Assembly: GCA_008632985.1 (NCBI GenBank)
Contig: QPGO01000287.1
Span: forward strand, 1 to 64,000
Source: Psammoneis japonica
Taxonomy: Eukaryota
Length of the DNA stretch: 64,000 nucleotides
Direction: 5' to 3'
Shown here: positions 1 through 64,000 of the stretch, in pieces
How the letters are laid out: every line of letters starts with the position of its first letter
Position numbering within the stretch: position 1 is the stretch's first letter
The notes under the pieces: generated by a model
Databases searched by the model: none
The model's input: only the letters and a program-made list of their open reading frames with translations
What the model was told of the DNA's origin: nothing
Translations under genes and position numbers: made by a program

Positions 1-3000
1 CATGGTTGAATTGGAAGTGACGGTCAGTTCCTTGCCAGCGTTTAAGTCAGAGGACTTTGACATGATGGAAGATGCATCCTTGGGTCTCTTGTCACAGAAG
101 ATTGGTGTGCTGAAGGAACCATTGCAACATGCAGTGAGGCCAGCAGCAGCCCCGGCTGAGTTCATTGATGATGTGGAAGAGCGTGTGTGCCAATTGAGTT
201 TAAACAGACTTGACTTGGACAATCAAACTGCTTGTCATTTGTTGAAGGGATGTCTTGTGAATGTGGAAGAATGGATTTGGATTGAACAACACAACAACAC
301 AGAAAATGGAAGGGACGTGTTCTGGGCATGGGCAAACCATTGTGATGGACAAGGAGAGCTCAGCAAGTGCACGCAGTTGGTGCCAGCAAACATCCAAATG
401 ATGCATTGCAAAAATGAGCGGTGCTCTTGTCATTTGAGCGTCACACGGCAAAGCTCACCAGCGCATTTGCAATCCTGGATGAAAGTGAAGATGAGCAGAA
501 GACTGACAGGCAGAAGGTCAACATTCTCTTGTGTGGAATCAAAACTGACAATGTCAGGCTGCAAGCTTGTGCCCCTGTGATTGGCCAACAGTTTCCCTGT
601 GACTTCACTGGTGCTTGTGCATTTTTTTCTGCAGAAGTTTCTTGTTTACATGGCACAGCACAGTTGGAGGCCCAACATCATTCAAAGCATGAGATTTCAG
701 AGGCATCTTGTGATGGTGACCCAGGTGGAGGCTTTGCTGGAGGCAGTGGCCGTGGGCCACGTGGCGGTCAAGGTTGGAATGAAGGGGCCATGGCAGGGGA
801 CGCTTTGGTGGATGAGGCAACATGATTGACGGCGTGGATGTGCCGGATCCCACTTGTGTGTTCTCTCCAGATGAATGGCAGCAGTTGCAATTTAATGGTG
901 GTTGCACATGTGTCATGCAAGCTTGCGAGCACATGGCCAGATGTGGAGGTTGTGGACAACAGGGACGTGGCAGCCCTGCAGGAAGGCAGGCAGCAGCCGC
1001 AAGTCAAAATTCAGAGAAATTGTTGCAACAACAAACAGACTCAGCCCTCAGGTGGGGGATGACATGGACGTGGTTGCAAGAATGAAAAGGTGGCAGACAT
1101 GGAGCAGGATTTGGGTGCGGCGCTCATGCGCACACTTGACGGTTTGGGCAGACAGCATTGTTGGCAATGTCTGCAACTCATCACCTCCAAAGCTTTTGTG
1201 ACCACATGATTGCATCTGTGAAAATTGCACGCACCTGCAGGGAGGATGTTGACAAGCTGGAGCAGAGGGCAGCAGAACTTTGCACTGAGGACCGGCACTC
1301 CAAGATCATGGCAGAAGAACTGGTGAGGAAATGGAACGTTGGTTTGGATGCAGCAAAGGATTCTCTCAATGTTGCAACCCAGCAAGGTGTCAGAACGGTG
1401 ACACAACCACTGTTGAGGCGTGTTTGGGTGGACCACTTGGACTCACATTGAAAGAGACTGAAAGGAACATGGTTTGCAGATGCCCCAATTTTGAAGGTTA
1501 AGTTGATTCTGGGCAACACTTGCACAAACGTTTGTGCTCAGGGTAAATTCGTGAAGGCAGCTCCAATGACGGCAAGGTCTGAGACTGGACAATCATTGAT
1601 TGAGTTTGCAGATGACGCAGGAGCACCTGAAGGCTTGTCAATGGATGGAGCAGGAGAGTTCACTGGCGAGAATGCAGAGTTTGTGAAACATGCAAGAAGG
1701 GTGTGCACAAAGCTCAGGAACTCAGAGCAAGGTGGGAAGAACCAAAACCAAGCAGCAGAAAGGGAGACAGGTTTCTTGGCCAAGCATTGGAGATTGCTGA
1801 TGACCAAGAAGAATGTTCCAAAGTGGTCATGGGATTTTGGTCTGGTGCATGAAGCTGAGCTGTTGATGAGGATGGTGCAAGGTTGAGACAGGAGGACTGG
1901 ACACAAACAAGAAGTGACTGGACAAATGCCAGAAATTGGAGAGCATCTTGACTTTGGATTTTGTGATTGAGTCTGGTGGTGGGGTCGACCAGATTCAAAA
2001 TCAAGTGCAACCAAAGATCCAAGACAACTTGGCAGGTGGCTTGGAATGTCACACAAGGTTGGGTTGGATGTGTGCCATTGGATTGCAACTGAGAGTGGCA
2101 AATTGGTGTCCAAGATGTCAGTGGAACATGTCATGCAGGCCAACTGTGTTGAATTGGAAAAAAGACAACAAATTGGCAAGTTCAATGAAGCTCTAACAAG
2201 GCATCTCAATGACGCCAACTTTGTGCTCAAAGGTGACAAAGCAGCACCAGCATTTTGTTCAGATGACTGTGCAATTGATGGGGACAATGCGGCACAATGT
2301 CAAGGCAGTGTGACCCCGGACAATGAGGAATGTGGTGACATGCTGCTTGATGGCAAACAACCCAATGATGATGATGAGGACGCAACAGACCAATGTCTTG
2401 GCATGGAATCAATTTTGGACATTGGCACAGAAGGTGAAAGTCGCGTTGTGGTTGCGAAATGAGAAAGAGGCTGTGATGGCAAGCCGATTGGCAGGCAACA
2501 CCAGAACCCATTGTTTGACACACAGGAGCATGAAATTGAACACACTGACAGAACAACAGATGAGCATGCCACAAATGTCACACAGCTGAAAACATGTTTG
2601 CTCAGGTTGACAACAAGGGACATCAGTTCTCCATTTTGTGTGAAATCCAGGACCACAGGAAGAGTCAAGATGTGATTTCATGGGAAGACGGCATGGTTGA
2701 AACAGCAGGTGGTTAGAGCAAGAAGAAAGTCACAACAAAAGGCTGGGAGTTGCTGACAGCATGGAAGGACGGCAGTTCTGACTGGGTCAAGTTGAAGGAC
2801 ATAAAGACTCTAACCCAACAGAAGTGGCCAAGCATGCAGTGGCTGATGAGCTGGCATTTGCCTGGCGGGTGCCTCATGTGCCACGGAAACGGAACAGGAT
2901 CACATCCAAGGCCAAGTCAAAGTGTTGGAGGACTGCACATGAGTTTGGCATCAGGTTGCCAAAGAACGTGAACAAAGCACTCCGGATTGACTGCAAGACA

Positions 3001-4317
3001 AGGACTGACAATTGGGCTGGGGCAATTGACAAGGAGATGACTAAAGTCAAGGCAGCTTGGGCGAAACATGAAGAAGAAACTCTGCAACAAGTTCAAGAAG
3101 GAAAGAGTCAAAAGCTGTGTGGGTGCCAAGAGATGCAGTGCCATTTGACAGTTGACATCAAGATGGATTTTACACGCAAGGCAAGGTTTGCAGCTGGGGG
3201 TCATGCTGCTGGGGCACTGGAGTCAATTGCCTGTTCAAGCATTGTTTCAAGGAACAGTGCACGCATTGCTTTTATGTTGGCATTTGAACTGACGCAAGTG
3301 GACCCTGACACATGTTTGGGAGCAGCAGCCCATGAGGATGGATTTTTGAGCATTGTGAGATGTCATTGGTTTGTGTTGATGACACATTGACAATGTTGCA
3401 TCAAGGCAAGTCAGTCATTGAATCCATTGCTCAGTGTCACAAGATTGAGCCTGGAAGTGAAGGTGAGCCAAAGACTCACCTGGGAGCAATGACAGAGAAG
3501 ATCCAGATGCAGGATGGCAGGATGATTTGGGGCAGCTCACCAAGAGACTACATCAAGAATGCAATTGAGCCTGTTGAAGACTTGCCAAGTGAGGATGGAG
3601 ATGGTGTGGTCCTGAAGAACAATGCAAAAGATTCATTCCCATCAAACTGCAAGCCTGAGTTGGATGTGACAGATGAGCCACGTCCCAAGTTGATGTCCCA
3701 GTGTTTGCAGCTTGTTGGCATTGCAAGCTGGGCAATCAAGTTGGGTTGCATTGATGTTTTGTTTGAAGTGTCTTTCCTTTCTCAGCATCAGGCAAATCCA
3801 AGGAAAGGTCATTTGGAGGCCTTGTGTCATGTGTTTGCTTGCATCAAGAAGCAAGAATCGGTTTTGACCCTGAGAGTCCTGAGATTGGCAATTCTGTTTT
3901 CAATGCTGTGGCAGATTGGACCAAGTTTTATGGAGATGTTGAGGAAGAGCCATCACCAAGGATGCCCAAGCCATGTGGAAACCCGGCAGCCACACACGCT
4001 TTTGTTGACGCAAATCATGCAGGGAATGTCGTCACGCGCAGGTCACACTCTGGCGTTGTCATCTTTGTGAATGATTCTCTAATTGTGTGGTTTGGCAGGT
4101 GACAAAACATGGTTGAGTCTTCCATGTTTGGCAGCAAGTTGGTCACAATGTGGGTTTGCAAGGATGTGATTGTTGCTTTGCATCACAATTTGCGAATGTT
4201 TGGGGCACTGATTGACGGGCCAGCAAATGTGTTCTGTGACAATCATGGCATGGTGAAGAATGTCAGTGTTCCAGAATCCACTCTGCACAAGAAACAAAAT
4301 GCAGTTGATTGTCATGT
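1..4317 (+). mobile_element. Degenerate Ty1/Copia (CoDi-like) retrotransposon A, 5' part: gag, integrase, RT, start of RNase H
   Basis: Frameshifted ORF pieces: gag-like 'WIWIEQHNNTENGRDVFWAWANHCDGQGELSK'; 'AEELVRKWNVGLDAAKDSLNVATQQGVR' and integrase 'MDGAGEF..NQNQAAERE'; RT 'DIKMDFTRKARFAAGGH', 'LVCVDD'; RNase H 'AFVDANHAGNVVTRRSHSG', 'VFCDN..KKQNAVDCHV'. INT precedes RT (Copia order). There is an internal RT deletion near 3280. Confidence 0.9.
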
Positions 4318-4735
4318 TGCCCCATGCATGCACCAGGCGCTGAAAAAGAAGATGTGTTACGACTTTGTCGTTGTGAAAATCATGAGCTGGTTTAGAGCAG
4401 AGAAAATGGGATCGTGCGAGTAGGGAATCTTGCCAATTCCCTGTTCGGCATTGAATCGATCATGCGCTCGCATTGTGGATCGTGCGAATCAAGCCATCAC
4501 GCGCCATGCACGAGTGATGTCATCGCATGGAATCATGCTGCCATCGTGGGCCAGACGACGGGCCAGTGTGCTTCACACGGACGCTCTCTTGGCATCCTTC
4601 TGGAATTGCCCAAGACCTGGAGCCACGCCCTCCTGTGGTCGTGCTTCCCAGGCACGTGTTAACAACACTGCGTTGCCATGCACAAGAGGCTTGTGCACGG
4701 TCTCACTGTGTTGTCCAGTGGCGAGGCATGCTGCA
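4318..4735 (-). repeat. Gypsy-1 3' LTR
   Basis: Aligns to 10246-10677 with one small indel; lies next to the PPT. Confidence 0.9.
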
Positions 4736-4774
4736 CACTCCCCCATGATCAGGGCCGTTAAGTGACAGGATGTC

Positions 4775-7138
4775 TCACTGGTGATGGGGTGCAATCTGCC
4801 GTAGATTGCACGTGTCCATCAGCGCTCCGTTCTGGACACACAACGTGCCGTTGTCATGTGCACAGACAACTCTGGCGGGTCCTGCATGGCTGTCAGAACC
4901 GCATTTAGAGGATTGTTCCTGTTTGATGAGTGCCAATTGCCCTGCGGTGTGTTGACACTCCTTGCGTTTCTGATTTTCATGCTTGTTGTTTGAGTGGGTG
5001 AGCTTCTGCTTTCTGGTTTCCATGTGCTTCCACTTGGCACGATGGGCAACAGACAAAACCGCATCGCGTCCGAAGACCAATTGCACGGGACTTGCGCGCG
5101 TGGTCGTGTGTGCCGCAGCTCTAGTGGCGAAGGCTGCTGCGGAGAGGATGCCACTCCATGGGTCATCTTTGTCCAGTTCCACATCCTGTGCTGAAAAGGA
5201 ACGCACCATGTTGCCAAGTGTCTGGTGCACACGTTCCACTGTGGCATTTGCCTGTGGATTCCGTTTGCTTGTGGGTTTCTTCAAAATCCCACAGTCATTT
5301 TTAATCATCTGGCTAAATTCTGCCATAAATTCTGTCCCACGGTCATAAACCACCTGGGTTGGCCACGGATGCCTGCATGGCCACGTTTGTTCCACGAGGT
5401 TTGCTGCGACGTCTGCGCGTTTCGTGGACACTTCTTTAATCTCAAACCACCATGTTGCTGGGTCAATCATTGTGACTGCCCACAATTGCAAGGTGTCCTT
5501 TCCGCGTCTTTGAATTTTACATGGCCCTGTCACATCCATGCACAGAGTCTCCCATGGAATTATCTCTGCGACCTTTTCTGGTGGCTTCCCACAACGCTGC
5601 GTTCGGCGTTTTGTCTTCTGGCATCGATCGCACTCAACGCACGTAGAATGCACCGTAGACCTCATGCCAGGCCAATGGAAGTGCTGGGCAACAGACATTT
5701 CCGCACGTGTCTCACCTGGATGACACAGTGTCTCGTGGTGCCATTCAGTTAGCGGAACCTGCAATGACTGCGGCACTGCGATTTTGTCCTTATGACAGAT
5801 TAACTGTCGTGATGACCCTCCCCCACGACATGCGCGAATGGAGCAGTCGGACGAGTCCTTGGCTCTTGAGAGTGGGCGCTTGTCCTTTTGTTGTGCTTTT
5901 TGAATGCGCTTGAAGCTAACAGGCAGAGACAGCTCATCTTGCGCGTCTGCATTAAAAGCTTCATGCAAAGGACGACTCGATGGAGTGTCTTTTACATCCG
6001 GATTAGCCTCGAAAGGCAAGCTGGGTGCCAGTCGAAGGCGACTGAGAGCGTCAGCGACTGGGTCATGGGCACCTTTGACACAGCGTAATTCGGGACCGCA
6101 TTCTTCGCATGTCAACTGCCAGCGCATAACGCGCTCGGCATTGAATGCTTTGTGCGTAAGATTTTTATGATCAGTGTGTGTGATCACACGATGACCAAGG
6201 AGAATCGTTCGAAATTCTTTCAACGTCTCCACAATGGCGAGCAATTCTCTCTCCGTTGTTGTGTGATTTAATTGCGCATCATCAAGCTTTCTGCTGTAAA
6301 AGGTGACAGGTTTGTTGTCTTGGGATGTGACTGCTCCCAATTGACATTTAGAGGCATCGGTGTGCATCTCAAAGGGTTCATTGGCACGGGATCCACGGGT
6401 GCACCCGGGAATTGCGGGATGAAAGGGGAAAGGGGCAAATGGGAATGTTGGGAAAGCAAGGGGCTGTTGTTGTGCCTCAAGGGTCCCTTCAGTGAGCCGA
6501 ACACGCACATTTGTCATCTGACCATCATGGGTCCGTCTTGTGGGGGGTGTCAAAATGTTGTGAAGGGACGCGTCTTGAGGATTGGTCGTCACATGACATG
6601 TGTGGCTATGAAGGTCACACAAAGTTGAAAAACGCATGTGCGCGTTTTTTGTGTGTGTCGTTTTCAGATTTATATGATGTCAATGGTCAAACACACAATG
6701 CACAAAATCATTTCTCGAGACCGCGTCTGCTCCACAATTTGACGACCCCCGAAAGGACGGACCTGCGAGGGTCAAATCGGCAACAAGCGTGTTTGGCTGA
6801 CTAAAGGGTCCCTCAAGGTAAAACAACAGCATGTCACTTTTCCACCATTCACATTTGCCCCTTTCCCCTTTCATCCCGCATTTTGCAGATTCCCCTGGTG
6901 CATCCGCGGATCCCGTGTTAAAATCAGGATGTGACAACAAAACATCATCCGACATCACCCGTTTGACGGTTTCGAACGCCTCGTCTTCAACGGACGTCCA
7001 CTCCCACTTAACAGTCTCGCTTGCGAGTCGTGTCAGCAGAGCCAAGACTTCAGAACGTCCAATCCACGTGTCGCGGCAGCAGCTCACCATGCCAATGAAT
7101 GAACGTAGGTCGCGTTTGTTGGTTGGAGTCACGATTCG
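4775..7138 (-). pseudogene. Gypsy-1 pol: RT-RNase H connection, RNase H and integrase, interrupted by MITE A1
   Basis: 'LRSFIGMVSCCRD', 'LLSHPDFN|EPFEMHTDASKCQLGAV', 'HTTTERELLAIVETLKEFR', zinc finger 'HETLCHPG..CDRCQ', 'DRGTEF', 'NPQANATVERVHQTLGNM'. Confidence 0.93.
6385..6917. mobile_element. MITE A1 (533 bp), TTAA-specific, piggyBac-like non-autonomous element
   Basis: Long imperfect TIRs CACGGGATCC..GGATCCCGTG. Right flank TTAA (6918-6921), left flank TTGG (6381-6384). Removing it restores the pol reading 'DFNEPF'. Confidence 0.9.
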
Positions 7139-8537
7139 CTAAATGGCGTCGACTTTATTAGGTGTTGGTCGCATTCCGTCTCTGTTGACCAGATAACCCA
7201 AGTATTCTAATTGGGTTTGACAGAAGTGAGATTTAGTTGCGTTAACTTTTAGTCCTGCTTTCTGGACCCTCAATAAAACTTCTTCAAGTTTGTTGAGGTG
7301 ATCTTCACAGGTGCCTTTTGTCACGACGAGAAGGTCATCTAAGTACGTTCGAACGAACGATAGATCTTCAAATAAGCCTGACATGCGTTCTTGGAAAATG
7401 TCTGGCGAATTACATAATCCCATGGGCAATGCCTGCATCTCATACTTACCCCACGGGAAGATGAGCGTGCAGAGCTTCTTACTATCAGTATCCAATCGTT
7501 TATGATAATAGCCCATATTTAAATCCAGCGATGTAGCCCACATAAAGCCTTCGAGCTTAAGTAGCATATCTTGGATATGAGGAATCGCATAAGGCAATCG
7601 CTTGATCCGTTTATTAAGCTCTCTCAAATCATTAATAAAGCGTACCGTTAAATCTTTCTCCGGTATGATAAATGATGGAGCTGCCCATTGGGATCGGTTA
7701 ACGCGTTTGAGAACACCGATACGTTCTAGGCGTTCTACTTCTTTACGTAGCGTAGCTTCGTACGCACGAGGTACTTTATACGGACGAGCGTGGTATGGTT
7801 CTACACCCTCCTTGAGTTGGATATGGTAGGGTTCTCCCTTCCATTCTCCTAATGTCCCATCAAATAAAAACTCATGGCGTTTCAATAGTGCCAAAAGGTC
7901 GTTTTGTTGAACTATAGAAATTCCTATTGCCTCTCGCGTTATGTCCTTGAGGCAGGCCGGCGCGTGCTTAGCGTCTAAAATACGCGAAATCCGGTCGGTT
8001 TCCGAAGATAAGGCTTCTGGATCTTGAAGATAGAAGGAGGTTTCCACCGTAGCATCTACGTGCCTCATTGGTACTTCTCCATTGACTAATGGCCACTCTA
8101 TCATCTGTTTAGAGAAGACAATATCAATGCCTTGCGTCTCCAGAATGTCACGTCCAATAATCATATCGTACTTGCCCAACTTTCCGTTGTGTACGTGGAC
8201 GGTATGCTTAAGTTCTGCAGTTTCGCATAATTCTGGTAACCGAAATTTAACGGTACAGTCGTTGGACGTACTAAACGAGCCTGCTACCGTAGTCCAGTTT
8301 GTCTCAGCCGTTGAATGGCTTCGCAGACGTTTACAGTATCGACTATCGAGTAGAGTACTGCTGGCGCCACTATCTAGTAGTGCCTCAATAGTTTGAGTCT
8401 TGCCCTTGCCATGTTTAGTATTCATAGCTATAAACAAGATTGGAGTAAGATGAGTCTTTTTAACTCGTTTACGGGATTGGCCTACAACACGTGTACGATG
8501 GTAATTCAGTTGTTCATTTATACATTCATCTAATGTA
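7139..8537 (-). pseudogene. Gypsy-1 pol: aspartic protease and reverse transcriptase (well preserved, TA-rich)
   Basis: 'ALLDSGAS', 'YDMIIGRD', 'SQWAAPSFIIP', 'DLRELNKRI', 'LDLNMGYYH', 'PMGLCNSPDIFQ', 'YLDDLL'. One TAG at 7139-7141. Confidence 0.95.
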
Positions 8538-8541
8538 TTAA

Positions 8542-9075
8542 CACGGGATCCGCGGATGCACCAGGGGAATCTGCAAAATGCGGGATGAAAGGGGAAAGGG
8601 GCAAATGTGAATGGTGGAAAAGTGACATGCTGTTATTTTACCTTGAGGGACCCTTTAGTCAGCCAAACACGCTTGTTGCCGATTTGACCCTCGTGGGTCC
8701 GTCCTTTCGGGGGTCGTTGAATTGTAGAGCAGACGCGGTCTCGAGAAACAATTTCACACATTGTGTGTTTGACCATTGGCGTTGCATAAATCTGAAAACG
8801 ACACACATGAAAAACGCGCACGCACGTTTTTCAACTTTACATGACCTTCATAGACACACACACCATGTGACGATTGATCCTCAAGACGCGTCCCGTCACA
8901 ACATTTTGACACCCCCCCATGGGACGGACCTGTGATGGTCAGATGACAAGTGCGCGTGTTCGGCTCACCAAAGGGACCCTCAAGGCACAACAACAGCCCC
9001 TTGCTTTCCCAACATTCCCATTTGCCCCTTTCCCCTTTCATCCCGCAATTCCCGGGTGCACCCGTGGATCCCGTG
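8542..9075. mobile_element. MITE A2 (534 bp), same family as A1, in opposite orientation
   Basis: Perfect TTAA TSDs at 8538-8541 and 9076-9079. Near reverse complement of 6385-6917. Confidence 0.92.
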
Positions 9076-9107
9076 TTAAAACTACCTGCATCGTGTCGGC
9101 CCCCTTC

Positions 9108-10184
9108 TCAGGCGTCCGAATCTTCGGAATCACTCAAGTTGAGGTCGCGGAAGTGATTGAGCTCCTCCTCGTGGGCCTTGCGCTTTTTCTGAGCATTGGC
9201 AAAGAACTCCTCGACCTTTGATCCGATGAGAGCATCAACATCTTCCTCATTCCGAGGTTTTGTGTCAGGCTTGCCACCTCCGTCGTTGGAATGTCCAGTC
9301 TTGACACGTTTCACGTGGTGCTTGAGCTGACGGCAATCCTCCGTGTGATGTCCACAGCCAGTCCTGTGCAGCATGCACGACTTCTGGGTGTTCCGTTGGG
9401 TCGTGATCAATGACTCAGGATTGTCCGTTCTACGTCCCCGCTTGCGTGGAACCTCAGTGTGTTGGTCCTGGTTGCCTTCGGCAAGCTCGACCTGCTCGAT
9501 GCGCTCACAGAACTGTGCAAATTCGGCGACAGTGTGCGCCAACGGGTCAAAATTCTGTAGCGTCATGAACTTCTGCCATGCGTTCGGCACACCGCACTCG
9601 AACACATCGCACAGTTCGTCATTGGGCAATGGTGCCGGTGTTTCTCCATCCTCCGTCACGGGTGGAAACTGAGAGACACAGCCGTTAATTTCAACAGCCC
9701 TCGTGACGTGGTCATGAGCAGAAACCTCTGCAGGCTTGCACGTGAAGCGCCGCAGATGACGCTTCTGCAGTGGTGCCGCCCCATGTGGGAAGACACTTTC
9801 CTTTAGCTTCGCGATGCATGCTGCGCACGCAGCGTTGGTTTGGGATGCCTGCTTGTCAGCGGCATCATTAAATGACGTCAGAGCATCGCCCTGTAGCAGG
9901 TCACGCACAAGGGCAAATTTTGCTGGCCCGGTCGTGATGTTTTGTCCTTCGTGCACGCGATCCACGTTGCATAGAAAGATCAGGAGTGTCTCGCATGTAG
10001 CCGCAGAAAGGTGCGGAATGCCCATCTCGTGCGTTGGACTGTCTGGATCAGCAGGGTTGTTGCGCAGCTTGAACGTCTGGCACTCGCCCTGCTGCAGCTC
10101 TTTCTTCTCCGGCCGTGCGAACGGAATCGGCAGCTTGATCCGCTTCTTCATGGTCGTTTCAAGATTTGTCGGTCCAACCAACAT
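9108..10184 (-). pseudogene. Gypsy-1 gag
   Basis: Open ORF between the 5' LTR and pol, with a C-terminal 'CMLH..GHHTEDC' knuckle-like motif. Confidence 0.85.
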
Positions 10185-10245
10185 TTCGTAGTTTCGTTTC
10201 TGTAGATTTCGTTGCCTCGCACAACATGCGGGAGCAATGTTGCTG

Positions 10246-10677
10246 TGCCCCATGCATGTGCTGGGCGCTGAAAAAGAAGATGTGTTGCGACTTTGTCGTT
10301 GTGAAAATCATGAGCTAGTTTGGAGCAGAGAAAATGGGATCGTGCAAGTGGGGAATCTTGCCAAATCCCCATTTGTTCGCATTTGGATCGCATTGAATCG
10401 ATCGTGCGTTCGCATTGTGGATCGTGCTAATCAAGCCATCACGCGCCATGCACGAGTGATGTCATCGCATGGAATCACGCTGCCATTGTGGGCCAGACGA
10501 CGGGCTAGTGTGCTTCACACGGACGCTCTCTTAGCATCCTTCTGGAATTGCCCAAGACCTAGAGCCACGCCCTCCTGTGGTCGTGCTTCCCAGGTGCATG
10601 TTAACAACACTGCGTTGCCACGTGCAAGAGGCTTGTGCACGGTCTCGCCGTGTTGTCCAGCAGCGAGGCACACTGCA
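10246..10677 (-). repeat. Gypsy-1 5' LTR
   Basis: Direct repeat of 4318-4735, followed by TSD ATGT. Confidence 0.9.
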
Positions 10678-10850
10678 ATGTGACAAGAGAAGCGGTTGCA
10701 TCTGGAATCATGAGAGTTGGAAAGGAAAACACAGAGACAAATTTGGCAGACTCACTGACAAAGCTCATGACAAGTGCAAAGCGTTGGGAGTTGTGCCCAT
10801 TTCTGTTTTGGCAATGGTGGAGCCCATTTGCCAAGGTTCAGGGCCTGTGA
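10678..10850 (+). mobile_element. Copia A, continuation of the RNase H C-terminus
   Basis: 'VTREAVASGIMRVGKENTETNLADSLTKLM' continues 'KKQNAVDCHV' from 4317. Confidence 0.9.
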
Positions 10851-11415
10851 CTTGCATTCATGCCTTGCAACCTCCCAAGCCAGACTGGCTGGTGGCAAAT
10901 TGGGTTTGTGTTTTGCCTCTCTGTGTGAGGATGTTTCTGGCAAACAAATTGACAAGTCCAGTCAATTTGCTGGGACCGAGCAAATCCAAGCAGAGTGGTC
11001 TGTCTTGGTTGGTGTGTGGGCAAGACAGGAAGAGAAGCCTGAAAGGGCTCACAATCTTCAGTGGTCTTTTGTGTGAACAAGCATGTGCATTCATTGCATT
11101 GGAGCAAGATGAGGCAAGGGTGTCACAGCATGAACCATGACACTGCATCACTGTTTGTTCATTTTGACACTGTGGCACCACCACGCTGTCAACACTCACT
11201 CCTGCCCCATCCTCCCTTGCCGCCCTTGTCAAGACACATCCACTCCACAGCCTTTCCCACACCCCACACCATGCCCACCTTCAATGCAAACTGCAACAGC
11301 TGCAACAACAAGGACCTCCACATGTCACCCTTGCACTCCCGCCCCTCCTCTCTCCACTTGCAAGCCACCCTCTCCACTCCCTTGCTCCCTCCTCCCTCAA
11401 CAACACCTGCCTTTG

Positions 11416-14400
11416 TCACAATTCTGCCTCATTGGCGTGCCACTTGATGACAACTTTGTCTCCAGCAGACATGGCTGGGACATTGCACATGGTTTTCTTG
11501 ACAACATTCTTGATGCTCACTAGTCTCAATGAATCCAACTCATTTGGATCTTTAACTCTGGTGGAGAGAAAAGCAATTCCAGGCTGGATGTCATGTCTGG
11601 ATCTCTTGCAAACAATCATGCCCTTCATTGCAAAAGTGCAACATGTCTGGGCACATTGAGCATCCAATTTCTTGGCAGTCTTGTCCACCTTGTTGAGCTT
11701 CTCACTCCACAGGCAATCTGCATCGCCTGACAGTTCTTCTGGGAACTCTGTGATTGTACCTCAAAGGTGAGCCACCATGTCAACTTGCAGCACTCCTTGA
11801 ATTGTGCAATCCAGAGTCATGGCCAAGCAGTCATGCCTCTTTCCATGTGTCACCTTGACCTTTCCAATCTTGTCTGCATGAGTTTTGTTGAGCCAAACTT
11901 GAAATTCATCATTGACTTTGCTGTCAACATGGCTTGCTTTTAATCATCCACATGCCACATCACTGTGCATGCTGTTTTCTGTTCACAGTGCATTTTGCCA
12001 CACATGGATCACAAGGATTGACTTCAAATCCCATTCCTTTGATGTCCCTGTGGAACTTCTTGTGACAAAGAATGGAAGACACCAACATTCTTTGAGTCCC
12101 TTCATCATTTCCACATGGAGAGCCTTGTGCTTGCCTTTGCACACATGTGCTCTGCACAAGTCTCAGGCACTAATTCCAGCAGCATGTCCACCATCCTTCC
12201 ACGGATCTTCATGATGATTTTCTCCTCCATGCTCTCAATTTCCATTTGCACAAATGCACTCAAATGTCTGCTGTCATGACGTCTTGGCCTTGTTTGGCAT
12301 CAATCACTCTGTCATCAAAATGGACTCAGTGGATGCTGTTGGACTGGCAGTTTTGTTTTGGTCCATGCACTCTTGTTGCGTGCTTCCATTTGCACACAAC
12401 CTCAACTTGATCGACCATCTCTTTCTCTGTGAGAAACATGAGGCTCTCCATGGCTCTCTCACTCTCTAGGGAGTCATGTCCTTGATGTGAATGGGCTTGA
12501 AAACCACTTGTCATGGATCTGCTTCAGCTCTGACATGGCTACTTGTGGCCTGATTCTCCAAACTTCTGGAGTCCTCTTGCCAAGCTTTGAGTCTGAGCAA
12601 ATTGCTGGGCTTGCTCAATGGTGGCAATCATGCTGATCTTCTTGTTCCATTGGCACATCATTGCAGCCATGATTCTGGCTGTCTCAAGACTGCACTCTTC
12701 AACTTTTGTGTGAGCTTGAGTCTGAAGATGACATTGACAGTCACCAAGTCCAGTTGGGGGTTTCAGAGCCCTTCCTGATCTAGATGTGGCAATGGGCTCT
12801 TCATCATTGCTCTCTTTGGATTTGCTCTGTTCCTTGCTGTTCTCTTCTTTGGATTCCAGATCTTGCATTTTGTTGATGAGCTCTTGCACTTCTGGAGAGA
12901 CTTCCTTGTTTTGACTTGGATCAGCAAGCTCAATCATTTTGTCGATTTCTAAGGAGGCTCCACTTCCGTCAGACAATTGAGAAGCAACTTCATCATTTTC
13001 TTCCAGTTGCTCATCTTGAGGCATTTCTCCTTGTTCATGTCAATGAAGCTGGCTTCTTCATCCAATTCTTGATCTCAGATGATTTCTTGCAGCTCTTCTT
13101 GGCTGACTTTGTCATGCTCTCCCCAGTCTGGTTCTTCATCCTCATCACACTCTGTTTTGATGTCTTCTTCTTGATTGCAGTCTTTGTCTTCAAATTGACC
13201 TTTGTCACAATCCACTCCTGCAAGCCAAGCACTGTTGCACAAAACAATTCTGGTGTGATTCTCAATCTTGAGACCATTGGGCATCTGGTTCAATTCAGCC
13301 AATCAATGAACTTTTTTGATGATGGAGGGAGTGACGGGCACAGGAGTGACCTTGTGACAGGTGATCTTCTTGCCTGTGTGCAAGTGCAGCAACTTGTGTC
13401 CATCTGCTGGTTGCTGTTGGTGGGGTGCAAATGAATGCAATCCAAGGTCCTCAACTGCTTTTTTTGGTGTTCTTGGGGTCTGGGTTGTTGTGAGCCCGCA
13501 CGCAAGCACCAAATGCAACCTTGCAGCTCTTGTCATGATCCAGACTCTGTTGATGCAGAACCATTCTCAGACTGCAATGTTTTGAAACACCGTGCTTGGC
13601 TGGAAAATGATTGAGCTTTCTGGCAGCTTCAGTGACCATGAGTTTTGGCAGATGCTTGGATGGCAGTTGATGACAGACTGCCCTGGTGCATTCCTGAATG
13701 ATGCAGTTGTTCCTTTTGCCTTCTGAGGCATGTTCCTGAGCACTTGCACAAATCATTGTGAGATCAAACTTGTCTTCCAGCTCAGGCCTAACAGGCCGGA
13801 ATTCATTGTTGCAACAAATGCATGTGACCTTTAAATGGCCCCATTGCAGACACGCAGCTCACCTTCCAGAGCTGCCTTGTGGGTCTCTGGGTCAAATCGC
13901 AAGTGGCTGCACAGTGAGGTAAAAAATGTTTCATGACACTGTGGTGAGAAATGGCAATCCATTTACCTTCAGTCTGTCCAGTCAAAGAGTGACTTTGTGC
14001 TGAGCCACAATGAGTTCCTTGGGGATCTCCACACAATCTTCTGTGACAGGCTCTGGCTTGTGCCTGGCACCTTGCCTTTGAGACTTCCGATGTCTGGTCC
14101 AAAGATCTGCTGGCCAAGCCCACATCCTCCACAGTTGCGGGATTGTTCTTGATGCTGTTCATGTGAATGATGGTCTTCAGATCCTTCATGGTTGGGTCTC
14201 CCAATTGCACAACAATTCTTGAGCCTTGCTTGGCTTTCTCAAACTGGCATGGAGTGCAGAACTCCTTGTTTTCTTCCACACTCTGCACAAATTAGAGCTG
14301 AGCTCCAGTTTTGCCAATCTTGGGCTTGCAAACGTGCAGCCCTTTCCCATCTCCTTGAACCTGACCTTCTTGTTGGGCAGATGAATGGTGAATGAGTTGT

Positions 14401-14420
14401 CTTGCAAGGAATCACTTGTG
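11416..14420 (-). mobile_element. Degenerate Copia retrotransposon B (integrase-RT region; different family from A)
   Basis: 'QSVEENKEF', 'AQEHASEGKRNN..IQECTRA', 'LNHFPAKHGVS', 'GLQKFGESG', 'MESLMFLTEK', 'GFEVNPCDPCVA', 'CKRSRHDIQPGIAFLSTRVKDP'. Confidence 0.88.
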
Positions 14421-17400
14421 CATCAGAGGCTGCAACACAGCGGTCATTGCTGTCATCATTGTTTGTTTGCCATTGAGTTGCACTCATGTTTTCTTTTAAA
14501 TTTGAAAGTTAAATTTGATGGTTTTTTGACAATGCAGGGCATTTGCACATTTCATGAGGAGTTTGTCATCTTTTTACATCAACAGTTTGTTTCAAAGCAA
14601 CCTGAATTTGAAAATCTTTTGTGGTCAATTCTTTGTGTTGCAATGACCAAAATTGCTTTTGATGCTTTATTTTCAACTTGGTTTTTGCTTTTCCCACCCC
14701 ATTTGTGTGTCGCTGAGTGTGCTGGCATCATGTCTGCGCCCCAGTCATCTCCATGGGTGCACTTCCTCTTTGCACCTCACTTTTTCCCAGGGCTCTGTGC
14801 ATGTTTTCCACTGCATTTTTAGCACTTTTTCTGCATGCACCATTTTCTGCACATTTCACAACAGTGCACCCTCTCCCCAAAATCCATTTGACCAGCGTGT
14901 GTGCTGCTGTGATTCATGCACTTTCCATGTGAATCACCAACTGATTGCTGGCCATGGTGGTCAAGGACTTCACCCCCCATCCATGGACAAGGTCAACCCC
15001 GATCCCTCATTTGTCTTTGCTGATGATGTCAATTTTGACAAAATGGGACATTTTGCCAATGGTTTTGGAGTGGAGCTGTTTGAGCCCAAGCTCAAGAGCA
15101 TGACTGCCATGCATGCACCCAAAAAGCAGTTTGTGAAGAGAACAAATTGGTTGCCCTCTCCAGAATCCCTTGCACTTCCCTTTCTTTGTCACAAGCCAAA
15201 GCCTCGTTGCATTCCCTGCATTGCTGAAGTCATCTGCACCAACAGCATTGTTGCAAAAACTCTCAGACATCCCAATGTTTGGTCCTGCATCATGACTCAT
15301 GGTTGGTTGATGAAGAAATCCCACCAGAACGAAGGCAAACATGTTCTTCAGTGTTGAAATTTGGACAATTCTTTTTTTCTACGCAGTGCCACAGGAGAGA
15401 CAGGAAAAGAAGAGGAGCACTGTCGTGACCTTCACCACAACATGAAGGCAACGGCAGGGTTTGTGTGCCACATCATTGCCGGCAAGGACCTCAATGATCC
15501 TGTCACAGGTGAGCCTTGTTTCTGTTTTTATGGTGCAAAAGTCTCCCAAGATCTGATTGATGACTGTGCACATGACCTTCACAGTGCACACTTTGTCATC
15601 AAAACAGTCATGCATTGTGTCCTCTGCAAACCCAAGGACAGGAGCCATTGGTTTGTGCAGATCTTTTGTCACATCACTGCCCACAAGGAGTTGTGCATTT
15701 TTGTCAACAGCTTTCTTGTCACATGCAAGTCCAATGAAGTTGGTTCCAAGGAGGAAAAAGTCAAGGGTTTCTTGGACAAACTCTGTGACATCAAGAACTT
15801 GGTGACAATGGAAGGCAATGCTGCAGCCACTCAAGAGGCATGCAAGGCAAAAATGAATGCCATGTCACAGCATGAATTTAGGAAGCATTGTCCAAAAAAG
15901 CAACCCAGCACACAACCCAGGTGCTCCAAACAGCTCACATGCCCTGTTGCCAAATGCCTGATCAAAGGGCTGACTGCTTGGATGATGATGAAAAACCGGA
16001 GCATGGTTCAAAAACCAAACGTAAAATTGGAAGGATGCACAAAGATGGCACCTGCGTGCATGATGCTGGCAAGTGCTTCCTTGCACCTGCACTGTTGTCA
16101 TGTGTTCCTTTTTTTATGGATCTCTTCCCTCCTTGATTTTTTTCTCCACAAGAGCCTTCTTTGACTGTCCATTGCAAGAAGACAAGACCATTTGTTGTGC
16201 AAACCCAGGACATCCCTTGGTTTCTGGCAATGTGTCATCCTCCAGGGAGGCACACCACACCCCAACCACTGACATTCCCCCCTTGTCAGGAGGATTCATG
16301 GATCTGGCCAAACCTTCTCCCCCCTCCAAAGGTTCTCTCTCAAAAGGATGCCTCTCCAACATGGGTGTTGCTGCAAATGCACCAGTGCTTGCCTCTCCTC
16401 CAACTGACCCCAATGACATGTCATGGCCAGACAAGTTCATGCTCCATCAATGCTTTGACCAATCTGAGTGTCACGCTGAGGAAGTTGTTGCGCACATCTC
16501 ATGCCTTCACATTGTCAACAATGCCACAGATGTTGAGTGTGCCTTGCAGATGATTTGAGGCAAAACTGGCACAAGCTTGCCAACAAAACCACCTTGGGCA
16601 ATCCCACAATGGGCTCCCAGGTCTGCATTGAATGCCCTCCTTGCCTGGGGATCACTGCTCAGAGGATCTGTCCATTGCCAGACAAGCAAGTGCATTGCAC
16701 AAAGCTCACTTTGGCAGTCTTCAAGTCTGCTTTCCAACCCTCCTTCTGCTTTTTTTGAAGGGAAAGTCCAATCTCAAGCACAGCAGATTGGTGGCTGTTG
16801 AGTCTGGAGACAAATGAAGGGTCAAGTTTGAAGTTTGGTTGTGCCAGACTGGCTCTTCCAAATCTGCCAAACCCATGGCAACACATGGTCTTGATGTTTT
16901 TGAACATTTGTCTGTCTGGTGAGTGCAAGGATGAACAGCTTCAAATGACTCACCGTCACTTTCTTTTTAAAAAAACAATGAAGCCGTGAAGAGAAGAACA
17001 AATCCTCATGCCGAGTCCCAAAAAAAAACCAAACCCCAATTTCAAGTGCTGTTGCACCTTTGCCCAGCAACCCCGGCGCCGGCCAACCCACACTTCCAGT
17101 GCACTCTACAGAGGATGCGGCAGAAATGTTGTGCAATTAGCCGGATTTGGTGCCCTCAGCAGAGGGTGCCCGATGGAAGCAGCTGAAGATGGTGCGAGTG
17201 CCTCTTTTTGCCAGGCGCTTGGCTTCTTTCAGGCTTTCTTTAAGTCTTGGGCAGACCACAGAGATCCAATTTTGAGCCCTCATTGCAGCGAATGATCGGT
17301 GTTCTTCAATGGAATCAAGCAGTGCACCTCTGTCTTTAGCCAAATGTTCTTGTCGTTTGTTGTGTGTCGCCATCAATTTGGCTTCCACCTTTCGTCTTTG

Positions 17401-19019
17401 CGATGATTTGCGAGAATCTACGTTGTGTCCGTGTACGAGCTGGTCATGCCGAGTCCCAAAGTTGACATTGGCCCAGTCATGCATGGGGCCTTTGCTGTTG
17501 CAGTCTGGGTGGGCACAGCAAGAGTCAACTCCATTTTTGTTGCAATGCTCAGTGTTGCACAGAAGCCTTTTGGAGGAAGTCTCTAAGTTGCTGACACAGT
17601 CCCTCCACTTTTTCCCTGCAAACTTGAGCAGGACCGGGTGCACCTGACACTGTTTTTGCTTCCCCAGCCAGAGGAACAAAATGGCCTTGCATGTTTCACC
17701 ATGCTTCAGTGAGTGCAAGCTCCCACCCAGTTGGTGTTGTGCAATCTTCCCTGGAGTGTGATTTCCTTTTTCTGCCTTGGATGAAATCCATGGGTTGGCA
17801 AAGATGGTGTTGTGAACCATCATTTGGTCTTCCATGCAAGACACCACCTGGCTGAGAAAGATGTCAAAGCTGTGCTGTTGGGCTGTTGCCAATGGCAACT
17901 TGAAAAAATCCTTCAACAATGATTCACCCAGTCCCCAGCAAAAGTTCATGGCACGTCAGAAAAAACATGGGAATGTTGGCAAGTGAAGCAGTTCATGTGG
18001 CTTTTGCAATTTCCAACCAGCTCCTTTGTGCCTTGGGGAGAAATGAACCACACAAGAAACAAGCAATTGAATTTTCTTGGCAATTTTGTGCAGGTCATTT
18101 CTGTCTCTTGGTGGGTTGCCCAGCTTGCACCATGCATGGAAGGCAAGCAAGACTTTGAGTGGCTTGACACACTGGCAAACACTGCATCTTTCTTTTGATT
18201 GCCCCCCACGGATGGCCAACAGCTGGATGTCAGATGTCGTCAACAAGAGAATGAACCTGGGTGACAAATGCAAGCGTGATTGTGAAGACAAGAAAGAGAG
18301 ATGCCATCAAAGACACAAGTGTGGGCAGAAAATGGAAAAAATCTGTCACAGATTCATGGAGTGTTTTGTCAGATGTGTTCGTGATGCAACAAACACATTT
18401 GATGGAATGACTGATTGTTCTCACAATGGAAGCCACAGCAATTTTGTCATTGCACACTTGGAGGAAGATGCCATGGATGAATCAGATTGGACATTGATCA
18501 TTGCGCCAAGTTGAGAAGAAGGCTGGGAACTGGCGGGAGGGATGTGCGTGTTGTTTGCGCCAAAGAAAAAACTTTTGCAGGTGTTGACATTCATGCACGC
18601 ATTTAGATCAGTTTTAAATGTGTGCAAATGAATGTTTGATTGCTGAAATTGCAGTGAACAACATGGACGCCCTGGCTTGGGAGTGCGGGGCTTCAGGCTC
18701 ACATTGTTTGACAGTGTGGCGCTCACGCTTTGCAAGAGTGGCAAGCATGTGAATTTTTACAGTTGATGAAAAATGTGCTTTGGGGAGAAGGACATTTTGT
18801 TTTTCAATGGTTGCTCATGTGTGATGGTCACAAAGACAAAATTTGACAGTGTCATTTGTTTCACTTGAAAAGAAATGGAGTCATTCGATGTTCTTTAGTT
18901 TGCCGCAGAACATGTTGAAGTGTTTGTGTGAATGGCAAACAATTGTCTGTTGTGTGGTGTGCTTGTCTGCAGAAGTCCTTGCAACACCATGGTGACAATG
19001 TGCCCAGCATGCAGCAAAG

Positions 19020-19555
19020 GACTGCAGAGAATCATTTGCTGATGCAGAATGCCAGATGCAGCACAACTTTCTGACAGTGCTGTTTGGTGAGACTCCAGCC
19101 AATGATGACCCAAGGCTGGCCCTGTCTGCAATCCCTGTCAATTTTCCAGGACTTTCCATCCCTTGTCCAACAGAGTCTGCAGCTCACAACTGTGAAGTGA
19201 GTGCTCTCACGTGCTCCCACGAGATTGACTCACTCTGTGGCTGCTCCCATTTCTCCTCTGCAGTTCACAAGGACACCATGCACAAAGTGAAACAAGAAGT
19301 GGCCAGTCAAAGCACATTGGGAGACCCTCAAAACATTCCTCAGGACCCCACCTGACCTCAAGGCCAGAGCTGTCAAGCACAGTGCCAAGACTGGAGCGTG
19401 GCTGTGTCAGCACTCCTTCTGACACTGAATGGCACAGAACTCTCATGCCAAGAGCTCCACGATGTGATCTTCTTGCATTGTGGCGGCACTCCACCAGACC
19501 TCCTGGAGTGCTGCAATGGATGTGGATGCAAATTCTCCATGAACCACGTCCCTCA
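19020..19555 (+). mobile_element. Non-LTR retrotransposon fragment (CRE/NeSL-like; post-RT region and zinc knuckle)
   Basis: 'FLTVLFG..RLALSAIPVNFPGLSIPCP' and 'LNGTELSCQELHDVIFLHCG..CNGCGCKFSMNH' resemble the C-terminus of restriction-like-endonuclease LINEs. Confidence 0.7.
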
Positions 19556-19581
19556 ATTGAACCCCACCCATCCTGACAGTG

Positions 19582-19944
19582 TGCCAACCCACTGCCCACA
19601 GAGATCATTGATGTCAAGCCTGGAAGACAACAAAAACCTGTCAACATGCCAAATGCGGCACCAGAATCCACTCCACTTTTGTGTGCACAGCCTGCAAAAA
19701 AGTTCGTGACAACTGCCCCTTGCTTGCACAACTGCATTGGCCACATGACATCCATCTCTTTTGGTGCGACAGATGTCACATGGTTAATGCAGTCACACAA
19801 GCGAGGGGCAGTTGTTGTGTGCAACTTTTTGCAGGCTGTGCATGCAAAATTTGAATGGATTCTGGTGCCAAGTTCAGCATGTTGGCAGGTTTTTGTTGTC
19901 TTCCAGGCTCGATGTTGATGGTCTCTGTGGGCAGTGGGTTGGCA
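19582..19944. repeat. ~360-bp imperfect palindrome (foldback/MITE-like)
   Basis: 19582-19752 is the reverse complement of 19772-19944 (tgccaacccactgcccacagaga.. / ..tctctgtgggcagtgggttggca), with a loop of ~19 nt. Confidence 0.85.
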
Positions 19945-22900
19945 ATGACAACCAGAGTGCAAAGATGAGAACATCAACAAAACCAACCAATCATGTGGAA
20001 CTTTTGACAAGATCAGTTTAGCCACATGAACAGAATGCTGTGTGCAGGTGCAGTGGCAGTTGTTGTCACTCATTTGCCGTGGCATTCTTTTTCAGAAGTT
20101 GCATTGCTGGTGCAGCTGTTCATCACACTCAGTTGAGAATTTACAACAGGACAACAAAATGTCATGGAAGAGCAAAATGTTGAGATTGGGTTGAAGGTTC
20201 CTGCTGAAGATGATGCAAACAAGGAGGAGACAAAGGCCAATGTCAAGAATGAGGATGATTTGAAGGAGGGGCAGGAAAACAAGGAGATGCAGGATGTGTC
20301 TGTGGCCAGCAATCATCCTCAAGGCAGAGGAATTGACATTGCAACCACTCCCACGTCAGTGGATCCAGGACAAGTTTTCACCTTCATGGCCAGTTTTTTG
20401 CATGACAAAAAAAGAAATTTGGAATGTCAAATTTGTTTGGGGCACCCAGAGATGTGACCACGCATCATGCCAAGGGAAAGGATGATGTTGCTCCAGATGA
20501 AGAGAAAAGATCCAATGAAAAAGATTCACAAAAGTGATTTGAAGCCAGGAAAGAAAGAGAAGAAGAGCACAAGGACAACTGAACCTGAGTCAGAGGAGGC
20601 TCAGGCTAAAAGAATGGCCTGTTTGAACAAGTTGAATGAATGTTTTGATGAGTTGGTCATGACTCCAGAAATCAAACAAGAGACATTGGAGTTTTTGTCT
20701 AAGTTCCCGGATGATGTGGAAAATTTGGGAAAGTGGTTGAACAAACAATTGTCCAATGATGATGACAGCTGTTTCATTGGCACGTCAATGGAAAGCATTG
20801 TTGAATTTGACAAATGCTTGTGAGCTGCCATGAGAGGAAACAAGATGGAAGCAAAGACGTTGAGAAAGGACTTGTCAAAGCAGCTGCCTGATCTTGGGTT
20901 TTCATTGGAGGGATTTGACGACTCCTGTTTCTGGATGTTTAAAGAAGGTTTTGAGGGTGGTGACAACCCGTTGAACTTCAAAAAGAGTTCATTTGTTTTC
21001 CATGAGGTGAGTGTGAAAATTGATTTCAAGAATTTTGACAATCTGTTTCTCTTTCCAGTCTGGCTGTTGTTCCATTGTTGCTTGGTTGCACAAGAATGAA
21101 ATTAAGAAGCTGGAGATGCAGCAACTGGCACATCATTTTTGCAAGCTCATGGCAAAAAATTGTTCAACAGCGACTCAAAAAAATGTCACCAGAAGTTTCC
21201 AAAATTGGAAGAATGATGGAAAGGTGTGCCGAAGGGAGAGAATGATTTTGGGTGGGTGGGTCATCCAGTTGCGTTTTGTTGAACATTGGAAATGGCAAAA
21301 TTGGTTGTTTCACAAGCTGTTCTTTTTGTTGTTTACAGTCAAAAGGATGTCAACAAACAAAGGAGAATTTTGTGCTTTTTGCATGGCTTTGGGTCTCTTT
21401 CTAAGTTTTCATTGGTTGCAATGACACACTCAAATTGTGGTCTCTGAGTTGTTTGTTGGGGATTTGGAAAGCAAGATGACAAAACTCAGAAAATGTTTGA
21501 AGTCTCACAGAAGTGGCTCACATGTGGCTGTTGCAAAACTTTTGAATTGCACTTTGGAGAATCACATCCCAAGGCAAAAGCATTGCACCAAGCAACAAAT
21601 GCTTGAAGATGAAAAGTGAAGTGCAAAGAAGGCTGGGGTGAAGGGCAGCAATCAAGTTGGAGGAAGTGATTTTAAGTTGAGTCCAGCACAAATGCGGTCC
21701 AATGCACCAGCTGCAATGCCTCAAGACACAGCAAAGAGAGCAGTTGTGAGTGCAATTGTCCACCGCAGTTGCAATTTGGCGACATTGGAAATCCTCCAGG
21801 CTGCAGCTTGAGTTGGCAACAAACCCATCAGCAATGAAGTGGCAGAGTCTGCCAAGCAAAAGTTGTGCATGCGCAAGTGGATGCAAGTGCTTTCACAACA
21901 CAAGTCCATTTAATTTAGTTTGGAAATTGTGGGTTGCATGTTTGTTCATTGACACTTTTTGTGTTGTGCTTCTTTTTGTTTTGCAAACGTGGCTGCGTTG
22001 GTCTGATGGAGGAAGACTGCAATGAAAGTGGTCACAAGAAAAAAAGACACACAACTGAAACCACCAAATCAACTTCCAAAGCTCGCACACTGATGAGGAA
22101 GAGGTCAAAGAGGACAGCTCAAGCAACAGTGATGGTGAAATTCCTGGTGATGAAGAAAGTGTGGAATCTGTGGCTGGGGAGTGCAAAAGAAAGTTGCAGA
22201 AGTGGAGAGTCTGATTGAAAAGGGCAAGGAAATGTTTCAGCCACATTTGGAAGACAAGAGCAGCAAGAGCAACAACAATTGGTGTCAAGCCGTGATTCCA
22301 CCACAATGTGATGGTTGCATTGGCAACAGCAAGCATGTCCAGTTGTGTTGGGTTTGTTTGAAGTTGCCAAAATGTGGTGTGTTTGAGATGTTTTCATGCA
22401 GCAATTAAGTTTGATCAAAACACAACCACTGCAATTCATGTGATGCAAGAATTGGCAAGCTTTGTGAGTGAGAAACATTGGCAACATCTCATTCTTAAAT
22501 GTTGTCATTGGTTTGGCATGAGTGGTTGATCAACAGCACAATTTGCAACCTTGTCATGCTTGTTTTTAAGTCAGTTGTCAAAGATCTTGTGTTGATGACA
22601 AACAAAGATGATGGTGTTGTCATCGGCTTTGTTGCTGACAAACTCAAATTGAAAATGGGAGAAAAGCACAAACAAAACCTGGTCTGGACAGAAGATGTGA
22701 TGATGAATGTGAAGGAAAAGGTCATCCTGCATGGCATTGTTCATGAACCTCATTGGACGCTCATGCTCAAGGAAGAAGAAATGTTTTCCTGTTTGGGTGA
22801 AATGGTGGCAAGTCAGTTGAACAAAAGCAAAGAAGGCTCAGAAGACATCCACCTTCAAATCCATCATCATGTGCACAAAGGGCACAAGTTGATTGTCCAT

Positions 22901-25900
22901 TTGAATCCCAAGGAGGATGAGATCACCACATCATTTTATCAAGATGCAGTGTTGGTGGGCAGCTTGGCGGGATTGAGATGTCATCAGCAAATCAGAGAGG
23001 CTTGCACCATTGAGTTGAAGCATTTGCAGTCATTGTGTCACAATTGTCATGTCAAAATTCAAAGCAGTGCAAGCACAGCCAAAGAAAAAGTGTCAATGGC
23101 AAGCCCAAAAGACAACAACAAAAAAAGATGCCAAAATTCATTCGAGTTTTGCATGTGTGGCGCACAAAAGTCAGCGCGCAACAATTGCTCTTTGCTTGCA
23201 CGACTGCATCAACTGCACAATGTTCACTTTGTCATCAGTGGGGAGTTTGGCAAGATCACATTGCATGGGTTAAATGAGAAAGGATCAGAACAATGTTGAG
23301 TTGTCACATCAAAATGGTTGTGCTTGTTGTCTCAAAATGATGTCCAAGGAGAAAATCTGCATTGCATTGCAAGTTGATTAAACCAAAGTGGTTGTTGATT
23401 AAAAATGTTGCGCGTGCAACAGTTGAAAATTCAATCAAATTGCAGAATCACAATCGCTTTTCCATTGTTGCAAAACACAGTCATCACAACAACACATGTG
23501 CACGTGCATGTTGAGAGTTGTGCTGTCATGTTTCCAGGTTTCTGCTCAATTTCTTCAAAACATTTTTGCATTTCACCACAGACTTCCATGACTCTAAATG
23601 CCAAGATGAGCAAAGGTTGCATGGACAACAAATGCCGCATCAACAAATTGAGTTGGTGTGCCCAACCTGGAGAAATGCATTCCCTGAATCAGCTCATTCT
23701 GGATGACAACATTGTCAAGATCATGACAACTCATGGAACAACATTCACTGAGAATTGGGCAAAGGAAAACCTGAGCTGAGCTGCCATGTTCTTCCATCCC
23801 AGCACTCACTTGCACCCCGTTGAGGTTCTTGGCTGTGGACTTGTGAACCCGGCAATTAATTTGGGAGATGATCAAGATGAATTGAAGACAGTTCCTTCCA
23901 ACAATCCACCAAAATCTTTGAAAAACTTTGATGAGAGCAAGCCAAATGAGTGTCTTTGGCTCCTCCATGCACACGTGAATGAAGTCAATGAATGACAAAC
24001 CACCAGCAAAAACTGCTCATCAAATGGAGCAAGTGTCAATGTCAAATGGTGTCATTCATTAAATTTCCATCTCATGTGCTGCCATTTGGTGTGACGCTGG
24101 AAATGTGTTTTGCTTGTGATCAAATCAATTTTCAGAAGTGCAACATTTCTGCTCCATTTCCATGATGATGGCATCCAAGTGTGCCAGCTCTTCAGACTTG
24201 CTTCTTTTTTTTTTTTGGCACAACTCGATCCAAACAAAACAGAAATTCAAAAAGTGAGTTGCAGCCACTCTTGTCATCTACCTCTTGAATGTGGCCCAAC
24301 TTCAATTCACAATCAGTGCCAGAAACCCCACAAGCAGGGTGTGCTTTGTCTTTTTTCTGCCAAATTGACTGCTTTTCCCATTTTGTAGATCCTTCTTTGA
24401 TGATGCTGTGGTCAAGAACAGATGACAATCAAACCAAACAATGGGTTTGAATCAAGGATTCCTTCATTGTCATGCCAATGATGGACTCAAACGGAGCAGC
24501 TGACTTCAATTTGATGCAAATGTCAGACTCATCAATGTCACGATCATTGTCAATCTTTGTGTCAACCATTGTCACACTTGCACTGTTTGACAACATGAGA
24601 GCAACAATTCAAGCAACAATGCAGAGGAAAGCTTGACACAAGAACAATGTTCACACCCGTTCTCAATCAACATTCTCATTGCAAGAAGACCACACAAATT
24701 TTTTGGGGGAAAAGAATTCAAAAGATGCAATTGTTTGACTCTTGTGTCAAAATGAACACAGGGTTCAAGATTTTGAGGAAGCAATGCCATGTGTGTGTGA
24801 TTTGAGTTTTGTTTGCTTTGATGTGTCACACAATTTTTTCAGCAAGACATCCTCTAAAACAGTGTGCCAGTGATCACTTGCTCACTTGTTGTGCCAAAAT
24901 GATGCAAAAACAAGGCATGTTGCCACACTGTGCAATTTCAGCAATGAAATTCTTGGCAAACAACATGGTCACATTGTGACACTGCAAAAAACCAGACACA
25001 TCATTGCATTTTCCAATTACAAGCACAATGAACAGTGGTCAAAAATTGCACAAAGTGCCATGTTTTCAATGCGCTGCACACCCCAAATTGCACGTCAAAC
25101 ACACAACCAAGGGATCACACACACAACATTAAAGCACTTGCAGCTTGTGGATGGAATCTGCAAAGATGAAAACAAAACGTGATGTCAAAGAGATCACCCT
25201 GTCAAGCAAAATTGGAAATGCAGAAGAAAAAAAAAGACAGCACAACTTGCGAAACAAGACCATGTGCTGCTCTGCATCAAAGAACAAAAAGGACACAAAG
25301 TGTGCAAAGAAAACATTCTGTTGAGGAAAGAATTGATGGATGCAAAAGGAGTGCCACTCAAAAACAAAGAAAAGCATCAAATGTTGTCAATTGAGTTGAT
25401 GTGGGTGTGGAGGACAAAGATGAATGCAAATGAATTGTGCATTGCCAAAAACACAAATTCAGCTGCAAAAGGAGAAAATGAGACATGATGTCCATTGTCC
25501 TTGCCAAGTGTTGTTTTCAACCAAACTGATGCAACAGAAAGGACAAACAAGTTTGTTTGCTCTGACCATTTCAGAGTCGACATTGGTGGCAGGAAACACA
25601 GATGTCCATGATCTTCAGACATTCCTTGCATCTTGTGATTTCAAGATGCTGCAAGCCATGCTAAAACCACTGCACGCATTTTCAAAACCAGACAAAGTTT
25701 GCAGTGACAGGAGACATGGCATGGGTTTTGCTGAGCTGGCAATCTGCAAGAACAAGTTTTGCTCAGACATCACAAACTGGGAGAATGGAGTGGCGCATCC
25801 AAGAACATCTCAAGTCTGGCCAGATGGAGGCATTAAAATGGCAATGGCAATGGTTGTGGATGGTTTGTTGAGACTTTCAAGTCTTTCTTTCTTGTCTGCA

Positions 25901-28091
25901 CAGTGTTTGGGAACATTGCCTGAGATTGAGTGTCCAAGATGTCACCACCGGTTCTCCCTGCTTCAATTTCAAATTCAAAAACATTCAAGCCAACACCTTG
26001 GAAAATGAACAAATGCAAAGAAGCAATCTTGTGCATGTGAAGAGCACTGATCCTCATTTTAGAAGGAAGGAATGCAAGTCAAGACAGCAATCATGTTTGC
26101 AACAATGTCTTTGTGAAAAGACCCTCCTGCAATCCCACACAAAAATTTGGACCCCCCAAACCAGCGTGCCCACACCTGGATGAGAACAACATCAGCACAC
26201 TTGAGTTGGCAGTTGTGGCAGTGTGCACAACTCCAGAAAAAGCTTTTGCAGTCATTGCGATTTGGCAGAAAGTCACAATGTGATGTGCTGTGACATTGAC
26301 CAATCCAACAACCTTGAGCTGCACATCTTTGGGTGCAACTCTTTGAAACAGCATCATGGCAATGTCCGTCTGTTCAATGATTTTGAAAGATTGTGTCCTC
26401 CTGATTCTTGGATGACAAGCATGGCACCACACACAACAAAAAAATGTGGAGGACACAAAAAATGACATTGGTTTGCAACAATCTTTAGAATCTGCACAGG
26501 TTGATCTGTTTGAAATGACAAAAATGCCTTGAACAACCCTGTCCTGTTGAATCCAGATCACACCAATTGTCAACATCCAAACAACAACGTGTTCTCAAAC
26601 TGCAGCTCAATCTTCAAGCTGCAGAATGTGCATCTCATCATTGTTGCAAATGAAGTCATGCTGCTCATTTGCGTGAATGAAATCATGCTGGCTTTCTCTG
26701 TGTTGTCAAATGAAGTGTTCAGCACAAGCTTGGAGAGTTCTCTTTTGTTGCCTTGCAAGCCTGTCCCCACATTGGCAATGTGTTGCAGAAGCCATGGCAA
26801 CAACAAACCAACGGAACCACAACAAGCAGTTGCAAAACAAAACAAAAATGTGCTGTGCTTGCCAAAGACAAGATCAGTGCAAAAGTGCCCAATGGCTTCT
26901 TCCTGATGACCTTGAGCCACACAGAACCTGCCAAGCAAGTGCAGCCAGTCTTGTCAAGCAACAAAAATGACCTTCCTTTGAATGTCAACTGGCTGTGCAG
27001 CATCAACCATGAAAAAAGGAAATGCCTTGCTGAGATCAAGAAAACAAACAAAGAAAAGATGAAAATTTGAGGAAATCATTGTCTCGCCCATTGCAGGACG
27101 TGAAAGACAAAAAAGTCAATGTTCGCACCATGCACACAAACAAATCAACGTGTTGTTCCTGTCCATTGTCTGACATTGTGCAAAGCCCATTGGGATTTTT
27201 GCAAAGACCCACACATCCCACATGAGACCAGGGAAAATCAGCACCAAAATGACAAAAAAAAGCATGACCCACATCATCCAACCAGATTGCTGGGTTTGGA
27301 AAACAAAAGCAAATCAATGCCAGTCATTGTGCCAGTCACAACGGCCAAATCCCAACAAAAGAGCAAATCTGTTATTTTGTGAACATGTTTTGCAATGAAA
27401 AAAATTTGTGTGGGTGCTCTTGCTGAACCATTGCAAGTGGTCACACAAAGCAGAAGCCTCCTGTGTGGAATGAGTGCTGCACGCGTGCTGATGTTGAAGG
27501 TCATTTGAAAACTGGCCCCCCTTTGGAAACCCCAATTTGGGCAACAACACAACACATTGCAACCAGCAAAGGCAATGGCAAGGAAGACAAGGAAGGAGAG
27601 GGTGATGGCAGAAGACACACCAAACAGCCCAAGGCCAGCAGCAGCATTGTTGCAGGCAGGAGCTGCTGGAGCCAATCTCTGAAGAGAGAGGTGGAAGAGG
27701 TGGCACAGAAAAAGCTCTTCCCAAAAGCAAAATTTCTGGTCAAAGCAGGGCAGAACCACCAAAAACCCAGCTTGGACAGAGACAAGAACACAAGCAACGA
27801 CAGAGCTTTCCAGTGATGATGAGGACAATTTTAAGACAAAATGGAAAAACCTGGCAACAGAAAGGATGAGGAAAAAGAGGAAGAGAGTGAAGAAAATGGC
27901 GACGATGACAAATGTGGAGCAACTGCAGTGCAGGCCTGTTGAAAATGAAAAATGGTTGACACCACAGCATCAGTTTGGTGTTCATTGACAAGCCACATGA
28001 AATGGCAAAAGCAACAGCTCATTGTTCATCAGGAATGTGGCACAAAAGTCATTGCACAATTCATGTTAAACATGAAAATTGGCACGCAATG

Positions 28092-28458
28092 TGCACTATG
28101 CTCGAAGAACGAGTGTAAACGAAAGTAGAATAGTGTACGAAAAGTGGAAATTATAAGATTAAATTTTGCTCTGTGATTTTTGGTTTCTCCGAACGAGTTC
28201 TCAATGGCCTAAAGCTTCTGTACTGTTTCTACAGACAAAAGGCCTTTCGGAGAATATATTCGTGACAACAGATTGTCCGGATACGATTGCTATTGACACG
28301 TAAGATGTCAACATCGTCAATCGATCGTATTTGCAATTCTCGACATCCGATCAACTCTGTGTGATCGTTCTGTCCTTTGTACGCATCCACGACTGTGGTA
28401 CGATTGACATATAAATAATATATAATCATGAATGTGTATATAACAGTCGCATACTGCA
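28092..28458 (-). repeat. Gypsy-2 3' LTR (TA-retaining copy)
   Basis: Gap-free alignment with 32464-32830. Confidence 0.95.
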
Positions 28459-31400
28459 TTCGCCTCCCTAATTGCACATTAGAGTCATTTGTAAGTGGAT
28501 TATTCGACGGACATCGACAGTGTCAATAATGTCTCCACTTTCACTGTATTGTGCCATTAGCAATGACTGTTGTTGTTTTGTATAGGCAATATAGGGCCGT
28601 TCCAATTTCCGAATGTCTTTTGAGAGTGACATTGTTCGTTTCTCACTTAATATGTATATATATAGTATTACGTCGAGTATTCTCATTGACGTTCTTGTTG
28701 ATATGAACACAAGGACTAATTGTCCTGGAGTAAGTGTTTTTCCTGATATCGATTGTACATAGCGTCGTGCCCAGTACTTAATGTACGCTCTTAATTATGG
28801 CGTTCACTTACTTACTTGTGGATTTCATGTAGTTTGGCGGGCTTACTTTATATGCCATATTGCTCTGCTGCACTACCACATTTCATAAGTAATAATAAAC
28901 GATGGTCAAAGATATTATGACCATTTCGTCTTGATAATCAATCCTGAGATGGTTATGAATTCCATTATGGATTTTTTTTTTGTACTTCAACCATCTATCA
29001 GTTGGATTTTAATCGTTATTTGGACGTTTCTTTCTGACATACCGGTGTTATTTTGTCATTCCGAAGGCACTGGTTTCGTGCACTAAGTGGATAAATGTCC
29101 ATTTTTCTTTTCTTTTTCTAGATCTTTGGCACATCTCGTGTGTCGACATGATGTATATTTTAATGTCTTGCCTCGTACATTGTACAATACAACCGTACGG
29201 GTGTTGTGAGATTGTCTTTTGCCAGTGTGAAGTGGATACGTATAATGTACACCAATCTGTCACTGTTTTTTCCTAAATCGTCCTTTAAAAAGGCGATTTT
29301 ATCCTTGTGACATGAGCATTTTTCGATCTCGCTCGCCTCCACGAAAAGTGTTCGTATGATATGTCGCGTCCGACAATTTGGAGGGAATGTCTTTATCCCG
29401 TTTTAACGGTAGGACATTGTCGTAGGATTCAATTTTCTATAGTAAGTCGGCTGATCGCGTCTATCGCGACGATGTTCGCCTTGCCCTCGCTGTATTTTAA
29501 TTCGGGACTGAAGTTTTCTATTGTAAGTCGTCAACGTATGACTTTGTCCGTTGTGTCTTATGATCCGTATATATATAAATCTGTTGGCCAAACAGCATAT
29601 TTCGGAATTTTATAAGTGTTTTCACTATGGACAGAAGTTCTTTTTTCCGTTGTAACGTATAATATTGAAATCCGTGTATGATAACAATATAGTTTTTGAT
29701 TTGATACGCTCCATATTTTCGGAGACTTTTCGTTCCGTACTTGTACTTTTGCCGTTTGACCTTTATTGAGGTGAATTTGGCTAGTGTTGTACAGGAGATC
29801 GTTGAGACTACATGTCTCGATAATAGTAACGTATGACAACGAGATGTCGTAGTGTTCTTTACGTTTTTCTCGTGTTGCGATTGCTTGAATCGCCTCCATT
29901 TTCTTTGTAATCGATTGCATGTCGTTACGTATGGAAGTCTTGATAGTTTATTTCAAGTTAAATAGTGAAGGACTTTTGTTGTTAACCTTCTAAGCGACTG
30001 TTCTAGTCGTTTGAATGCCGTATTAAGCTGTTGCTTGTGCAGGTGATATTTTGAAGTTACTTTTGTCAGGCACAAACGATCACATATAGTCGTTCTGACA
30101 ACTTTAAACCTGTTATGAGTTCACTCAAGTGTTGTATAAAAATATCTGGGGCTCTATAGATTCTCATTGGAAGTCCATAGTGCTCATTTTCTCCCCACGG
30201 CATGATTTTCGTGTGAGCACGACATGTGCTTTTTTTATTTGACTTGGTGGCATTCCATGTTTGAATCAAATAGATTGCATATATGAAACGTTCTTGCTTC
30301 AACAGTATTTCCTGAATATTGGGTAAAGGATGCACCACCTGCATGAACCTTGTACAAGCTTCTGAGTGTCGAATGCGGTCGAACTCGACCTGTTTTCTTT
30401 AGACAATGAGTCTCAGAGCGACTTGTTCAGAGTAATTTCATTCTTAAGACTTCAATCTTTCATAATAGGTCAAACTCCTTTTGATTGGATGCCTCCAAAG
30501 ACTATGATAGGAGAAGGTTCTCACGCGTCGTGGAATCGCGTCAGATTTTCCACGATGAGATCCACTGGTTCTTCCCACACATTCGTCTGAGGAACTTTTC
30601 AAAAAGATTTCAACCTCTTAAGAAGAAGATTGAGTTGGTTGTGTTCATTTGGGTTAGATGCATCGCCGTAGTTGTCACTTGATTAGGATCGATGACGTGA
30701 CAATGTGAGTCGAGGACCATTGGTTCCGTTGTTGACTCCATTCACGGCGTCACATTTTTCAATGTGATCGGTTTTCAGCTTGAAAACATCGGCATCGAAG
30801 AGTGTATGAACATTCTTCATAGGATAATTGCTTCTTCCCATTTGATTTCTTCAATTACCCAGTCCAATGTGATCACAAGACTGGACATTAAGTCGCGTCC
30901 CATGATCACATCACTCGACCTTGAAGAAGATTTCGTGTTGTCGACATGTGCTGTTTGAATGTCAGCAGGTCTTAAATTTGCACAGTGAGAACTGAGTTCG
31001 GTTTCTGCTGTCAGTCGTAAAGAGCTCACCCTTGGTTTCCCAAGTTTTTTTTGGTGGCGGACATTTTGGTTCTCAACTTTCGCACGAATTTGCGCAAAAT
31101 TATGGTTGACGATGTTCCGTTGTCGACAGGAACACGTAGATGCTTTTTTTCTCTCCTTTCCCAAGGAAGCATTCATATAAATGATGACTCCTGGACTGGC
31201 ATGAATTATTTCTGCCTTTTTTCTAGGCTTCCTAACATCCAGTGAAGCAAATAATTCGTGAATGGACCCAAATTGTTCTTCGGATTCACTCTGGATCATC
31301 CGATCAAATTGGCATTTTTCTTCACTGAGGGCATCAGAATCTGTTTCTTTGCCCTTGTGCTCTTTTTCTTTGTTCGAGGAACTCGTTTTGAGCATTTTTT

Positions 31401-32463
31401 GAACCGCCTGATCAACCATGACGTTCAACTCTTTTTTGCGAGCGGCATTTTCGTTATCGCGACGCGACCGCGTGCGATTGCCATTTGAACGGCGCATTTT
31501 TGGGTCTCTTTCAGAGTCACCCTTGCACTCTTTTGCTAGTTCATTTTCGGAATAGCTTTAATCCGTGATGCAGGTGTTCTTTTTTCAAAGATTGGACCTT
31601 TTGTTCACTTTGGATTGTGGTGGTACCACACAGGAAACCATTTTTGGAACCAAAATTGGAACCTTTTTGATTGTGGAATCAACTGCGCTGTCAGAGCCCG
31701 AATTGACATGTTTTTTTTGTCATAGACGTCCTTGCCGACCTCTGGACGACTCAAACCTCAATCAGCTCGTCAAGGGTGTGATCCAGTAGTTCAACATTTT
31801 GGACAGTAGGCTGATGCTGCCATCCTTGCGGTGCGAGTGACAACTGATAAATCAGCGCTCGGTTTCCCGCTAGATTCGACTTAGAATCCATCTGAGAGTC
31901 GCACAGACTCTCCTCGTTGACCTCTTGGGTCTATCAGAGGCTTTCTTGCTGTTGAGCGGCTCTGGTTTCTTCAGGTCGTCTCGAAAATAATTTCCCTGAT
32001 TCTGAAGTGCATTTCCTAGGAGGACATGAGTTATGAGACGCTTGAGGCACTTTCCAACGATTCCCTCTTGCTCCTTGGACTCGAGGATCATCGATTCGGT
32101 CTCAAAAAACTCTCCAATAGTCTCTCCTTGCATGGTAGACGCATTTCTCGGATCTGATCGACTCGGAACTTGCATTCTCTGCAACCATGACTTGGTGTAG
32201 ATTTTTTTGATAATGCGGTGTGCTTGAGAGCCCTTGATCCTTGGGTGCTTGGAATAGACCGTACCAGAGCGAATCCTCTTGTCTGGTAGACGAAAAACAG
32301 CGTTCCATCTTGAGGCACTGCTCGGCTTGAGCTTCTTCCGCTCGGAAATCGATTCCAGCAGAACTGATGCGATTCGTTCCTGTTTGTAGAAGAATTTGCA
32401 AAGGCACATTAGTTAAAATTTTCATTTTCCGTGCTTTTTACCTTCTGTGGTGTGTGTGCACAA

Positions 32464-32830
32464 TGCACCATGCTCGAAGAACGAGTGCAAACGAAAGCAG
32501 AACAGTGTGCGAAAAGTGGAAATTATAAGATTAAATTTTGCTCTGTGATTTTTGGTTTCTCCGAACGAGTTCTCAATGGCCTAAAGCTTCTGCACTGTTT
32601 CTACAGACAAAAGGCCTTTCGGAGAATATATTCGTGACAACAGATTGTCCGGATACGATTGCCATTGACACGTAAGATGTCAACATCGTCAATCGATCGT
32701 ATTTGCAATTCTCGACATCCGATCAACTCTGTGTGATCGTTCTGTCCTTTGTACGCATCCACGACTGTGGTGCGATTGACACACAAATAACATATAATCA
32801 TGAATGTGCACACAACAGTCGCACACTGCA
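32464..32830 (-). repeat. Gypsy-2 5' LTR (TA-converted copy)
   Basis: Gap-free alignment with 28092-28458; 15 differences by manual alignment. Confidence 0.95.
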
Positions 32831-33082
32831 AATGCAAAAAACAAACAATGTTGATTGTCAGCTTCTTCAGCAAAAGAAGGTGCACACTCTGACAGGAGAA
32901 AGGGGAGGCTGTTTGACAGTGAATGATGATCTCTTCACAGCCAAGATGAGGGCTCCACAGCAAAAATTAACCGTCTTTCACAGGTGACTTGTTGTTGCCA
33001 GCTGCACAACTGGCAAGGTTTGAAAGCATGAAAATGATGTCTGCAAAAGGAACAAAAATCACTCTGAGAAAGGAGGTGTTGA

Positions 33083-33950
33083 TCACTTCAATGCATGCTC
33101 TGATGTGATCCTGTGCTTCTTCTTCATGTCAGAGCAAGCAAAAATGTTGGTGATTGCATGTGAGTTGAACCAAGTCTTGCCAAATCCTGGCACTGTGGCG
33201 TGCAATTGCATGACTTCATCCGATGGATGGATGTTGGTGATGAGCTTCTTGTTGCAGAAGATCATGGTTGTGGACTGGTTGTCCAACAAAATTCCAGTCT
33301 CTCATGTTGCCAGATTAACCCTGCAGAGAGATGCATTGATGTGCATGCCAGCCCATCCTGAACAGCAGATTTCATTCCAGAGGATTCTTTTGTGGAGGAG
33401 TTGGCAATGCTGGCATTGTAACTTGCTTGAGCATTGCTTGCTTCTTGCTCCCAGCAGTTGTTGGAATGGTGCCCCCTTTGCCACAGCAGCAACACTTGCC
33501 TTCTAACTGAGCAAAGGACAGGGTGAGTCCTCGGTTTTCCTCCTTTTCTGTGGATTCAGTCCCAGAACTGTTGCTCCGATTGTCCCTGTTTTGGCTGTTG
33601 TTGGTCTTGCCAACACAGTCAATCTTGTGATTGCTCAACACAGAGTTGGCTTCCACAACAGACTTGGGATGTTGGTCATTTCTGAGTGACTGCTGGGCAT
33701 TCAATCCTCTCAGAATCTAACAGCATTTACGTGATCTGCATTCTCCAAGCAAATGCAGCCCATCAACTGGCTGAGTGCTTGTTCTTGACACTTCTTGACA
33801 GCATTTGCATCATTTTCATTGCAGTCAGACATTCCTTCTGCCACTTTGGTGAGGATGATTGGTTCTCTGATGTGAGACTTTGTGATGTCTTTTTTGTGAC
33901 CCTGAGTTGCTTGGTGCAATCTTGGAGACTCTCCTTCAAATTGCAGAGGA
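33083..33950 (-). mobile_element. Copia gag-protease fragment
   Basis: 'NDQHPKSVVEANSVLSNHKID', 'SFAQLEGKCCCCGK' (zinc knuckle), protease 'LDNQSTTMIFCNKKLITNI..PGFGKTWFN..ITNIF'. Confidence 0.82.
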
Positions 33951-34250
33951 GTGAGACTGCTCCCTTTTGTTGCATTGATGTCAGCTCCATGCTCAACTGA
34001 CAAGCTTGTGAGTGCAGGGTGGCCCTTGCTGCATGCAACAAACAGCAGCGTTTCTGCAGAATTCAAGTTGTTGATGGCATCTAGCATCCACTGATGCACC
34101 ACATGACAGGAGCAAGTGCAAGACAGCTTCAGAGCCATTTTGGCAAGAGAAACAAAGAGAGGGTGAGTTCACATCATTTCTTGGCTCTGCGATTGCACCA
34201 TGGCCCAAGAGCACCTGAACCCTGTCAGTGCTTCCAGTGGCCACAGCATG
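33950..34250 (-). pseudogene. Ankyrin-repeat gene fragment
   Basis: 'VQVLLGHGA', 'LCFSCQNGSEAVLHLLLSCGASVDA', 'TLLFVACSKGH..SVEHGADINA..TPL' across frameshifts. Confidence 0.75.
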
Positions 34251-34399
34251 AAAGAGTGCATCAGTGCGTGGACTTGGGGTTTTGAGGGGGGATCAGGGGA
34301 CTCCCAGTTTGTTTTGTCTGGAGAAATGGGTCACGAGCCACTTCCATCATGCAGTTGCCACCTGGCAGCACAGGCGGCACACATCAAGCCAAATGGGCC

Positions 34400-37300
34400 C
34401 CTTGTTCCCTTGTTCCCCCATTTTTGATTTCCTGGGGGATTTTCCAATGTCAAAAAATCTCCTTTCTAGAACCCTGAGCCTGGAGTGGGCGTGCATCCAG
34501 AAAACACAGCACAACGTGGGTTCACAATTGCCTCCCTGGAATTGTTTGGCAAGTGTCAAACTTCCTCCAAAGTGCCATTTTCTGTTGTTCAAGAGAGGTC
34601 TTCCATTGCAGGCAGCGGAGTTTATGAATCAGAAGAGAAGATGCACAAGGCACTCTTGGCAGAAGAAGTTCACAATGAAATGGATGTGGAGAGTTGAAGT
34701 CACTCCAGTCTGGTGGAGGGGAGGAGTCCTCATCATGGCAGGTGTCACTCACCAAGGGGGCTGAGTTTTTGAAAGAGAGAAGGAAGCATGGAAGTTGTGC
34801 ATGGAGACACCCAGGGTTTGAATGGGCATGCAGAGAAAGACCTGAGCAATGGACACACCATTTTCAAAAACACCTCTTGATCACCATGCATCCGGGTTTT
34901 AATCTGGAAATTGCCACGTGGAATGTGTTCAGACGAGGCGGAGAGAGATTGGACCATGAGTCTCTTCCTCAATGTGCCATTGGAGCAATGGTCAGACACT
35001 TCTGCTGCTTTTACAACAACATCAAAAAAAAAAGCATCAACGGCCAGATGCCATCCAAAGAACAGCAAGAACAAGAAGGGACATTGTGCTGGCAGTGACA
35101 GGAGGTCTGAGCACTTCCTGAATTCAAAGAAAAAGAAAACGAGAGCTTCTTGTCCAATTTTTGATGCCAGCACAAAACAAAGTCACCACCAGTGATGTGT
35201 GGAGAGGCTTTGCAACAGGTGCAGTGCCTCACCTTAAGCATCATTTGAGCATCCAAGAAACCATTGTTCCATTCCAGGTTTGGCAACAGCTCCATGTTCT
35301 CCAGAAGATGATGACAAAATCAATGAGACACAAGACCAAGACCAAGTCAAGCAGGAGAAGCTGCAGTCCGCTGCGTGCTTTTGTGATTCACATGTGCCTG
35401 TGCAGAAGACTCTGCCATTGCCACACATTTGAATGAGATTTGAAAGAAAGTTCAAAAGAATGATGGTGATTCCATGGCAGGCATTGGAAAAGGAGTGAAG
35501 TGGATGCCACCACTGTGTGATCCCATGAGCACTGGCTTGGGTTCGTCACCAAAGCCTGACAAGTGGTGCCTTTGGAGCTGCTGGGCACATGCATGGCTGC
35601 CATTGATCATGTTTCCAAGAATGCACTTGCAAGCAAAGCATTGTTGTTTGTTCTTTGGCAAGAACAATGTGGAATCAAAGGGGCTTGCATTTGGGCTGAT
35701 GGCTGAATGGATGCAAACAGCACTGATGCTTTGTCAGTGCATGGATTGCCTCAATGTTGATTGTTGTGGGAGGGTGGATGAGAAGAGAGAAAAAGGACCA
35801 AATCTTTTTGGGTCATTGACCCCCTTTGTTTGTCAAGGCTTTCAGCAGCAGAGGTTGTAGAGCAGTTTGACTTTGTGACCAGTCATTGGGGTCCAGGTGT
35901 GCATGAAAGTGTGGTGTGTTGCTTGGCACGTTTGTGCAATCATTCTGTCTTTTCTGGTGCATTCTCATCCACGGTGAATGAGATGAGATCTTTTGATTGT
36001 TCTTGGCAGCAGCTGAGCTGCTGCAAGAGGCTCCTCAGCTGGGATCTAGTTGAAGCCATTGGACACACCGCAGACAGGACACAGCTCCACTGTTTCAGAG
36101 CCTGGGGAGCACAATGGCATCCATTTGTCAGCCACAAGAGTTGCAAATGGCTTCATTGCATTTGTGGAGAATGTGTTGGAGCAGTGCATGCAGGGATCTT
36201 TTGAGTTCAATCAGCACTCACAGATTGCAACAGATGCAACCTTCAAGCACTGGAGCAAGGTGCAGGCACATCTGAAGGATGGGAGCCAGGATCTTTGTTT
36301 GTTGCTTCTGCAAATCTTGCCATTGGATCTGGGAAAATGTGTGCAAGTCCACCTGTCATTGGCAAAGGACAAGATGAAGTGGAGTCCTTTTTGGAGCATG
36401 TTCAGATGGCAAGGAAGGTGCAGGGGGGCCCACAGTTTGGCCAAGTTGACAACAACAATGCAAATGCTGACAGCGGCATGTCCAATTGTGTTTTCTCAGG
36501 TGTGAATTGTCCTTGGATAAACTCAAAGCACCAAGTGATTTTTCCCAGTTGCTTGCTTCATGCCTGCATTGTTTCTGTGTGTTGTGCAGAGCATTCAGAA
36601 GGTGACAGCCCACGCATCCCAAAATCCAACATGCCTGTTCTTTGATTGACTTGCAAGCATTTTCATCATTTCTGGGATGCAGGCAATGCTGATCAGCATT
36701 TCAAGGAGAATTGTGACACAGTGATCAATCTCAACACCAGCCATTGTGGAAAGCATCATGGGCTTGATGCCAAGTGGAACAGAGGGCGTGCTGTCAAAGA
36801 AGAGGGGGAGTGTGTTGGCTTCAGCTGTCTTTTCAGGGGTTGCCCATGGCAGTTGTTGACATTCATGCCATGAGGGTCTTTCTCATTTGGTTCAAATGCA
36901 CATTGGAAGATGGGCAGCTTGTTCCCTGTGGCAGGCAAATCAGTGGTGACCTGGACAGACTTTTGAAGGGTCGTGGCATCAACGTCAAAGACTGTTTGGA
37001 GACAGCAGTGACTGCAAAGACACATGACAATGGCAGCTCCATTGGTGCAAAGGTTCTTGCAGAGCAAATTTTGAATGTGACATTGCTTGACAAAAAGACT
37101 GGAAAAATGGCTGATTGTGGTGAGAGAGAGTCATCATCTTCCCACTGACGCAGCAAAGAGATGCTTGGCTGTGCCGTGACTGGCACCATTGTCCACAGGC
37201 TTCTCACAGTGAAATTGCTGAAACCAGTCTCTTCCAAACTCCAAGGCTTGATTCAGCCACCTGAGCTCAATGTCGCACAGGTTGGCAGCATGGTGGATGC

Positions 37301-38200
37301 AATTGGTGGAGGACAAGTTGTTGTGAGAGACACTGTGACTGGAGTTGGCAACTGCAGAGGCATGGGAGTTTCCACAAAGTGTGGCAGTGAGCTGGTGGGC
37401 CAAATAAAAACCTCTGATCCAAATTGATGGTGTGTTCTTAGAATCACAGAAGCTGCCATTTGGATTCTCAGACAGCAAAGCAGATGAGCCAAACTGTGCA
37501 AAGGGAGTGCCAACTGGAGAAGTTTGCAGAAGAGACTGCTCTGATGCTGTTCTGCTCCACACAAGCCCTCCTCTGATGCCACCTCTGGAAAAATGCAACC
37601 CAGCATCATCCATTCTCTTTGCTGAAAAAAGATCTCAACTCAGAGGGAAGCACTTTTTCCCAGGTGCAAAACAAGGAAAAAGACTTGGCGGCACACACAG
37701 ATTCCTTGGCCTCAGACAATGATGGCACCGCTGATTCAGCGCAGAGCAGCGCATTGTCCGATGCAAGCACAGAACCAAATAGAGCCAAAGCAAGTGCCAA
37801 CATGATGGCAACTGCAACACCAGATGAAATCTTGGACATGCTTTTGGATGCATCAAAGCTGGATGAAAGCACCAAGAATGAGCTTCATGTCATCAAATTA
37901 AATGTGTGCTTGCAGAGCAACACACAAAAGCAAGCACTTTGGCTCTTCCCTTGTTTTGCATCCCAAACTTCAAAAGTTGCAACCCACTGCCCAGCCCATC
38001 ATCGGGGTCATCTCGAGTGGCTGCCAAGAGGCCCAGCACAATGAAAAAAGGGGTTGAGCAAGATGCGCGCATCATGTCGTCTTGGTGCAGTTTAACATCA
38101 CAACCAACAATGCATCATGAGCCATTCCCTCCCACACTTCTTTTTGAAGCTCCCACTTCTGTCTCAACACAAACAAACAGCACGAACAAAATGCACAGTT
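34400..38200 (+). other. Decayed long ORF region, possibly a DNA-transposon transposase
   Basis: TA/CG-depleted chained plus-strand ORF fragments, including 'QIATDATFK'. Family not recognised. Confidence 0.3.
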
Positions 38201-38525
38201 TTTGAAAAGCAGAGACACCATTTCAAAAACTCCTTTCCAAAACTCTCACTTTTTTCACTGCCACAAAGTGCAGAGAGCCTCGAGGCTGTTTGCCTCTTGT
38301 TTTTTGGAGTCTGCTGTCTCTCTTCGCCTCAAGACTCACGCAGAACCTACAGCACACAAAATCCTGGTAGGGCAAGAGAGATTTCCCCCCCACACCTCCC
38401 CTCGCATCGTCGTCGTTTCGAAGTTTGCATTCGCGAAAGTCGGTCGAGTTACTGTTGTCTGAGTAGCTCGTACTTCAATCTTACGTCGTACGTACAGTAT
38501 GTACTGTACACTGTCCATTCGTCAT

Positions 38526-38527
<2 letters not shown>

Positions 38528-38557
<30 letters not shown>
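38528..38557. repeat. (GCAC)n microsatellite
   Basis: About 7 tandem gcac units. Confidence 0.9.
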
Positions 38558-38569
38558 CACTACTACAGG

Positions 38570-39507
38570 GTAAAACGAAGCCTTGACGTCATCATTTATC
38601 TCGTCCTTAAATATTTTTTTCGATCTTTTTGACCGAACTTTTCTGCTAGCTCGCTCTCTCGTTTGCGTTGAGAACCAAAAACCACCATGAGATGTGCAAC
38701 GACCGGCCATGCATAGCGCTATAGGTTGGCATTGTCATTAATTCCCACAGCGAACAACAGAATTCAATGTCTATTTAATAATCTAAGTGTCGTTAAAGCT
38801 GTGACAAATCGATGGAACGATGTGAGAATCATTTCAACAAGTCACTCTCGTTCTGGAAGAGCCATGCAAAACCACAAGGAACGACTCAATGCTTCATTCG
38901 CATTGACTGCAATGGTGTTCCAGCGCATGATGAACAATCCGCCCTTATTGCGTAGCAATGAGAATGCTTTCTTTCTCTCCAACTGCATCCGTGTTGCAGT
39001 CGCATGCGCTCCGTCCCCACCGACGAACGAACAGATTCAAGATGTCACGTAGAAACTTTACTGAGTTCAACGCAACCCGAAGCCGAGTGTCGAGTGTCAG
39101 GGTTGCTTGTCTCGAATGTCTCGAAGCAAGCGGTTCGCATCACGCACAAAAACGAAAACGACGCACTATGATACATGAACAGCAAAAGAAGGCAAGTACC
39201 AGGAGCAGTCGTTGCTGTAACGAGGTATCAATGCCTCGGTTTTGACCGTGGCTAACGATGTTTGCGCGCTCTGTCCTTTTCTCTGTTGTGGAACTGAGCA
39301 GAAAGAATGTTCAACAACAAGAAGAACGGCTCGGACCGCGCCACTGGTTCTTGGGTGAAGTTTTCCAGTAGCACTAAATGGCACACTACCAGTACTAGCA
39401 ACAACCGAGAAGAATGTGCAGCATCTTCTGTACCAGACCCTCCAACTTCTTACATGCAAGAACCTCGTACCACCGAAGAAAAGAAGTGGAGGACAGCACA
39501 CACTTAG
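38570..39507 (+). pseudogene. Partial duplicate of the upstream region and first ~60 codons of the LRR gene
   Basis: 38570-39490 aligns with ~39732-40616. ORF 39307-39507 'MFNNKKNGSDR..EPRTTEEKKW' matches the N-terminus of the ORF at 40439, then diverges and stops. Confidence 0.9.
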
Positions 39508-40438
39508 AATCGGTACTAGAGTATCTATATTATTATCCTACTATTGCATCAAATTGGTATTTTATACCGTAGTCGGGCCAAAATGAGCGATTCAATGGCG
39601 AACTCTAGAAGGTTTTGGTGGTGGCGCGAAAGGTGGCGCGAAATGACGCGTGAACAAAAAATATGTAGAAGTAGTACTACGTTGTACGGCCCAAAAAGAA
39701 TAACACGGTGCTTACCGGAGGAAGTAGTACAGTAAAACAAAGCCTTCACGTCATCATTTGTCTCGGCTCTAAATAAAATTTTCGATCTTTTTGACCGAAC
39801 TTTTCTGCTCGCTCTCTCGTTTCGTTTTTTAAAACCACCATGAGATGTGCAACGCCGACCGGCCATGCCATAGCGCTATAGGTTGGCATTGTCATTAATT
39901 CCCACAGCGAACAACAGAATTCAATGTCTATTCAATAATCTAAAGTGTCGTTAAAACTATGACAAATCGATGGAACGATGTGAGAATCATTTCAACAAGT
40001 CACTCTCGTTCTGGAAGAGCCATGCAAAACCACAAGGAACGACTCAATGCTTCATTCGCATTAACTGCAATGGTGTTCCGGCGCATGATGAACTATCCGC
40101 CCTTATTGCGTAGCAATGAGAATGCTTTCTTTCTCTCCAACAGCATCCGTGTTGCAGTCGCATGCGCTCCGTCCCCACCACGAACGAACAGATGTCACGT
40201 AGAAACTTTACTGAGTTCAACGCAACCCGAAGCCGAATGTCAGGGTTACTTGTCTCGAAAGCAAGCGGTTCGCATCACACACAAAAACGAAAACGACGCA
40301 CTATGATACATGAACAGCAAAAGAAGGCAAGTACCAGGAGCAGTCGTTGCTATTACGAGGTAACAATGCCTCGGTTTTGACTATGGCTAACGATGTTTGC
40401 GCTCTGTCCGTTTCTCTGTTTTGGAATGAGCAGAAAGA

Positions 40439-42948
40439 ATGTTCAACAACAAGAAGAACGACTCGGACCGCTCCACTGGTTCTTTGAAGTTTTCCAGTAG
40501 CTTCAAAGGGAACACTACCGGTACTAGGAACAACCATGAAGAATGTGCAGCATCTGTACCAGACCCTCCTACTTCTTCCATGCAAGAACCTCGTACCACC
40601 GAAGAAAAGAAGTGGAAGAAGAGCATAAAGAAGGCGTTTCCCTCGATCACGAGGGAGGCTGCTGCAAGGACGTCTCCTCCACATGGTGGGGAACAGGAAG
40701 CTACCACTGCTAACGTTGCTGAACGTGATGATGAACAGTATGCTGATCCTGAAGCCTTTCGCATGCCTGGAGTAGACCAAGATGTGGAATCCCCGGACGA
40801 TGGTGCTGATCACTCACCCGGAGCGCACGCCGCTCCTGGAACTCATGGTGATGCCAGAAGCCATGGATATTCTGCAGAGGAAGTATCCATGATGCCAGGA
40901 GCTGTCGGGGGCGTTCATCATGGGCAGGACTTTTCGATCAATCTCGTATCGGCCCATTTGGTGGATACAGAAGAGGCGCGCCGGATACAGCAACTCGAAG
41001 AGCAGAACCGCATCTTACAAGAGCGCGAAGAGAACGTTGCGATTGCAAATGTTGTTGGCAAAGGCGAAATCCTCAAGAAGTTCTTCAACCTACGCGATCC
41101 CGAGTTTCGACGCCAACGACTTTTCTGTATTGGCATTCTTGGGCTTGTGGCGGCGGCCATTGCTCTTTCTGTCGTTCTCACCCGGGACGACAACCCTACT
41201 GGACCAGTGCCAGTTTCCACGCCGCCTCCGACTCCAGAGCCCACCACACTACTCCACAAAGAGTTGAGTGAGCTTCTCTCGCAGCTTTCTTTCGACAACG
41301 GGGCTGCGCTTTTCAACCAGTCAACGCCTCAGTACCAGGCAGTCAAGTGGCTCGCAAACAGAAGCAACATTGATGACTACGAACAGATGCAGATCGTCCA
41401 GCGTTATGCTTTGGCTACGCTTTACTTTAGTACCAATGGACAGAACTGGACGAATAACGATCTGTGGTTAGACGACGGTCCTGAATGTGGACGGTGGTGG
41501 CAAGCCAAGGGAGCAATGAATCTTCTTTGTACAGATCAAGGTGAAGTGTCATCCATCGAGCTCGATGACAATGAGTTGAAAGGAACGATACCTCCGGAGC
41601 TTGCGTTTCTTTCGAATTCGATTGAACGAATCGGGTTTTCAGGGAACGCCATGACAGGCGCAATTCCTACAGAGCTTGCGCTACTGACTCTGTTGTCAGA
41701 GTTCATTGTCGATCAGAACAGATTGAGTGGCACCATCCCATCGGAGCTTGGGCTCCTGACAAATTTGTACTTTCTTGGAATGGTGGAGAATGAATTTACA
41801 GGCTCTATTCCAACAGAATTGTTTCTCTTGACGAATCTATGTAAGCGTGATTGCTACGTGTATGATCTTCTTTTGTGCCAATTGTCCTGCTGATGCCTGG
41901 TTGACGTATGTTTGAGCAGCGACACTAAGGCTCGGAAGCGGTCTACAAGGCACAATCTCGGCTGATATAAGCGCCCTTTCCAGATTGAGTAAGTTTCAAC
42001 AGAGGTTATATTGGAGTCGTGAAGGTTACTGTTGAGGGATTGTTCTATTTCTAACTCTACACGACGACTTATCTTCGTTTCTGATCCGACCAGCCAAATT
42101 GGACATGTACGAGAATAAATTCGCTGGAACTATCCCAACCACCATCGGTCTCTTGGCGCGCTTGACTGACCTTTCGATTTGGTCAAATCAACTGTCTGGA
42201 ACGATCCCATCCACCTTGGGTCTTCTGAGCTCTTTAGGTAATAGCAGATGTTTTGAATCCTCTGTCGAGTTACTGTCTGTAAGAATCAGCGACTTAGTGC
42301 TTCTAATTATTCACTTGTTTCTCTTCCTCGAACACAGTTCATCTATTCCTTGGCGGCAATCGTCTGTTTGGGAACATTCCAAGTGAGATTCAGAATTTGG
42401 CAAATTTGAAAAAGCTGTGGTTACGTCATAATTATCTTTCTGGGACAATTCCGTCTACTATCGGCCTCCATTCAAACTTGGGTGAGTTTTCACTGTCGAT
42501 TTTCCGTGGTTTATCGCTTTCGAACATGCTTCTCATAGCTGCATTTTTTGTTTCATCTTGCACAGAGGAGCTCCTTCTCAATGGAAATAACTTTACAAGT
42601 TCTATTCCGAGTGAGCTTGGTGCCCTTTCGAACGTCAAGCTTTTTCTCCTCGGAGCAAACCATCTCAATCGAACAATCCCTTCGGAACTTGGTCTCCTGA
42701 CTAACGCTCAAATGTTTTTCTTGAATCGAAACTCACTCACTGGCCCTATCCCAAACGAAATTGGAGGGCTGACGAATTTATTACATCTTTCTCTCCTCAA
42801 GAACAAGTTGACTGGTACCATTCCACCTGGTGTTTACAACATGACTAGCCTCGAAACTTTGTGGCTGCATGACAACAACCTGACCGGTCCATTCACCTGC
42901 CCCGAGAATGTTGAGAGCTGCAAAATCTCTTGTGAATCCTTGAACTAA
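40439..42948 (+). CDS. Transmembrane leucine-rich-repeat (receptor-like) protein; exons ~40439-41840, 41920-41988, 42094-42237, 42338-42481, 42566-42948
   Basis: TM segment 'LFCIGILGLVAAAIALSVVL', cap 'TPQYQAVKWL..QRYALATLYFSTNG..W', plant-type LRRs 'LxxNxLxGxIPxELG'. Four GT-AG introns keep the frame. Confidence 0.92.
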
Positions 42949-43239
42949 ACTTGCCGTGTTCTCTAGAGCTCGGAAGGATACGAAGAATTGCATGTTTTAT
43001 GCTTGGTGTAACGAGTCTGGTGGGGTGTAGCTGAGCTGTGCGGTGCGACAATTTCTGATTGTACTTCTACCAGAGGTGCGACAGCCTCCGCTTTCGCGCA
43101 GCAAGAAGGGCACTAGCTGCTGTAGATTCTCTTTACAGGATTACGGCAGTTATGTGGAACACGAATCTTTATTCCAAAATCAAATCCATGGCCACTCCGC
43201 CTCAAGAACAGCGTTATAAAATCGTTAACTTTCTCCCAA

Positions 43240-43612
43240 CAATCACGGATTGCAACCATCGATTGCGTGCGGCTTCGCAGCAATCGAAAGATCGCAATGC
43301 GCGCGCTTGCCACGTGTGACAATCGATTGCAATCGCGATCGCGATTGGCCACCGCGCGGAATTCGCGCGCCCCACGCAGGGGCGCCCTCTGCGCAAGAAC
43401 GCATTTTTCGTGAATGTGTGCCATGTTTCGGTCAATTTTTAGTCCCGTGTGCGATGAAAATCCCGATTCACGACTAAATTTTAGACACGAATCGATCGCG
43501 ATCGATCGCGAACACGATTGCGATCTTTGTGACCAGCGCCAGACAAACAATCAGCAGATTGCAATCGTTTCGATCGCGATCCGCAATCGAATTGCAAACA
43601 AGATTGCAGTCG
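43240..43612. repeat. Cluster of short palindromic motifs (ATCGAT, GATTGCAATC, ATCGCGAT)
   Basis: Many copies visible in a CG-rich, TA-poor tract. Confidence 0.6.
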
Positions 43613-43761
43613 AGTTGGTGATTTTACAACGCTGCTCAAGAAGGGCATGAGATTCTTTTTTTTGCACATGACAAGTTTTGCCCGGAACACAAAAGATTTC
43701 TCGATGATTGGATTCTCAACTGCTGCACTGGAATGGGAAGCCAAAAAACGCGTTGCCATTT

Positions 43762-44913
43762 CTATTTTTCGTCAATCAACAAGCACGGTGACTCTGACCC
43801 GCTGGCTTCAATCTGAACTCGTTGTCTTGGACTCCAGGCTCCACATCCCACCAGTTTGGCGACAACTTCTGCGGAAGATTGGAGCTTCCCATTGGCCCTG
43901 CGAATGGGCACTCCGGCTGTGGGGGCCGGACTGCTCGGCTCAGGGTTCGGTTCAGGGGGAGTCGTGCTCGGAGTCGGTGCAGGGGGAGTCGGACTCGGAG
44001 TCGGGCTCGGAGTCGGTGCAGGGGTCGGTTCAGGCAGTGGAGGGAGCGCATCGGCACAATCAGAAAAATTGAGGAAGAGAGAGGCTTGTTCAACCATGGC
44101 AGAAATTGGCCCACGATTGTCTGGGTCACAACCAACTGCCCAAACCACTTCTTTTTCGACGTTGAAGTCGACACACGCCGGGAGTGGGAAATCGTCGGGC
44201 ACTGCCACTCAGCCCCCAAAGTTCGCGATGAAATCTCTTTCTCCCCGTTCGATTTGAAAAGATTCGAGCACGAACTCATGCTCGATTCCATCCAGCGTGA
44301 ACTGGAAAATCATTTCTTCATCAACCTCAGGGCAATCGTTGCATCGGAGGAAAAGGTCGTCAAAGTCTTCTCCAGTCGCACTTTCTCCCACCTTTGTGAT
44401 GACAAGCTCGAGGCCTTCTGATGTGTCCCATGTGACTCGACCCGATTTTGCTTCTTTTGCTCCATCAACGCCATTCCATGTTGCACTGTCAGGATCAATG
44501 TTGGCATCCAATTTGAGTTCGATGTCATCACAATTCTGATGAATCCTCTCCCGGCACGTGACCGTGTCACCACCGTTGGAGATCGTGACATTGTCACCCA
44601 CTCGTTTGGTCTCCCACTCGCTGTCCTTGTCGATCTTGCACCTGAAATGGCGCGCGTCTCGAGGTTCATCACACGCGGCTTCAACCACGTGAAAGTCAAA
44701 GGGAGCACATGATTGTGCGGGACTCGTCACACTCATCCGCAGAGCTCTGTCCCAAAACTGCTCGTCCTCGGCAATCCCATGCTCCTCGTTCAGATTTGCT
44801 CCGATGGTCGAAGCTTTGCCATCATTGCGCAGGCGTCGCAGGAGCTTGCCGCAGACAGGTGCACAGCTGTGGCTTGCAAGAGCAAGCAGGATGAGATTTG
44901 TCAATGCGCCCAT
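43762..44913 (-). pseudogene. Secreted protein with Pro/Thr stalk; one in-frame TGA at 44209-44211; TA-depleted
   Basis: ORFs 44209-44913 and 43762-44208 abut in the same frame. Signal-like N-terminus 'MGALTNLILLALAS', motif 'EQFWDRALRMS', repeat 'PEPTPAPTPSPTPSPTP'. No Tyr in ~380 codons. Confidence 0.75.
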
Positions 44914-45134
44914 TGTGGAGTTCCAACAATGCAGTGCACGTGTGCGGCATGGGAGACATTGCAGACAAGATCAACACTGTGACGACAAAGACTTGCTTGA
45001 AAACAAAATTGTGAGACAAACGCCCGCTCCGCGGTGCAATTTCATCGTTTTTGTCAGTCTTGTAAATTTGAATTTCAGTCTCGTGCACTGTGTGATTTGA
45101 ATCAACACTGCTTGCTCGACATGCACACATTTAA

Positions 45135-45581
45135 CACCGCATCCACGGATTCACCAGGCAACACTCGGGTGTGGCAAAAAGTGTGCATTTGGTCAAAATC
45201 GATTGTCGAGTGCAAATGGCGGCATCTTTAGGGTCCCTTTAGTGAGCCGAGCACGCACATTTCTCATCTGACCGTCACAGGTCATCTTGCGGGGGGTGTC
45301 AAAATGTCGTGCTTCAATGTGTGAATTTTCAATTTCATGTGACCTTGGTGGATGGATGCATTGTGTGACAATTAATTTTCAAGACGCGTCAAAGCACGAC
45401 GTTTTGACACCCCCCATGAGACGGACCCATGATGGTCAAATGAGAAATGTGCGTGTTCGGCTCACTAAAGGGACCCCAAAGACACCACCATTTGCACTCA
45501 ATGATCAATTTTGACCAAATGCACACTTTTTGCCATGCCCGACTTTTGCCAATTTTGCCTGGTAAATCCGTGGATGCGGTG
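45135..45581. mobile_element. MITE B (447 bp), TTAA-specific, related to MITE A
   Basis: TIRs CACCGCATCCACGGATT..AATCCGTGGATGCGGTG extending ~170 bp imperfectly. Flanks TTAA (45131-45134) and TCAA (45582-45585). Shares 'gggtccc..agtgagccga..tcatctgacc..ggggggtgtcaaaatgt' with MITE A. Confidence 0.9.
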
Positions 45582-46019
45582 TCAACACATGAAATCGCCT
45601 TGAACATGGGGAGCGAGAGACAAGTGCATAAGGACAGCTCGTAAATAACGGGATTCTCCAGAACTTTAAACTAATGTCCATTTTTGCTTAAACTTAAATT
45701 CCTTATCATTAAATGTTCAAATAAGAGTACATAACAGCATACATAAGTAGAGCAGGCTAATGCCGGTGTGCGCGCGAGACGACGACTCCCAGAATTCAGT
45801 CACGAATCATGAACGCGCAAACGCGCGAACTGACATCTGCACATCTTCAATCTGCGGCGTGACGAGATTGAAGATTGACGATGAGTGATGAGAAGGCAAT
45901 GGGGCTAGCAACATGACAGCAGTGGAGTGAAGAGTCGTTTTTAGTAGCTTGCTAAAAGTGGACAGAAAGGCTGTGACTTTGAGAGGCGTTGCGGCTGTAG
46001 CCAGGGACAAGACAAAACC

Positions 46020-47549
46020 ATGATCTCCCGACATCTTTTTCTGCGGTCGCGATTTCACGTCTCATCGAAGCTCCTTCTCGAGACGTACAGCCAAGCAACC
46101 ATTGGCGTTGTACGACAATTCTCCCCACCATTACGTATTCCTATTCGACAGATTTCAACAGTATTAAAGTCTCATATTGACCAGGGAGCCCTTCGTGAAG
46201 ATGCTGCTCAAGCAAAAGCAGCACGTTGGCTGAGTCGATTGCAGGATGCAATGGTGGGATACACAAACGAGCCTATTTTAAAGTGGATGGATTTGATGGA
46301 GAAATACGAGCAACAGAAGAAAGATATTGCAGAAAGTGGAGATGATATTGATAAGAAAGTCACAGCTGCATCAAAAGAAGTGGACCAGAAAAAAGCCACC
46401 GACCTAGAACCGCCTGAACCACCCAGCATTCGAATACCTCGCGGCCTTTTCTTGCACGGTCATGTCGGAACGGGCAAAAGCATGCTGATGGATTTGTTCT
46501 TTGCAAACGCCCAAGTTGAGAAAAAGCGCCGCGCTCACTTTCACTCCTTTCTGCAAGACATTCATGCTAGAATACACGTACTGAAACAAAAGGACCTGGC
46601 CACACATGGTCGTGACTTTCACGTTGACACGAGTCAATCGCGCAACCCCATTGTTCGAGTGGCAAAGGAACTAGCCTCTGAGGTTTCCCTATTGTGCTTT
46701 GACGAGTTTCAAGTGACTGACGTGGCCGATGCCTTGATTATGAAGCAGCTTTTTGAGGTACTGTTTGAGAACGGGACCGTTGTTGTGGCGACGTCCAATC
46801 GACCGCCGGGCGATCTCTACGAGGGAGGGCTGAATCGAAGCTATTTTCTTCCCTTTATTGATCTACTAAACAAGCACTGCGTTGTTCATGAAATTGGTTC
46901 AAACACAGACTATCGACGATTAATGTCTCAAGACATGCATGACTATTTCCTTGTCGACAGTGAAGATTTCTCGACCGCTGAGGACGCAATCGATGTCATC
47001 TTTGATCGTCTCTTGGATTGCACCGCGCCCGTATCCATGGACCTGGCTACAGGTTTCGGCCGTTCCCTTAGAGTGTCACAGGCGCATCCCAATACCACGC
47101 TTGTGGGTCGCTTTCAGTTTGACGAACTGTGCAACCGTGAGCTAGGATCGTCCGACTATCGCGCAATTGCAGAACAGTTTTCGATTGTCGTGGTGGAGCG
47201 TATTCCGTTTCTCACACTCAAGGAGCATGATCAGGCACGACGTTTCATTACCCTTGTAGACGAGCTCTACGAAGCCCGGTGCGCCTTGCTTTGCTCAGCA
47301 GTCGCCGATCCAGAACATCTCTTTATCGACGGCGAAATCAAGAGAAAAGCCGACGCAACAGAGGATGGGATGGAAACCAAGGTGGGTGAAATGTTTGGAA
47401 TCGATGTGGCACAGAGCTCTGGACGCACGGTCGGCGAATTGGCTAGCGTCAGAGAGCTCTCTTTTGCGTTTAAAAGGGCCTCAAGTCGACTGACGGAAAT
47501 GTGCTCAAGAAGCTGGTGGGAGAAGGCCACTCATTCAGACGAGTCATAA
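46020..47549 (+). CDS. AFG1: AFG1/LACE1/ZapE-family ATPase, probably mitochondrial
   Basis: 'PRGLFLHGHVGTGKSMLMDLFF', 'HFHSF', 'CFDEFQVTDVADA', 'ATSNRPP..LYEGGLNR', 'ARRFITLVDELYE'. Arg-rich N-terminus. Confidence 0.95.
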   Translation: MISRHLFLRSRFHVSSKLLLETYSQATIGVVRQFSPPLRIPIRQISTVLKSHIDQGALREDAAQAKAARWLSRLQDAMVGYTNEPILKWMDLMEKYEQQKKDIAESGDDIDKKVTAASKEVDQKKATDLEPPEPPSIRIPRGLFLHGHVGTGKSMLMDLFFANAQVEKKRRAHFHSFLQDIHARIHVLKQKDLATHGRDFHVDTSQSRNPIVRVAKELASEVSLLCFDEFQVTDVADALIMKQLFEVLFENGTVVVATSNRPPGDLYEGGLNRSYFLPFIDLLNKHCVVHEIGSNTDYRRLMSQDMHDYFLVDSEDFSTAEDAIDVIFDRLLDCTAPVSMDLATGFGRSLRVSQAHPNTTLVGRFQFDELCNRELGSSDYRAIAEQFSIVVVERIPFLTLKEHDQARRFITLVDELYEARCALLCSAVADPEHLFIDGEIKRKADATEDGMETKVGEMFGIDVAQSSGRTVGELASVRELSFAFKRASSRLTEMCSRSWWEKATHSDES

Positions 47550-47865
47550 GAAGTCTCCTCATTGTCTCTTTTCGTCGCAAGGCTGTTAGGCGAGAGAGCG
47601 AGAGAATGATCCTGGGTCACCCTTTCTGCTGAGTATAAGATTTTGAATGTGTAACGACAATGTGTGACGTGGTAGGTTTCTACACCTACCAACGGTGATC
47701 TCGGTGGCGGGAATCAACAGAGTATGGTTTTACGTGTCGCATGCAAAAGTATGGTTTGACGTGGTACTCGCAAAGTATGCCGTTGCCGACCTTTGCACAT
47801 GTTTACTCGAAATCCAAAAACATAACGAGACGCTCGCACAAATTTCATTCACCCCTGGTATCGAC

Positions 47866-48704
47866 ATGGTCACTCTGAACGGTAAGAAACGGGTGTTGCC
47901 ACAAGGAGCAAAGGTCTCTCTCCCCAACGATATGGAGCATCGAGATGACTTGACAGTCAGTACCGTTGGAACTGCAGACATGGCGGTAGCGACGCGCCGG
48001 CCCTTGGACGAGATACGATGCGGTGCTTCGGTTGTCGGCAACGTAATCCAGTACGACACAAGTGAAAACGGTAAGTGTTTGTCACGTTTGTCAATGAGTA
48101 TAGGCGTTTTATGTATCGCGGTTGCTTACCCCCGCGTGTTGCCCGTTGCTACCACACAGTCGATTTGAGTGAATGTGAAGTTCAGGACGCGTTGATTTTG
48201 CTTCATTACTTTCTTCGCTCCGTCCCCCCTGCCTATCGCGACGACGCACGAAGAGCTCTTCAGTTCCTGTCGAGTCGCCTTTTGGAGGAATCCCTCAACT
48301 CTGTCTACCGCTTGTCGAGCAAGACTGAAGTCGTACAGCGTGCTCTGACCTTTATTCATGACGTGTTTCAAGTTTGTTTTTGTGATCATGGTGAAGATTG
48401 GTATCACATCAAGAATGCCCTTGTCGTGTTGAAGAATCACTTTGACGGGAATTCTCAGACCGATCTCATTCTTACTACGGACTTGATGAGTCCCATCTCA
48501 GCAGCGGCCGTTGTTTCTCCCCAGAGTTGCAGTGATGAGATGGAATCCACCAAGGACGCCTGTTGCGGCAACGAACCTTTGACTCAAAGAACTAGCATGA
48601 TGTATTCTTCCTTGTACGAAAGAGACGGCTTATTTGGAGCTAATGAGCAATTTTCGGAGCATCGCGATGGCCTTTTGGACAGGCTGCTGAAATTTAAAGA
48701 ATAG
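47866..48704 (+). CDS. Hypothetical protein, 2 exons (47866-48070, 48160-48704)
   Basis: Intron GTAAGT..CACAG joins two ORFs in frame. Normal base composition. Confidence 0.6.
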
Positions 48705-49096
48705 AGTACACGATCTCTTGAGAGTGGCTGCGTCCACTTCTCTCGGGATGGAGAAATGGCGGAGTTTCCGAACGACATGTCGGCCTCTCTAGATAGAGAC
48801 GATGCTTCTGATTATAGAACTTATCAGTCAACCTATTACTGAGTCTTTTCTCTCTAAGTAGAGTGAACTGTTTGGTTTCAGTTGTGTTTCTTGTTATCCT
48901 ACACGCTTCCTCGTTCAGCTAGACTCCAGTGCCTTCGAAAGTGTCGAAAGTTGCTCCTCGGCTATGTAGTGTCTGCTAGTCGTCCGATTAGTAGAAAGCG
49001 CGCGTAGAAATTGTCGTATGTAGACTCCACGTTCAGCTTCGGTACAAACATGCAACACGACTTCCGCGACGTCCGCGAGACAAAAAGCCAACGACC

Positions 49097-51274
49097 ATGA
49101 GCGCCCACGCTCAGGGTACCGCCGGTCGCAGCGGCGAACAATACGGGGCACTGACATCATCCACAACAGAGAATCAAGACGCTTTTTTGACTAGTCCTTA
49201 TCAACTGCAAGATGGCAAGGCCGACGAAAACGACAATAATTTGAACGAAAGCTCGGACGAAAGCTTTGAGGATGAGTTCTCGGAGGATGGCTCTGAGGAA
49301 GAGGAGGCGAATGAAATGTCAATTACAGAGCTGCTTTATAGTTCGTCGTCGTATCATGCGATTGTAAAGCCAGGTGTGTTTCTTGATGTCGTCGTGTAAA
49401 CGCAGCTCTCTACTCTTTCGGGTGAAAACGAACTTACGCGTCTCGTCTCTGTTTTCGTTTCTGACTTTTCTTCTTTAAAAACAAAGTTTCTGTAACAATG
49501 ATATTGTCAGCACTCGCTGTTGTTCTCATAAATACCGATGAGACACGACGTCAGTGGGAAAAAGAAATGGCGGAAGCGTACACGGTGTGGAATGTGAGCG
49601 ATCAACAAAGCACGGGCGCCAAGCTCGGGACAAGTCTGGCCAATACGCTCGTCATGGTGTCTGTTATTTGCTGCATGACCTTTGTCATGGTGTTGTGCTA
49701 CAAAATGAGATGCATGAAATTCATGATTGGATACATGATTTTTGCATCTTCGACATTGTTGGGACTGTTGGGTGGGACTCTGTTCAAGGTAAGAACACGC
49801 GAGTTCTGCCCGGTATTAAGTCGTTGTGTCGCTTCACTCCCTCAGTCTGCTAATCGTCTTTCTTCTCTTTAGGTGGCGGTGGACAAGTATCGGCTTCCGA
49901 TTGATGTTGTATCGTTCGTTTTTGCGATATTCAACTTTTGCATTGTTGGAGTGCTGAGTATTTTCTGGTCCTTGGGGATTCCGAGCTACATTACGCAATG
50001 TTATCTCGTTGCGACCTCTGTTATTCTGGCGTGGCAGTTGGCGCATTTTGATGAGTGGACAACATGGACGCTCTTATTCATGTTGGCCTGTTATGATTTA
50101 TGCGCTGTCTTGACTCCTTGTGGTCCTCTAAAGGCGGTAAGTGCCAATGATCTCCATCAATCCTTTTGCTATTGATTGTCTGGCGCTCACAATCCCTTGC
50201 TTGTTTCTTCTTGTCGTTGACGTAACAGCTCGTAAATCTCATGTCCAAGGATGATGCTCCCGAGATGCCTGGATTGCTTTACGAAGCGGAACTTCCCCCT
50301 GAAGCGAGGAGACCAGGAGTTCCGCGCAATGGCAATGGCAGCAACAACTCTGGCCCCTCGTCGCGGCATTCTACTAACACTGCAGCAGCACCTTCCCCAC
50401 CACCAGCTCCTCCAGTAGCAGCCGCGCCTTCAGCAGATACTCAGGACAGCCGAGATGGCAGCTACGCCTCGACGACTACTGCGAGTGCAACCGAAGCTTC
50501 AAGTGATCCACCACGTGTACGCACGGCCGTCATGCCTCTGGCGATTGCACGAGTGTACAATCTTCCCGTGATTGCCATGACTGGACGATCTTCCAGCGCC
50601 GCAAGACGCCGTGGACAGCCAAAGAATGTCAGCACATCGCCGCTCCTGAGTCGAGCCGACGAGGAAGCGGAACAAGAGGCTGCATCCGCACCAGCGATTG
50701 ATATTCCCGAGAATCCCACACCCCGACTTTTGAGAACGGACGTGACGGTGCGATTGCCACCCGTTGGAGGAACCGTTGAACGGATAATGAGAGGACGCAA
50801 GCGACTATATCTAGAACGGGATCGACATGGTACTCCGAAACGAACTCTGTGGGTGGATCGCCAAGGAAAAGTATTTGCCGAAATGGAAGGCGATGACGAG
50901 CAAGGCGGAGGGGGGAGGAAGGGCAACTCGATTAAACTTGGACTGGTGAGCAACATTGTGTGTGACGTGTAGTCTGTCATCGACTGTTTCATACTCTCGT
51001 CTCACACTATCGTTCTTTTATCGCACAGGGAGACTTTATTTTTTATTCTGTACTTGTTGCCAAGGCAGCCATGTACAGTTTTGCGACCTTTGCAGCCTGC
51101 ATGCTTGTCATCTTGGCTGGACTCGGAGGGACGCTGGTTTTACTGTCAGTTTACCACCATGCGTTGCCCGCCCTCCCGATTTCGATTTTCATGGCAATCA
51201 TTTTCTACCTGCTTACTCGAATGGTTATCGAGCCATGGATTGAGAACGTGATGACTCATCCCATGTATGTCTGA
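49097..51274 (+). CDS. PSEN: Presenilin (gamma-secretase aspartyl protease); exons ~49097-49373, 49487-49788, 49873-50136, 50229-50945, 51029-51274
   Basis: 'EWTTWTLL..YDLCAVLTPCGPLK', 'IKLGL|GDFIFYSVLV', 'ALPALPIS'. GT-AG introns keep the frame. Confidence 0.96.
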
Positions 51275-51372
51275 ACGGCAAGATGTGGGACGGGCGCGGT
51301 GCGCTTGAAATCATTATGCAATAGATTGTGTTAACTTATGATAAGGAATAGCTAACAGAACAAAATTTTCTA

Positions 51373-52506
51373 CTAAGGTACTTTTGGAACATTTACTTCC
51401 GGTGAGTGCGGACTGCTTGCGAGAAGAAGACCGGGAATTGCATCCTTTAGTAAATAGCATCCTGACATTGTAATGCAGAAGGGCAATGTAAGACAGGGTG
51501 CACTCCACCCACCAAAGACGACTTTGAGTGCTCCAAACACAGCCGCAGTAGCAGCAGCACCGCCGGCTGATAGTAAAACAGCTTGTTTGGAGTGCGTAAA
51601 GAAAACTCCAACTCCAACACTCGTCAAGGCAGAGTTGAAACCCCACAGTCCAATCGCGACTTCTGAAAAATCAGCGCCAAGCACGAGGCCTGTTGCGGCT
51701 CCAATCGAAGACCCCATAAAGGCATGAGCTGCCAAACCCGGTGAATACAAGGCAATGCCTCCCAACAATACAGCACCCCCAAGAGACGATTCCACCACAA
51801 AAATTTGAGAAACGCCCTTGAGCGGAGCATGCAATGCAAAGTACGGATCCAGAAATAGGCTGGGAGGCGGATCTAAAGACGCGGGTGCACCCTTAAACGG
51901 CTGCGTCCGGAGAAGCATGGAGAGTGCGACAAAATTAAACGCTAGCGTCCATTGTGGAACGGTGCCCATCGCAGGTTTGAGAGAAGCAGCGACAAACGGG
52001 GAAACTCCTGCGCCAACCATTGTCGTTAGAAAACCAGCTGGTGCAGCGTCAAGAGCCGGGGTCAAAGTGATTGAATCTGACAAGGGATTAAAAATAACTT
52101 CAGCTGGTAGCGGAGCAATAAAAACAGCAGTCGCGCATCCCACCAAGCAGCCATTGTAGCCCCAAAGCCCGTCCTTCAGAGCACCGTTGTCGAGACCAGC
52201 GGCGGACGCAGCACCCGTCGAAGCAACAGCACCCGTCGCTGCCAAGGCAGCCAAGTATGGATCGCCAATTGCAAGTCCTCCTAAAATAACAAGACCTGAC
52301 TTGTAAGAGTTACAAAACACCACTTGACCCACGCCTTTGAGTGACGTTTCCACAAAATTCGGCGGCGTCTCTTCTTCATCGGGAGATGCATCGTTGCTCA
52401 AACCACGAAAAGACAACCATCCACTCTGTTGACGCCCATAAAATCTATGGTTACGTCGACTGACTAAGCGGAACGCTCTCGACGCGTTTGAAAGAGAGGT
52501 CGCCAT
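51373..52506 (-). CDS. Urea transporter (UT/SLC14-Utp family channel)
   Basis: Two-fold internal repeat 'GVGQVVF..SG..ILGG' / 'GVSQIFV..GG..LLGG', 'GLWGYNG' / 'GLWGFNS', 'TLAFN' / 'TLPFC'. Confidence 0.9.
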   Translation of the reverse strand: MATSLSNASRAFRLVSRRNHRFYGRQQSGWLSFRGLSNDASPDEEETPPNFVETSLKGVGQVVFCNSYKSGLVILGGLAIGDPYLAALAATGAVASTGAASAAGLDNGALKDGLWGYNGCLVGCATAVFIAPLPAEVIFNPLSDSITLTPALDAAPAGFLTTMVGAGVSPFVAASLKPAMGTVPQWTLAFNFVALSMLLRTQPFKGAPASLDPPPSLFLDPYFALHAPLKGVSQIFVVESSLGGAVLLGGIALYSPGLAAHAFMGSSIGAATGLVLGADFSEVAIGLWGFNSALTSVGVGVFFTHSKQAVLLSAGGAAATAAVFGALKVVFGGWSAPCLTLPFCITMSGCYLLKDAIPGLLLASSPHSPEVNVPKVP

Positions 52507-52944
52507 TGGAGATGATCGCCTTCGCTGCTTGTCTTTTCCTCCCCTTGTTGCACGAGAAGTTCTGAGTGTTTGTTCGGCGGCAAATTTTCGAAATTTTGCT
52601 TATACTTTTATACACATACGAATATATTGAGTTAATGCGGGAATGAAAATGTGATTCAGTCGCGAGTTAGTGTTGTGCCCGTCAGTGCGAGAAGATAGAA
52701 GGACCACAAGCTTTGGACACGTTAACGGTACCTGCTGTAGTCCTTTCACTATTTGTCTACGATTGTGCCCTACTTTTGTTATGTCTCACTCTAGCAGTAC
52801 ATATAGTAAAGCGAAATGCGTGTGTGGGAAAAGAAGACTGATCCATAGCTTTTTTTGAGATCGTCATCAATCTTCAACCTGTGTGGGAAGCTGTAGTGGA
52901 CTCGCACCAAGCAGCACTGTTTTGCTGTTGAAACAAAAGTCAGC

Positions 52945-53990
52945 TCAAGGTTCAGTTGATCTAGCTCGAAAAGAGTACAGTGTGACGCTTTTGGCTTCGT
53001 TTGTGTCACCATTGTAAGTTACCTCCACAGCTTGGAACAAGCCATTCGTCCATTTGTGGGTAAAGATGCACTGAAAACTCTTGCCTCGGCGCAAACATGG
53101 CATGGACGCAATAATCCCACACGGCAGGACTTGTCGAAAGTCTTTCTTGAATCGTGTGTCACCCAAGAGACGCGATATAATAGAGTCCTTGATTTGCATC
53201 AATTCGTTTGCGTCCATATTTCGATTTGTGCTTCGTTCCATCGTTCGTAAATCAATTGTCTCACTTTTGACAGCTTCGACATTAACCAATTCTAGACTTG
53301 TCAATTCAAAGGGCGCGTGCAATGGAAGCACATTAATGGCTAGTGGATCGGTTGAGTTGCCTGCAAACGATCCAGGATCTTGTCGTTTCATTTGCACGAC
53401 CGTCATTTCCTTGAGTTTGCGACTCTTTTTTGGAAAGAATCCAAGCCACTTGTTCTTGGCGTCGTACTCGGCTACAGCCGTTCGTCTCATTCCATCTCCC
53501 TTTCGATCCCAAAATCCAACTTCAAAAACAACACGAGGAACACTTGTCCAGAATTGCGGTATTCTCAAAATAATGCCCTCGTCAAAACCAATCTTGAGTT
53601 GGGTTGGTCGAGTGGCTGTCACGCAACGTAGCGGAATCACGACATTATCACCTTGTTTCGCCAAGTTCCAGACTGACCATGTGCCCACTTTTCCTTTTAA
53701 CTCAACCTTTAATCGAAAATTCAATGTTCGAGATCCTTTTTGTAGCAAGAGTCGTTTTCCCCACCCAACCGAATAGGTGCTCATGGATCCACTCCAACAG
53801 CCGCCGCAGCTTTTTCCAATAACCTTCCAGACGTGATTCATTTCTTTCAATTCGTTGCTAGAAAAGGATGGAGGAGAAGTTGTTGAAGCGCAAGCCATGA
53901 GAAATAACATGGAAACGAGATGCAACGCGATTGCGAGGAATCGGAGAAGGGAGCTGCGATTCTTGGCAACAAAGATCAAATGCATCTTTT
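52945..53990 (-). CDS. Hypothetical protein, possibly DUF3598-like; start uncertain
   Basis: Long open frame with a hydrophobic N-terminal segment; 'GCWSGSMSTY', 'FEVGF..RRTAVAEYD'. Family resemblance recalled, not searched. Confidence 0.6.
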
Positions 53991-54328
53991 CTTCTTTAGC
54001 ATTTAATTTGAAAACGACTTTTGGCTTTGCTTCTTCTGTAGTCTCCGGCTCGTAACTCGTAAGAATACCCAAGGCTCCTTTGGGTTCGCCTGAAAACAAA
54101 CGCCGATGATGCGGATTTTGGATTTTGTGAGCATCTCGAGCTCGGTTGCGCTGGAAAGTTGGATTCCGAATTCCATAATTGAAAGAAATCCGAACCGTAC
54201 ATGCGTCGCACGAACTGTCTCGTACGCCTTCGGTATACCAGGAATCACGTATGTAGATGTGAACGGTCATTCAGTACTAACGCGCAGTTACGTCGCGAAG
54301 CTTGGCATTTCGGAGATTTGCATCAACA

Positions 54329-55007
54329 ATGGTGAGTGCCGCGAGAGACTATCGTAGATGTGGCAACGCCTGTAGCTTGAGAAATACAACCTTCATTGCC
54401 TCTATTGATACAAGAAAGAGGCGCTTGGAGCTATGCTTTTCAACCCGCTTTGTTCTGCCTCATGGTTTCCTATCGATCGTCGTACGATCGTTACGTACGT
54501 TGTATTTAGCGACAATTTTTGTATTCATGTGTTCTAATCAAATTTCCGTATTCGTTTTTTCTATTTCCCTATTTTTGCTTTTAGATTGGATCTCGCGCTG
54601 CCGTTGTTGGTGCCCGCAGGGCTGCCGTGGTTGCTACGCAACGCCGCGGTGCCGCTCAAACCGTTCCTCGGCAGGGAAGTGTGGAGCAAATGGAGGCGGA
54701 AGCGTTGGAGCAGCTCAAGGCTCGTATCGCGGCTCAAAAGGAGATTTTCAAGCAGACGCACAAGTCGGAAGCCGAAGAGATGGATGAAATGTGGAAATGG
54801 GTCAAGGTGTCCATTATGATTGCGGCACCCGTGTGCCTTTTGAGTTCGATGAAGGATATTCTCTTTGGTGATCACCACCATCCCGATGAGGGTCCCAAGC
54901 CGGATTACATGGCGATTCGTAACAAGGCGTTCCCGTGGGAGTGTGAGGATTGTGCGCTCTTTGACAGGAAGTGCTGGAGGAAATGCCGTGCCGAGATGGA
55001 AAGTTAG
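54329..55007 (+). CDS. COX6A: Cytochrome c oxidase subunit VIa-like; ATG-only first exon (54329-54331), exon 2 at 54585-55007
   Basis: ATG|GTGAGT..TTTAG|ATTGGA. Presequence 'MIGSRAAVVGARRAA', TM 'WKWVKVSIMIAAPVC', and 'YMAIRNKAFPW..ALF'. Confidence 0.85.
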
Positions 55008-55161
55008 AGAACAAGTAACTCTAGGTTTTCTTGTATAATTAGTGTTTATTAGACTTTCCGTATTGGAACTGTTGCGTTTACACGAAAGATTTAACAGTAG
55101 GTTAGGTTGTGAATCCTAGCTCTCGCCGAGAAATGGGGCTATCCATCGCATTCCTCGCTTC

Positions 55162-56498
55162 TTACATGTCACTCTGAGGCAACATTTCCCGTTTATGGAC
55201 AGCCATCCACTCATCGAGTCCATTCCAGAAACTCGCATAAGTCACACTATCCAATCCCCGCTTATCCCGATTGAGTTTCCCCGTCTTGACGTTCCAACCT
55301 ACCAATTCCTTGGGCACCGGAGCGCCCTCCATGCCAATGTAAAAGCCATAGGTATTGGAAAAGAGACTGACAGCCGTATCGTATCCCTTGATCCAATCCT
55401 TGAATTGCCACGAAGCTCCCAAGGCCACGACGGCCACGATGCGAGCCCACTCCTTGGGATCGCGCCCAAGTTTGGATTTGGGATTGTCCATGAGTTCATA
55501 CTCCACCACACCACCACCGAGACGCGCCCCCACCTTGCGGGAAAAGGTCGTGGGCGAATTCTTTTGCTTCTTGATTTGCACGTCACGGGGCACAAACTTG
55601 GATTTGGCGAGAAACTCGTGGGCGTTGACGAGCGTAATGGGAAAGGTCATGCCCTTTGGAACAACAATGACTGGTTTCTTTCCCACAAGGTGCTCCTTTT
55701 CTTACTGACGGGAGTGTGGGGAGTCCTTGGCGACTTTCTGCTACTGCTGCTGCTCGAGCCTTGATGGTTTGTAGATACAAATCAAGGACTTGGGCAAAAT
55801 CACGATTGTTGGAGGATCGCAGGATGGATGCAGAGTTTCCCACGGGTATTTCCATTTGTTCAATCTGCTCCGTCTCGTTTTTGAATTCTTGCACCATTTC
55901 CTTTGTAATTTGAAAACCCTCCGCCGACAAGGCAGCTCGGAGCGTCGACGTTCCCTCGTCAGTGCGTTTGTCCACGACAACGTTTAGATTGGTAAAGAGC
56001 TGCTCATCTGTAATGGGTGCCTTTGGTTTCTTTTTCGTACGAATGTCGGCTTCGTCGTGCCCCCGATGTCTCTTTTTCTTTTCCGACGAACGGTCCTTGT
56101 GACGACGATGTTCGTGCTTCTTCCTCTTGCTACTACTCGACACCTCTGGCGTCTTGACGGCAGCAGCTGGCTGCTGCTCTTGTGCCTCGGCGCTTGCTCC
56201 CAATACAAAGCCCACCACAACCGGCTTGTCAAGTACTTTGACCGGGTCACTGACATTGTGTGACTTACAGGAATTACGATAAGGCAAGAGACCTGATTGG
56301 GGTCCAACACTTGTAGAAACAGAGATGCCAAGGTGTATTTGCATGATTTGGATTGATGCGAAACCTCATACACCTTGCTGGCGTCTGCGTGGTGTCGTTT
56401 AGCGCAAGAGTGCTGCCGTCGGACGACAACTCCACATTCTTCAACACCCCGTCCTTGGCCCACAGTTGAAGCAATGCCAAACCGTCTTCAGAAGACAT
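55162..56498 (-). CDS. CDC73: CDC73/parafibromin (Paf1 complex subunit), with several apparent frameshifts
   Basis: C-terminal domain 'PVIVVP..ITLVNAHEFL..FVP', 'WARIVAVVALGASWQFKDW', 'LNRDKRGLD'. The N-terminal part is spread over three frames. Confidence 0.88.
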
Positions 56499-56762
56499 GA
56501 TTAACGACAAGAAAGAGTTTGGAGTTGCTGGGTTGATCGATGTCGTCGTCGCTGAGAATAAGTAATGCTAGGCTATGTGCTGTTGTGTAGGGCCCTACTT
56601 GTAGTTCTTGCGTCGTGCGTCTTCGGCTTCAGTCTTTTCCAGTCTGGCGGTTGATGAGTGTATAAACCTTTCAGATATAGACGCATGTGCTCTCGATAAC
56701 ATTTCATTCGAGCGATTCGAATACCGGTACAGCTTTTGCCCCGAAGCACAAAAAAACTCACC

Positions 56763-58057
56763 ATGGCGGCGGATGATCAGAACGCAGCAGCGGATATGCC
56801 GGTGAAGACAGAATGGGTCGGCACCAACAAGTCTGAAAATGATATTTTTGATGAACAACGTGCTTTCCTTAACACCCTTCCCCAATCAGAACAAAATGAC
56901 CGTGCAGATGGATTGTTTTTCTCCCATATGGAGTCAATCTGGGACTCTAATGATGCCACTATTCAGGCTGAAGACTTTGAAACGATTCGTCGTATTTCCG
57001 AGCAGGGTCATGTCTATGACTTGTGCTGCGAATACATTCACGACGACTCCATCGAAATTGGAAGAGGATCTCGCAGTGGAATAACCAACGCAGACGAAAA
57101 TGAAGCGAAGATCGACGCTTATGGCAATGACAATTGTCAGGCCGCGCACTTGTTATCTCATGCTGAGGTGTGCCATAAAGCTTTTGTTTTTATCGGCGAG
57201 GCTGCGGTAGGTAGGAAAGTTGGTGCTCAATCTACAACCAAGTCGGGTCGGAAGCGGAAGAAAGCCCAAGTTCTCGGGAGCAGCACGAACGCCCGGAACC
57301 GGCTCAGGATCCTCAACGGCGTTCACGGTATAAATAATACCTCTCTCAAAAGTAACCAGTACAACAAGATGTACTTGAAGTATCAAGGCGAACTGTACGA
57401 TACGGACAATCCGTCCATGCTAGTTATCCCTCTGCTGCCTCTTAAACAAGTTATGGATTGGGCTATGGAGGGCCATCAAGAGCCCTACGACATTCTGACA
57501 CTCACGTTCGGTCCTAGATCCCGTCGCGCAGCCAAAATTTTGGAAACTGCTCCTCGAGAGTGCAGCGATAATGAGGTTGAGGAAGCCAGACGACTACTGG
57601 AGACGTTTGTCAAGGGCGTTGCTGGATCTCTTGTTCAAAACGACGTCTTCGAAAGTTTTCACAAGACCGAACTAAATAACGAGTCGAACCCGAGCTTGAT
57701 GAGATGGAAGGAACTCGTAAATCGGATAAAGACGGGTCGCAAGAGATGATTAAGGCGCCTACCCGCAGAAATCCTCTCCCGGCAAACTTCCACGCTGCCA
57801 AAGCACGTCTCTCCAAGGGAAATTCCTTACCAGATCCGTGGCTGTTGACGCTGAAAGCTGCGATCAACTACTCTGCTTGCAACAAGACGAAGCTCATGCC
57901 ATCTTGCCAACCTTGGACTGAGGATGACGGCCCTCCGAACACTGATCAAGGTCAGCAAGATTACAGCAAAGATAACATTGATCATGCTGCACAGCTAGCC
58001 CAGTCAAAGCAGCAAGGTGGAAGTTGCATCGAACTTTTTGACTGGGATAAGCTGTAG
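56763..58057 (+). CDS. Hypothetical protein, possibly HNH-endonuclease-like; frameshift or short intron near 57740
   Basis: 337-aa ORF overlapping a 117-aa ORF; 'QAAHLLSH' motif. Normal TA content. Confidence 0.55.
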
Positions 58058-58329
58058 CCCAAAAGGGGTGAAATTTTATGAAACTTCAAGAATAGTGGCC
58101 CACTGATGGAGCAGGAGTAACTAGATTAATGTCGCCAGAACCAACTGCCAAATAATAATTTCCTGCATCTAGAGTCAAGCCAAAACTGTCTACAGGCATT
58201 TCTGTTTCTTGGAAAATTGCTAAAACTTATCCTTGCGAGCTATATGGTGCCAAGTCTGCGTTCGCACCATTTTTGACAGTGCTGAAGGCTGCACCAATCC
58301 GCTTCACTTCACTGGGACTAAACTGAAAT

Positions 58330-61300
58330 GCATCTAAAGAATCTGTTCTGCCAACAGTTTCAACCAAAGGTGGTTGCCGCTGCAGCTGGTTGTCCCCACG
58401 ACGAACAATCGCACAAAGGCATGGTGGCAGCTGCCGGTGCAGCCACTGCTGCGGGTTGTCCCCATGACAAATGATCACATGGCAGAGCAGCAGCAGGAGC
58501 CAAGGCTGGAACAGGCACCAAGGGGTGGTGGTGGAGTGCCCCAGTTTCCAAAGGGCAGAGGATTCCCATCTCCGCCTCCTTGGAAAAAAGCTGTGTGGTG
58601 GTGGCGGTCGTGATGGTGGACAACAAATGCCCGACGAGGTGCAACAGTTCAGCAGCAATGAAAGTGTCCGCAAATGCTCAGCTTGTGAGCACAAGGCAGT
58701 CCAAAGAGACCTTCATCTTGGCTGAGTGAGTGACTTTTGTGGCAACTGAGAAAGACTCAAGAAGAGTGTTTCATCCACACAAGCTGCTGTTGCTCTCAAA
58801 AATGGCGTTGCTGATGCTGCAGTGGAGATTGCTCAGTTCTGATTCATCGCAGAAATCCTTCTGTTCCGAAAGGTCAAACTGAGCATCAACAGGCATTTGC
58901 TTCATTTTTTCTTTGTCATTGGAACATCATCACAATGACCCCACCAGTTTGTGTCACAGTCTTTGTCACAACTGTCATTGAACCATTGACACCATTGCTT
59001 TCAAAGCAATTGTCAAGAGATTGGAATTGCAAATCTCCCAATCCATTCCCTTTGACTGAATTGCATTGCCATGCATGCAGTGTGCAGCATCCATCCCAAT
59101 GTGATCATCTGCAATGATTTTGCAATGTGCCTTGCACTGTCCAATTCCACAATGACACCACTGGGGACATTCGCACTCAGCATGGTTGTTGCAGTTTTCT
59201 GCTGTGAGCAAGTTTCAAGAGTCTTGCAAGGCATCAACATGAGAAGCATCCTGTGGTTGCCCCATCAAAATGAGACTGTCTGCCACAACATTCCAAGCAT
59301 TTCTCTTGCAACTTTTCAATGTCTGGCTTTTCAATGCAGATGTGCGCAAAAGAACATTCCAACCATGAGTGCTTTCTCCCATTGGGTCACTTTTCAATGA
59401 CAGTCGAGCACTTGTCTCTCATTTTGTGGCAGTGGTGCCACTTGGGAAAAGACTTGCCCCAATGTCTTGCAAATGCTGTTGCAACACATGTTTCAATTGT
59501 GGTGTGCCCTTTCTCACTTGTTGCAAGGCACAACACCTGACTTTGGCCCATGTCACACTCTCAATGCAACACAGTTCCATTGTGGCTCCTTTCATCATCT
59601 GTGTTTTCTGCATTTCTGGCAATTGAGCAATTGACACAACAGATTTGGTCAAACTCAGCCACTTGGATGTCTTCTGTCCAATTGTCCAACACCAACAGGT
59701 TTGGCACATCAGCATCAAGTGCTTGCTCTTAAATCAGAATGCTCCAATGACAGTGATGGTCCTTGAATGAGACAAGCCAATTTGCTCCAAAGTCAAATTG
59801 TTCTTTTGAAATGGGTTGTTTCTGCTGCTGTGTTGCCAAAACTGAGCAAAGCAAGACTTGGCTGCAGCAGTCAAGAGCACCAACCACGCCAATTCCTTTC
59901 ATCGATGACCACTCCAGCTTTGCCACTCAACATCAATGGCACCATGGCAACCAACAACATCACACACCACAAATGCCATGTGTCTGAAGATGCATTGGCA
60001 CACTTTTTAAAGCAAGGTGTTGTGACCACCACTTTCCCACTTTTGTTCACTGGGCAGACAACAAAGAGAAGTTCAATTGGCCTTGATGGCTTGAAATGAG
60101 TGAGCTTTGGTTTGTTGTTGTCTTTGGAGTGCACAACCATGAGAGATCCACCACCACATTTCAAACTGTGCTCCAAAGACATGGCTTTGTCAAGTGGGAC
60201 ATGGGTGGCAAAAGAACAACATTTCTTTTGCATGCCTTCATCTGACTTGTCTTGACAGCCCACTCTGGAAGCTTTTTGATTTCTGTAAAAATCTCATGTG
60301 TTCCACCACATCCAGTCAACCAAGAGCTCTCAATGCATCTCTTTGATTGGACACTTTGTTGGGAACATTGCAACAACCTTGATCCACCAACATCAAACTG
60401 TGTGCACCTTTGCAGTGCCCCTCAAGTCCATTCATTTGAAATGAATCAGTGCACGCTTTTGGTTGACTCTTTTTGACAGTTCTGGGTGCAACAATGGCTC
60501 AAGCATGTTGACCACAACTTGGCCAATGCACCAGTCGGATTGCTCAGCAGACAGATGTGCTGGCCTTGTGATTTGGCATTGTGGTGTCAAATGCGTGCAA
60601 TCATTGGTCCTTTCCCCATCACAAACAAAATGGATGGCTGACACATTGATGCTCTGTTGTGCAACATGGCATGAGCCAATTCCAGATGGTCTGGGCACAT
60701 CCCCTTTGGCGATTTTGTGTTGGTCATTTGCAGTGATTTATCATGCTTTGGGAATTTGACACACACAATTTCATCAAGCAGCATTTTGTTTGCATGATTG
60801 CAGAGTTTGGCATGCCCCCAAGAGCATTTGATGAAAGGTGTGAATCCTCACTCATCCACATTTTTCACAAGCTGCAACCACCACAGCTCCTGCATGCTGC
60901 AATCCAGCTCATTTCATCCATGCACACTGACTTTAAAGTGTGACACTGGCTCATTCATGGTTGTCTTCATCAGCCCCAACAAACCAGATGCTGAATGCAG
61001 CCACCACACATGCCATTCATGTGGCACCACATGTCACAAAGAATCTCCACATTTGAGTCTTGCCTTTTGATCAGACAACAGAGACCAAAGGTGCAAAGGC
61101 CATCAATTTTCTTCTTTTTTGTGACCATTGCCCACTCCATGAACAACCTGGCACTGTCTGCAAATGTGCACATCCTTTGTTCCTTCTTGAAAGTCTTTCT
61201 TCTTGAACAAAGAAAATTTCTGATTGAGTGCAAGCTCTGACGCCAAAGCTGGTTCCATTGTGACAGAAGCCAAATTTGCCATTGAATGGTTCACTCCACC

Positions 61301-64000
61301 CAAGTCACAATTGATGCATTCTAAATGAATTTTGTCACTGGAGTCCTCTCCTTCAACATCCTCAGATTAAACGTTGTGTTCCAAGCCAACATTGTCTTCA
61401 TCTGCATCTTCCATCTCTTCATTGGCATTGACCAACAATTCATTGGCACCCACATTGTCTCCATCTCTTTCATCATGCTTTGTTGCAATCCATGCAGGAA
61501 GCTTTTGTTTTCTCCTCACAACAGTTTTGCACAAAACTTCTCTCATTTGCTCATTGTTGTCTTTTCTCTTTGACTTGTTTCCCTAAAAAAACCTTGGCAA
61601 CAGGTGCAAGAAATTTCAAACTCAGGTTGATTTTGTAATGTGTTGTGCTGAGTTGAGATGAGAGCAGTTGGGGTTGCCTTTCCGGGTCCCTCCCAAGAGT
61701 CAGCAATGTTTTGGGCAGCATGTGATGCACAGTGCAGGCTGGTTGGTCAAGTTGCTCCATGCACATGGTCGCCAGTCACACAAAAGTTCTTGCCGCTCCT
61801 CATCCTGCCTCATGCCTCAAGCCTCACCATCATCTCTGTGGATGCCATGGTGTGATGTGTGATCTCTCACTGCAGCATCATTGATCACAAACTTGTTGCT
61901 GTTGTGTTTTGCCAGAGACACCATGTTGGCATGACTGAAGCAGAAGCAACTGCAAAAACACATTTGGCAAATGGAGAGGATCAAGTTGCATTGGACAAAA
62001 CTGCAGATGATGAGTCTGTTGGTGAAGGAACTCGTGGTGAGGAAATGCCAAAGCTGAAAGCACAGAAAAATGCAAAGCAATTGCCCTTTCATGGACAGTG
62101 TGTGGCCACATCATTGTTTCTCATGGATGCAGTGAACTTGGGAAACTCCTTCAACATCACCAAAACATGTGCACCTTTTGGAAATGATCTTGAGGCCTGC
62201 ATGCACCAACGTTGGTGCTGCAAAAGCTTTCCTTGATTGTTCTCCAGACAAGAAACAACCACCTCAAAAAGCTGAGAAAGAGCCATTGGCTTTGGTGATT
62301 GACAGTTTTTGTCATCCATGGGTCTTCTGGGACAAGGAAGTCAACATTTCTCACCTGTTTTGCAGGTCATGCTTGCTTGGGCAGATGCTTTTCCAATGTT
62401 GCTCTACTTTGTGGGTCCAAAAGCTCAAAGACAATCATGGGTGATCCAATCCCATCTGAAATGAAGTGCTGCAATGTGCTGGATGATGGTGCAACTGTCA
62501 TCAAAGAGGAAGCCATGGTGATGTGCGGAGCCAGTTGGAGAAATGTCTGTCAAATGTCAATCTCATTGTCATGGATGACTGTTCTCTGTGCCATCAGATC
62601 TCAGCAAATTCACTGGCACATTGGTTGTTGCTGCATCACCAAGCTTGCATGTAAAGAATCTCACAGATTCCATTGTTGATCATCATGTGTGTTGATGCAT
62701 CCCTCACTGGATGAAGAATCTGTGATGCAAGAAAATTTTGGGGCATGTGGCAGGAATTGCTAACTGTCTTTTTGAGCCTGCTTTTGCCAAAGAACAAAAG
62801 GCAGAAGAGAGTGTTGAAGAGGTGACTGCATGACAGATCACAAGGATGGCATCACTGCAGGCATCAGGCAGGGCAGAAAATTGTGTCATGCTTCACTCTC
62901 TTGTCCTGTGGAAGGTTGGCAGTGATTTTATGACCATGCCAAGCTTTGAGTTGGTTTCATGGTTCAGGGAAAAGCCAGCAGCCAACAAACTGTGTCTTGA
63001 GTCTGTGGGCAAACTGAACAGTGCAAGGCAGGATGTGGCGCCGCTCTTGGGGGGCGAGGGTGTGCAGGTGCTCTCTTTGAAGCACTTGCCATTTGAATGA
63101 TTCAAGTGGGATGGTGCTCTTGATGTGCACTCTCTGGAAGATGGCAGAATGGTCAAAACACTTTGCATCCCACCCTTCAACTTAGATCCAATTGTGATGT
63201 TCATGTCTCCAACTCAGAGTCAGGGCAGTTTTCAATGCATCTCCTGTTCCCCACTGTGACCAACTTTCCAACGTTTGATTGTTTCTACTTTTGTGCAACT
63301 GGTGAGGCATTTTTGCTGCAAATGACTGTCACAAGAATCCATGACTTGAAGAACAGTGGTGCTGCCAAGACCAAATGCTGCTTTGACAGGATGCTCGGAG
63401 CTCACCACAGGCCCAAATGATGTCTGGCTGTGTTTGTTGTGCCAGCCAACATGTGGCTGCAGGATTCATAAAGCAGAAAGTTGCTGGGACAGTCAATGAA
63501 AAGAAAGCAGATTTTAGGCCCTTTTTTGAACAATGGGTCATTGGAGTTTGAGGCATCTGCTTGTGTGTTCCCATGCTGCACCAACCTGATGTGGGGCATC
63601 TGCTTGTGTGTTCCCATGCTGCACCAACCTGATGTTGTCTCCATTGCTGGAGTGAGACTGGGCCTTTGAATCTCCTCATCATCAATTCTAACATCAATTT
63701 GAAGCCACAAACTCATCAAGAGGAAGAAGAAGAATTTACACCCTCTTGGGTGCTGCCGGCAAGACTGCATCTTCGCAAAGAAAACTTTCCAAAATTTGAT
63801 TGTCTCCACTTTTGAACAACTGGCAAGGCATCTCTGCTGCAAATGACTGTTGCAAGAGTCCACAACTTGAAGAACAGCAGTGCTTTCAAGACCAAGCTCT
63901 GCTTCAATGGGAGGTGCTCTGAACCGCTCACCACCAGCCCAAGCAACACCAGGTTGTTTTTGTTGCGCCAACCAATGTTGCTGCAGGGTTCATGAAGCCA
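58330..64000 (-). mobile_element. Decayed TA/CG-depleted repeat region, including a probable MULE transposase/SWIM remnant (~58900-60400)
   Basis: SWIM-like 'CECPQWCHCGIGQCKAH'; MULE-like 'GSLMVVHSKDNN..LLFV..DTWHLW..VVIDER'. Confidence 0.45.
63552..63635. repeat. Tandem duplication, period 43 bp
   Basis: ggcatctgcttgtgtgttcccatgctgcaccaacctgatgt occurs twice. Confidence 0.9.

Follow-up and report, generated by a model that had tools for sequence, protein, structure and literature searches.

Blocks of repeat DNA in a 64,000-nt window (the whole stretch of DNA analysed here) have lost nearly all of their TpA dinucleotides beside host genes that are untouched, and this depletion is real. With a probability of roughly 0.75, we attribute it to a region-restricted process that turns TpA into TpG or CpA, of the same kind as one described in another marine alga, Bigelowiella natans. 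Composition was followed across the 64,000 nt by dinucleotide observed/expected ratios (O/E) per kb and by TA and CG counts per 250 bp, and the features of the window are as follows.

1..4317: deep domain, almost free of TpA and CpG (per kb in 1-4000, TA O/E 0.03-0.07 and CG 0.15-0.33)
4318..10677, minus strand: Ty3/gypsy LTR retrotransposon (LTRs 4318-4735 and 10246-10677), TpA-depleted with near-normal CpG, an internal island excepted
4775..6379, minus strand: RNase H-integrase reading frame, hypermutated (conserved Tyr columns)
6381..6921, plus strand: MITE-like foldback copy L, 541 nt, TTAA-type ends, between RT and RNase H (copy comparison)
6780..8680, minus strand: unmutated island with protease-RT and the inner ~142 nt of both MITE copies (TpA O/E, Tyr columns)
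8538..9079, minus strand: inverted MITE-like foldback copy R, located between gag and protease (copy comparison)
10750..28081: deep domain with a 365-nt palindrome at 19582-19944 (O/E, repeat search)
28082..32830, minus strand: young gypsy-like LTR element inside depleted DNA (LTRs 28082-28458 and 32454-32830), right half about half depleted
32831..38250: deep domain (O/E); its Pfam matches, to ankyrin and a 3'-5' exonuclease, are weak
38251..43226: host-type domain with normal TpA; its tandem duplicate (38569-39493 / 39731-40619) is the negative control
43227..45629: TA-only domain (44001-45000 free of TpA, CpG O/E 0.9), with a third MITE copy at its end (45131-45585)
45640..58243: host genes with normal TpA, including an AFG1-like ATPase (46020-47549, plus strand) and a urea transporter (51373-52506, minus strand), from Pfam
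58244..64000: deep domain (O/E and edge mapping)

The earlier note on this DNA had described blocks in which TpA is near-absent and TG/CA in excess, next to host genes with normal TA, and both the per-kb ratios and the 250-bp counts reproduce this. Pooled deep domains (32,513 bp) have O/E values of 0.05 for TA, 0.18 for CG and 1.80 for CA/TG; they hold 126 TpA, where ~2,520 are expected by base composition and ~1,510 at the O/E of the host domains. The corresponding values are 0.17, 0.91 and 1.49 in the TA-only domains (7,173 bp, GC raised to 0.518), and 0.60, 1.06 and 1.13 in the normal, host-gene domains (23,901 bp). Per kb, TpA O/E is 0.01-0.14 in 1-5000, 10001-28000, 33001-38000, 44001-45000 and 59001-64000, and 0.20-0.29 in 5001-7000 and 9001-10000; host-gene windows (39001-43000 and 46001-58000) range from 0.46 to 0.73, except for 0.36 at 53001. 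The longest stretches devoid of TpA measure 1,395 nt (58335-59730) and 1,300 nt (43763-45063). The limits of the signature are sharp, to within 100 bp, with the last/first dense TpA at 28067/28097, 38093/38348, 43226/43440, 45563/45629 and 58243/58335. The blocks first delineated were thus recovered, although the undepleted island lies at ~6780-8680 and not at 7100-9090, and what had been left as a gap at 28090-32830 is the young LTR element, with an undepleted left half (TA O/E 0.83-0.88 in 28001-30000) and a right half that is about half depleted (0.31-0.47 in 30001-33000).

The direction of the change can be read from the older gypsy element. We defined Tyr columns as positions with Tyr in at least 70% of 40 homologues. 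The 15 such columns of its depleted half (RNase H-integrase) now hold Tyr once, His (CAY) eight times, Cys (TGY) five times and Ala once, versus ten Tyr, one His and one Trp in the 12 columns of the undepleted half (Tyr kept vs His/Cys, Fisher p = 3.5e-5); TA O/E in the unmutated island is 0.91 and 0.77 in 7001-9000. The other frequent mismatches in the RNase H-integrase frame are also of the kinds that TA>CA/TG would produce: six I>T, five I>V, five V>A, three L>P and two I>M. Conserved Tyr codons and TTAA ends had both been put forward as markers of polarity, and both bear this out: 13 of the 15 columns in the depleted half are His or Cys, and in the MITE family one side shows TTGG or TCAA in place of TTAA. 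As judged from these sequence comparisons, the change runs from TA to CA/TG, i.e. as A:T>G:C transitions. One may also consider that no targeted process exists, and that the blocks are intrinsically TpA-poor foreign or repeat DNA, or that ordinary, RIP-like C>T change at CpA/TpG acted on the TA-rich parts. TpA under-representation is indeed common among genomes, and the young LTR pair by itself gives no direction. However, the Tyr codons that are now CAY or TGY argue against this, a TpA O/E of 0.05 is incompatible with former pol coding sequence, and none of 79 related gypsy loci elsewhere has a TA O/E below 0.57 (median 0.80); differences of CA vs TG between repeat copies, moreover, require a TpA or CpG ancestor. 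We give this explanation practically no credence.

Such differences come from repeat pairs, where the claim that changes concentrate at TA holds for LTRs and MITEs, and a duplicate in host DNA has an ordinary spectrum. Among the 20 difference events of the young LTR pair, 15 are TA on the left vs CA/TG on the right and one is an adjacent CA-vs-TG double, with 29 TpA in the left LTR vs 14 in the right. The old LTR pair (26 events) has seven TA vs CA/TG, seven CA-vs-TG doubles, nine CpG-type, two transversions and one other. MITE copies L and R are 99.4% identical in purine/pyrimidine space and 91.5% in bases, and differ by 15 CA-vs-TG doubles, five TA singles, three CpG-type changes, two transversions and six other transitions; their inner 142 aligned columns retain TpA and contain one difference. 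Internal repeat pairs of 10750-28081 have 9-10 CA-vs-TG doubles each. The control duplicate, in contrast, has 49 differences, of which 26 are transversions, seven TA-type, seven CpG-type, eight other transitions and one a TA-vs-CG double; CA-vs-TG doubles are absent. The TpA-type share is therefore 16/20 in the young LTRs, 14/26 in the old LTRs and 20/31 in the MITEs, vs 7/49 in the control (Fisher p = 3.6e-7, 8e-4 and 6e-6, respectively). CA-vs-TG doubles are the residue expected of independent hits on one ancestral TpA, and since nearly all differences within the LTR and MITE pairs are at TpA, the hypermutation evidently acts in place, after integration. By our own rough arithmetic on the repeat pairs, uncorrected for saturation, the TpA rate would be about 30-45-fold above background per base.

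No simple targeting rule fits the 1.9-kb island within a mutated element together with the one-sided state of the young LTRs, and both could arise if the assembly mixes haplotypes or paralogues.

The same pairs bear on another route, in which ADAR-like A-to-I editing of retroelement transcripts was fixed by reverse transcription before integration. It would suit the signature in that a 5' U is favoured and repeat-derived dsRNA is targeted (10.64898/2026.01.13.699255). Yet LTRs are identical at integration and differ at TpA in both elements, the DNA-type MITE copies differ likewise, the two strands carry similar numbers of hits (His 8, Cys 5), the depletion extends beyond element ends into the flanks, and ADARs are described as confined to metazoans (Iyer et al. 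2011, PMC3239186). Such a route is highly improbable.

That either strand is affected, as had been proposed, is supported by the His and Cys outcomes in Tyr columns and by a balance of CA and TG per kb that has no excess scatter (SD of z 1.29 across depleted windows and 1.40 across host windows). The TpA that survive in deep domains have a distinct context: 4 are RTAY, 86 RTAR/YTAY and 162 YTAR, versus 566, 1098 and 388 in normal DNA (chi-square p = 3e-30), which corresponds to a survival of ~0.5%, ~6% and ~31%, respectively. The process is thus biased toward RTAY. In the small, directly polarised set, a pyrimidine at +1 follows 13 of 15 changed and 28 of 43 unchanged adenines, which is not significant (p = 0.19).

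As to the chemistry, we consider it about an even bet that an enzyme deaminates adenine in DNA to hypoxanthine. TadA, ADAT2-ADAT3 and the adenine base editors derived from TadA convert A to I beside a 5' U or T, and their fit here is to the 5'-T preference of the signature only. In tRNA the natural target, A34, invariably comes after U33, and U-A-C is the context read by bacterial TadA. We know of no enzyme that has been linked to a TpA signature in any organism, and a tRNA enzyme leaves the domain targeting unexplained; Pfam gave no deaminase domain in 20 large ORFs of the window. ADAT2 of amphioxus and of trypanosomes is reported to be active on DNA (cited in 10.64898/2026.01.13.699255).

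Modification of the thymine is an unlikely alternative to adenine deamination: TET/JBP-type oxidation or modification of T in TpA, giving 5-hydroxymethyluracil or a base-J-like product, would be mispaired or misrepaired to C, producing T>C on either strand. In these data A>G on one strand is indistinguishable from T>C on the other, RTAY is a palindrome and can equally be read as R-T-A around the thymine, and 5-hydroxymethyluracil and base J do occur at TpA in other protists. To our knowledge, however, both bases pair with A and are not strong mutagens. Adenine deamination is also the sole published proposal for the signature (10.64898/2026.01.13.699255). A maintenance-type N6-adenine methylase that marks RTAY in silent DNA, with the methylated A then deaminated or miscopied much as 5mC decays at CpG, is improbable. 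It is favoured by a target that is a symmetric dinucleotide within a 4-bp palindrome, and by TpA decaying alongside CpG in common domains. On the other hand, eukaryotic 6mA is, as far as we know, found at ApT and not TpA, we know of no indication that it deaminates faster than A, and the loss of TpA where CpG is intact means that the two marks are uncoupled.

The latter point also separates the process from CpG decay, of which TpA loss is independent, as had been argued: the TA-only domains keep a CG O/E of 0.91. Deamination of 5mC at CpG yields TpG/CpA from a symmetric dinucleotide too and explains the CpG loss of the older, deep domains (CG O/E 0.18), but it cannot remove TpA and we rejected it as the full cause; by a rough estimate from the old LTR pair, TpA loss is ~10x faster per site. 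In diatoms, cytosine methylation controls transposable elements (Hoguin et al. 2023, PMC9998398). The likeness to fungal RIP lies in dense transitions at a preferred dinucleotide of repeat DNA, with intact genes and wrecked transposon frames. RIP, however, is C:G>T:A, mostly CpA>TpA, and creates TpA, whereas here TpA is destroyed; as the earlier note had reasoned, RIP cannot account for TpA loss, which here reaches an O/E of 0.05. Neither is dependence on duplication evident, since domain edges fall inside repeat copies: two MITE copies each contain an edge of the mutated zone, ~140 nt in, and the young pair has one spared LTR. APOBEC3 and ADAR in animals likewise drive hypermutation by deaminases against mobile or viral nucleic acids, but their substrates are replication intermediates or RNA, edited on a single strand before integration, whereas the change here is in chromosomal DNA, on both strands and after integration. 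Editing of that type does not fit, as the differences within LTR and MITE pairs arose in place and involve both strands.

A further concern is that the depleted sequence might be a sequencing or assembly artefact, with a modified base at heterochromatic TpA miscalled and the DNA truly TA; such artefacts occur in nanopore assemblies at bacterial methylation motifs. The DNA run X1, the only one found, comes from the same sample as the data set that best contains the window, and is therefore not independent of it. Its contigs, taken from Logan, have a 31-mer word depth of 57-74 and a longest length of 315,122, from which X1 probably consists of accurate short reads. Over the 8.2 kb of 55316-63581 they match the window except for 35 letters; the domain at 58244-64000 is reproduced by contigs of 3,905 and 4,314 nt, with 17 and 18 other letters. 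At the third MITE locus, one contig omits 45123-45605 and has 31 other letters, which are rich in TpA. Among 16 listed differences between X1 and the window in deep-domain DNA, where few TpA remain to mutate, one is TpA-type. A basecalling artefact is unlikely because the depleted sequence recurs in these separately built contigs, and error-prone reads would presumably not assemble to such depth and length. In addition, His and Cys outcomes alternate over ~100 bp and CA/TG is balanced per kb, a misfit with a strand-majority long-read call; no CpG was created at the sites; and the B. natans signature was called from Illumina data (10.64898/2026.01.13.699255). Altogether, we regard an artefact as very improbable.

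Transposon DNA had been named as the target, and this stands for the two LTR elements and the MITE family. Pfam identified RT_RNaseH, Integrase_H2C2 and rve at 4775-6637 and RVT_1 plus protease at 7139-8437 (both minus strand), and matching of gypsy pol homologues located pol remnants at 29092-31263 in the young element. For the deep domains the claim is less secure: of 129 ORFs scanned with Pfam (none of the 20 in 1-4317 matching), two gave weak matches, Ank_4 (E 6e-5) and DNA_pol_A_exo1 (E 0.0035), both within 32831-38250, and pol homologues matched only the two LTR elements, leaving no gypsy remnant in ~32 kb of deep domains.

The earlier note knew of no described system of this kind, which no longer applies: TpA-only A:T>G:C hypermutation has been reported in B. 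natans (Mettrop et al., bioRxiv 10.64898/2026.01.13.699255, April 2026 version), where integrated NCLDV and virophage DNA is hypermutated and adenine deamination is proposed. In mutation-accumulation lines, where new mutations arise in culture and in some lines only, two viral regions acquired 231 mutations, 230 of which were A>G or T>C; the authors place all of these on TpA, and the regional rate exceeds that of the remaining genome ~1000-fold. Shared with that system, as the preprint describes it, are the A:T>G:C change, the TpA target, the TpG and CpA products, the discrete regions and the sparing of host genes; the long-term trace in B. natans, clusters poor in TpA and rich in CpA+TpG with reverse-transcriptase and DDE genes among them, is also similar to the one seen here. 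The hosts differ, the named relatives of the AFG1-like ATPase in the window being diatoms (Stramenopiles) and B. natans a chlorarachniophyte, as do the targets, LTR retrotransposons and a TTAA-type MITE here versus giant-virus inserts. Depletion here is near saturation (O/E 0.05), compared with a rho of 0.45 in a B. natans NCLDV region, and we observe an RTAY bias and an overlay of CpG decay, whereas the main text of the preprint mentions neither sequence context nor CpG. The evidence there is experimental, whereas ours is comparative.

We therefore envisage a nuclear process in a diatom-like alga that converts TpA to TpG or CpA within restricted regions. It acts in mobile DNA and in other DNA of silent appearance, once integrated and on either strand, and spares adjacent host genes. 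It prefers RTAY, the changed A preceding a pyrimidine, and may outpace other substitutions by a factor of tens or more and CpG decay by ~10x. Over time ~95% of all TpA would be removed; in older domains, ordinary decay of CpG to TpG/CpA is superimposed. Targeting may depend on chromatin or on a state triggered by insertion, and the effect may be genome defence. What is new here is such hypermutation in a diatom-like genome, on retrotransposons and MITEs, and near saturation.

The TpA-poor domains described in the earlier note were reproduced when dinucleotide observed/expected (O/E) ratios per kb, and TA and CG counts per 250 bp, were computed across the window. They fall into two classes, deep domains in which TpA and CpG are both nearly gone and TA-only domains in which TpA is depleted and CpG is near-normal, and are set beside the normal class in the following table.

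Dinucleotide composition by domain class (class; positions; total length; O/E of TA, of CG and of CA/TG; GC content)
Deep; 1-4000, 10750-28090, 32830-38250, 58250-64000; 32,513 bp; 0.05; 0.18; 1.80; 0.460
TA-only; 4000-6920, 8750-10750, 43250-45500; 7,173 bp; 0.17; 0.91; 1.49; 0.518
Normal; 6921-8537, 28092-32763, 38250-43250, 45640-58250; 23,901 bp; 0.60; 1.06; 1.13; 0.464

In the deep domains 126 TpA remain, against about 2,520 expected from base composition, the longest TpA-free run is 1,395 nt, and domain edges are sharp, the switch to or from dense TpA taking place within 100 bp or less. The depletion is progressive, running from loss of about half of the TpA (right LTR of a young element) through O/E 0.17 to O/E 0.05. 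Because TA-only domains exist, with CpG persisting at O/E 0.91, TpA loss is separable from CpG decay. The view that such decay fails to explain the loss of TA is thereby borne out: CpG decay is present in the window as a separate overlay upon the TpA loss and is not its cause, TpA having been lost where CpG was kept.

Genes and mobile elements in the window
46020-47549, AFG1-like ATPase (Pfam), normal domain
51373-52506, urea transporter (Pfam), normal domain
4318-10677, minus strand, older Ty3/gypsy element with LTRs at 4318-4735 and 10246-10677
28082-32830, minus strand, young gypsy-like element with LTRs of 377 nt
6381-6921, 8538-9079 and 45131-45585, MITE-like foldback family, a 541-nt unit with TTAA-type ends and terminal inverted repeats

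The AFG1-like protein has its named relatives in diatoms, at 55% in Thalassionema nitzschioides, 49% in a Chaetoceros and 48% in Cylindrotheca fusiformis; the top match overall stands at 66%. This one gene suggests that the sequence comes from a diatom-like stramenopile. Host-type sequence also contains a tandem duplicate of about 0.9 kb (38569-39493 and 39731-40619, 94% identity), which adjoins an LRR-type ORF at 40439-41893. The first two MITE copies are mutually inverted and lie inside the older gypsy element, flanking its protease-RT part. X1 and X2 are two of the three sequencing runs listed, all of one sample and none entered as RNA, and their contigs (Logan contigs for X1) were aligned to the window. 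An X1 DNA contig lacks 45123-45605, the stretch that spans the third MITE copy, which therefore looks like an insertion polymorphism. X2 contigs omit short GT..AG stretches (48070-48158, 89 nt; 50945-51027, 83 nt; others within 49372-50227), and since these skips resemble spliced introns X2 behaves like RNA, though it is listed as "DNA?"; the skips would then be introns of host genes. X2 cover is zero over 44001-45334 and almost nil over 58675-64000, absent cover not being evidence of silence. At the left edge of a TA-only domain, 43260-43620 is very CpG-dense (35 CpG in 43251-43500), carries many CGATCG-like words and shares word content with the older gypsy LTR; it could be a solo or truncated LTR.

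The depleted sequence had been called transposon DNA, a name that the data bear out for the two gypsy elements and the MITE family and do not support for the deep domains. Stop-to-stop ORFs of at least 90 aa that overlap depleted domains number 167, of which 129 were scanned with Pfam (those dropped being mostly the shortest overlapping ones), and for the deep domains this returned only two weak matches (Ank and DNA_pol_A_exo1). In a tblastn search of 120 gypsy pol homologues against the window, remnants were confined to the two LTR elements, with none in deep domains, and the ORF at 44212-44970 (minus strand) had a single weak match (E 9.6e-6) among 1.84 billion representatives. Internal repeats do occur in the deep domains, as does a 365-nt palindrome (19582-19944) that is near-perfect in purine/pyrimidine space (95%) and whose arms differ by nine CA-vs-TG doubles; a related piece lies 3.4 kb from it, at 23127-23234.

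Differences between the copies of three repeat pairs concentrate at TA, as had been claimed, when compared with those of the host-domain tandem duplicate.

Differences between repeat copies, in events (pair; total; TA vs CA/TG; CA-vs-TG doubles; CpG-type; transversions; other transitions; p against the control)
Young LTR pair; 20; 15, the left copy having TA every time; 1; 1; 2; 1; 3.6e-7
Old LTR pair; 26; 7; 7; 9; 2; 1; 8e-4
MITE pair; 31; 5; 15; 3; 2; 6; 6e-6
Host-domain tandem duplicate (control); 49, including 1 TA-vs-CG double; 7; 0; 7; 26; 8; control

A CA-vs-TG double is the trace of two independent hits on one ancestral TpA. For the doubles of the MITE pair a CpG ancestor is unlikely, because CpG is largely intact in that pair, and its copies are 91.5% identical in bases vs. 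99.4% in purine/pyrimidine space. The left young LTR holds 29 TpA and the right one 14. By rough arithmetic on the pair counts, which is uncorrected for saturation and is no measured rate, change at TpA bases was about 30-45 times as frequent as at other bases, and TpA sites of the old LTR pair were altered, on equally rough and uncorrected figures, about 10 times as often as its CpG sites. These pairs show that the TpA change occurred in place, after integration; editing of RNA or cDNA before integration is contradicted by LTR and MITE copies that differ in place.

One may also consider that the depletion was introduced by sequencing, as a strand-majority miscall from long reads. Such a miscall predicts kb-long runs of one product and should sometimes yield CpG, and neither was seen. 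Moreover, X1 contains 86% of the words sampled from 43000-50000, and its contigs (word depth 57-74 over the aligned stretch, longest contig 315,122) match 55316-59207 with 17 other letters and 59265-63581 with 18. The depleted sequence thus recurs when deep and evidently accurate reads are assembled separately, albeit reads from the same sample and with the library type missing from the record, and a miscall is unlikely.

For the direction of change, full-length pol homologues (P0121-P0160, the best 40 of the 120 listed) were aligned to both halves of the older gypsy element, a column being counted as conserved Tyr when at least 70% of the 40 have Tyr there. The 15 such columns in the depleted RNase H-integrase half read His (CAC/CAT) eight times, Cys (TGT/TGC) five times, and Tyr and Ala once each, as against ten Tyr, one His and one Trp in the 12 columns of the undepleted protease-RT half (Tyr kept vs. 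His/Cys, Fisher p = 3.5e-5), which confirms the proposed direction TA to CA/TG. TA>CA or TA>TG changes, within or across codons, would also yield the other frequent mismatches of the depleted half (I>T 6, I>V 5, V>A 5, L>P 3, I>M 2). When TpA-type columns, grouped by inferred codon logic (24 columns of I>T, I>V, V>A, L>P, I>M and T>A, plus 13 Tyr changes), are discounted, identity of this half at conserved columns goes from 244/309 to about 281/309, beside 198/225 in the undepleted half, and on that count both halves look like one element of one age. Among 79 related gypsy loci from metagenomes none was TpA-poor (lowest TA O/E 0.57, median 0.80), and no 1-kb window fell below 0.25. A search for a close paralogue or unmutated allele of the mutated pol gave best identities of 59% (longer proteins) and 58% (near-length proteins). 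Three of the metagenome loci (L059, L029 and L032) have strongly depleted CpG (O/E 0.14-0.20) and ordinary TpA (0.57-0.65), so in their host organisms gypsy elements undergo CpG decay without TpA loss. One of the 120 pol homologues, P0238 from an ENA contig, reads Tyr 18 times, His four times and Cys three times over 32 conserved Tyr columns, and may represent another organism's copy that is partly mutated at TpA.

Both strands are affected: in one frame of the depleted half, the eight His and five Cys alternate over about 100 bp, and strand runs of CA or TG, sought per kb, nowhere exceeded the host-domain scatter (SD of z 1.29 in 31 depleted windows vs. 1.40 in 16 host windows). Surviving TpA in deep domains (both strands counted; R, purine; Y, pyrimidine) comprises 4 RTAY, 86 RTAR/YTAY and 162 YTAR, vs. 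566, 1098 and 388 in normal domains (p = 3e-30), which corresponds to length-scaled survival of about 0.5%, 6% and 31%, the chief surviving words being TTAA and CTAA/TTAG. In R__R settings CA outnumbers TG by 2233 to 1642 (961 to 801 in normal DNA), an excess that is expected if the base changed is the adenine preceding a pyrimidine. Within the young LTR a pyrimidine follows 13 of the 15 changed adenines, and none of the 11 adenines with A at +1 changed (p = 0.19, not significant alone).

Inside the otherwise hypermutated older element lies an island of about 1.9 kb with normal TpA (6780-8680). Its edges fall about 140 nt within the two inverted MITE copies, so that the limits of mutated domains ignore repeat units: the inner 142 aligned columns of these copies, on the protease-RT side, have one difference and keep TpA, and the outer 400 hold all the doubles. 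Either the assembly may switch haplotype or paralogue here, or the island may be a patch that is truly protected. In the young element the left LTR and left half are spared, the right half is about half depleted and both flanks are deeply depleted, and at the empty site of the third MITE the MITE-free X1 contig has TpA-rich letters where the MITE-bearing window reads CA. All of this would follow if the mutated state were allele-specific and the assembly switched haplotype or paralogue at repeats, and would equally follow if the process were patchy and cis-nucleated. Differences between X1 and the window in the deep domain have an ordinary spectrum, one of 16 being TpA-type among the 40 listed of 171 differences.

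The earlier note knew of no described system of this kind; its interpretation was right in substance, and the kind itself has been described, in one 2026 preprint. According to the main text of Mettrop et al. (bioRxiv 10.64898/2026.01.13.699255), the 302 nuclear mutations of Illumina-sequenced mutation-accumulation lines of Bigelowiella natans included 231 in an integrated giant-virus region and a virophage region, 230 of the 231 being A>G or T>C and all of these, per the authors, at TpA. The rate in viral regions was about 6e-7 vs. 3.5e-10 elsewhere, with only some lines hit; the same text reports 124 clusters of TpA-poor, CpA+TpG-rich windows, an enrichment of TpA-poor genes for reverse-transcriptase and DDE domains, and a proposal that an ADAT2-like DNA adenine deaminase is responsible. 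The words diatom, CpG, flanking, trinucleotide and context are absent from that main text. Going by that text, the window carries the same TpA-only A:T>G:C signature, but in another lineage, with retrotransposons and MITEs as targets, far nearer saturation and with a context rule added; its TpA hypermutation is a new case of a kind of process known from this preprint. No report of TpA hypermutation in diatoms was found in the literature searched, which surfaced the B. natans preprint and papers on fungal RIP, a process opposite in direction to the change in the window.

As to the chemistry, we lean towards an enzyme that deaminates DNA adenine at T-A-Y and would be guided to silent or newly inserted DNA. 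The 5' T neighbour is invariant at the natural TadA/ADAT target. Deamination is favoured because of this neighbour, the reported activity of ADAT2 on DNA (as cited in Mettrop et al., 10.64898/2026.01.13.699255) and its standing as the sole published proposal. The sequence data would be fitted equally well by modification on the thymine side or by a route through adenine methylation. If it is deamination, the enzyme could be lineage-restricted, a lead being the deaminases with fused SAM and Tudor domains that Iyer et al. 2011 (PMC3239186) list as restricted to stramenopiles.

A bolder reading, which we hold to be unlikely, at perhaps one chance in four, is that an old DNA adenine-deaminating defence, guided by chromatin, is common to diatoms and chlorarachniophytes; it would be triggered in cis by a new insertion, act allele by allele, read RTAY and erase TpA in mobile and viral DNA. 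The TpA-rich letters at the MITE-free allele are a thin hint of such cis, allele-specific action. If true, this would be a genuine mirror image of fungal RIP. To our knowledge, all eukaryotic genome-defence hypermutation known before 2026 was C to T, and the one report so far of a TpA-directed A:T-to-G:C process, for which we know of no enzyme, is a preprint on a single alga.

For annotation, depleted domains hide transposons from similarity searches and have inflated ORF lengths, since TAA and TAG vanish. The RTAY preference offers a biochemical read-out for candidate enzymes, and work on base editing would have an interest in a natural adenine editor of DNA that reads a short motif. As two distant hosts carry the TpA signature, comparative genomics becomes possible, and could ask which deaminase, TET/JBP and methylase families are common to genomes with the signature and missing from diatoms without it. 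A second, much stronger case, in a diatom-like genome, would show that the process is not peculiar to one species or to giant-virus inserts, that it acts on ordinary retrotransposons and MITEs, and that it can reshape tens of kilobases.

Follow-up and report, generated by a model that had tools for sequence, protein, structure and literature searches.

Retrotransposons and TA-depleted DNA in the window

The 64,000-nucleotide stretch of Psammoneis japonica DNA analysed here (the window) holds two LTR retrotransposons, Gypsy-1 and element 2, set in transposon DNA from which the dinucleotide TA has nearly disappeared. Gypsy-1 lies nested within a Copia-like element that is older and carries more mutations, and the borders between element 2 and the saturated DNA around it are sharp. 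Named hits at 48–55% identity, to Cylindrotheca and to records beginning Thalass.. and Cha.., place the DNA with the diatoms. The features on which the argument relies are the following.

1–4317, 32831–38000 and 58600–64000: DNA in the same saturated state as 10678–28091
3336–4067, plus strand: Copia-type RT-region ORF (with the string LVCVDD) of the older host element, depleted of TA and CG
4318–10677, minus strand: Gypsy-1, Ty3/Gypsy LTR retrotransposon (self-BLAST LTR pair, Pfam domains, continuous pol frame)
4318–4735, minus strand: 3' LTR of Gypsy-1 (self-BLAST)
4778–6382, minus strand: RNaseH-integrase part of Gypsy-1 pol, TA-depleted (Pfam, composition)
6385–6921, no strand assigned: foldback (palindromic) element copy 1, ~540 bp, a 537-bp insertion in Gypsy-1 pol
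6923–7132, minus strand: tail of the Gypsy-1 RT region, TA-depleted (with MVSCCRD and LSHPDF)
7142–8537, minus strand: protease-RT segment of Gypsy-1 pol, unmutated (normal TA density, YLDD and other tyrosines kept)
8538–9081, no strand assigned: foldback element copy 2, with TTAA on either side
9111–10307, minus strand: upstream (gag-side) ORF of Gypsy-1, TA-depleted
10246–10677, minus strand: 5' LTR of Gypsy-1 (self-BLAST)
10678–28091, no strand assigned: saturated transposon DNA, TA O/E ~0.05, CG ~0.17, CA/TG ~1.8
28092–32830, minus strand: element 2, LTR retrotransposon with an AATG target-site duplication (self-BLAST)
28092–28458, minus strand: unmutated LTR of element 2 (29 TA, 21 CG)
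29521–29952: RNaseH fragment of element 2
32464–32830, minus strand: mutated LTR of element 2 (14 TA, 21 CG)

Gypsy-1 has the hallmarks of an LTR retrotransposon, with direct LTRs that are 89.8% identical, TG...CA ends and a 4-bp target-site duplication (ATGT) on both flanks. Pfam places gag-asp_proteas/RVP and RVT_1 at 7139–8632(−) and RT_RNaseH, Integrase_H2C2 and rve at 4775–6679(−), and the resulting order of protease, RT, RNaseH and integrase in a single frame is that of Ty3/Gypsy elements; the gag-side ORF gave no match in the Pfam scan. The pol is nevertheless not the intact one of an autonomous, active element: it is broken by an in-frame TAG (7139–7141) at the edge of the unmutated segment and by the 537-bp foldback copy 1, which has TTAA at its right end and carries an in-frame TGA (6680–6682), and it has lost 16 of 19 conserved tyrosines. 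Foldback copy 2 is absent from other genomic copies of the Gypsy family, where an empty-site joint connects 8537 to 9076, and its insertion point at 8538 is exactly the right edge of the unmutated segment. The TA-depleted tract ends abruptly at ~7140, within one pol ORF, a boundary overlooked in the earlier reading of this DNA.

Element 2 is likewise divided, being unmutated from 28092 to ~30200 and lacking roughly half or more of its TA from ~30200 to 32830. Among 124 ORFs of at least 110 aa scanned with Pfam across the window (E ≤ 0.01), none from the saturated regions contained a transposon domain. A tyrosine-free ORF at 44212–44970(−) had no homologs within the 139–443 residue range, and a 1.2-kb TA-free stretch of the window bears no transposon signature or recognised repeat.

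In the depleted DNA (32 kb) the O/E of TA is 0.05, where genes have 0.55 and fresh transposon DNA 0.93; CA stands at 1.83, TG at 1.79, CG at 0.17 and AT at 0.87. Only 124 TA remain in 32.3 kb of saturated DNA; the main survivor is TTAA, in which surviving TA is enriched 6.6-fold, and no ATAT-type context is left. The neighbour preference runs A>G>C>T on the 5' side of the target T, equivalent to T>C>G>A on the 3' side of the target A. In Gypsy-1 the TA O/E has dropped to 0.14–0.29 while CG stays at 0.7–0.9. Young insertions being TA-poor with normal CG, the loss of TpA can be told apart from the decay of CpG and outpaces it. Given the value of 0.55 in genes, some genome-wide loss of TpA may be ordinary.

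Tyrosine replacement in Gypsy-1 and Copia reading frames

The initial annotation had proposed that TAY codons of conserved tyrosines were turned into CAY and TGY in these elements, and had listed ten peptide strings in illustration. All ten are present in the window, six from Gypsy-1 between 5663 and 7090 on the minus strand and four from Copia elements at 3366–3383 (+), 12002–12019 (−), 33477–33497 (−) and 33663–33677 (−). We assessed the proposal for Gypsy-1 against its 120 best homologs (46–58% identity to the window), with a conserved-tyrosine column defined as one with Tyr in at least 60% of the homologs and a stricter set drawn at 80%.

The depleted part of pol is strikingly poor in tyrosine, with 2 of 535 residues at 4778–6382(−) and 0 of 70 at 6923–7132(−), compared to a homolog mean of 4.1%; the probability of finding two or fewer Tyr in 605 residues at that frequency is 4e-9. 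The upstream part of the same pol (7142–8437, minus strand) has 14 in 432. No Tyr-poor relative appeared among the 120 homologs from public data, their minimum being 2.4%. The ORFs had been described as Tyr-free and rich in Cys and His. Strong tyrosine poverty is what we find, two Tyr being left in 4778–7132, and the enrichment is borne out by 27 His and 21 Cys in the 535 residues of 4778–6382(−), set against homolog means of 2.9% and 1.4%.

Position by position, the 19 conserved-tyrosine columns of 4778–7132 are occupied by 8 Cys, 8 His, 1 Phe, 1 Ala and 1 Tyr, and the 12 columns of the stricter set by 6 Cys, 5 His and 1 Tyr. The replacement of conserved Tyr by His or Cys is thus confirmed at 16 of 19 columns, with Cys always encoded by TGY and His always by CAY. 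In the control segment, protease-RT at 7142–8437, Tyr is kept in 7 of 9 such columns. Relatives that naturally carry His or Cys at the 16 replaced columns are few, 0–6 of the 77–120 homologs in each case, so the objection that these residues might be normal in intact relatives is not borne out. Not every cited string is a good example: the DASKCQLG column reads T 44, Y 15, L 13 and V 12 and so is no conserved-Tyr position.

The same accounting extends beyond tyrosine. At 355 conserved columns of 4778–7132, 36 of 91 mismatches fit a single TA>CA (18) or TA>TG (18) change; in the unmutated half of the ORF, one such change explains 1 of 32. Transitions of the type A>G or T>C outside TpA account for 7 of the 91, e.g. 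N>S in MVSCCRD. Of the further substitutions anticipated at TA-containing codons, I>T, I>M, I>V, L>P and V>A are all seen (together with T>A and N>D) but L>S is absent at conserved columns. Along pol, TA>CA and TA>TG seem to form weak runs at most. That the frames would stay open under this change also follows, as TA>CA/TG makes no stop in any frame and destroys TAA and TAG. From fresh to depleted transposon DNA, TAA declines from 20.8 to 2.2 and TAG from 12.5 to 0.9 per kb; TGA, by contrast, climbs from 17 to 27 per kb, which limits the drop in the overall stop fraction to one from 5.0% to 3.0%.

The Copia ORF at 3336–4067(+) tells the same story, its 9 conserved-tyrosine columns being filled by 5 Cys, 3 His and 1 retained Tyr. 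LVCVDD, the one Copia string of the four that was compared with relatives, replaces a column that is Tyr in 76% of 89 relatives.

Paired copies, sequencing contigs and metagenome relatives

The evidence is clearest in the LTRs of element 2. They differ at 15 of 367 ungapped sites, spread across LTR positions 6–361, and every difference is TA against CA (13) or TG (2) on the plus strand, with zero other changes and 21 CG on either side. The chance that all 15 should fall at TA is ~1e-12, and the 13:2 strand bias has p=0.007. The Gypsy-1 LTRs show 33 differences over 418 aligned sites, 31 of them transitions and 30 in YR/YR dinucleotide pairs; between the two foldback copies, 42 of 44 differences are transitions, and there are 15 CA/TG double mismatches. 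A tandem duplication in genic DNA served as control and gave 24 transitions in 50 differences, with 36 of the differences outside YR.

Contigs built from sequencing run X1 (~33-fold word depth) reproduce the depleted flank 3000–4346 with 0 differences, although the assembly may itself have been made from run X1, so that independence from the assembly rests mainly on the metagenome data below. Transitions make up 181 of the 194 kinds of site change among the copies in run X1, and at the 40 best-supported differing sites the other Gypsy-family copies carry TA at 15, and CG at 8, where the window has CA or TG. Two further runs, X2 and X3, cover almost none of the window.

The TA-depletion signature also occurs in independent metagenome data. 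Thirteen of the best 150 Copia relatives in a library of 1.84 billion proteins have less than 1% Tyr, the remainder having 3–6%, and ten of these 13 Tyr-free relatives were traced, to JGI/IMG, ENA, NCBI and Logan. The metagenome search, for which a single Tyr-free Copia protein (P0313) was the query, led to a locus (L007) with a TA O/E of 0.14 and 0 Tyr. At 22 of the 23 TA sites conserved in at least four of six intact relatives (L001–L006), this locus has CA (9) or TG (13).

Proposed TpA hypermutation and its alternatives

Based on the evidence collected, the His and Cys residues at conserved tyrosines are understood as the footprint of a TpA-specific transition hypermutation acting on transposon DNA after its integration, a reading to which we assign a probability of about 0.7. 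The direction of change is TA to CA/TG, a change to CA on one strand being a change to TG on the other. It is the direction that the initial annotation had given and has four independent supports: the tyrosine columns, the codon accounting, the TA-bearing copies elsewhere in the genome and the intact, TA-rich frame of the protease-RT segment. The change is confined almost strictly to TpA and runs to near saturation. Its action is regional, tracts beginning and ending sharply within individual elements, and a strong strand bias is possible within a tract (13:2). Because all differences between the LTRs of element 2 fall at TA sites, the action is at the level of DNA and on integrated copies in situ; and since LTRs of equal age carry 15 and 0 TA changes, its rate must be episodic and regional, at least tens of times the background.

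An origin in RNA must be weighed against this reading, namely that an ADAR- or ADAT-like deaminase with 5'-U preference hyperedits transposon transcripts and reverse transcription fixes the edits before integration. The restriction to A>G/T>C changes with a preferred 5' T, the element 2 bias of 13:2, which corresponds to A>G on the element's sense strand, and the predominance of retroelements among the affected sequences are all in its favour. However, the two LTRs of an element share one template and should share their edits, yet the element 2 pair differs at TA sites over the full LTR and the Gypsy-1 pair differs likewise. Sense-only editing is at odds with the T>C to A>G ratio of 18:18 on the sense strand of Gypsy-1 pol and with the 9 and 13 changes at L007. 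DNA outside retroelements is affected as well (the TTAA-flanked foldbacks and the 1.2-kb TA-free stretch), young insertions with sharp unmutated edges lie within saturated DNA, and TpA specificity is near absolute (15/15 and 22/23), ADAR editing having a looser neighbour preference. We regard editing of transcripts as improbable. Passive decay, in which spontaneous damage or error-prone repair makes TpA the most mutable dinucleotide of silent chromatin, in the manner of methylated CpG, and old, unselected transposons drift to CA/TG with no dedicated machinery, would fit the stronger TA depletion of older elements, the parallel fall of CG in the old ones and the reduced TA O/E of genes. It is nonetheless an unlikely account, if somewhat less so than transcript editing, for it sits poorly with LTRs of equal age that differ by 15 versus 0 TA changes without any other substitution in either, with the strand bias inside a tract, with tract edges sharp to ~100 bp inside one ORF and with the ordinary spectrum of a genic duplication of similar divergence.

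Least credible of all is a sequencing or assembly artefact in which a modified base (e.g. thymine at TpA) is misread and the genome truly has TA. The loss of TA does track chromatin-like domains, and the library type of run X1 is not on record; but contigs built independently from that run match 3000–4346 exactly, varying proportions of the copies within it have TA at those sites, the LTR pairs contain stable site-by-site mixtures of TA, CA and TG, and the signature recurs elsewhere, both in contigs from metagenomes and in proteins that come from four other sources. A miscall on both strands would moreover yield CG from TA, of which there is none, CG being 21 in both element 2 LTRs. GC-biased gene conversion is rejected because it should also have reduced ApT and the remaining dinucleotides with W, which show no effect, and because the LTR changes of element 2 all lie at TpA. 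A reverse course, with CA/TG converted to TA in the TA-rich core in the manner of RIP, is also rejected: the frame of the core is open, its residues are canonical and its TA O/E is ~0.9, not above 1, whereas C-to-T change of the RIP kind would have left it full of stops. The tract edges could also stem from recombination of mutated with unmutated copies, in which case the LTR differences would be weaker evidence of action in situ. The unmutated patch at 7142–8537 is most plausibly put down to gene conversion that had an intact copy as donor and was halted at the foldback insertion.

Among known systems, ascomycete fungi hypermutate repeats by RIP (C to T), which depends on a RID-type DNA methyltransferase and is premeiotic, and retroelements are edited in animals by APOBEC and ADAR. 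The process described here resembles RIP in being dinucleotide-specific, transition-only, saturating and post-integrational, in affecting repeat and transposon DNA in strand-biased tracts and in leaving a dinucleotide-index signature; the transitions in integrated DNA (15/15 and 31/33 in the two LTR pairs) and the 13:2 runs are what RIP would leave. RIP is described as converting C:G to T:A, mainly CpA to TpA, and thereby raising TpA and making many stops (PMC2621366, PMC7882544), and diatom DNMT4 is described as a relative of RID (PMC9998398). The diatom process is the opposite in chemistry, A:T to G:C, with TpA erased rather than raised (TA O/E 0.05, CA/TG ~1.8, TAY to CAY/TGY) and no stops possible. 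RIP extends over the whole duplication and leaves unique DNA alone; the diatom process may differ here too, as a 1.4-kb core (7142–8537) of a high-copy element is untouched and a 1.2-kb stretch without recognised repeat is free of TA. The spared core counts, on its own terms, against repeat-directed action, which should cover the whole of a high-copy element.

The hyperediting of viral and retroelement transcripts by ADAR and the ADAT-based A-to-I editing of mRNA in the fungal sexual stage act on RNA and favour U/T 5' of the A, ADAR also favouring G on its 3' side. They share with the diatom process the A to G outcome, the 5' U/T preference and the one-strand clusters; they differ in that the LTR-to-LTR differences and the hit DNA transposons indicate DNA here, TpA is near absolute and the 3' neighbours rank T>C>G>A. 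APOBEC-type editing, which turns C to U on minus-strand cDNA, would appear as sense G to A, whereas the Tyr-codon and LTR changes are T>C and A>G. Deamination of 5-methylcytosine at CpG also turns a YpR dinucleotide into CA/TG and is seen in the older elements of the window (CG O/E 0.17), but it is unable to remove TpA, and TA was lost without loss of CG in element 2 (15 TA changes, 0 CG) and largely so in Gypsy-1. Very-short-patch repair of Escherichia coli, with its T:G to C:G bias, depletes CTAG slowly, genome-wide and at one methylation motif; the net genome-level shift of TA to CA/TG is alike, but very-short-patch repair is neither regional, saturating nor repeat-associated, unlike the diatom process. 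Hypermodification of thymine in TpA, as base J at kinetoplastid telomeres and as 5-hydroxymethyluracil in dinoflagellates, offers an enzymatic preference for T in TpA that is tied to repeats and silent DNA; these are epigenetic marks, however, and not heritable sequence changes, and to our knowledge no such hypermodified thymine is known in diatoms. Literature searches, conducted outside subscription journals, found nothing on 5-hydroxymethyluracil in diatoms and nothing on TpA-to-CpA/TpG hypermutation in diatoms or other algae.

TpA hypermutation of integrated DNA is, we think, probably a directed, enzyme-driven process that is aimed at repeats or silenced chromatin and has a RIP-like function with A:T to G:C as its outcome. 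Transposons would be inactivated by missense rather than nonsense, because TA>CA/TG cannot make stop codons; the Tyr of the Y-x-D-D box in RT and tyrosines in RNaseH and integrase would be among the targets. Regarding the chemistry, our leading but tentative guess is that an enzyme of the deaminase fold hydrolytically deaminates the adenine of 5'-TA-3' to hypoxanthine, acting on one strand; a fainter possibility is that the thymine of TpA is modified so as to mispair with G. That diatoms, or an environmentally abundant group, should possess a dedicated defence converting A:T to G:C at 5'-TA-3', on one strand per event, is conceivable though on balance doubtful. Such a system would recognise silenced or repeated DNA, and its likeliest agent would be a naturally occurring adenine deaminase of DNA, the alternative being an enzyme through which the thymine of TpA comes to pair with G.

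If the proposed reading holds, it would add an A:T-to-G:C mechanism of new chemistry acting on DNA in a major eukaryotic lineage. A dedicated defence, if real, would be the first A:T-to-G:C hypermutation system of DNA found in nature, a mirror image of RIP that disables transposons through the loss of Tyr and of TA-containing codons, and a possible source of natural adenine base editors; a DNA-acting adenine deaminase as its agent would be of relevance to genome-editing research. TpA hypermutation would account for old diatom transposons being missed by domain searches and for the long spurious ORFs on both strands of depleted regions. The TA O/E together with Tyr-free, His/Cys-rich polyproteins could serve as a survey marker in genomes and metagenomes. 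Dating by LTR divergence is affected too, the divergence being inflated and uneven: it amounts here to 4% and 10% in the two elements, nearly all of it from the TpA process.

Tyrosine replacement in the Gypsy-1 polyprotein

At 4775-7100 the window carries the 3' half of pol from a Ty3/Gypsy LTR retrotransposon (Gypsy-1), which lies on the minus strand and is nested within an older Copia-like element. The LTR ends are TG...CA and the target-site duplication is 4 bp (ATGT). Pol follows a single reading frame from 8437 down to 4775, interrupted at three places only: in-frame stops occur at 7139-7141 (TAG) and 6680-6682 (TGA), and 6385-6921 is an insertion of 537 bp.

Features of Gypsy-1
4318-10677, minus strand: Gypsy-1 element, with LTR pair
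4318-4735 and 10246-10677: Gypsy-1 LTRs, 89.8% identical
7139-8632, minus strand: protease and RVT_1 (Pfam)
4775-6679, minus strand: RT_RNaseH, Integrase_H2C2 and rve (Pfam)

The initial annotation had proposed that conserved tyrosines are replaced by His or Cys, polarising the mutation as TAY to CAY/TGY, and all 10 peptide strings quoted in its support were located in the window. Pol was aligned with its 120 best homologs (46-58% identity), a conserved-Tyr column being one with Tyr in at least 60% of them. The 19 such columns in the mutated half (4778-7132) contain 8 Cys, 8 His, 1 Phe, 1 Ala and 1 Tyr, with Cys always encoded by TGY and His always by CAY; upstream, 7 of the 9 conserved-Tyr columns still have Tyr. 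Tyrosine makes up 2 of 535 residues in 4778-6382 (minus strand), 0 of 70 in 6923-7132 (minus strand) and 14 of 432 in the upstream half, the mean over the 120 homologs being 4.1%; the probability of two or fewer Tyr among 605 residues is 4e-9. The counter-case named by the initial annotation, intact relatives naturally having His or Cys at these positions, does not hold: His or Cys occurs in just 0-6 of 77-120 homologs per column, and no Tyr-poor sequence was found among the 120. One quoted string, DASKCQLG, does not lie at a conserved Tyr (T 44, Y 15 in that column).

The same replacement is seen in the Copia ORF at 3336-4067 (plus strand), for which 150 relatives were retrieved in a full HMMER search: its 9 conserved-Tyr columns contain 5 Cys, 3 His and 1 retained Tyr. 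One of the 9 is the position in the quoted string LVCVDD; the other three Copia strings were located only. The predicted substitutions I>T, I>M, I>V, L>P and V>A, along with T>A and N>D, likewise appear at conserved columns of the mutated pol half, where 36 of 91 mismatches correspond to a single TA>CA (18) or TA>TG (18) change; one such change explains 1 of 32 in the unmutated half. The Tyr replacement is thus confirmed, and the phenomenon is larger than a single ORF: the loss of Tyr is one face of an extreme change in dinucleotide composition.

Dinucleotide composition and direction of change

Observed/expected dinucleotide ratios (O/E)
Saturated, i.e. heavily TA-depleted, transposon DNA (1-4317, 10678-28091, 32831-38000, 58600-64000; 32.3 kb): TA 0.05, CA 1.83, TG 1.79, CG 0.17
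Gene-rich part: TA 0.55, CA 1.10, TG 1.16, CG 1.05
Unmutated transposon DNA: TA 0.93, CA 1.01, TG 1.05, CG 1.27

Just 124 TA are left in the saturated DNA, the remaining dinucleotides of which lie at O/E 0.87-1.25. TAA and TAG together drop from 33 to 3 per kb, and their loss leaves both strands rich in overlapping ORFs of 110 aa or more (154 in the window), such that these regions would mislead gene finders. Pfam detected no transposon domains in the saturated-DNA ORFs (124 ORFs scanned window-wide), which would be explained by missense disabling through TA>CA/TG. Saturated DNA, where TA and CG are both close to zero, gives way to normal DNA at 38300-38400 and 58300-58400; these borders, sharp at the 200-bp scale, flank a 20-kb gene island.

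Contigs of the public sequencing run X1 (word depth ~33) show 0 differences to the depleted flank 3000-4346. The match excludes assembler error, albeit not fully independently, X1 being possibly the source of the assembly and its library type unrecorded. Independent support comes from a library of 1.84 billion representatives, searched for the 150 closest matches to the Copia ORF: Tyr is below 1% in 13 of them, where HVDD or CVDD replaces YVDD, and clusters at 3-6% in the others. Tyr-free, His/Cys-rich Copia RT fragments are P0253, P0281, P0282, P0313, P0322, P0333, P0338, P0346, P0348, P0357, P0377 and P0381. Since the Tyr-poor proteins come from several public metagenome and assembly sources (JGI/IMG, ENA, NCBI and Logan, for the 10 of 13 looked up), the signature extends beyond the Psammoneis japonica genome. 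A metagenome scan with P0313 returned six intact relatives (L001-L006; TA O/E 0.55-0.68; the matched part holds 9 Tyr, or 8 in the case of L005) and one mutated contig, L007 (0 Tyr, TA O/E 0.14, CG 0.91). At 23 sites where four or more of the six intact loci share TA, L007 reads CA at 9, TG at 13 and TA at 1, and it keeps 42 of 61 CA, 43 of 55 TG and 22 of 40 CG sites.

The mutation direction is TA to CA/TG. Four lines agree on it, the conserved Tyr columns and the metagenome relatives among them, and together they support the reading of TAY to CAY/TGY first advanced. X1 contigs contain thousands of pieces of the Gypsy-1 family; of the 40 best-supported sites at which they differ from the window, 15 read TA in X1 copies (shares 9%-100%) against CA or TG in the window, and 8 more read CG in X1 copies. 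A reverse, RIP-like process (C to T) was considered for the pol core 7142-8537 and rejected: it would give stops and a TA ratio above 1, and the core instead has a long open frame, canonical motifs and TA O/E ~0.9.

Action on integrated DNA and the spared core

A second LTR retrotransposon, at 28092-32830 (minus strand; target-site duplication AATG), records the process most cleanly, between its own LTRs. These align without gaps over 367 bp each with 15 differences, spread over positions 6-361, and in all 15 the 28092 LTR has TA where the 32464 LTR has CA (13) or TG (2). No other kind of mutation occurs across the 367 positions; the LTRs hold 29 and 14 TA, and 21 CG each. The chance of 15 random changes all falling at TA positions is ~1e-12, and the 13:2 strand ratio is skewed (p=0.007). 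Because both LTRs derive from one template and are of equal age, the changes arose after integration. They are confined to one part of the element, the TA density of which falls at ~30200.

Of the 33 differences between the Gypsy-1 LTRs, 31 are transitions; YR dinucleotide pairs account for 30 of the 33, with 7 CA-vs-TG double mismatches among them. Two foldback copies differ by 42 transitions in 44 changes, with 15 CA-vs-TG doubles. A control, the tandem duplication 38570-39493/39732-40619 (~0.9 kb, 90% identical), located where saturated DNA meets the genes, displays an ordinary spectrum (24 of 50 transitions, 36 outside YR pairs). TA O/E is low at both ends of Gypsy-1 (0.14-0.29 per kb window), with CG there still 0.7-0.9. 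Young insertions have unmutated edges that are sharp against saturated flanks, as expected from mutation in situ over time.

Copies of the foldback (palindromic) element, ~450-540 bp, termini CACGGGATCC..., TTAA-flanked
6385-6921: inside Gypsy-1 pol
8538-9081: inside Gypsy-1 pol
45131-45585: right TTAA now TCAA, itself a TA>CA change

The TTAA flanks suggest a piggyBac-type miniature element. Reads contain the empty-site joint 8537>9076, and other Gypsy-1 copies are without the 8538 foldback. Between the two pol insertions the core 7142-8537 is untouched, even though the family is clearly multi-copy. One edge of this TA-rich zone coincides exactly with the 8538 insertion, and the other lies at ~7140, beside the in-frame TAG. 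Given the first edge and the copies without that foldback, our preferred reading is that an intact copy served as donor for repair or conversion, which halted at the heterology. The multi-copy state shows in 5760 X1 contig pieces and a summed depth of ~10^4 (not a copy number) as against ~33 for the two single flank contigs. The spared core may alternatively reflect repeat collapse in the assembly or an assembly chimera. An X1 contig joint from 4690 to 10636, skipping 5945 bases, is a solo-LTR form of the family elsewhere in the genome.

Candidate mechanism and known systems

The process is post-integration, TpA-specific, transition-only, tract-wise and strand-biased; it saturates old transposon DNA and outpaces CpG decay. 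Relative to a baseline of 1678 TA sites in unmutated transposon DNA, TA surviving in saturated DNA is enriched 6.6-fold in TTAA and 3.3-fold where C precedes TA on one strand and T on the other, with no survivors in ATAT-type or A/G-type contexts. Judged from these contexts, efficiency depends on the 5' neighbour of the target T in the order A>G>C>T, equivalent to T>C>G>A for the 3' neighbour of a target A; the order is approximate, since part of the survivors may be newly created TA.

The process is probably driven by an enzyme and aimed at repeats or silent chromatin, RIP-like in function but converting A:T to G:C. Since no frame can gain a stop codon from TA>CA/TG, which also eliminates TAA and TAG, elements would be disabled by missense; the RT Y-x-D-D tyrosine and tyrosines of RNaseH and integrase are among the probable targets, and reading frames would stay open on both strands. 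The simplest route to A>G would be for adenine in 5'-TA to be deaminated to hypoxanthine on one of the DNA strands, a candidate chemistry that fits the 5'-T preference of tRNA-type adenosine deaminases; a thymine modification at TpA, mispairing with G, may be an alternative.

RIP shares the logic but runs in the opposite direction, and its defining feature is absent here. RNA editing of the ADAR/ADAT type has a like A>G outcome, yet fails both the LTR test and the both-strand test. APOBEC editing makes the wrong base change. CpG decay coexists with the TpA process but is separable from it. In full-text literature outside subscription journals, a search found TpA-to-CpA/TpG hypermutation described neither for diatoms nor for other algae. 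Repeat hypermutation as such is already known; the enzymology here has a substantial chance of being categorically new.

Host genes of the window
42307-42945, plus strand: LRR protein
45948-47549, plus strand: AFG1-like ATPase
49465-49869, plus strand: presenilin fragment
51373-52599, minus strand: urea transporter

These ordinary host genes, LRR proteins among them, have TA O/E ~0.55. The named relatives of the AFG1-like ATPase are exclusively diatom records (48-55% identity), which places the host among the diatoms. Within the gene-rich part, 43801-45000 (1.2 kb) has zero TA and normal CG. It includes an ORF (44212-44970, minus strand) of 253 residues without Tyr, preceded by a Pro/Thr-rich low-complexity stretch, for which neither a Pfam family nor a homolog was detected; the process may here have leaked into a host or orphan gene beside a foldback element.

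Follow-up and report, generated by a model that had tools for sequence, protein, structure and literature searches.

Several known systems leave context-specific changes in nucleic acids. RIP, found in Neurospora and other Pezizomycotina, is premeiotic and depends on the cytosine-methyltransferase homologues RID and DIM-2. Among the A-to-I deaminases, ADAR prefers a 3' G, and T-A-C-G is the anticodon-loop context of TadA; we know of no natural DNA adenine deaminase of the kind considered below. The 5-hydroxymethyluracil of dinoflagellates is reported to prefer TpA. To our knowledge, JBP/TET thymine hydroxylation is not known in diatoms and TpA erasure by JBP/TET systems has not been reported. 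Likewise, we know of no TpA-directed DNA modification in diatoms, and our literature search found none; it also found no description of a TpA-erasing process such as the one proposed here. Editing of LTR retroelements by APOBEC3 is described in one account (PMC4866542).

Our analysis covers one 64-kb window, that is, the whole stretch of DNA under study. We believe that the two LTRs of one element in this window, Gypsy-2, probably represent an early snapshot of a process that erases TpA by A:T to G:C transitions and is confined to transposon and repeat DNA, which is presumably silenced. The parts of Gypsy-2 are as follows.

28088..28091, no strand: target-site duplication AATG, left copy, directly adjoining the LTR
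28092..28458, minus strand: 3' LTR (left LTR) of 367 bp, TG...CA, TA-intact (29 TA), placed by alignment and matching contigs of the high-copy family
28459..28469, minus strand: polypurine tract AGGGAGGCGAA (minus strand), adjoining the 3' LTR
28459..30200, minus strand: internal 3' half, unconverted, carrying broken remnants of RT (part), RNase H and integrase
30201..32463, minus strand: internal 5' half, partly converted
32464..32830, minus strand: 5' LTR (right LTR), with 15 of 29 TAs converted, 13 to CA and 2 to TG (plus strand)
32831..32834, no strand: target-site duplication AATG, right copy, directly adjoining the LTR

Gypsy-2 has the hallmarks of Ty3/Gypsy elements: direct 367-bp LTRs, TG...CA termini, a target-site duplication and a polypurine tract by the 3' LTR. 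Because this tract adjoins the left LTR on the minus strand, the element is oriented minus. The 4-bp duplication AATG, the termini and the polypurine tract together show that both LTRs belong to one insertion. Pfam RT_RNaseH matches the minus-strand ORF 29518-29952 (E 3.6e-6), and tblastn matches span 29059-30548 on the same strand, with RT (30099-30350) followed by RNase H (29536-29646) in broken reading frames. Neither the integrase H2C2 nor the catalytic core domain was matched in Gypsy-2 by the Pfam and tblastn searches; two short, weak tblastn matches (E 11; E 6e-4 at 28447-28536) lie where the 3' end of the integrase would be.

A MAFFT alignment of 28092-28458 with 32464-32830 gave 367 columns, 0 gaps and 15 mismatches, at LTR positions 6, 25, 35, 40, 46, 130, 200, 309, 319, 321, 328, 346, 348, 350 and 361. 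Thirteen have T in the left LTR and C in the right, with A next on the 3' side; the other two have A on the left and G on the right, with T directly before. All 15 are TA versus CA or TG, and the 734 bp of LTR hold no other substitution, so that the LTR divergence of 4.1% is entirely of this kind. From left to right LTR, TA falls from 29 to 14, CA rises from 20 to 33, TG goes from 30 to 32 and CG stays at 21, with every CpG kept (21/21). A preliminary description of this DNA had reported the gap-free alignment, the 13 CA and two TG mismatches, the conserved CpGs and the lack of other substitutions; each was reproduced, and its example strings were correct.

The changes fall in 15 of 58 TA positions and in none of the other 309 (Fisher p 1.8e-13). 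Additionally, all 15 TA losses are on one LTR (p 6e-5), and TA changed at 15 of 29 sites compared with 0 of 21 for CpG (p 3.6e-5). These values rule out chance. They also uphold the earlier statements that only one LTR was affected and that the process far outpaces ordinary substitution and CpG decay. What changes is TpA, and TpA specifically. By a rough estimate, TpA erasure would be about ten times as fast as CpG decay, and several hundred times as fast as other substitutions, in the same DNA.

The direction of change is from TA to CA or TG. One line of evidence comes from other family copies in runs X2 and X3, whose contigs are from one sample with no library type on record. Both runs are very shallow, and therefore only high-copy sequence assembles from them. 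Near-exact X2 contigs lie on the left LTR at 28099-28220 (one other letter), 28191-28249 (one), 28222-28279 (one) and 28250-28492 (two), as does an X3 contig at 28195-28487 (four other letters). By the variant letters listed, the family has TA at 14/14 covered difference sites, site 6 being outside the cover. It also has TA at 28430 and 28434, where both Gypsy-2 LTRs read TG. The preliminary description had proposed this polarisation, and had held that family members resembling the right LTR would point to RIP-like C to T mutation of the left one; the contigs resemble the left LTR instead.

A second line of evidence comes from an older element.

4318..10677, minus strand: Gypsy-1, an older Ty3/Gypsy element with LTRs 4318-4735 and 10246-10677 and target-site duplication ATGT
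6385..6921, minus strand: palindromic (foldback) insert of about 540 bp in Gypsy-1
7150..8600, minus strand: unconverted island in Gypsy-1 (PR-RT), between two inverted palindromic inserts
8538..9075, plus strand: inverted second copy of the insert at 6385..6921

Gypsy-1 has RVT_1, protease, RT_RNaseH, Integrase_H2C2 and rve domains. Its TA is mostly gone (11-14 per kb) with CpG near normal (odds ratio 0.90), a state that we call stage 1; the island has 78 TA per kb, and its ORF has 3.0% Tyr. Tyr is present in at least 70% of 30 homologues at 13 columns; in Gypsy-1 these read His seven times, Cys five times and Tyr once. This loss of Tyr at 12 of 13 columns to His (CAY) or Cys (TGY) is significant (Fisher p 4.5e-8). 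Conserved His (7/8), Cys (6/7), Gln (12/14) and Trp (10/10) columns were retained. The Tyr content of the Gypsy-1 RH-IN region is 0.4%, compared with 2.4-5.4% across 120/120 homologues. When the LTR comparison was repeated on Gypsy-1, as had been suggested, 30 of 33 LTR substitutions were YR to YR. Homologous sites of the LTR-end motif read TA in the left LTR of Gypsy-2, CA in the right LTRs of Gypsy-2 and Gypsy-1, and TG in the left LTR of Gypsy-1. The inserts at 6385..6921 and 8538..9075 are copies, to which 45131-45585 is related. They differ by 15 CA-versus-TG doublets, with CpG kept at 27 sites and changed at 3, and a third copy has TA at these doublet sites three times and CG never. In the Gypsy-2 interior, polarisation by protein gave no direction: of 85 differences, 4 are consistent with a loss of TA and 5 with a gain.

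These data bear on the reading in which RIP, or a process like it, changed CpA to TpA (C to T) in the left LTR and the right LTR is the original. RIP also yields LTR pairs that differ only by CA/TG versus TA, often unequally between copies, and Gypsy-2 is rich in TA in its left half (TpA/ApT 0.73-0.88), where its ORFs are broken. Nevertheless, we regard this reading as extremely improbable. Family TA at the covered sites and the change of Tyr to His or Cys run against a C:G to T:A gain of TpA, by which RIP is recognized, and the retained Gln and Trp codons are ones that RIP would make stops. Gypsy-1 has an intact PR-RT ORF, whose TA content is as high as that of the left half of Gypsy-2. Additionally, the closest organism-labelled proteins are diatom rather than fungal, and the RIP indices of the background repeat DNA (0.02-0.14 and 1.8-2.3 per kb window) are the opposite of the thresholds quoted in one source (at least 0.89 and at most 1.03; PMC7884421). 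As for the duplication trigger of RIP, high-copy transposons are affected here, yet Gypsy-2, itself high-copy, is unaffected over half its length, and so is a tandem duplicate of 0.9 kb in the gene island.

The rest of the window places these two elements in a wider setting.

10678..28087, no strand: TA-free, CpG-poor repeat DNA (stage 2), the insertion target of Gypsy-2
1-4317, 32835-38250 and 58250-64000: similar stage-2 domains
38250..58250, no strand: gene island, an internal control with LRR genes, an AFG1-like ATPase (45948-47549) and a urea transporter (51373-52599)
38570..40619, plus strand: tandem duplication (38570-39493 and 39732-40619), a control
43250..45500, no strand: stage-1 patch inside the gene island

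Three states in the window form a series: fresh transposon DNA, then DNA with TA erased and CpG intact (Gypsy-1 and the patch 43250-45500), and finally background in which CpG has also decayed. The odds ratios for TA, CG and CA are 0.91, 1.27 and 1.03 in fresh transposon DNA and 0.23, 0.90 and 1.49 in converted Gypsy-1; background repeat DNA has TA 0.05, CG 0.17 and CA/TG 1.81. GC along this series is 40%, 53% and 46%. Thus, CpG decay comes after TpA erasure. The background has 121 TA in 31 kb. The patch has 0-1 TA per 250 bp at 43500-45000, with CpG normal or high; 7 of its 10 TAs in 2.1 kb are YTAR. The gene island is ordinary in composition (TA 0.51, CpG 1.04), and its tandem duplicate has an ordinary spectrum, with 14 of 50 substitutions YR to YR and 25 TAs kept in both copies. 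Domain edges are sharp on TA-density maps. The process acts in sharp-edged domains, spares genes and runs nearly to completion.

The TA-free background probably descends from TA-bearing transposons. In the TA-free background of the window, tblastn found no Gypsy pol remnant, and Pfam matched none of 15 long background ORFs (14 in TA-free DNA, one across the edge at 38250); our view of its descent therefore comes only from copy number and CA/TG doublets. The flanks of Gypsy-2 are repeated in the genome, and their paralogues differ by CA/TG doublets.

Could these patterns be artefacts? A modification-sensitive platform that systematically miscalls modified TpA and CpG, in the reads or in the consensus, might give such a picture, as might a right LTR mis-polished with reads of other copies. 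Where bases are modified, miscalls could resemble changes that are limited to domains, random as to strand and placed at two palindromic dinucleotides. No library type is on record for run X1, and X1 may be the assembly's own sample. The read support that the preliminary description had called for is good in part: exact X1 contigs cover the TA-free flank and near-exact X2 and X3 contigs cover the left LTR. Among the contigs listed, one right-LTR state is supported: a 59-nt X2 contig lies on the right LTR with one other letter and is most simply read as C at position 130. Even so, we find an artefact very unlikely. The exact X1 contigs are 233 and 253 nt long (27312-27544 and 27682-27934) with word depth 31-41 in TA-free DNA, 59-nt variant contigs are sized like single-base bubbles, and the contigs total 141 Mb; from this behaviour we infer that the reads are accurate. 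At homologous sites with the same neighbours, one copy has CA and another TG, a result that systematic miscalls would not produce. Of 79 metagenome loci with related pol genes, one, the unrelated contig L063, has the same signature (odds ratios TA 0.18, CG 0.04, CA 1.63; His or Cys at 4 of 8 conserved Tyr columns). Finally, mis-polishing of the right LTR would still require the CA and TG states to exist in other copies.

The process has a clear sequence preference. 5'-RTAY-3' is lost fastest and 5'-YTAR-3' slowest; for either strand, this amounts to A to G in TAY, or to T to C in RTA. As conversion advances, RTAY makes up less and less of the surviving TAs, its share going from 0.38 to 0.15, 0.03 and 0.00. 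For instance, Gypsy-2 has 82 TA per kb at 28459..30200, where RTAY makes up 38% of TAs, and 26.5 TA per kb at 30201..32463, where the RTAY share is down to 15% (RTAY versus YTAR, left versus right half, Fisher p 0.004). Among surviving background TAs, TTAA is enriched 4.5-fold and CTAA/TTAG 3.4-fold, and ATAT and ATAC/GTAT do not occur. By a hand count, A to G at TAY accounts for 13 of the 15 changes in the LTR and for 26 of the 36 that were polarised in Gypsy-1.

The strand split of 13:2 in the LTR, which had been taken as a sign of a processive, episodic enzyme acting mostly on one strand, needs separate treatment. On the element's sense (minus) strand, 13 of 15 right-LTR changes are A to G, and both plus-strand A to G changes sit in GTACG. 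As a count the bias is real (binomial p 0.0074; two-sided 0.018 when adjusted for favourable contexts, 23 versus 18). One might suppose, with the polarity unchanged, that rare bursts of a processive one-strand enzyme are at work and that one burst converted about half of the TAs over about 2.6 kb of Gypsy-2. The lean toward plus-strand T to C is what such an enzyme would give, as are the 15 versus 0 changes between LTRs, the absence of other substitutions and the abrupt change of TA density at about 30200. Elsewhere the bias is missing. Polarised Gypsy-1 changes on the sense strand are 20 T>C and 16 A>G without runs, and the order of CA and TG in fully converted DNA is random (runs z 0.1, overdispersion 1.09) and less clustered than control dinucleotide pairs; neither result shows strand clustering, for which a test had been suggested. 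Half-sites in the converted Gypsy-2 interior (RTAR/YTAY 26/9, compared with 37/30 in the unconverted part; p 0.09) are depleted in YTAY more than in RTAR, which is opposite to the lean of the LTR and contrary to what its bias predicts. A constant-rate model would expect about 1-2 CpG changes and fewer than one other change in the right LTR, in agreement with the 0 and 0 observed. By this estimate of our own, constant-rate decay inside a marked chromatin domain would fit both Gypsy-1 and Gypsy-2 without bursts. The bias is confined to the right LTR of Gypsy-2 and is absent in Gypsy-1, other Gypsy-2 DNA and the end state; therefore, a processive one-strand enzyme is not supported, and we consider bursts unlikely. 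A site-by-site, strand-random process does not account for the 13:2 split in the LTR, unless it arose by chance (p about 0.02).

The asymmetry between the LTRs might also come from ectopic gene conversion or recombination, in which the 5' 2.6 kb was copied from a partly converted copy; the TpA process would then be real but would have acted elsewhere. In favour of this, the family has 4931 contig pieces and a depth of about 1e4, compared with 30-40 for unique DNA, and T and C variants of site 130 are both common in it (X2 depth 9.3 and 7.7). However, the right LTR has no private difference other than at TA, and the tract would have to end exactly at the element end. Recombination of the whole element is excluded because the target-site duplication is intact. 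We give copying from another element very little credence.

Under TpA erasure in place, we propose that Gypsy-2 inserted TA-rich, that its 5' end including the right LTR (30200-32830, about 2.6 kb) would then have been stripped of between half and two thirds of its TAs and that its 3' part including the left LTR would have lost none. In silenced chromatin, an enzyme may mark or deaminate TpA one site at a time, with the strand chosen at random. Adenine deamination to hypoxanthine, read as G, is a plausible agent; thymine oxidation, with 5-hydroxymethyluracil or 5-formyluracil mispairing with G, is a less probable one. We tentatively suggest that a natural, chromatin-targeted diatom system edits DNA at TpA as a genome defence in reverse of RIP, erasing TpA from transposons and leaving genes untouched; its agent would prefer 5'-RTAY-3' and would either deaminate adenine in DNA or modify thymine. 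An element so treated loses Tyr codons, TAA and TAG stops and TA-containing signals.

If this is true, a eukaryote would have a second means, different in its chemistry, of mutating transposons to death, and this would point to a DNA-modifying activity at TpA not described before. Were that activity adenine deamination, the engineered adenine base editors would have a counterpart in nature. The proposal also ties silenced chromatin to a mutation signature in diatoms in a way that can be tested. There are practical consequences as well. As the whole 4.1% LTR divergence comes from the TpA process, LTR dating would be badly wrong here. TA-free DNA lacks TAA and TAG stops and therefore has long spurious ORFs in several frames, and RIP indices and GC-based isochore tools would misread such domains.

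How does this process compare with known systems? JBP/TET thymine hydroxylation (5-hydroxymethyluracil of dinoflagellates, base J of kinetoplastids) is also an enzymatic modification of T in DNA, and oxidized thymines can mispair with G. The A-to-I deaminases (ADAR hyperediting, TadA/ADAT and the TadA-derived adenine base editors) likewise change A to G with a 5' U or T neighbour, and the GTACG of the two plus-strand LTR changes contains T-A-C-G. The natural enzymes, however, act on RNA, and a 3' pyrimidine, not the 3' G of ADAR, is preferred here. RNA edits fixed via retrotransposition would be the same in both LTRs; here the A to G changes on the sense strand are in one LTR only, and Gypsy-1 has both A>G and T>C on its sense strand, which argues against ADAR-type hyperediting. 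APOBEC3 also records clustered, context-specific transitions in LTR retrotransposons. Its C to U edits, which are read as G to A, are made in reverse transcription and thus before integration, so that both LTRs should have them. The A:T to G:C changes here are post-integration: all are at A:T pairs, and the LTRs of one insertion with an intact target-site duplication differ.

Methyl-CpG (5-methylcytosine) decay is similar in behaviour. It too turns a palindromic YpR into CA or TG on a random strand, in marked (silenced) domains and with neighbour effects, and the random CA/TG order, the 20:16 split and the sharp edges found here are of this kind; this is a likeness in behaviour, not membership. 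The target here is TpA, at an A:T pair, and is lost about ten times faster in the same DNA (a rough estimate). Methyl-CpG decay is not the cause, as the LTR pair lost no CpG and CpG loss is seen only in older domains; TA-erased domains do also lose CpG, later. RIP resembles the process in several respects. In both, dinucleotide-specific transitions confined to repeat and transposon DNA occur faster than ordinary mutation, the LTRs of one element diverge, copies can be hit unequally and compositional domains arise beside untouched genes. The host here is probably a diatom, and the RIP indices are inverted. RIP makes TpA from CpA by C to T changes and lowers GC, whereas here TpA becomes CpA or TpG by A:T to G:C changes and GC rises.

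The alignment of the two Gypsy-2 LTRs (367 bp; 28092-28458 and 32464-32830) is gap-free and has 15 mismatched columns. At 13 of them the left LTR has T and the right LTR has C, followed by A; at the other two the left LTR has A and the right LTR has G, preceded by T. All 15 differences are accounted for by TA versus CA or TG with no other substitution, as the preliminary description had claimed, and its 13:2 split is also borne out by our alignment. Counts in the left and right LTRs are 29 and 14 for TA, 20 and 33 for CA, 30 and 32 for TG, and 21 and 21 for CG, so every CpG is conserved, again as described. Changes hit 15 of the 58 positions within TA versus 0 of 309 elsewhere (p = 1.8e-13), the losses are all on one LTR (p = 6e-5), and TA was lost at 15 of 29 sites versus 0 of 21 for CpG (p = 3.6e-5). 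The proposal of a fast, TA-specific process, distinct from fungal repeat-induced point mutation (RIP), that affected a single LTR is supported.

The LTR sequence occurs only twice within the window. Gypsy-2 ends in TG...CA and is flanked by the 4-bp target-site duplication AATG. It has a minus-strand polypurine tract adjoining the left LTR, and RT and RNase H remnants that are also on the minus strand. Thus, it is a single Ty3/Gypsy insertion lying in minus orientation, with its 5' LTR on the right. Both LTRs carry TG at 28430 and 28434 (32802 and 32806 in the right LTR), where 89-94% of family depth has TA. As they are shared, these two changes are older than this insertion, and partly converted copies were apparently still able to transpose or act as templates.

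TA is the ancestral state and CA/TG the derived state; five lines of evidence agree on this. The family is of very high copy number, with 4931 contig pieces and a summed depth of about 1e4 compared with 30-40 for exact unique contigs. X2 and X3, two sequencing runs from the same sample as run X1, are of such low depth that high-copy sequence alone assembles. On the left LTR, X2 has contigs at 28099-28220, 28191-28249 and 28222-28279 (one other letter each) and 28250-28492 (two), and X3 has one at 28195-28487 (four). The other letters listed for these contigs are at 28155, 28226, 28430 and 28434, none of them an LTR difference site. Therefore, all 14 of the difference sites within the X2 and X3 contigs have TA in the modal family sequence; site 6 lies outside these contigs. 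For the preliminary description, other family members matching the right LTR would have counted as a refutation; the family agrees with the left, and the description stands on this point. A second X2 contig, of 59 nt, lies on the right LTR and is most simply read as having C at site 130, which would make C a common family variant there. Stretches without X2 or X3 cover, and small word shares of these runs, were excluded from the evidence. Other family copies have G or C where the window has A or T at 479 places, and the reverse at 283. Finally, a homologous LTR-end motif has TA in the left LTR of Gypsy-2, CA in the right LTRs of Gypsy-2 and Gypsy-1, and TG in the left LTR of Gypsy-1. Protein-based polarisation of the Gypsy-2 interior was discarded: it left 76 of 85 differences unexplained and split the rest 4 to 5 between the two directions, because the 120 homologues are too distant from this family.

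The second element in the window shows the same change at the protein level:

4318-10677, minus strand: Gypsy-1, an older Ty3/Gypsy element; target-site duplication ATGT

Tyrosine makes up only 2 of 634 residues in its RNase H-integrase ORF and 1 of 399 in its gag ORF. It makes up 3.0% of the PR-RT ORF, which is located in a TA-normal island, and 2.4-5.4% across all 120 homologues listed. We aligned the Gypsy-1 protein with 30 homologues of 47-59% identity. At the 13 columns where at least 70% of the 30 have Tyr, Gypsy-1 has His at seven, Cys at five and Tyr at one, while conserved His (7/8), Cys (6/7), Gln (12/14) and Trp (10/10) are retained (Fisher p = 4.5e-8). At the codon level, replacing Tyr (TAY) by His (CAY) or Cys (TGY) is precisely a change of TA into CA or TG, which argues that TA is ancestral. 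RIP, by contrast, would turn Gln and Trp codons into stops.

Older repeat pairs bear on the same question, as their copies show double changes at neighbouring bases, with CA on one side and TG on the other. There are seven such doublets in the Gypsy-1 LTR pair and 15 between two 540-bp copies of a palindromic insert. As 27 CpGs are retained between the insert copies and three changed, the doublet ancestor was TA and not CG; at doublet sites a third insert copy has TA three times and CG never. The inserts belong to a palindromic foldback, MITE-like family of about 450-540 bp with 68-78% self-complementarity:

6385-6921: palindromic element inside Gypsy-1
8538-9075: palindromic element inside Gypsy-1
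19582-19944: a further palindrome, in the TA-free background
45131-45585: palindromic element in the gene island

The two copies in Gypsy-1 are mutually inverted and occupy the gag/PR and RT/RNase H gaps. The PR-RT segment between them (7150-8600) is the sole unconverted part of Gypsy-1; the right edge of this island coincides with an insert (8538-8600), and on the left the edge is set about 230 bp further in. The island may reflect spreading blocked at inverted repeats or renewal of the segment via gene conversion. In the TA-free background, a direct repeat (63262-63474 and 63783-63998; about 80% identical) has eight CA-vs-TG doublets and no TA or CG common to both copies.

Gypsy-1 has 11-14 TA per kb, save for the island at about 7150-8600 with 78, and its TA is down to 14-18%. 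In its LTR pair, CpG has changed nine times across about 30 sites, and there are three non-YR substitutions in 418 bp. From these figures, TA loss would run at roughly ten times the rate of CpG decay and several hundred times that of other substitutions. For the right LTR of Gypsy-2, the same rates would predict about 1-2 CpG changes and fewer than one other change; the zero and zero observed agree with this.

The surroundings of Gypsy-2 hold almost no TA, and TA erasure comes before CpG loss. For the background (1-4000, 11000-28000, 33000-38000 and 59000-64000), the per-kb values are 0.02-0.14 for TpA/ApT, about 0.1-0.3 for CpG observed/expected and 1.8-2.3 for (CpA+TpG)/(ApC+GpT). It holds 121 TAs in 31 kb versus 934 in 22.9 kb of unconverted DNA. 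Symmetrised odds ratios for TA, CG and CA/TG are 0.05, 0.17 and 1.81 in the background (GC 46%), 0.23, 0.90 and 1.49 in converted Gypsy-1 (GC 53%), and 0.91, 1.27 and 1.03 in unconverted transposon DNA (GC 40%). The gene island has 0.51 for TA and 1.04 for CG:

38250-58250: gene island with LRR genes, an AFG1-like ATPase and a urea transporter; ordinary composition except for a 2-kb patch
40430-42948: two LRR proteins, apparently intron-free
45948-47549: AFG1-like ATPase (533-aa ORF), apparently intron-free
51373-52599: UT-family urea transporter (408-aa ORF), apparently intron-free

Among the best 120 matches of the AFG1-like protein, the three organism-labelled relatives are all diatoms: Thalassionema nitzschioides (55% identity), Chaetoceros sp. 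(49%) and Cylindrotheca fusiformis (48%). The sequence is therefore probably diatom DNA. In the patch (43250-45500), TA is down to 0-1 per 250 bp, whereas CpG is normal or high (35 CpGs in 43250-43500). Its ORFs, of 177-253 aa, overlap in several frames; four are long, and the two of these that were scanned (43533-44072, plus strand; 44209-44970, minus strand) had no Pfam match. A 0.9-kb tandem duplicate (38570-39493 and 39732-40619; about 94% identical) upstream of the LRR genes, at the island's edge, has an ordinary, transversion-rich spectrum: YR-to-YR changes are 14 of 50 substitutions, and 25 TAs are retained. Thus, duplication by itself is insufficient for conversion.

Because it lacks TAA and TAG stops, the TA-free DNA (1-4300, 10700-28090, 32835-38250 and 58250-64000) is rich in long ORFs, many of 170-294 aa on both strands in overlapping frames, and gene callers are liable to be misled by it. 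Pfam found no family in 15 long ORFs, 14 in the TA-free background and one (38096-38632) across the edge at 38250. There were no Gypsy pol remnants in the TA-free background; matches were confined to Gypsy-1 and Gypsy-2.

Conversion is confined to sharp-edged domains. In Gypsy-2 the boundary is at about 30200: the part to its left, starting at 28092, is unconverted with 82 TA per kb, and the remainder up to the right end is partly converted with 26.5. Neighbouring bases matter as well. TAs surviving in the background are enriched for TTAA (4.5-fold) and CTAA/TTAG (3.4-fold); there is no ATAT or ATAC/GTAT among them, and hardly any ATAG or GTAC. The RTAY share of surviving TAs is 0.38 in the left interior of Gypsy-2, 0.15 in its right interior (p = 0.004), 0.03 and 0.00 in Gypsy-1 and 0.00 in the patch, and the YTAR share climbs to 0.46-0.70 with conversion. 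Read on one strand, the context is A to G in T-A-Y or T to C in R-T-A. By hand count, the rule holds for 13 of the 15 changes in the LTR and for 26 of the 36 that were polarised in Gypsy-1, against a baseline of 55%.

The 13:2 split between strands (p = 0.0074, or 0.018 once favourable contexts, 23 vs 18, are allowed for) had been taken to suggest a processive, episodic enzyme working mostly on one strand. The count stands, but the bias is uncorroborated elsewhere and processivity is not supported. Polarised Gypsy-1 changes on the sense strand are 20 T>C and 16 A>G, without runs. The right interior of Gypsy-2 has 9 YTAY and 26 RTAR versus 30 and 37 in the left; YTAY is thus the more depleted (p = 0.09), contrary to the prediction from the LTR bias. 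In converted DNA, CA and TG follow one another in random order (runs z 0.1; overdispersion 1.09), unlike control dinucleotide pairs, which cluster. Same-strand tracts were found neither in Gypsy-1 nor in the Gypsy-2 interior nor in the end state, and the palindromic insert pair has 6 runs by hand count against 8.5 expected, which is not significant. Therefore, the process resembles CpG decay, with symmetric sites and a random choice of strand.

The sequence itself appears to be sound. X1 comprises 141 Mb of contigs from one sample, of a library type not on record, and its contig statistics suggest accurate reads. On the TA-free flank it has exact contigs at 27312-27544 and 27682-27934 (word depth 31-41), and its paralogous flank copies differ by CA/TG doublets at 27210/11, 33393/4, 33549/50 and 33620/1. 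Systematic miscalls at modified bases would not explain why, at homologous sites with the same neighbouring bases, one copy reads CA and another TG. In metagenome contigs, the exact 27-nt LTR pattern had no match. Among 79 metagenome loci with related pol genes, one shares the signature: L063, a 1518-bp contig that encodes a related Gypsy integrase (1-1518), with 23 TA, 166 CA, 136 TG and 3 CG (odds ratios: TA 0.18, CG 0.04, CA/TG 1.63). At conserved columns, its Tyr has become His or Cys in 4 of 8 cases, and His (6/6) and Cys (7/7) are retained. The remaining 78 loci have no full-length signature, with low-TA patches in a few. The process may occur in further organisms besides this one.

Taken together, a palindromic target, a neighbour preference, random strand choice, sharp domains, near-complete erasure and the sparing of genes suggest that a TpA-directed enzymatic activity coupled to silenced chromatin, rather than a general mutational bias, would be responsible. 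We tentatively favour adenine deamination to hypoxanthine as the agent; thymine oxidation seems to us an unlikely one. A change of A to G between a 5' T and a 3' pyrimidine is reminiscent of the TadA context. WA mutagenesis of the polymerase eta type was rejected, as AA is not depleted (odds ratio 1.24) and all 15 LTR changes are at TA, and so was GC-biased gene conversion, as the effect is limited to TpA.

What the LTR pair shows is best understood as the leading edge of a process that erases TpA, acts in transposon domains only and has shaped most of the window. A literature search of openly available full texts returned no description of TpA to CpA or TpG mutation of repeats in diatoms or elsewhere; passages of PMC7884421 treat ordinary RIP indices. 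The process does not have the defining features of APOBEC or ADAR editing. It follows a logic similar to that of RIP and of methyl-CpG decay, yet it lacks the defining features of each.

Follow-up and report, generated by a model that had tools for sequence, protein, structure and literature searches.

Saturating loss of TpA in a host secreted-protein gene lying between two MITEs

Whether a mutation process that removes TA dinucleotides can reach a host gene, whether its action is separable from CpG deamination, and what sets its limits are questions raised by one 2.4-kb interval of the window (the whole stretch of DNA analysed, 64,000 nucleotides long, from the start of contig C289 in a 91-Mb eukaryotic assembly). 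Its gene content points to a diatom. In long blocks of the window the ratio of observed to expected was 0.0 to 0.1 for TA and 0.1 to 0.3 for CG, and CA and TG stood near 2; in its genes the ratio was near 0.5 for TA and near 1 for CG. In the older blocks, CpG decay was observed alongside TA loss.

The preliminary description of this DNA had reported an island poor in TA, with CG kept, between two ordinary genes, and the counts agreed with it. Positions 43230-45640 contained 13 TA (144.1 expected from base composition) and 162 CG (157.3 expected), and positions 43764-45062 (1299 nt) contained no TA (69.6 expected). Observed and expected TA in the flanking genes were 98 and 190.9, and 100 and 182.9, respectively. 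DNA that was TA-poor with CG kept was common in the genome: when 18 arbitrary 10-kb stretches were divided into 400-bp bins, 206 bins were TA-poor and 75 of these kept CG. A genome search resolved the island into three parts, namely MITE A, MITE B and, between the two, a secreted-protein gene including flanking DNA on its 3' and 5' sides, and the edited domain spanned approximately 43150-45605. From left to right, the features were:

40430-42948, plus strand: adjoining multi-exon LRR gene (PF00560, E 3e-4), co-duplicated with the secreted-protein gene, unedited
43150-43208, no strand: left-hand limit, where editing fades out (alignment with both paralogues, by eye)
43209-43634, no strand: MITE A, hAT-type, non-autonomous, with an 8-bp target duplication (43201-43208 and 43635-43642)
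43762-44913, minus strand: edited host secreted-protein gene, 383 codons plus stop (ORF, paralogue and outgroup comparison)
44914-45130, minus strand: DNA upstream of the gene, on its promoter side, likewise edited, with one TA left (45063) and with TG or CA where the paralogues and the MITE-free contig have TA
45131-45585, no strand: MITE B, TTAA-ended, piggyBac-like (inverted repeats), 217 bases upstream of the ATG of the gene
45586-45606, no strand: right-hand limit of editing (window compared with the junction of the MITE-free contig; TA positions)
45948-47549 (first ATG 46020), plus strand: adjoining AFG1-like ATPase frame (PF03969, E 1.8e-78), unedited

The secreted-protein gene was an ORF read from 44913 to 43762 on the minus strand, with a beta-rich body. 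As first described, it had a signal peptide-like start, a Pro-Thr stalk, no Tyr, and a single in-frame TGA. The N-terminus was hydrophobic (Kyte-Doolittle 11-residue maximum 2.25). The gene and its 3' and 5' flanks were matched on contigs C232 (81%) and C122 (77%). Both paralogues were linked to the same LRR gene, a cassette of ~5-6 kb being present three times in the genome, and a protein search of the genome returned three copies of the gene and no more. An exhaustive protein search added 8 distant relatives (E 4e-14 to 7e-4), unnamed or 'hypothetical', most of them with signal-peptide-like starts. The two intact LRR-linked paralogues and the 8 distant relatives identified the target as host-derived; the adjacent MITEs are mobile DNA. 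The secreted protein had no Pfam match, no match in a word-indexed protein search (lengths 189-602 only), and none in Atlas, metagenome contigs and solved-structure sequences. A fold model of the paralogue was all-beta (mean pLDDT 70; 32 in an earlier fold model). As Foldseek with the pLDDT-70 model returned nothing at E <= 0.001, and the best Z for that model was 4.5, no function was assigned.

The lack of Tyr was peculiar to the window copy. The C232 paralogue had 8 Tyr, which in the window copy were replaced by Cys (5), His (2) or Phe (1). Outgroup proteins had Tyr in 7/8, 6/8 and 4/4 aligned rows at three columns occupied by Cys in the window copy. Positions with His or Cys were therefore Tyr in paralogues and outgroups, as the preliminary description had anticipated. 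Homologues equally free of Tyr and poor in TA, the finding that it had named as contrary, were absent: both paralogues lacked these MITEs and kept TA and Tyr, and the Tyr of paralogues and outgroups excluded that objection. Both paralogous cassettes were TA-normal despite sitting within edited blocks.

Sites at which both paralogues agreed on TA were taken as ancestral TA. In the gene 0/16 ancestral TA were kept (9 CA, 6 TG, 1 AA), compared to 69/79 in the LRR region (39751-43208; p = 1e-11), which bears out the claim that editing hits coding DNA that does not belong to a transposable element. In the pairwise comparison with C232, 49 TA sites were distributed as 1 kept, 17 TG, 22 CA, 1 CG, 6 other and 2 gaps. 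The A:T>G:C transitions were concentrated at TpA, with 15/16 polarised TA becoming TG or CA and 17/231 A>G changes outside TpA. Both DNA strands were changed (CA:TG 25:17, p = 0.28), and MITE B and the gene did not differ significantly in strand (p = 0.12). The changes were confined to the region, with the LRR gene keeping its TA and the edges lying no more than ~60 bases from the MITE ends. These comparisons show that a TA-erasing mutation process can overwrite an entire host gene. It is scarcely credible that codon bias, an RNA-edited retrocopy or an assembly error produced the pattern. Coding DNA here was mildly TA-poor (observed/expected ~0.5), as codon bias would have it, but the paralogue had 50 TA over the matching stretch and non-coding flanks and synteny were kept; read contigs from sequencing run X1 were identical to the window, and the changes on both strands excluded an RNA-edited retrocopy.

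Of 26 polarised CG, the window branch had changed 1 (to CA) and the C232 branch 3 (to TG or CA). Pairwise with C232, 50 of 65 CG sites were kept and 4 were TG or CA. Changes from C to T were not raised (gene 6/238, LRR gene 23/1024; p = 0.81), and some CG in the island were gained through A>G. Separability of TA loss from CpG deamination, as claimed in the preliminary description, held in the sense of a difference in rate, with CG kept while TA was lost. What the CG-kept state shows is that the TA clock runs much faster; it does not show that TA loss is independent of methylation. With editing presumably far faster than CpG decay, a young domain would appear to have its CpG intact. The A>G changes outside TpA formed a weaker excess in the gene, both relative to the LRR region (18/1006, p = 4e-5) and relative to the paralogue branch (3/206, p = 0.005). 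Several of them were tandem changes beside TA sites, a pattern that may fit a clustered or processive enzyme, and some were possibly hidden two-step changes.

Two stop codons, both on the strand of the gene, had a bearing on its coding capacity:

44209-44211, minus strand: premature TGA at codon 235 (TGC in both paralogues; Cys in three outgroup proteins)
43834-43836, minus strand: former stop TAG, now TGG (the C232 copy stops here)

The premature TGA arose by C>A (TGC>TGA). Because TA>TG or TA>CA cannot make a stop from a sense codon, this lesion was not due to editing; editing removed the true stop TAG instead. The frame gained 24 codons and now ends with the TAG of 43762-43764, which was the sole TA remaining in the gene. 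Retention of this surviving TAG by selection was considered and rejected, as the codon lies in a TYTA/TARA context, which is enriched among TA survivors generally; this slow-to-edit context accounted for 316/419 surviving TA in TA-poor bins versus 1173/4521 in normal bins. A second conserved Cys was Arg in the window copy. Relaxed selection did not reach significance: the pN/pS at non-TA changes was numerically greater in the window copy (0.68) than on the C232 branch (0.27; p = 0.19, not significant), and was 0.49 on the C122 branch. The window copy is most likely dead, and the diversification of surface proteins that had been envisaged received no support at this locus.

On its left the gene adjoined what had been described as a palindrome cluster. 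Its bracketing role stood, but the element itself was a MITE, delimited by its target duplication. Among ten further full-length copies of MITE A, the 8-bp duplication was exact in 7/10, had one mismatch in 2 and was lacking in 1. All 10 were TA-poor and CG-rich (2-9 TA, 14-54 CG), so that this portion of the island reflects a family trait. Elements of 3.2 kb sharing the ends of MITE A were present on C381 and C182, and 3 frames of one of them had no Pfam match. The site of MITE A was empty in the C232 paralogue.

The presence of the LRR and secreted-gene cassette three times in the genome would accord with mutation triggered by duplication, as in fungal RIP, or with the gene being transposon cargo. 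Both are very improbable. The LRR half was more alike among copies than the secreted-gene half (89% vs 81%) yet was unedited, and neither paralogue was edited. The two MITEs were of different families and had inserted at distinct target sites, and the gene was colinear with the LRR gene across the empty site of MITE A, with that linkage intact; the preliminary suggestion of cargo was abandoned on these grounds.

On the other side, MITE B is edited in place. Against its closest copy, 14/18 TA had become TG or CA, and CG was kept at 18/19. Full-length copies of MITE B ended in TTAA or in a TA-edited form of TTAA, and piggyBac integration is described as occurring overwhelmingly at TTAA in the account given in PMC7351741. 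The right end of MITE B in the window and the empty site in the reads were both TCAA; at the empty site this may reflect either a target other than the canonical one or a change of its own. Several MITE B copies lay at borders between edited and unedited DNA. A role as a barrier was rejected, because numbers were small and the TTAA target biases landing sites; furthermore, a Ty3 section of the window between two MITE-B-like elements was unedited, and likewise in a copy without those elements, so that the barrier idea was dropped.

Run X1 provided an independent read assembly, although it may be the assembly's own sample. Two X1 contigs matched the edited gene with 0 differences, and their depths were 34 and 30.3, roughly half of the 58.7 in AFG1, contig depth being a rough measure. 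Another X1 contig joined 45122 to 45606 without MITE B and reached 46276, with 5 differences. Its junction of 31 letters had 7 TA (both edges counted; 5 certain, 2 requiring a 1-base gap), all of which were TG or CA in the window. A search for alleles without the MITE, as recommended in the preliminary description, was thus answered by one contig with intact junction TA, the unedited state being visible in the reads at the MITE B junction only. From this junction it follows that the damage occurred in cis, probably on one homologue. The AFG1 side had 1 match in the assembly, making it single-copy, with no second haplotype contig there. Heterozygosity of the locus, with editing in cis with the MITE, is the simplest interpretation.

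At the left edge, ~3 probable changes of TA to TG or CA (near 43153, 43175 and 43181) occurred amid kept TA in the by-eye alignment. The right edge was ~20 bases past MITE B, with TA back from 45629. From each MITE, editing reached at least 750 bases inward and just ~20-60 bases outward. Domain edges within ~60 bases of the outer MITE ends, together with the unedited state of all three MITE-lacking comparisons (two paralogues and one read junction), would be expected if one or both MITEs recruited the editor and the gene were collateral of two overlapping leak zones, resembling RIP leakage. A TA-poor flank was also more frequent for MITE A copies (10/11) than for arbitrary pairs (40/72; p = 0.043). 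Part of this enrichment is explained without seeding, however, because one of the copies with TA-poor flanks (L066) was inside a Ty3 element and several others were in CG-poor blocks. Among 27 frames (24 of the 83 listed near 8 MITE A copies, plus 3 from one longer element), there was no clear case of a second edited host gene linked to MITE A.

Other observations opposed spreading from a MITE, the route proposed in the preliminary description. Nine of 11 other near-full-length copies of MITE B (two of them sharing a flank) kept 14-22 TA. The gene was more saturated than MITE B, with 1/41 and 4/18 scorable TA kept, respectively (p = 0.027). The leak was strongly one-sided. The outer inverted repeat of MITE A was unedited (3/3 TA kept), and the gene-facing repeat had 2/3 edited. 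We consider MITE-seeded spreading doubtful. It would overlap with editing of a silent interval, the explanation preferred below, if the MITEs act through silencing the gene.

Greater saturation of the gene than of MITE B would also be expected if the gene had died and been edited first, with the MITEs landing later in selection-free DNA and merely marking its edges. The nonsense codon and the loss of the second conserved Cys agreed with this order of events, and so did the slight divergence of MITE A, which departed from the majority consensus of 8 others at 4/426 positions. It is nonetheless improbable, as MITE B was itself edited in place and its TTAA/TA-rich site was unedited on the MITE-free contig. 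The inside-out gradient in MITE A also disagreed with it, though the right-end changes were common to two other copies and may be inherited.

One-sided reach, an unedited outer end of MITE A, greater saturation of the gene than of MITE B and the many MITE B copies that kept TA are in keeping with editing of a silent interval as one whole. We regard as somewhat probable that the editor saturates a presumably silenced interval in this manner and is stopped by active neighbouring genes. The 2.4-kb interval would have become transcriptionally silent through the independent insertion of two MITEs (217 bases before the ATG and behind the stop, respectively), through the nonsense mutation, or through both. 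On this view the dead or dying copy of the host secreted-protein gene was mutated where it stood, with changes on both strands, by the same TpA-specific A:T>G:C hypermutator as strips the transposons of this genome. The editor would most likely be a chromatin-guided DNA adenine deaminase, recruited to the whole silent interval and halted by the active genes on either side. Nine PF00383 matches were by eye ordinary deaminases, two of them TadA/ADAT2-like (C38 and C26), and no special candidate stood out among them.

More tentatively, it is possible that the diatom TpA mutator reads silent chromatin and not repeats or foreign DNA, such that host alleles silenced by a small transposon insertion are permanently recoded in cis, on one homologue. 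If this were true, Tyr would change to Cys or His and Ile to Val, TAA and TAG stops would be lost, and an epigenetic state would be written into sequence; with no stops made, recoded and extended surface proteins would be possible rather than truncated ones. At this locus, internal controls fixed three properties of the mutator: it required no duplication, it could saturate a whole host gene, and its edges tracked gene boundaries within tens of bases. As edited and unedited states apparently occur within one strain, recruitment of the editor is directly testable. The loss of stops is also expected to mislead gene prediction in such genomes, through long spurious frames.

In known systems, RIP proceeds by C>T and creates TA and stops. 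The process described here was opposite, in that TA, Tyr codons and TAA/TAG stops were removed and C>T was not raised, and a defence that removes stops and Tyr has opposite consequences for gene death and protein change. RIP also needs duplicated DNA, whereas here the more similar LRR half of the duplicate and both paralogues were spared. Adenosine deamination of the ADAR or TadA type and APOBEC editing of retroelements have features in common with the present process, namely A>G with a preference for 5' T or U, and clustered changes. ADAR acts on RNA, so that a retrocopy would carry its changes on one strand; in contrast, both strands of resident DNA were changed. In Leptosphaeria maculans, RIP is described as leaking into genes for secreted proteins that are single-copy (PMC3105345). 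This is the functional analogue of the present case, an anti-repeat mutator overrunning into neighbouring host genes for secreted proteins. Transposable elements of diatoms are described as carrying DNMT5-dependent CG methylation (PMC9998398). The end products TG and CA were those of CpG decay of methylated transposons, but here they started from TA, with CG kept in the island and some gained.

In the literature searched, which left most subscription papers outside, there was no description of TpA loss in a diatom, and the TpA signature was found in one preprint only, on Bigelowiella natans (Mettrop et al., bioRxiv 10.64898/2026.01.13.699255). As presented there, TpA-specific hypermutation affects integrated NCLDV and virophage DNA, the NCLDV target is single-copy and transcriptionally silent, the rate is ~1000x baseline in mutation-accumulation lines, and an ADAT2-like enzyme is proposed, as yet unproven. 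ADAR/TadA and APOBEC editing are discussed there as well. The preprint also gives 24 Pfam families of likely host origin in TpA-depleted coding sequences, and its TpA-poor host-type genes may include similar cases to the one analysed here. Judging from that account, both systems have in common the conversion of TpA to TpG or CpA on DNA, its regional extent and no need for duplication. Unlike Bigelowiella, which belongs to Rhizaria, the present organism is a diatom-like stramenopile, the target was a host gene, and polarity was obtained from paralogues and outgroups. The loss was saturated and not partial, MITEs delimited it to within tens of bases, it apparently affected one homologue, and it was accompanied by a weaker excess of A>G outside TpA in the secreted-protein gene. 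The present locus adds a host gene that was saturated over its whole length between two MITEs, a finding controlled by paralogues, outgroups and reads; further additions are the dispensability of duplication, the secondary non-TpA signal and the loss of stop codons.

Editing, the mutation of TA to TG or CA, was patchy along the Ty3-type element at 4318-10677 of the window. The gag and integrase parts of this element were edited, and its protease-RT section (6963-8544; 116 TA) was unedited. The same section was mostly unedited in one copy on contig C68 (88 TA in common), and edited in a second copy, with 20 TA kept and 92 changed. In the parts flanking the protease-RT section the copies differed by CA vs TG at 29-40 sites, and the copies were therefore edited independently. 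This AT-richer protease-RT section seems to be the last part to undergo editing. The Ty3-type element (in the window and at L066, the locus of a MITE A copy lying in a Ty3 element) was interrupted by two MITE-B-like elements. A second LTR element (window 28092-32763) presented a TA gradient along its length, with a TA observed/expected ratio of ~0.6-1.0 in the AT-rich left part and ~0.3 in the right part.

Three of the seven TA to TG/CA changes in the 3.4-kb region of the neighbouring LRR gene clustered in a 40-base stretch of the last exon (42831, 42837 and 42868), possibly as a small editing burst. A new TAA at 42946-42948 terminated the gene five codons before the end of the copy on contig C232. 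The 5' region of the LRR gene was partially duplicated in tandem (window 38516-39493 and 39731-40619).

In the paralogous C232 cassette (48130-48660), ~170 bases were triplicated in tandem at the site matching the MITE A insertion in the window. In the C122 gene (222400-223500) a long poly-proline repeat, partly masked, occupied the position of the stalk. L002 (1705-2739) and proteins P0002-P0009 formed a protein family that has no name. Its members are secreted and all-beta, and each contains a repeating unit with conserved Tyr, Cys and Trp; neither a Pfam family nor a clear fold match was found for this family.

A gene with two dCMP-deaminase-like domains occurred on contigs C41 (L123/L126) and C317 (L124/L129), and TadA/ADAT2-like frames on C38 and C26, both labels being assigned by eye.

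Two 3.2-kb elements with MITE A ends are candidate decayed parent elements:
C381:17053-20317 (L078), TA- and CG-poor
C182:119173-122446 (L079), TA- and CG-poor
A Pfam search of three frames from one of these 3.2-kb elements gave no match. MITE B copies were frequently positioned where edited DNA meets unedited DNA (L083, L085, L086, L095 and the window), a location that the TTAA target requirement may explain.
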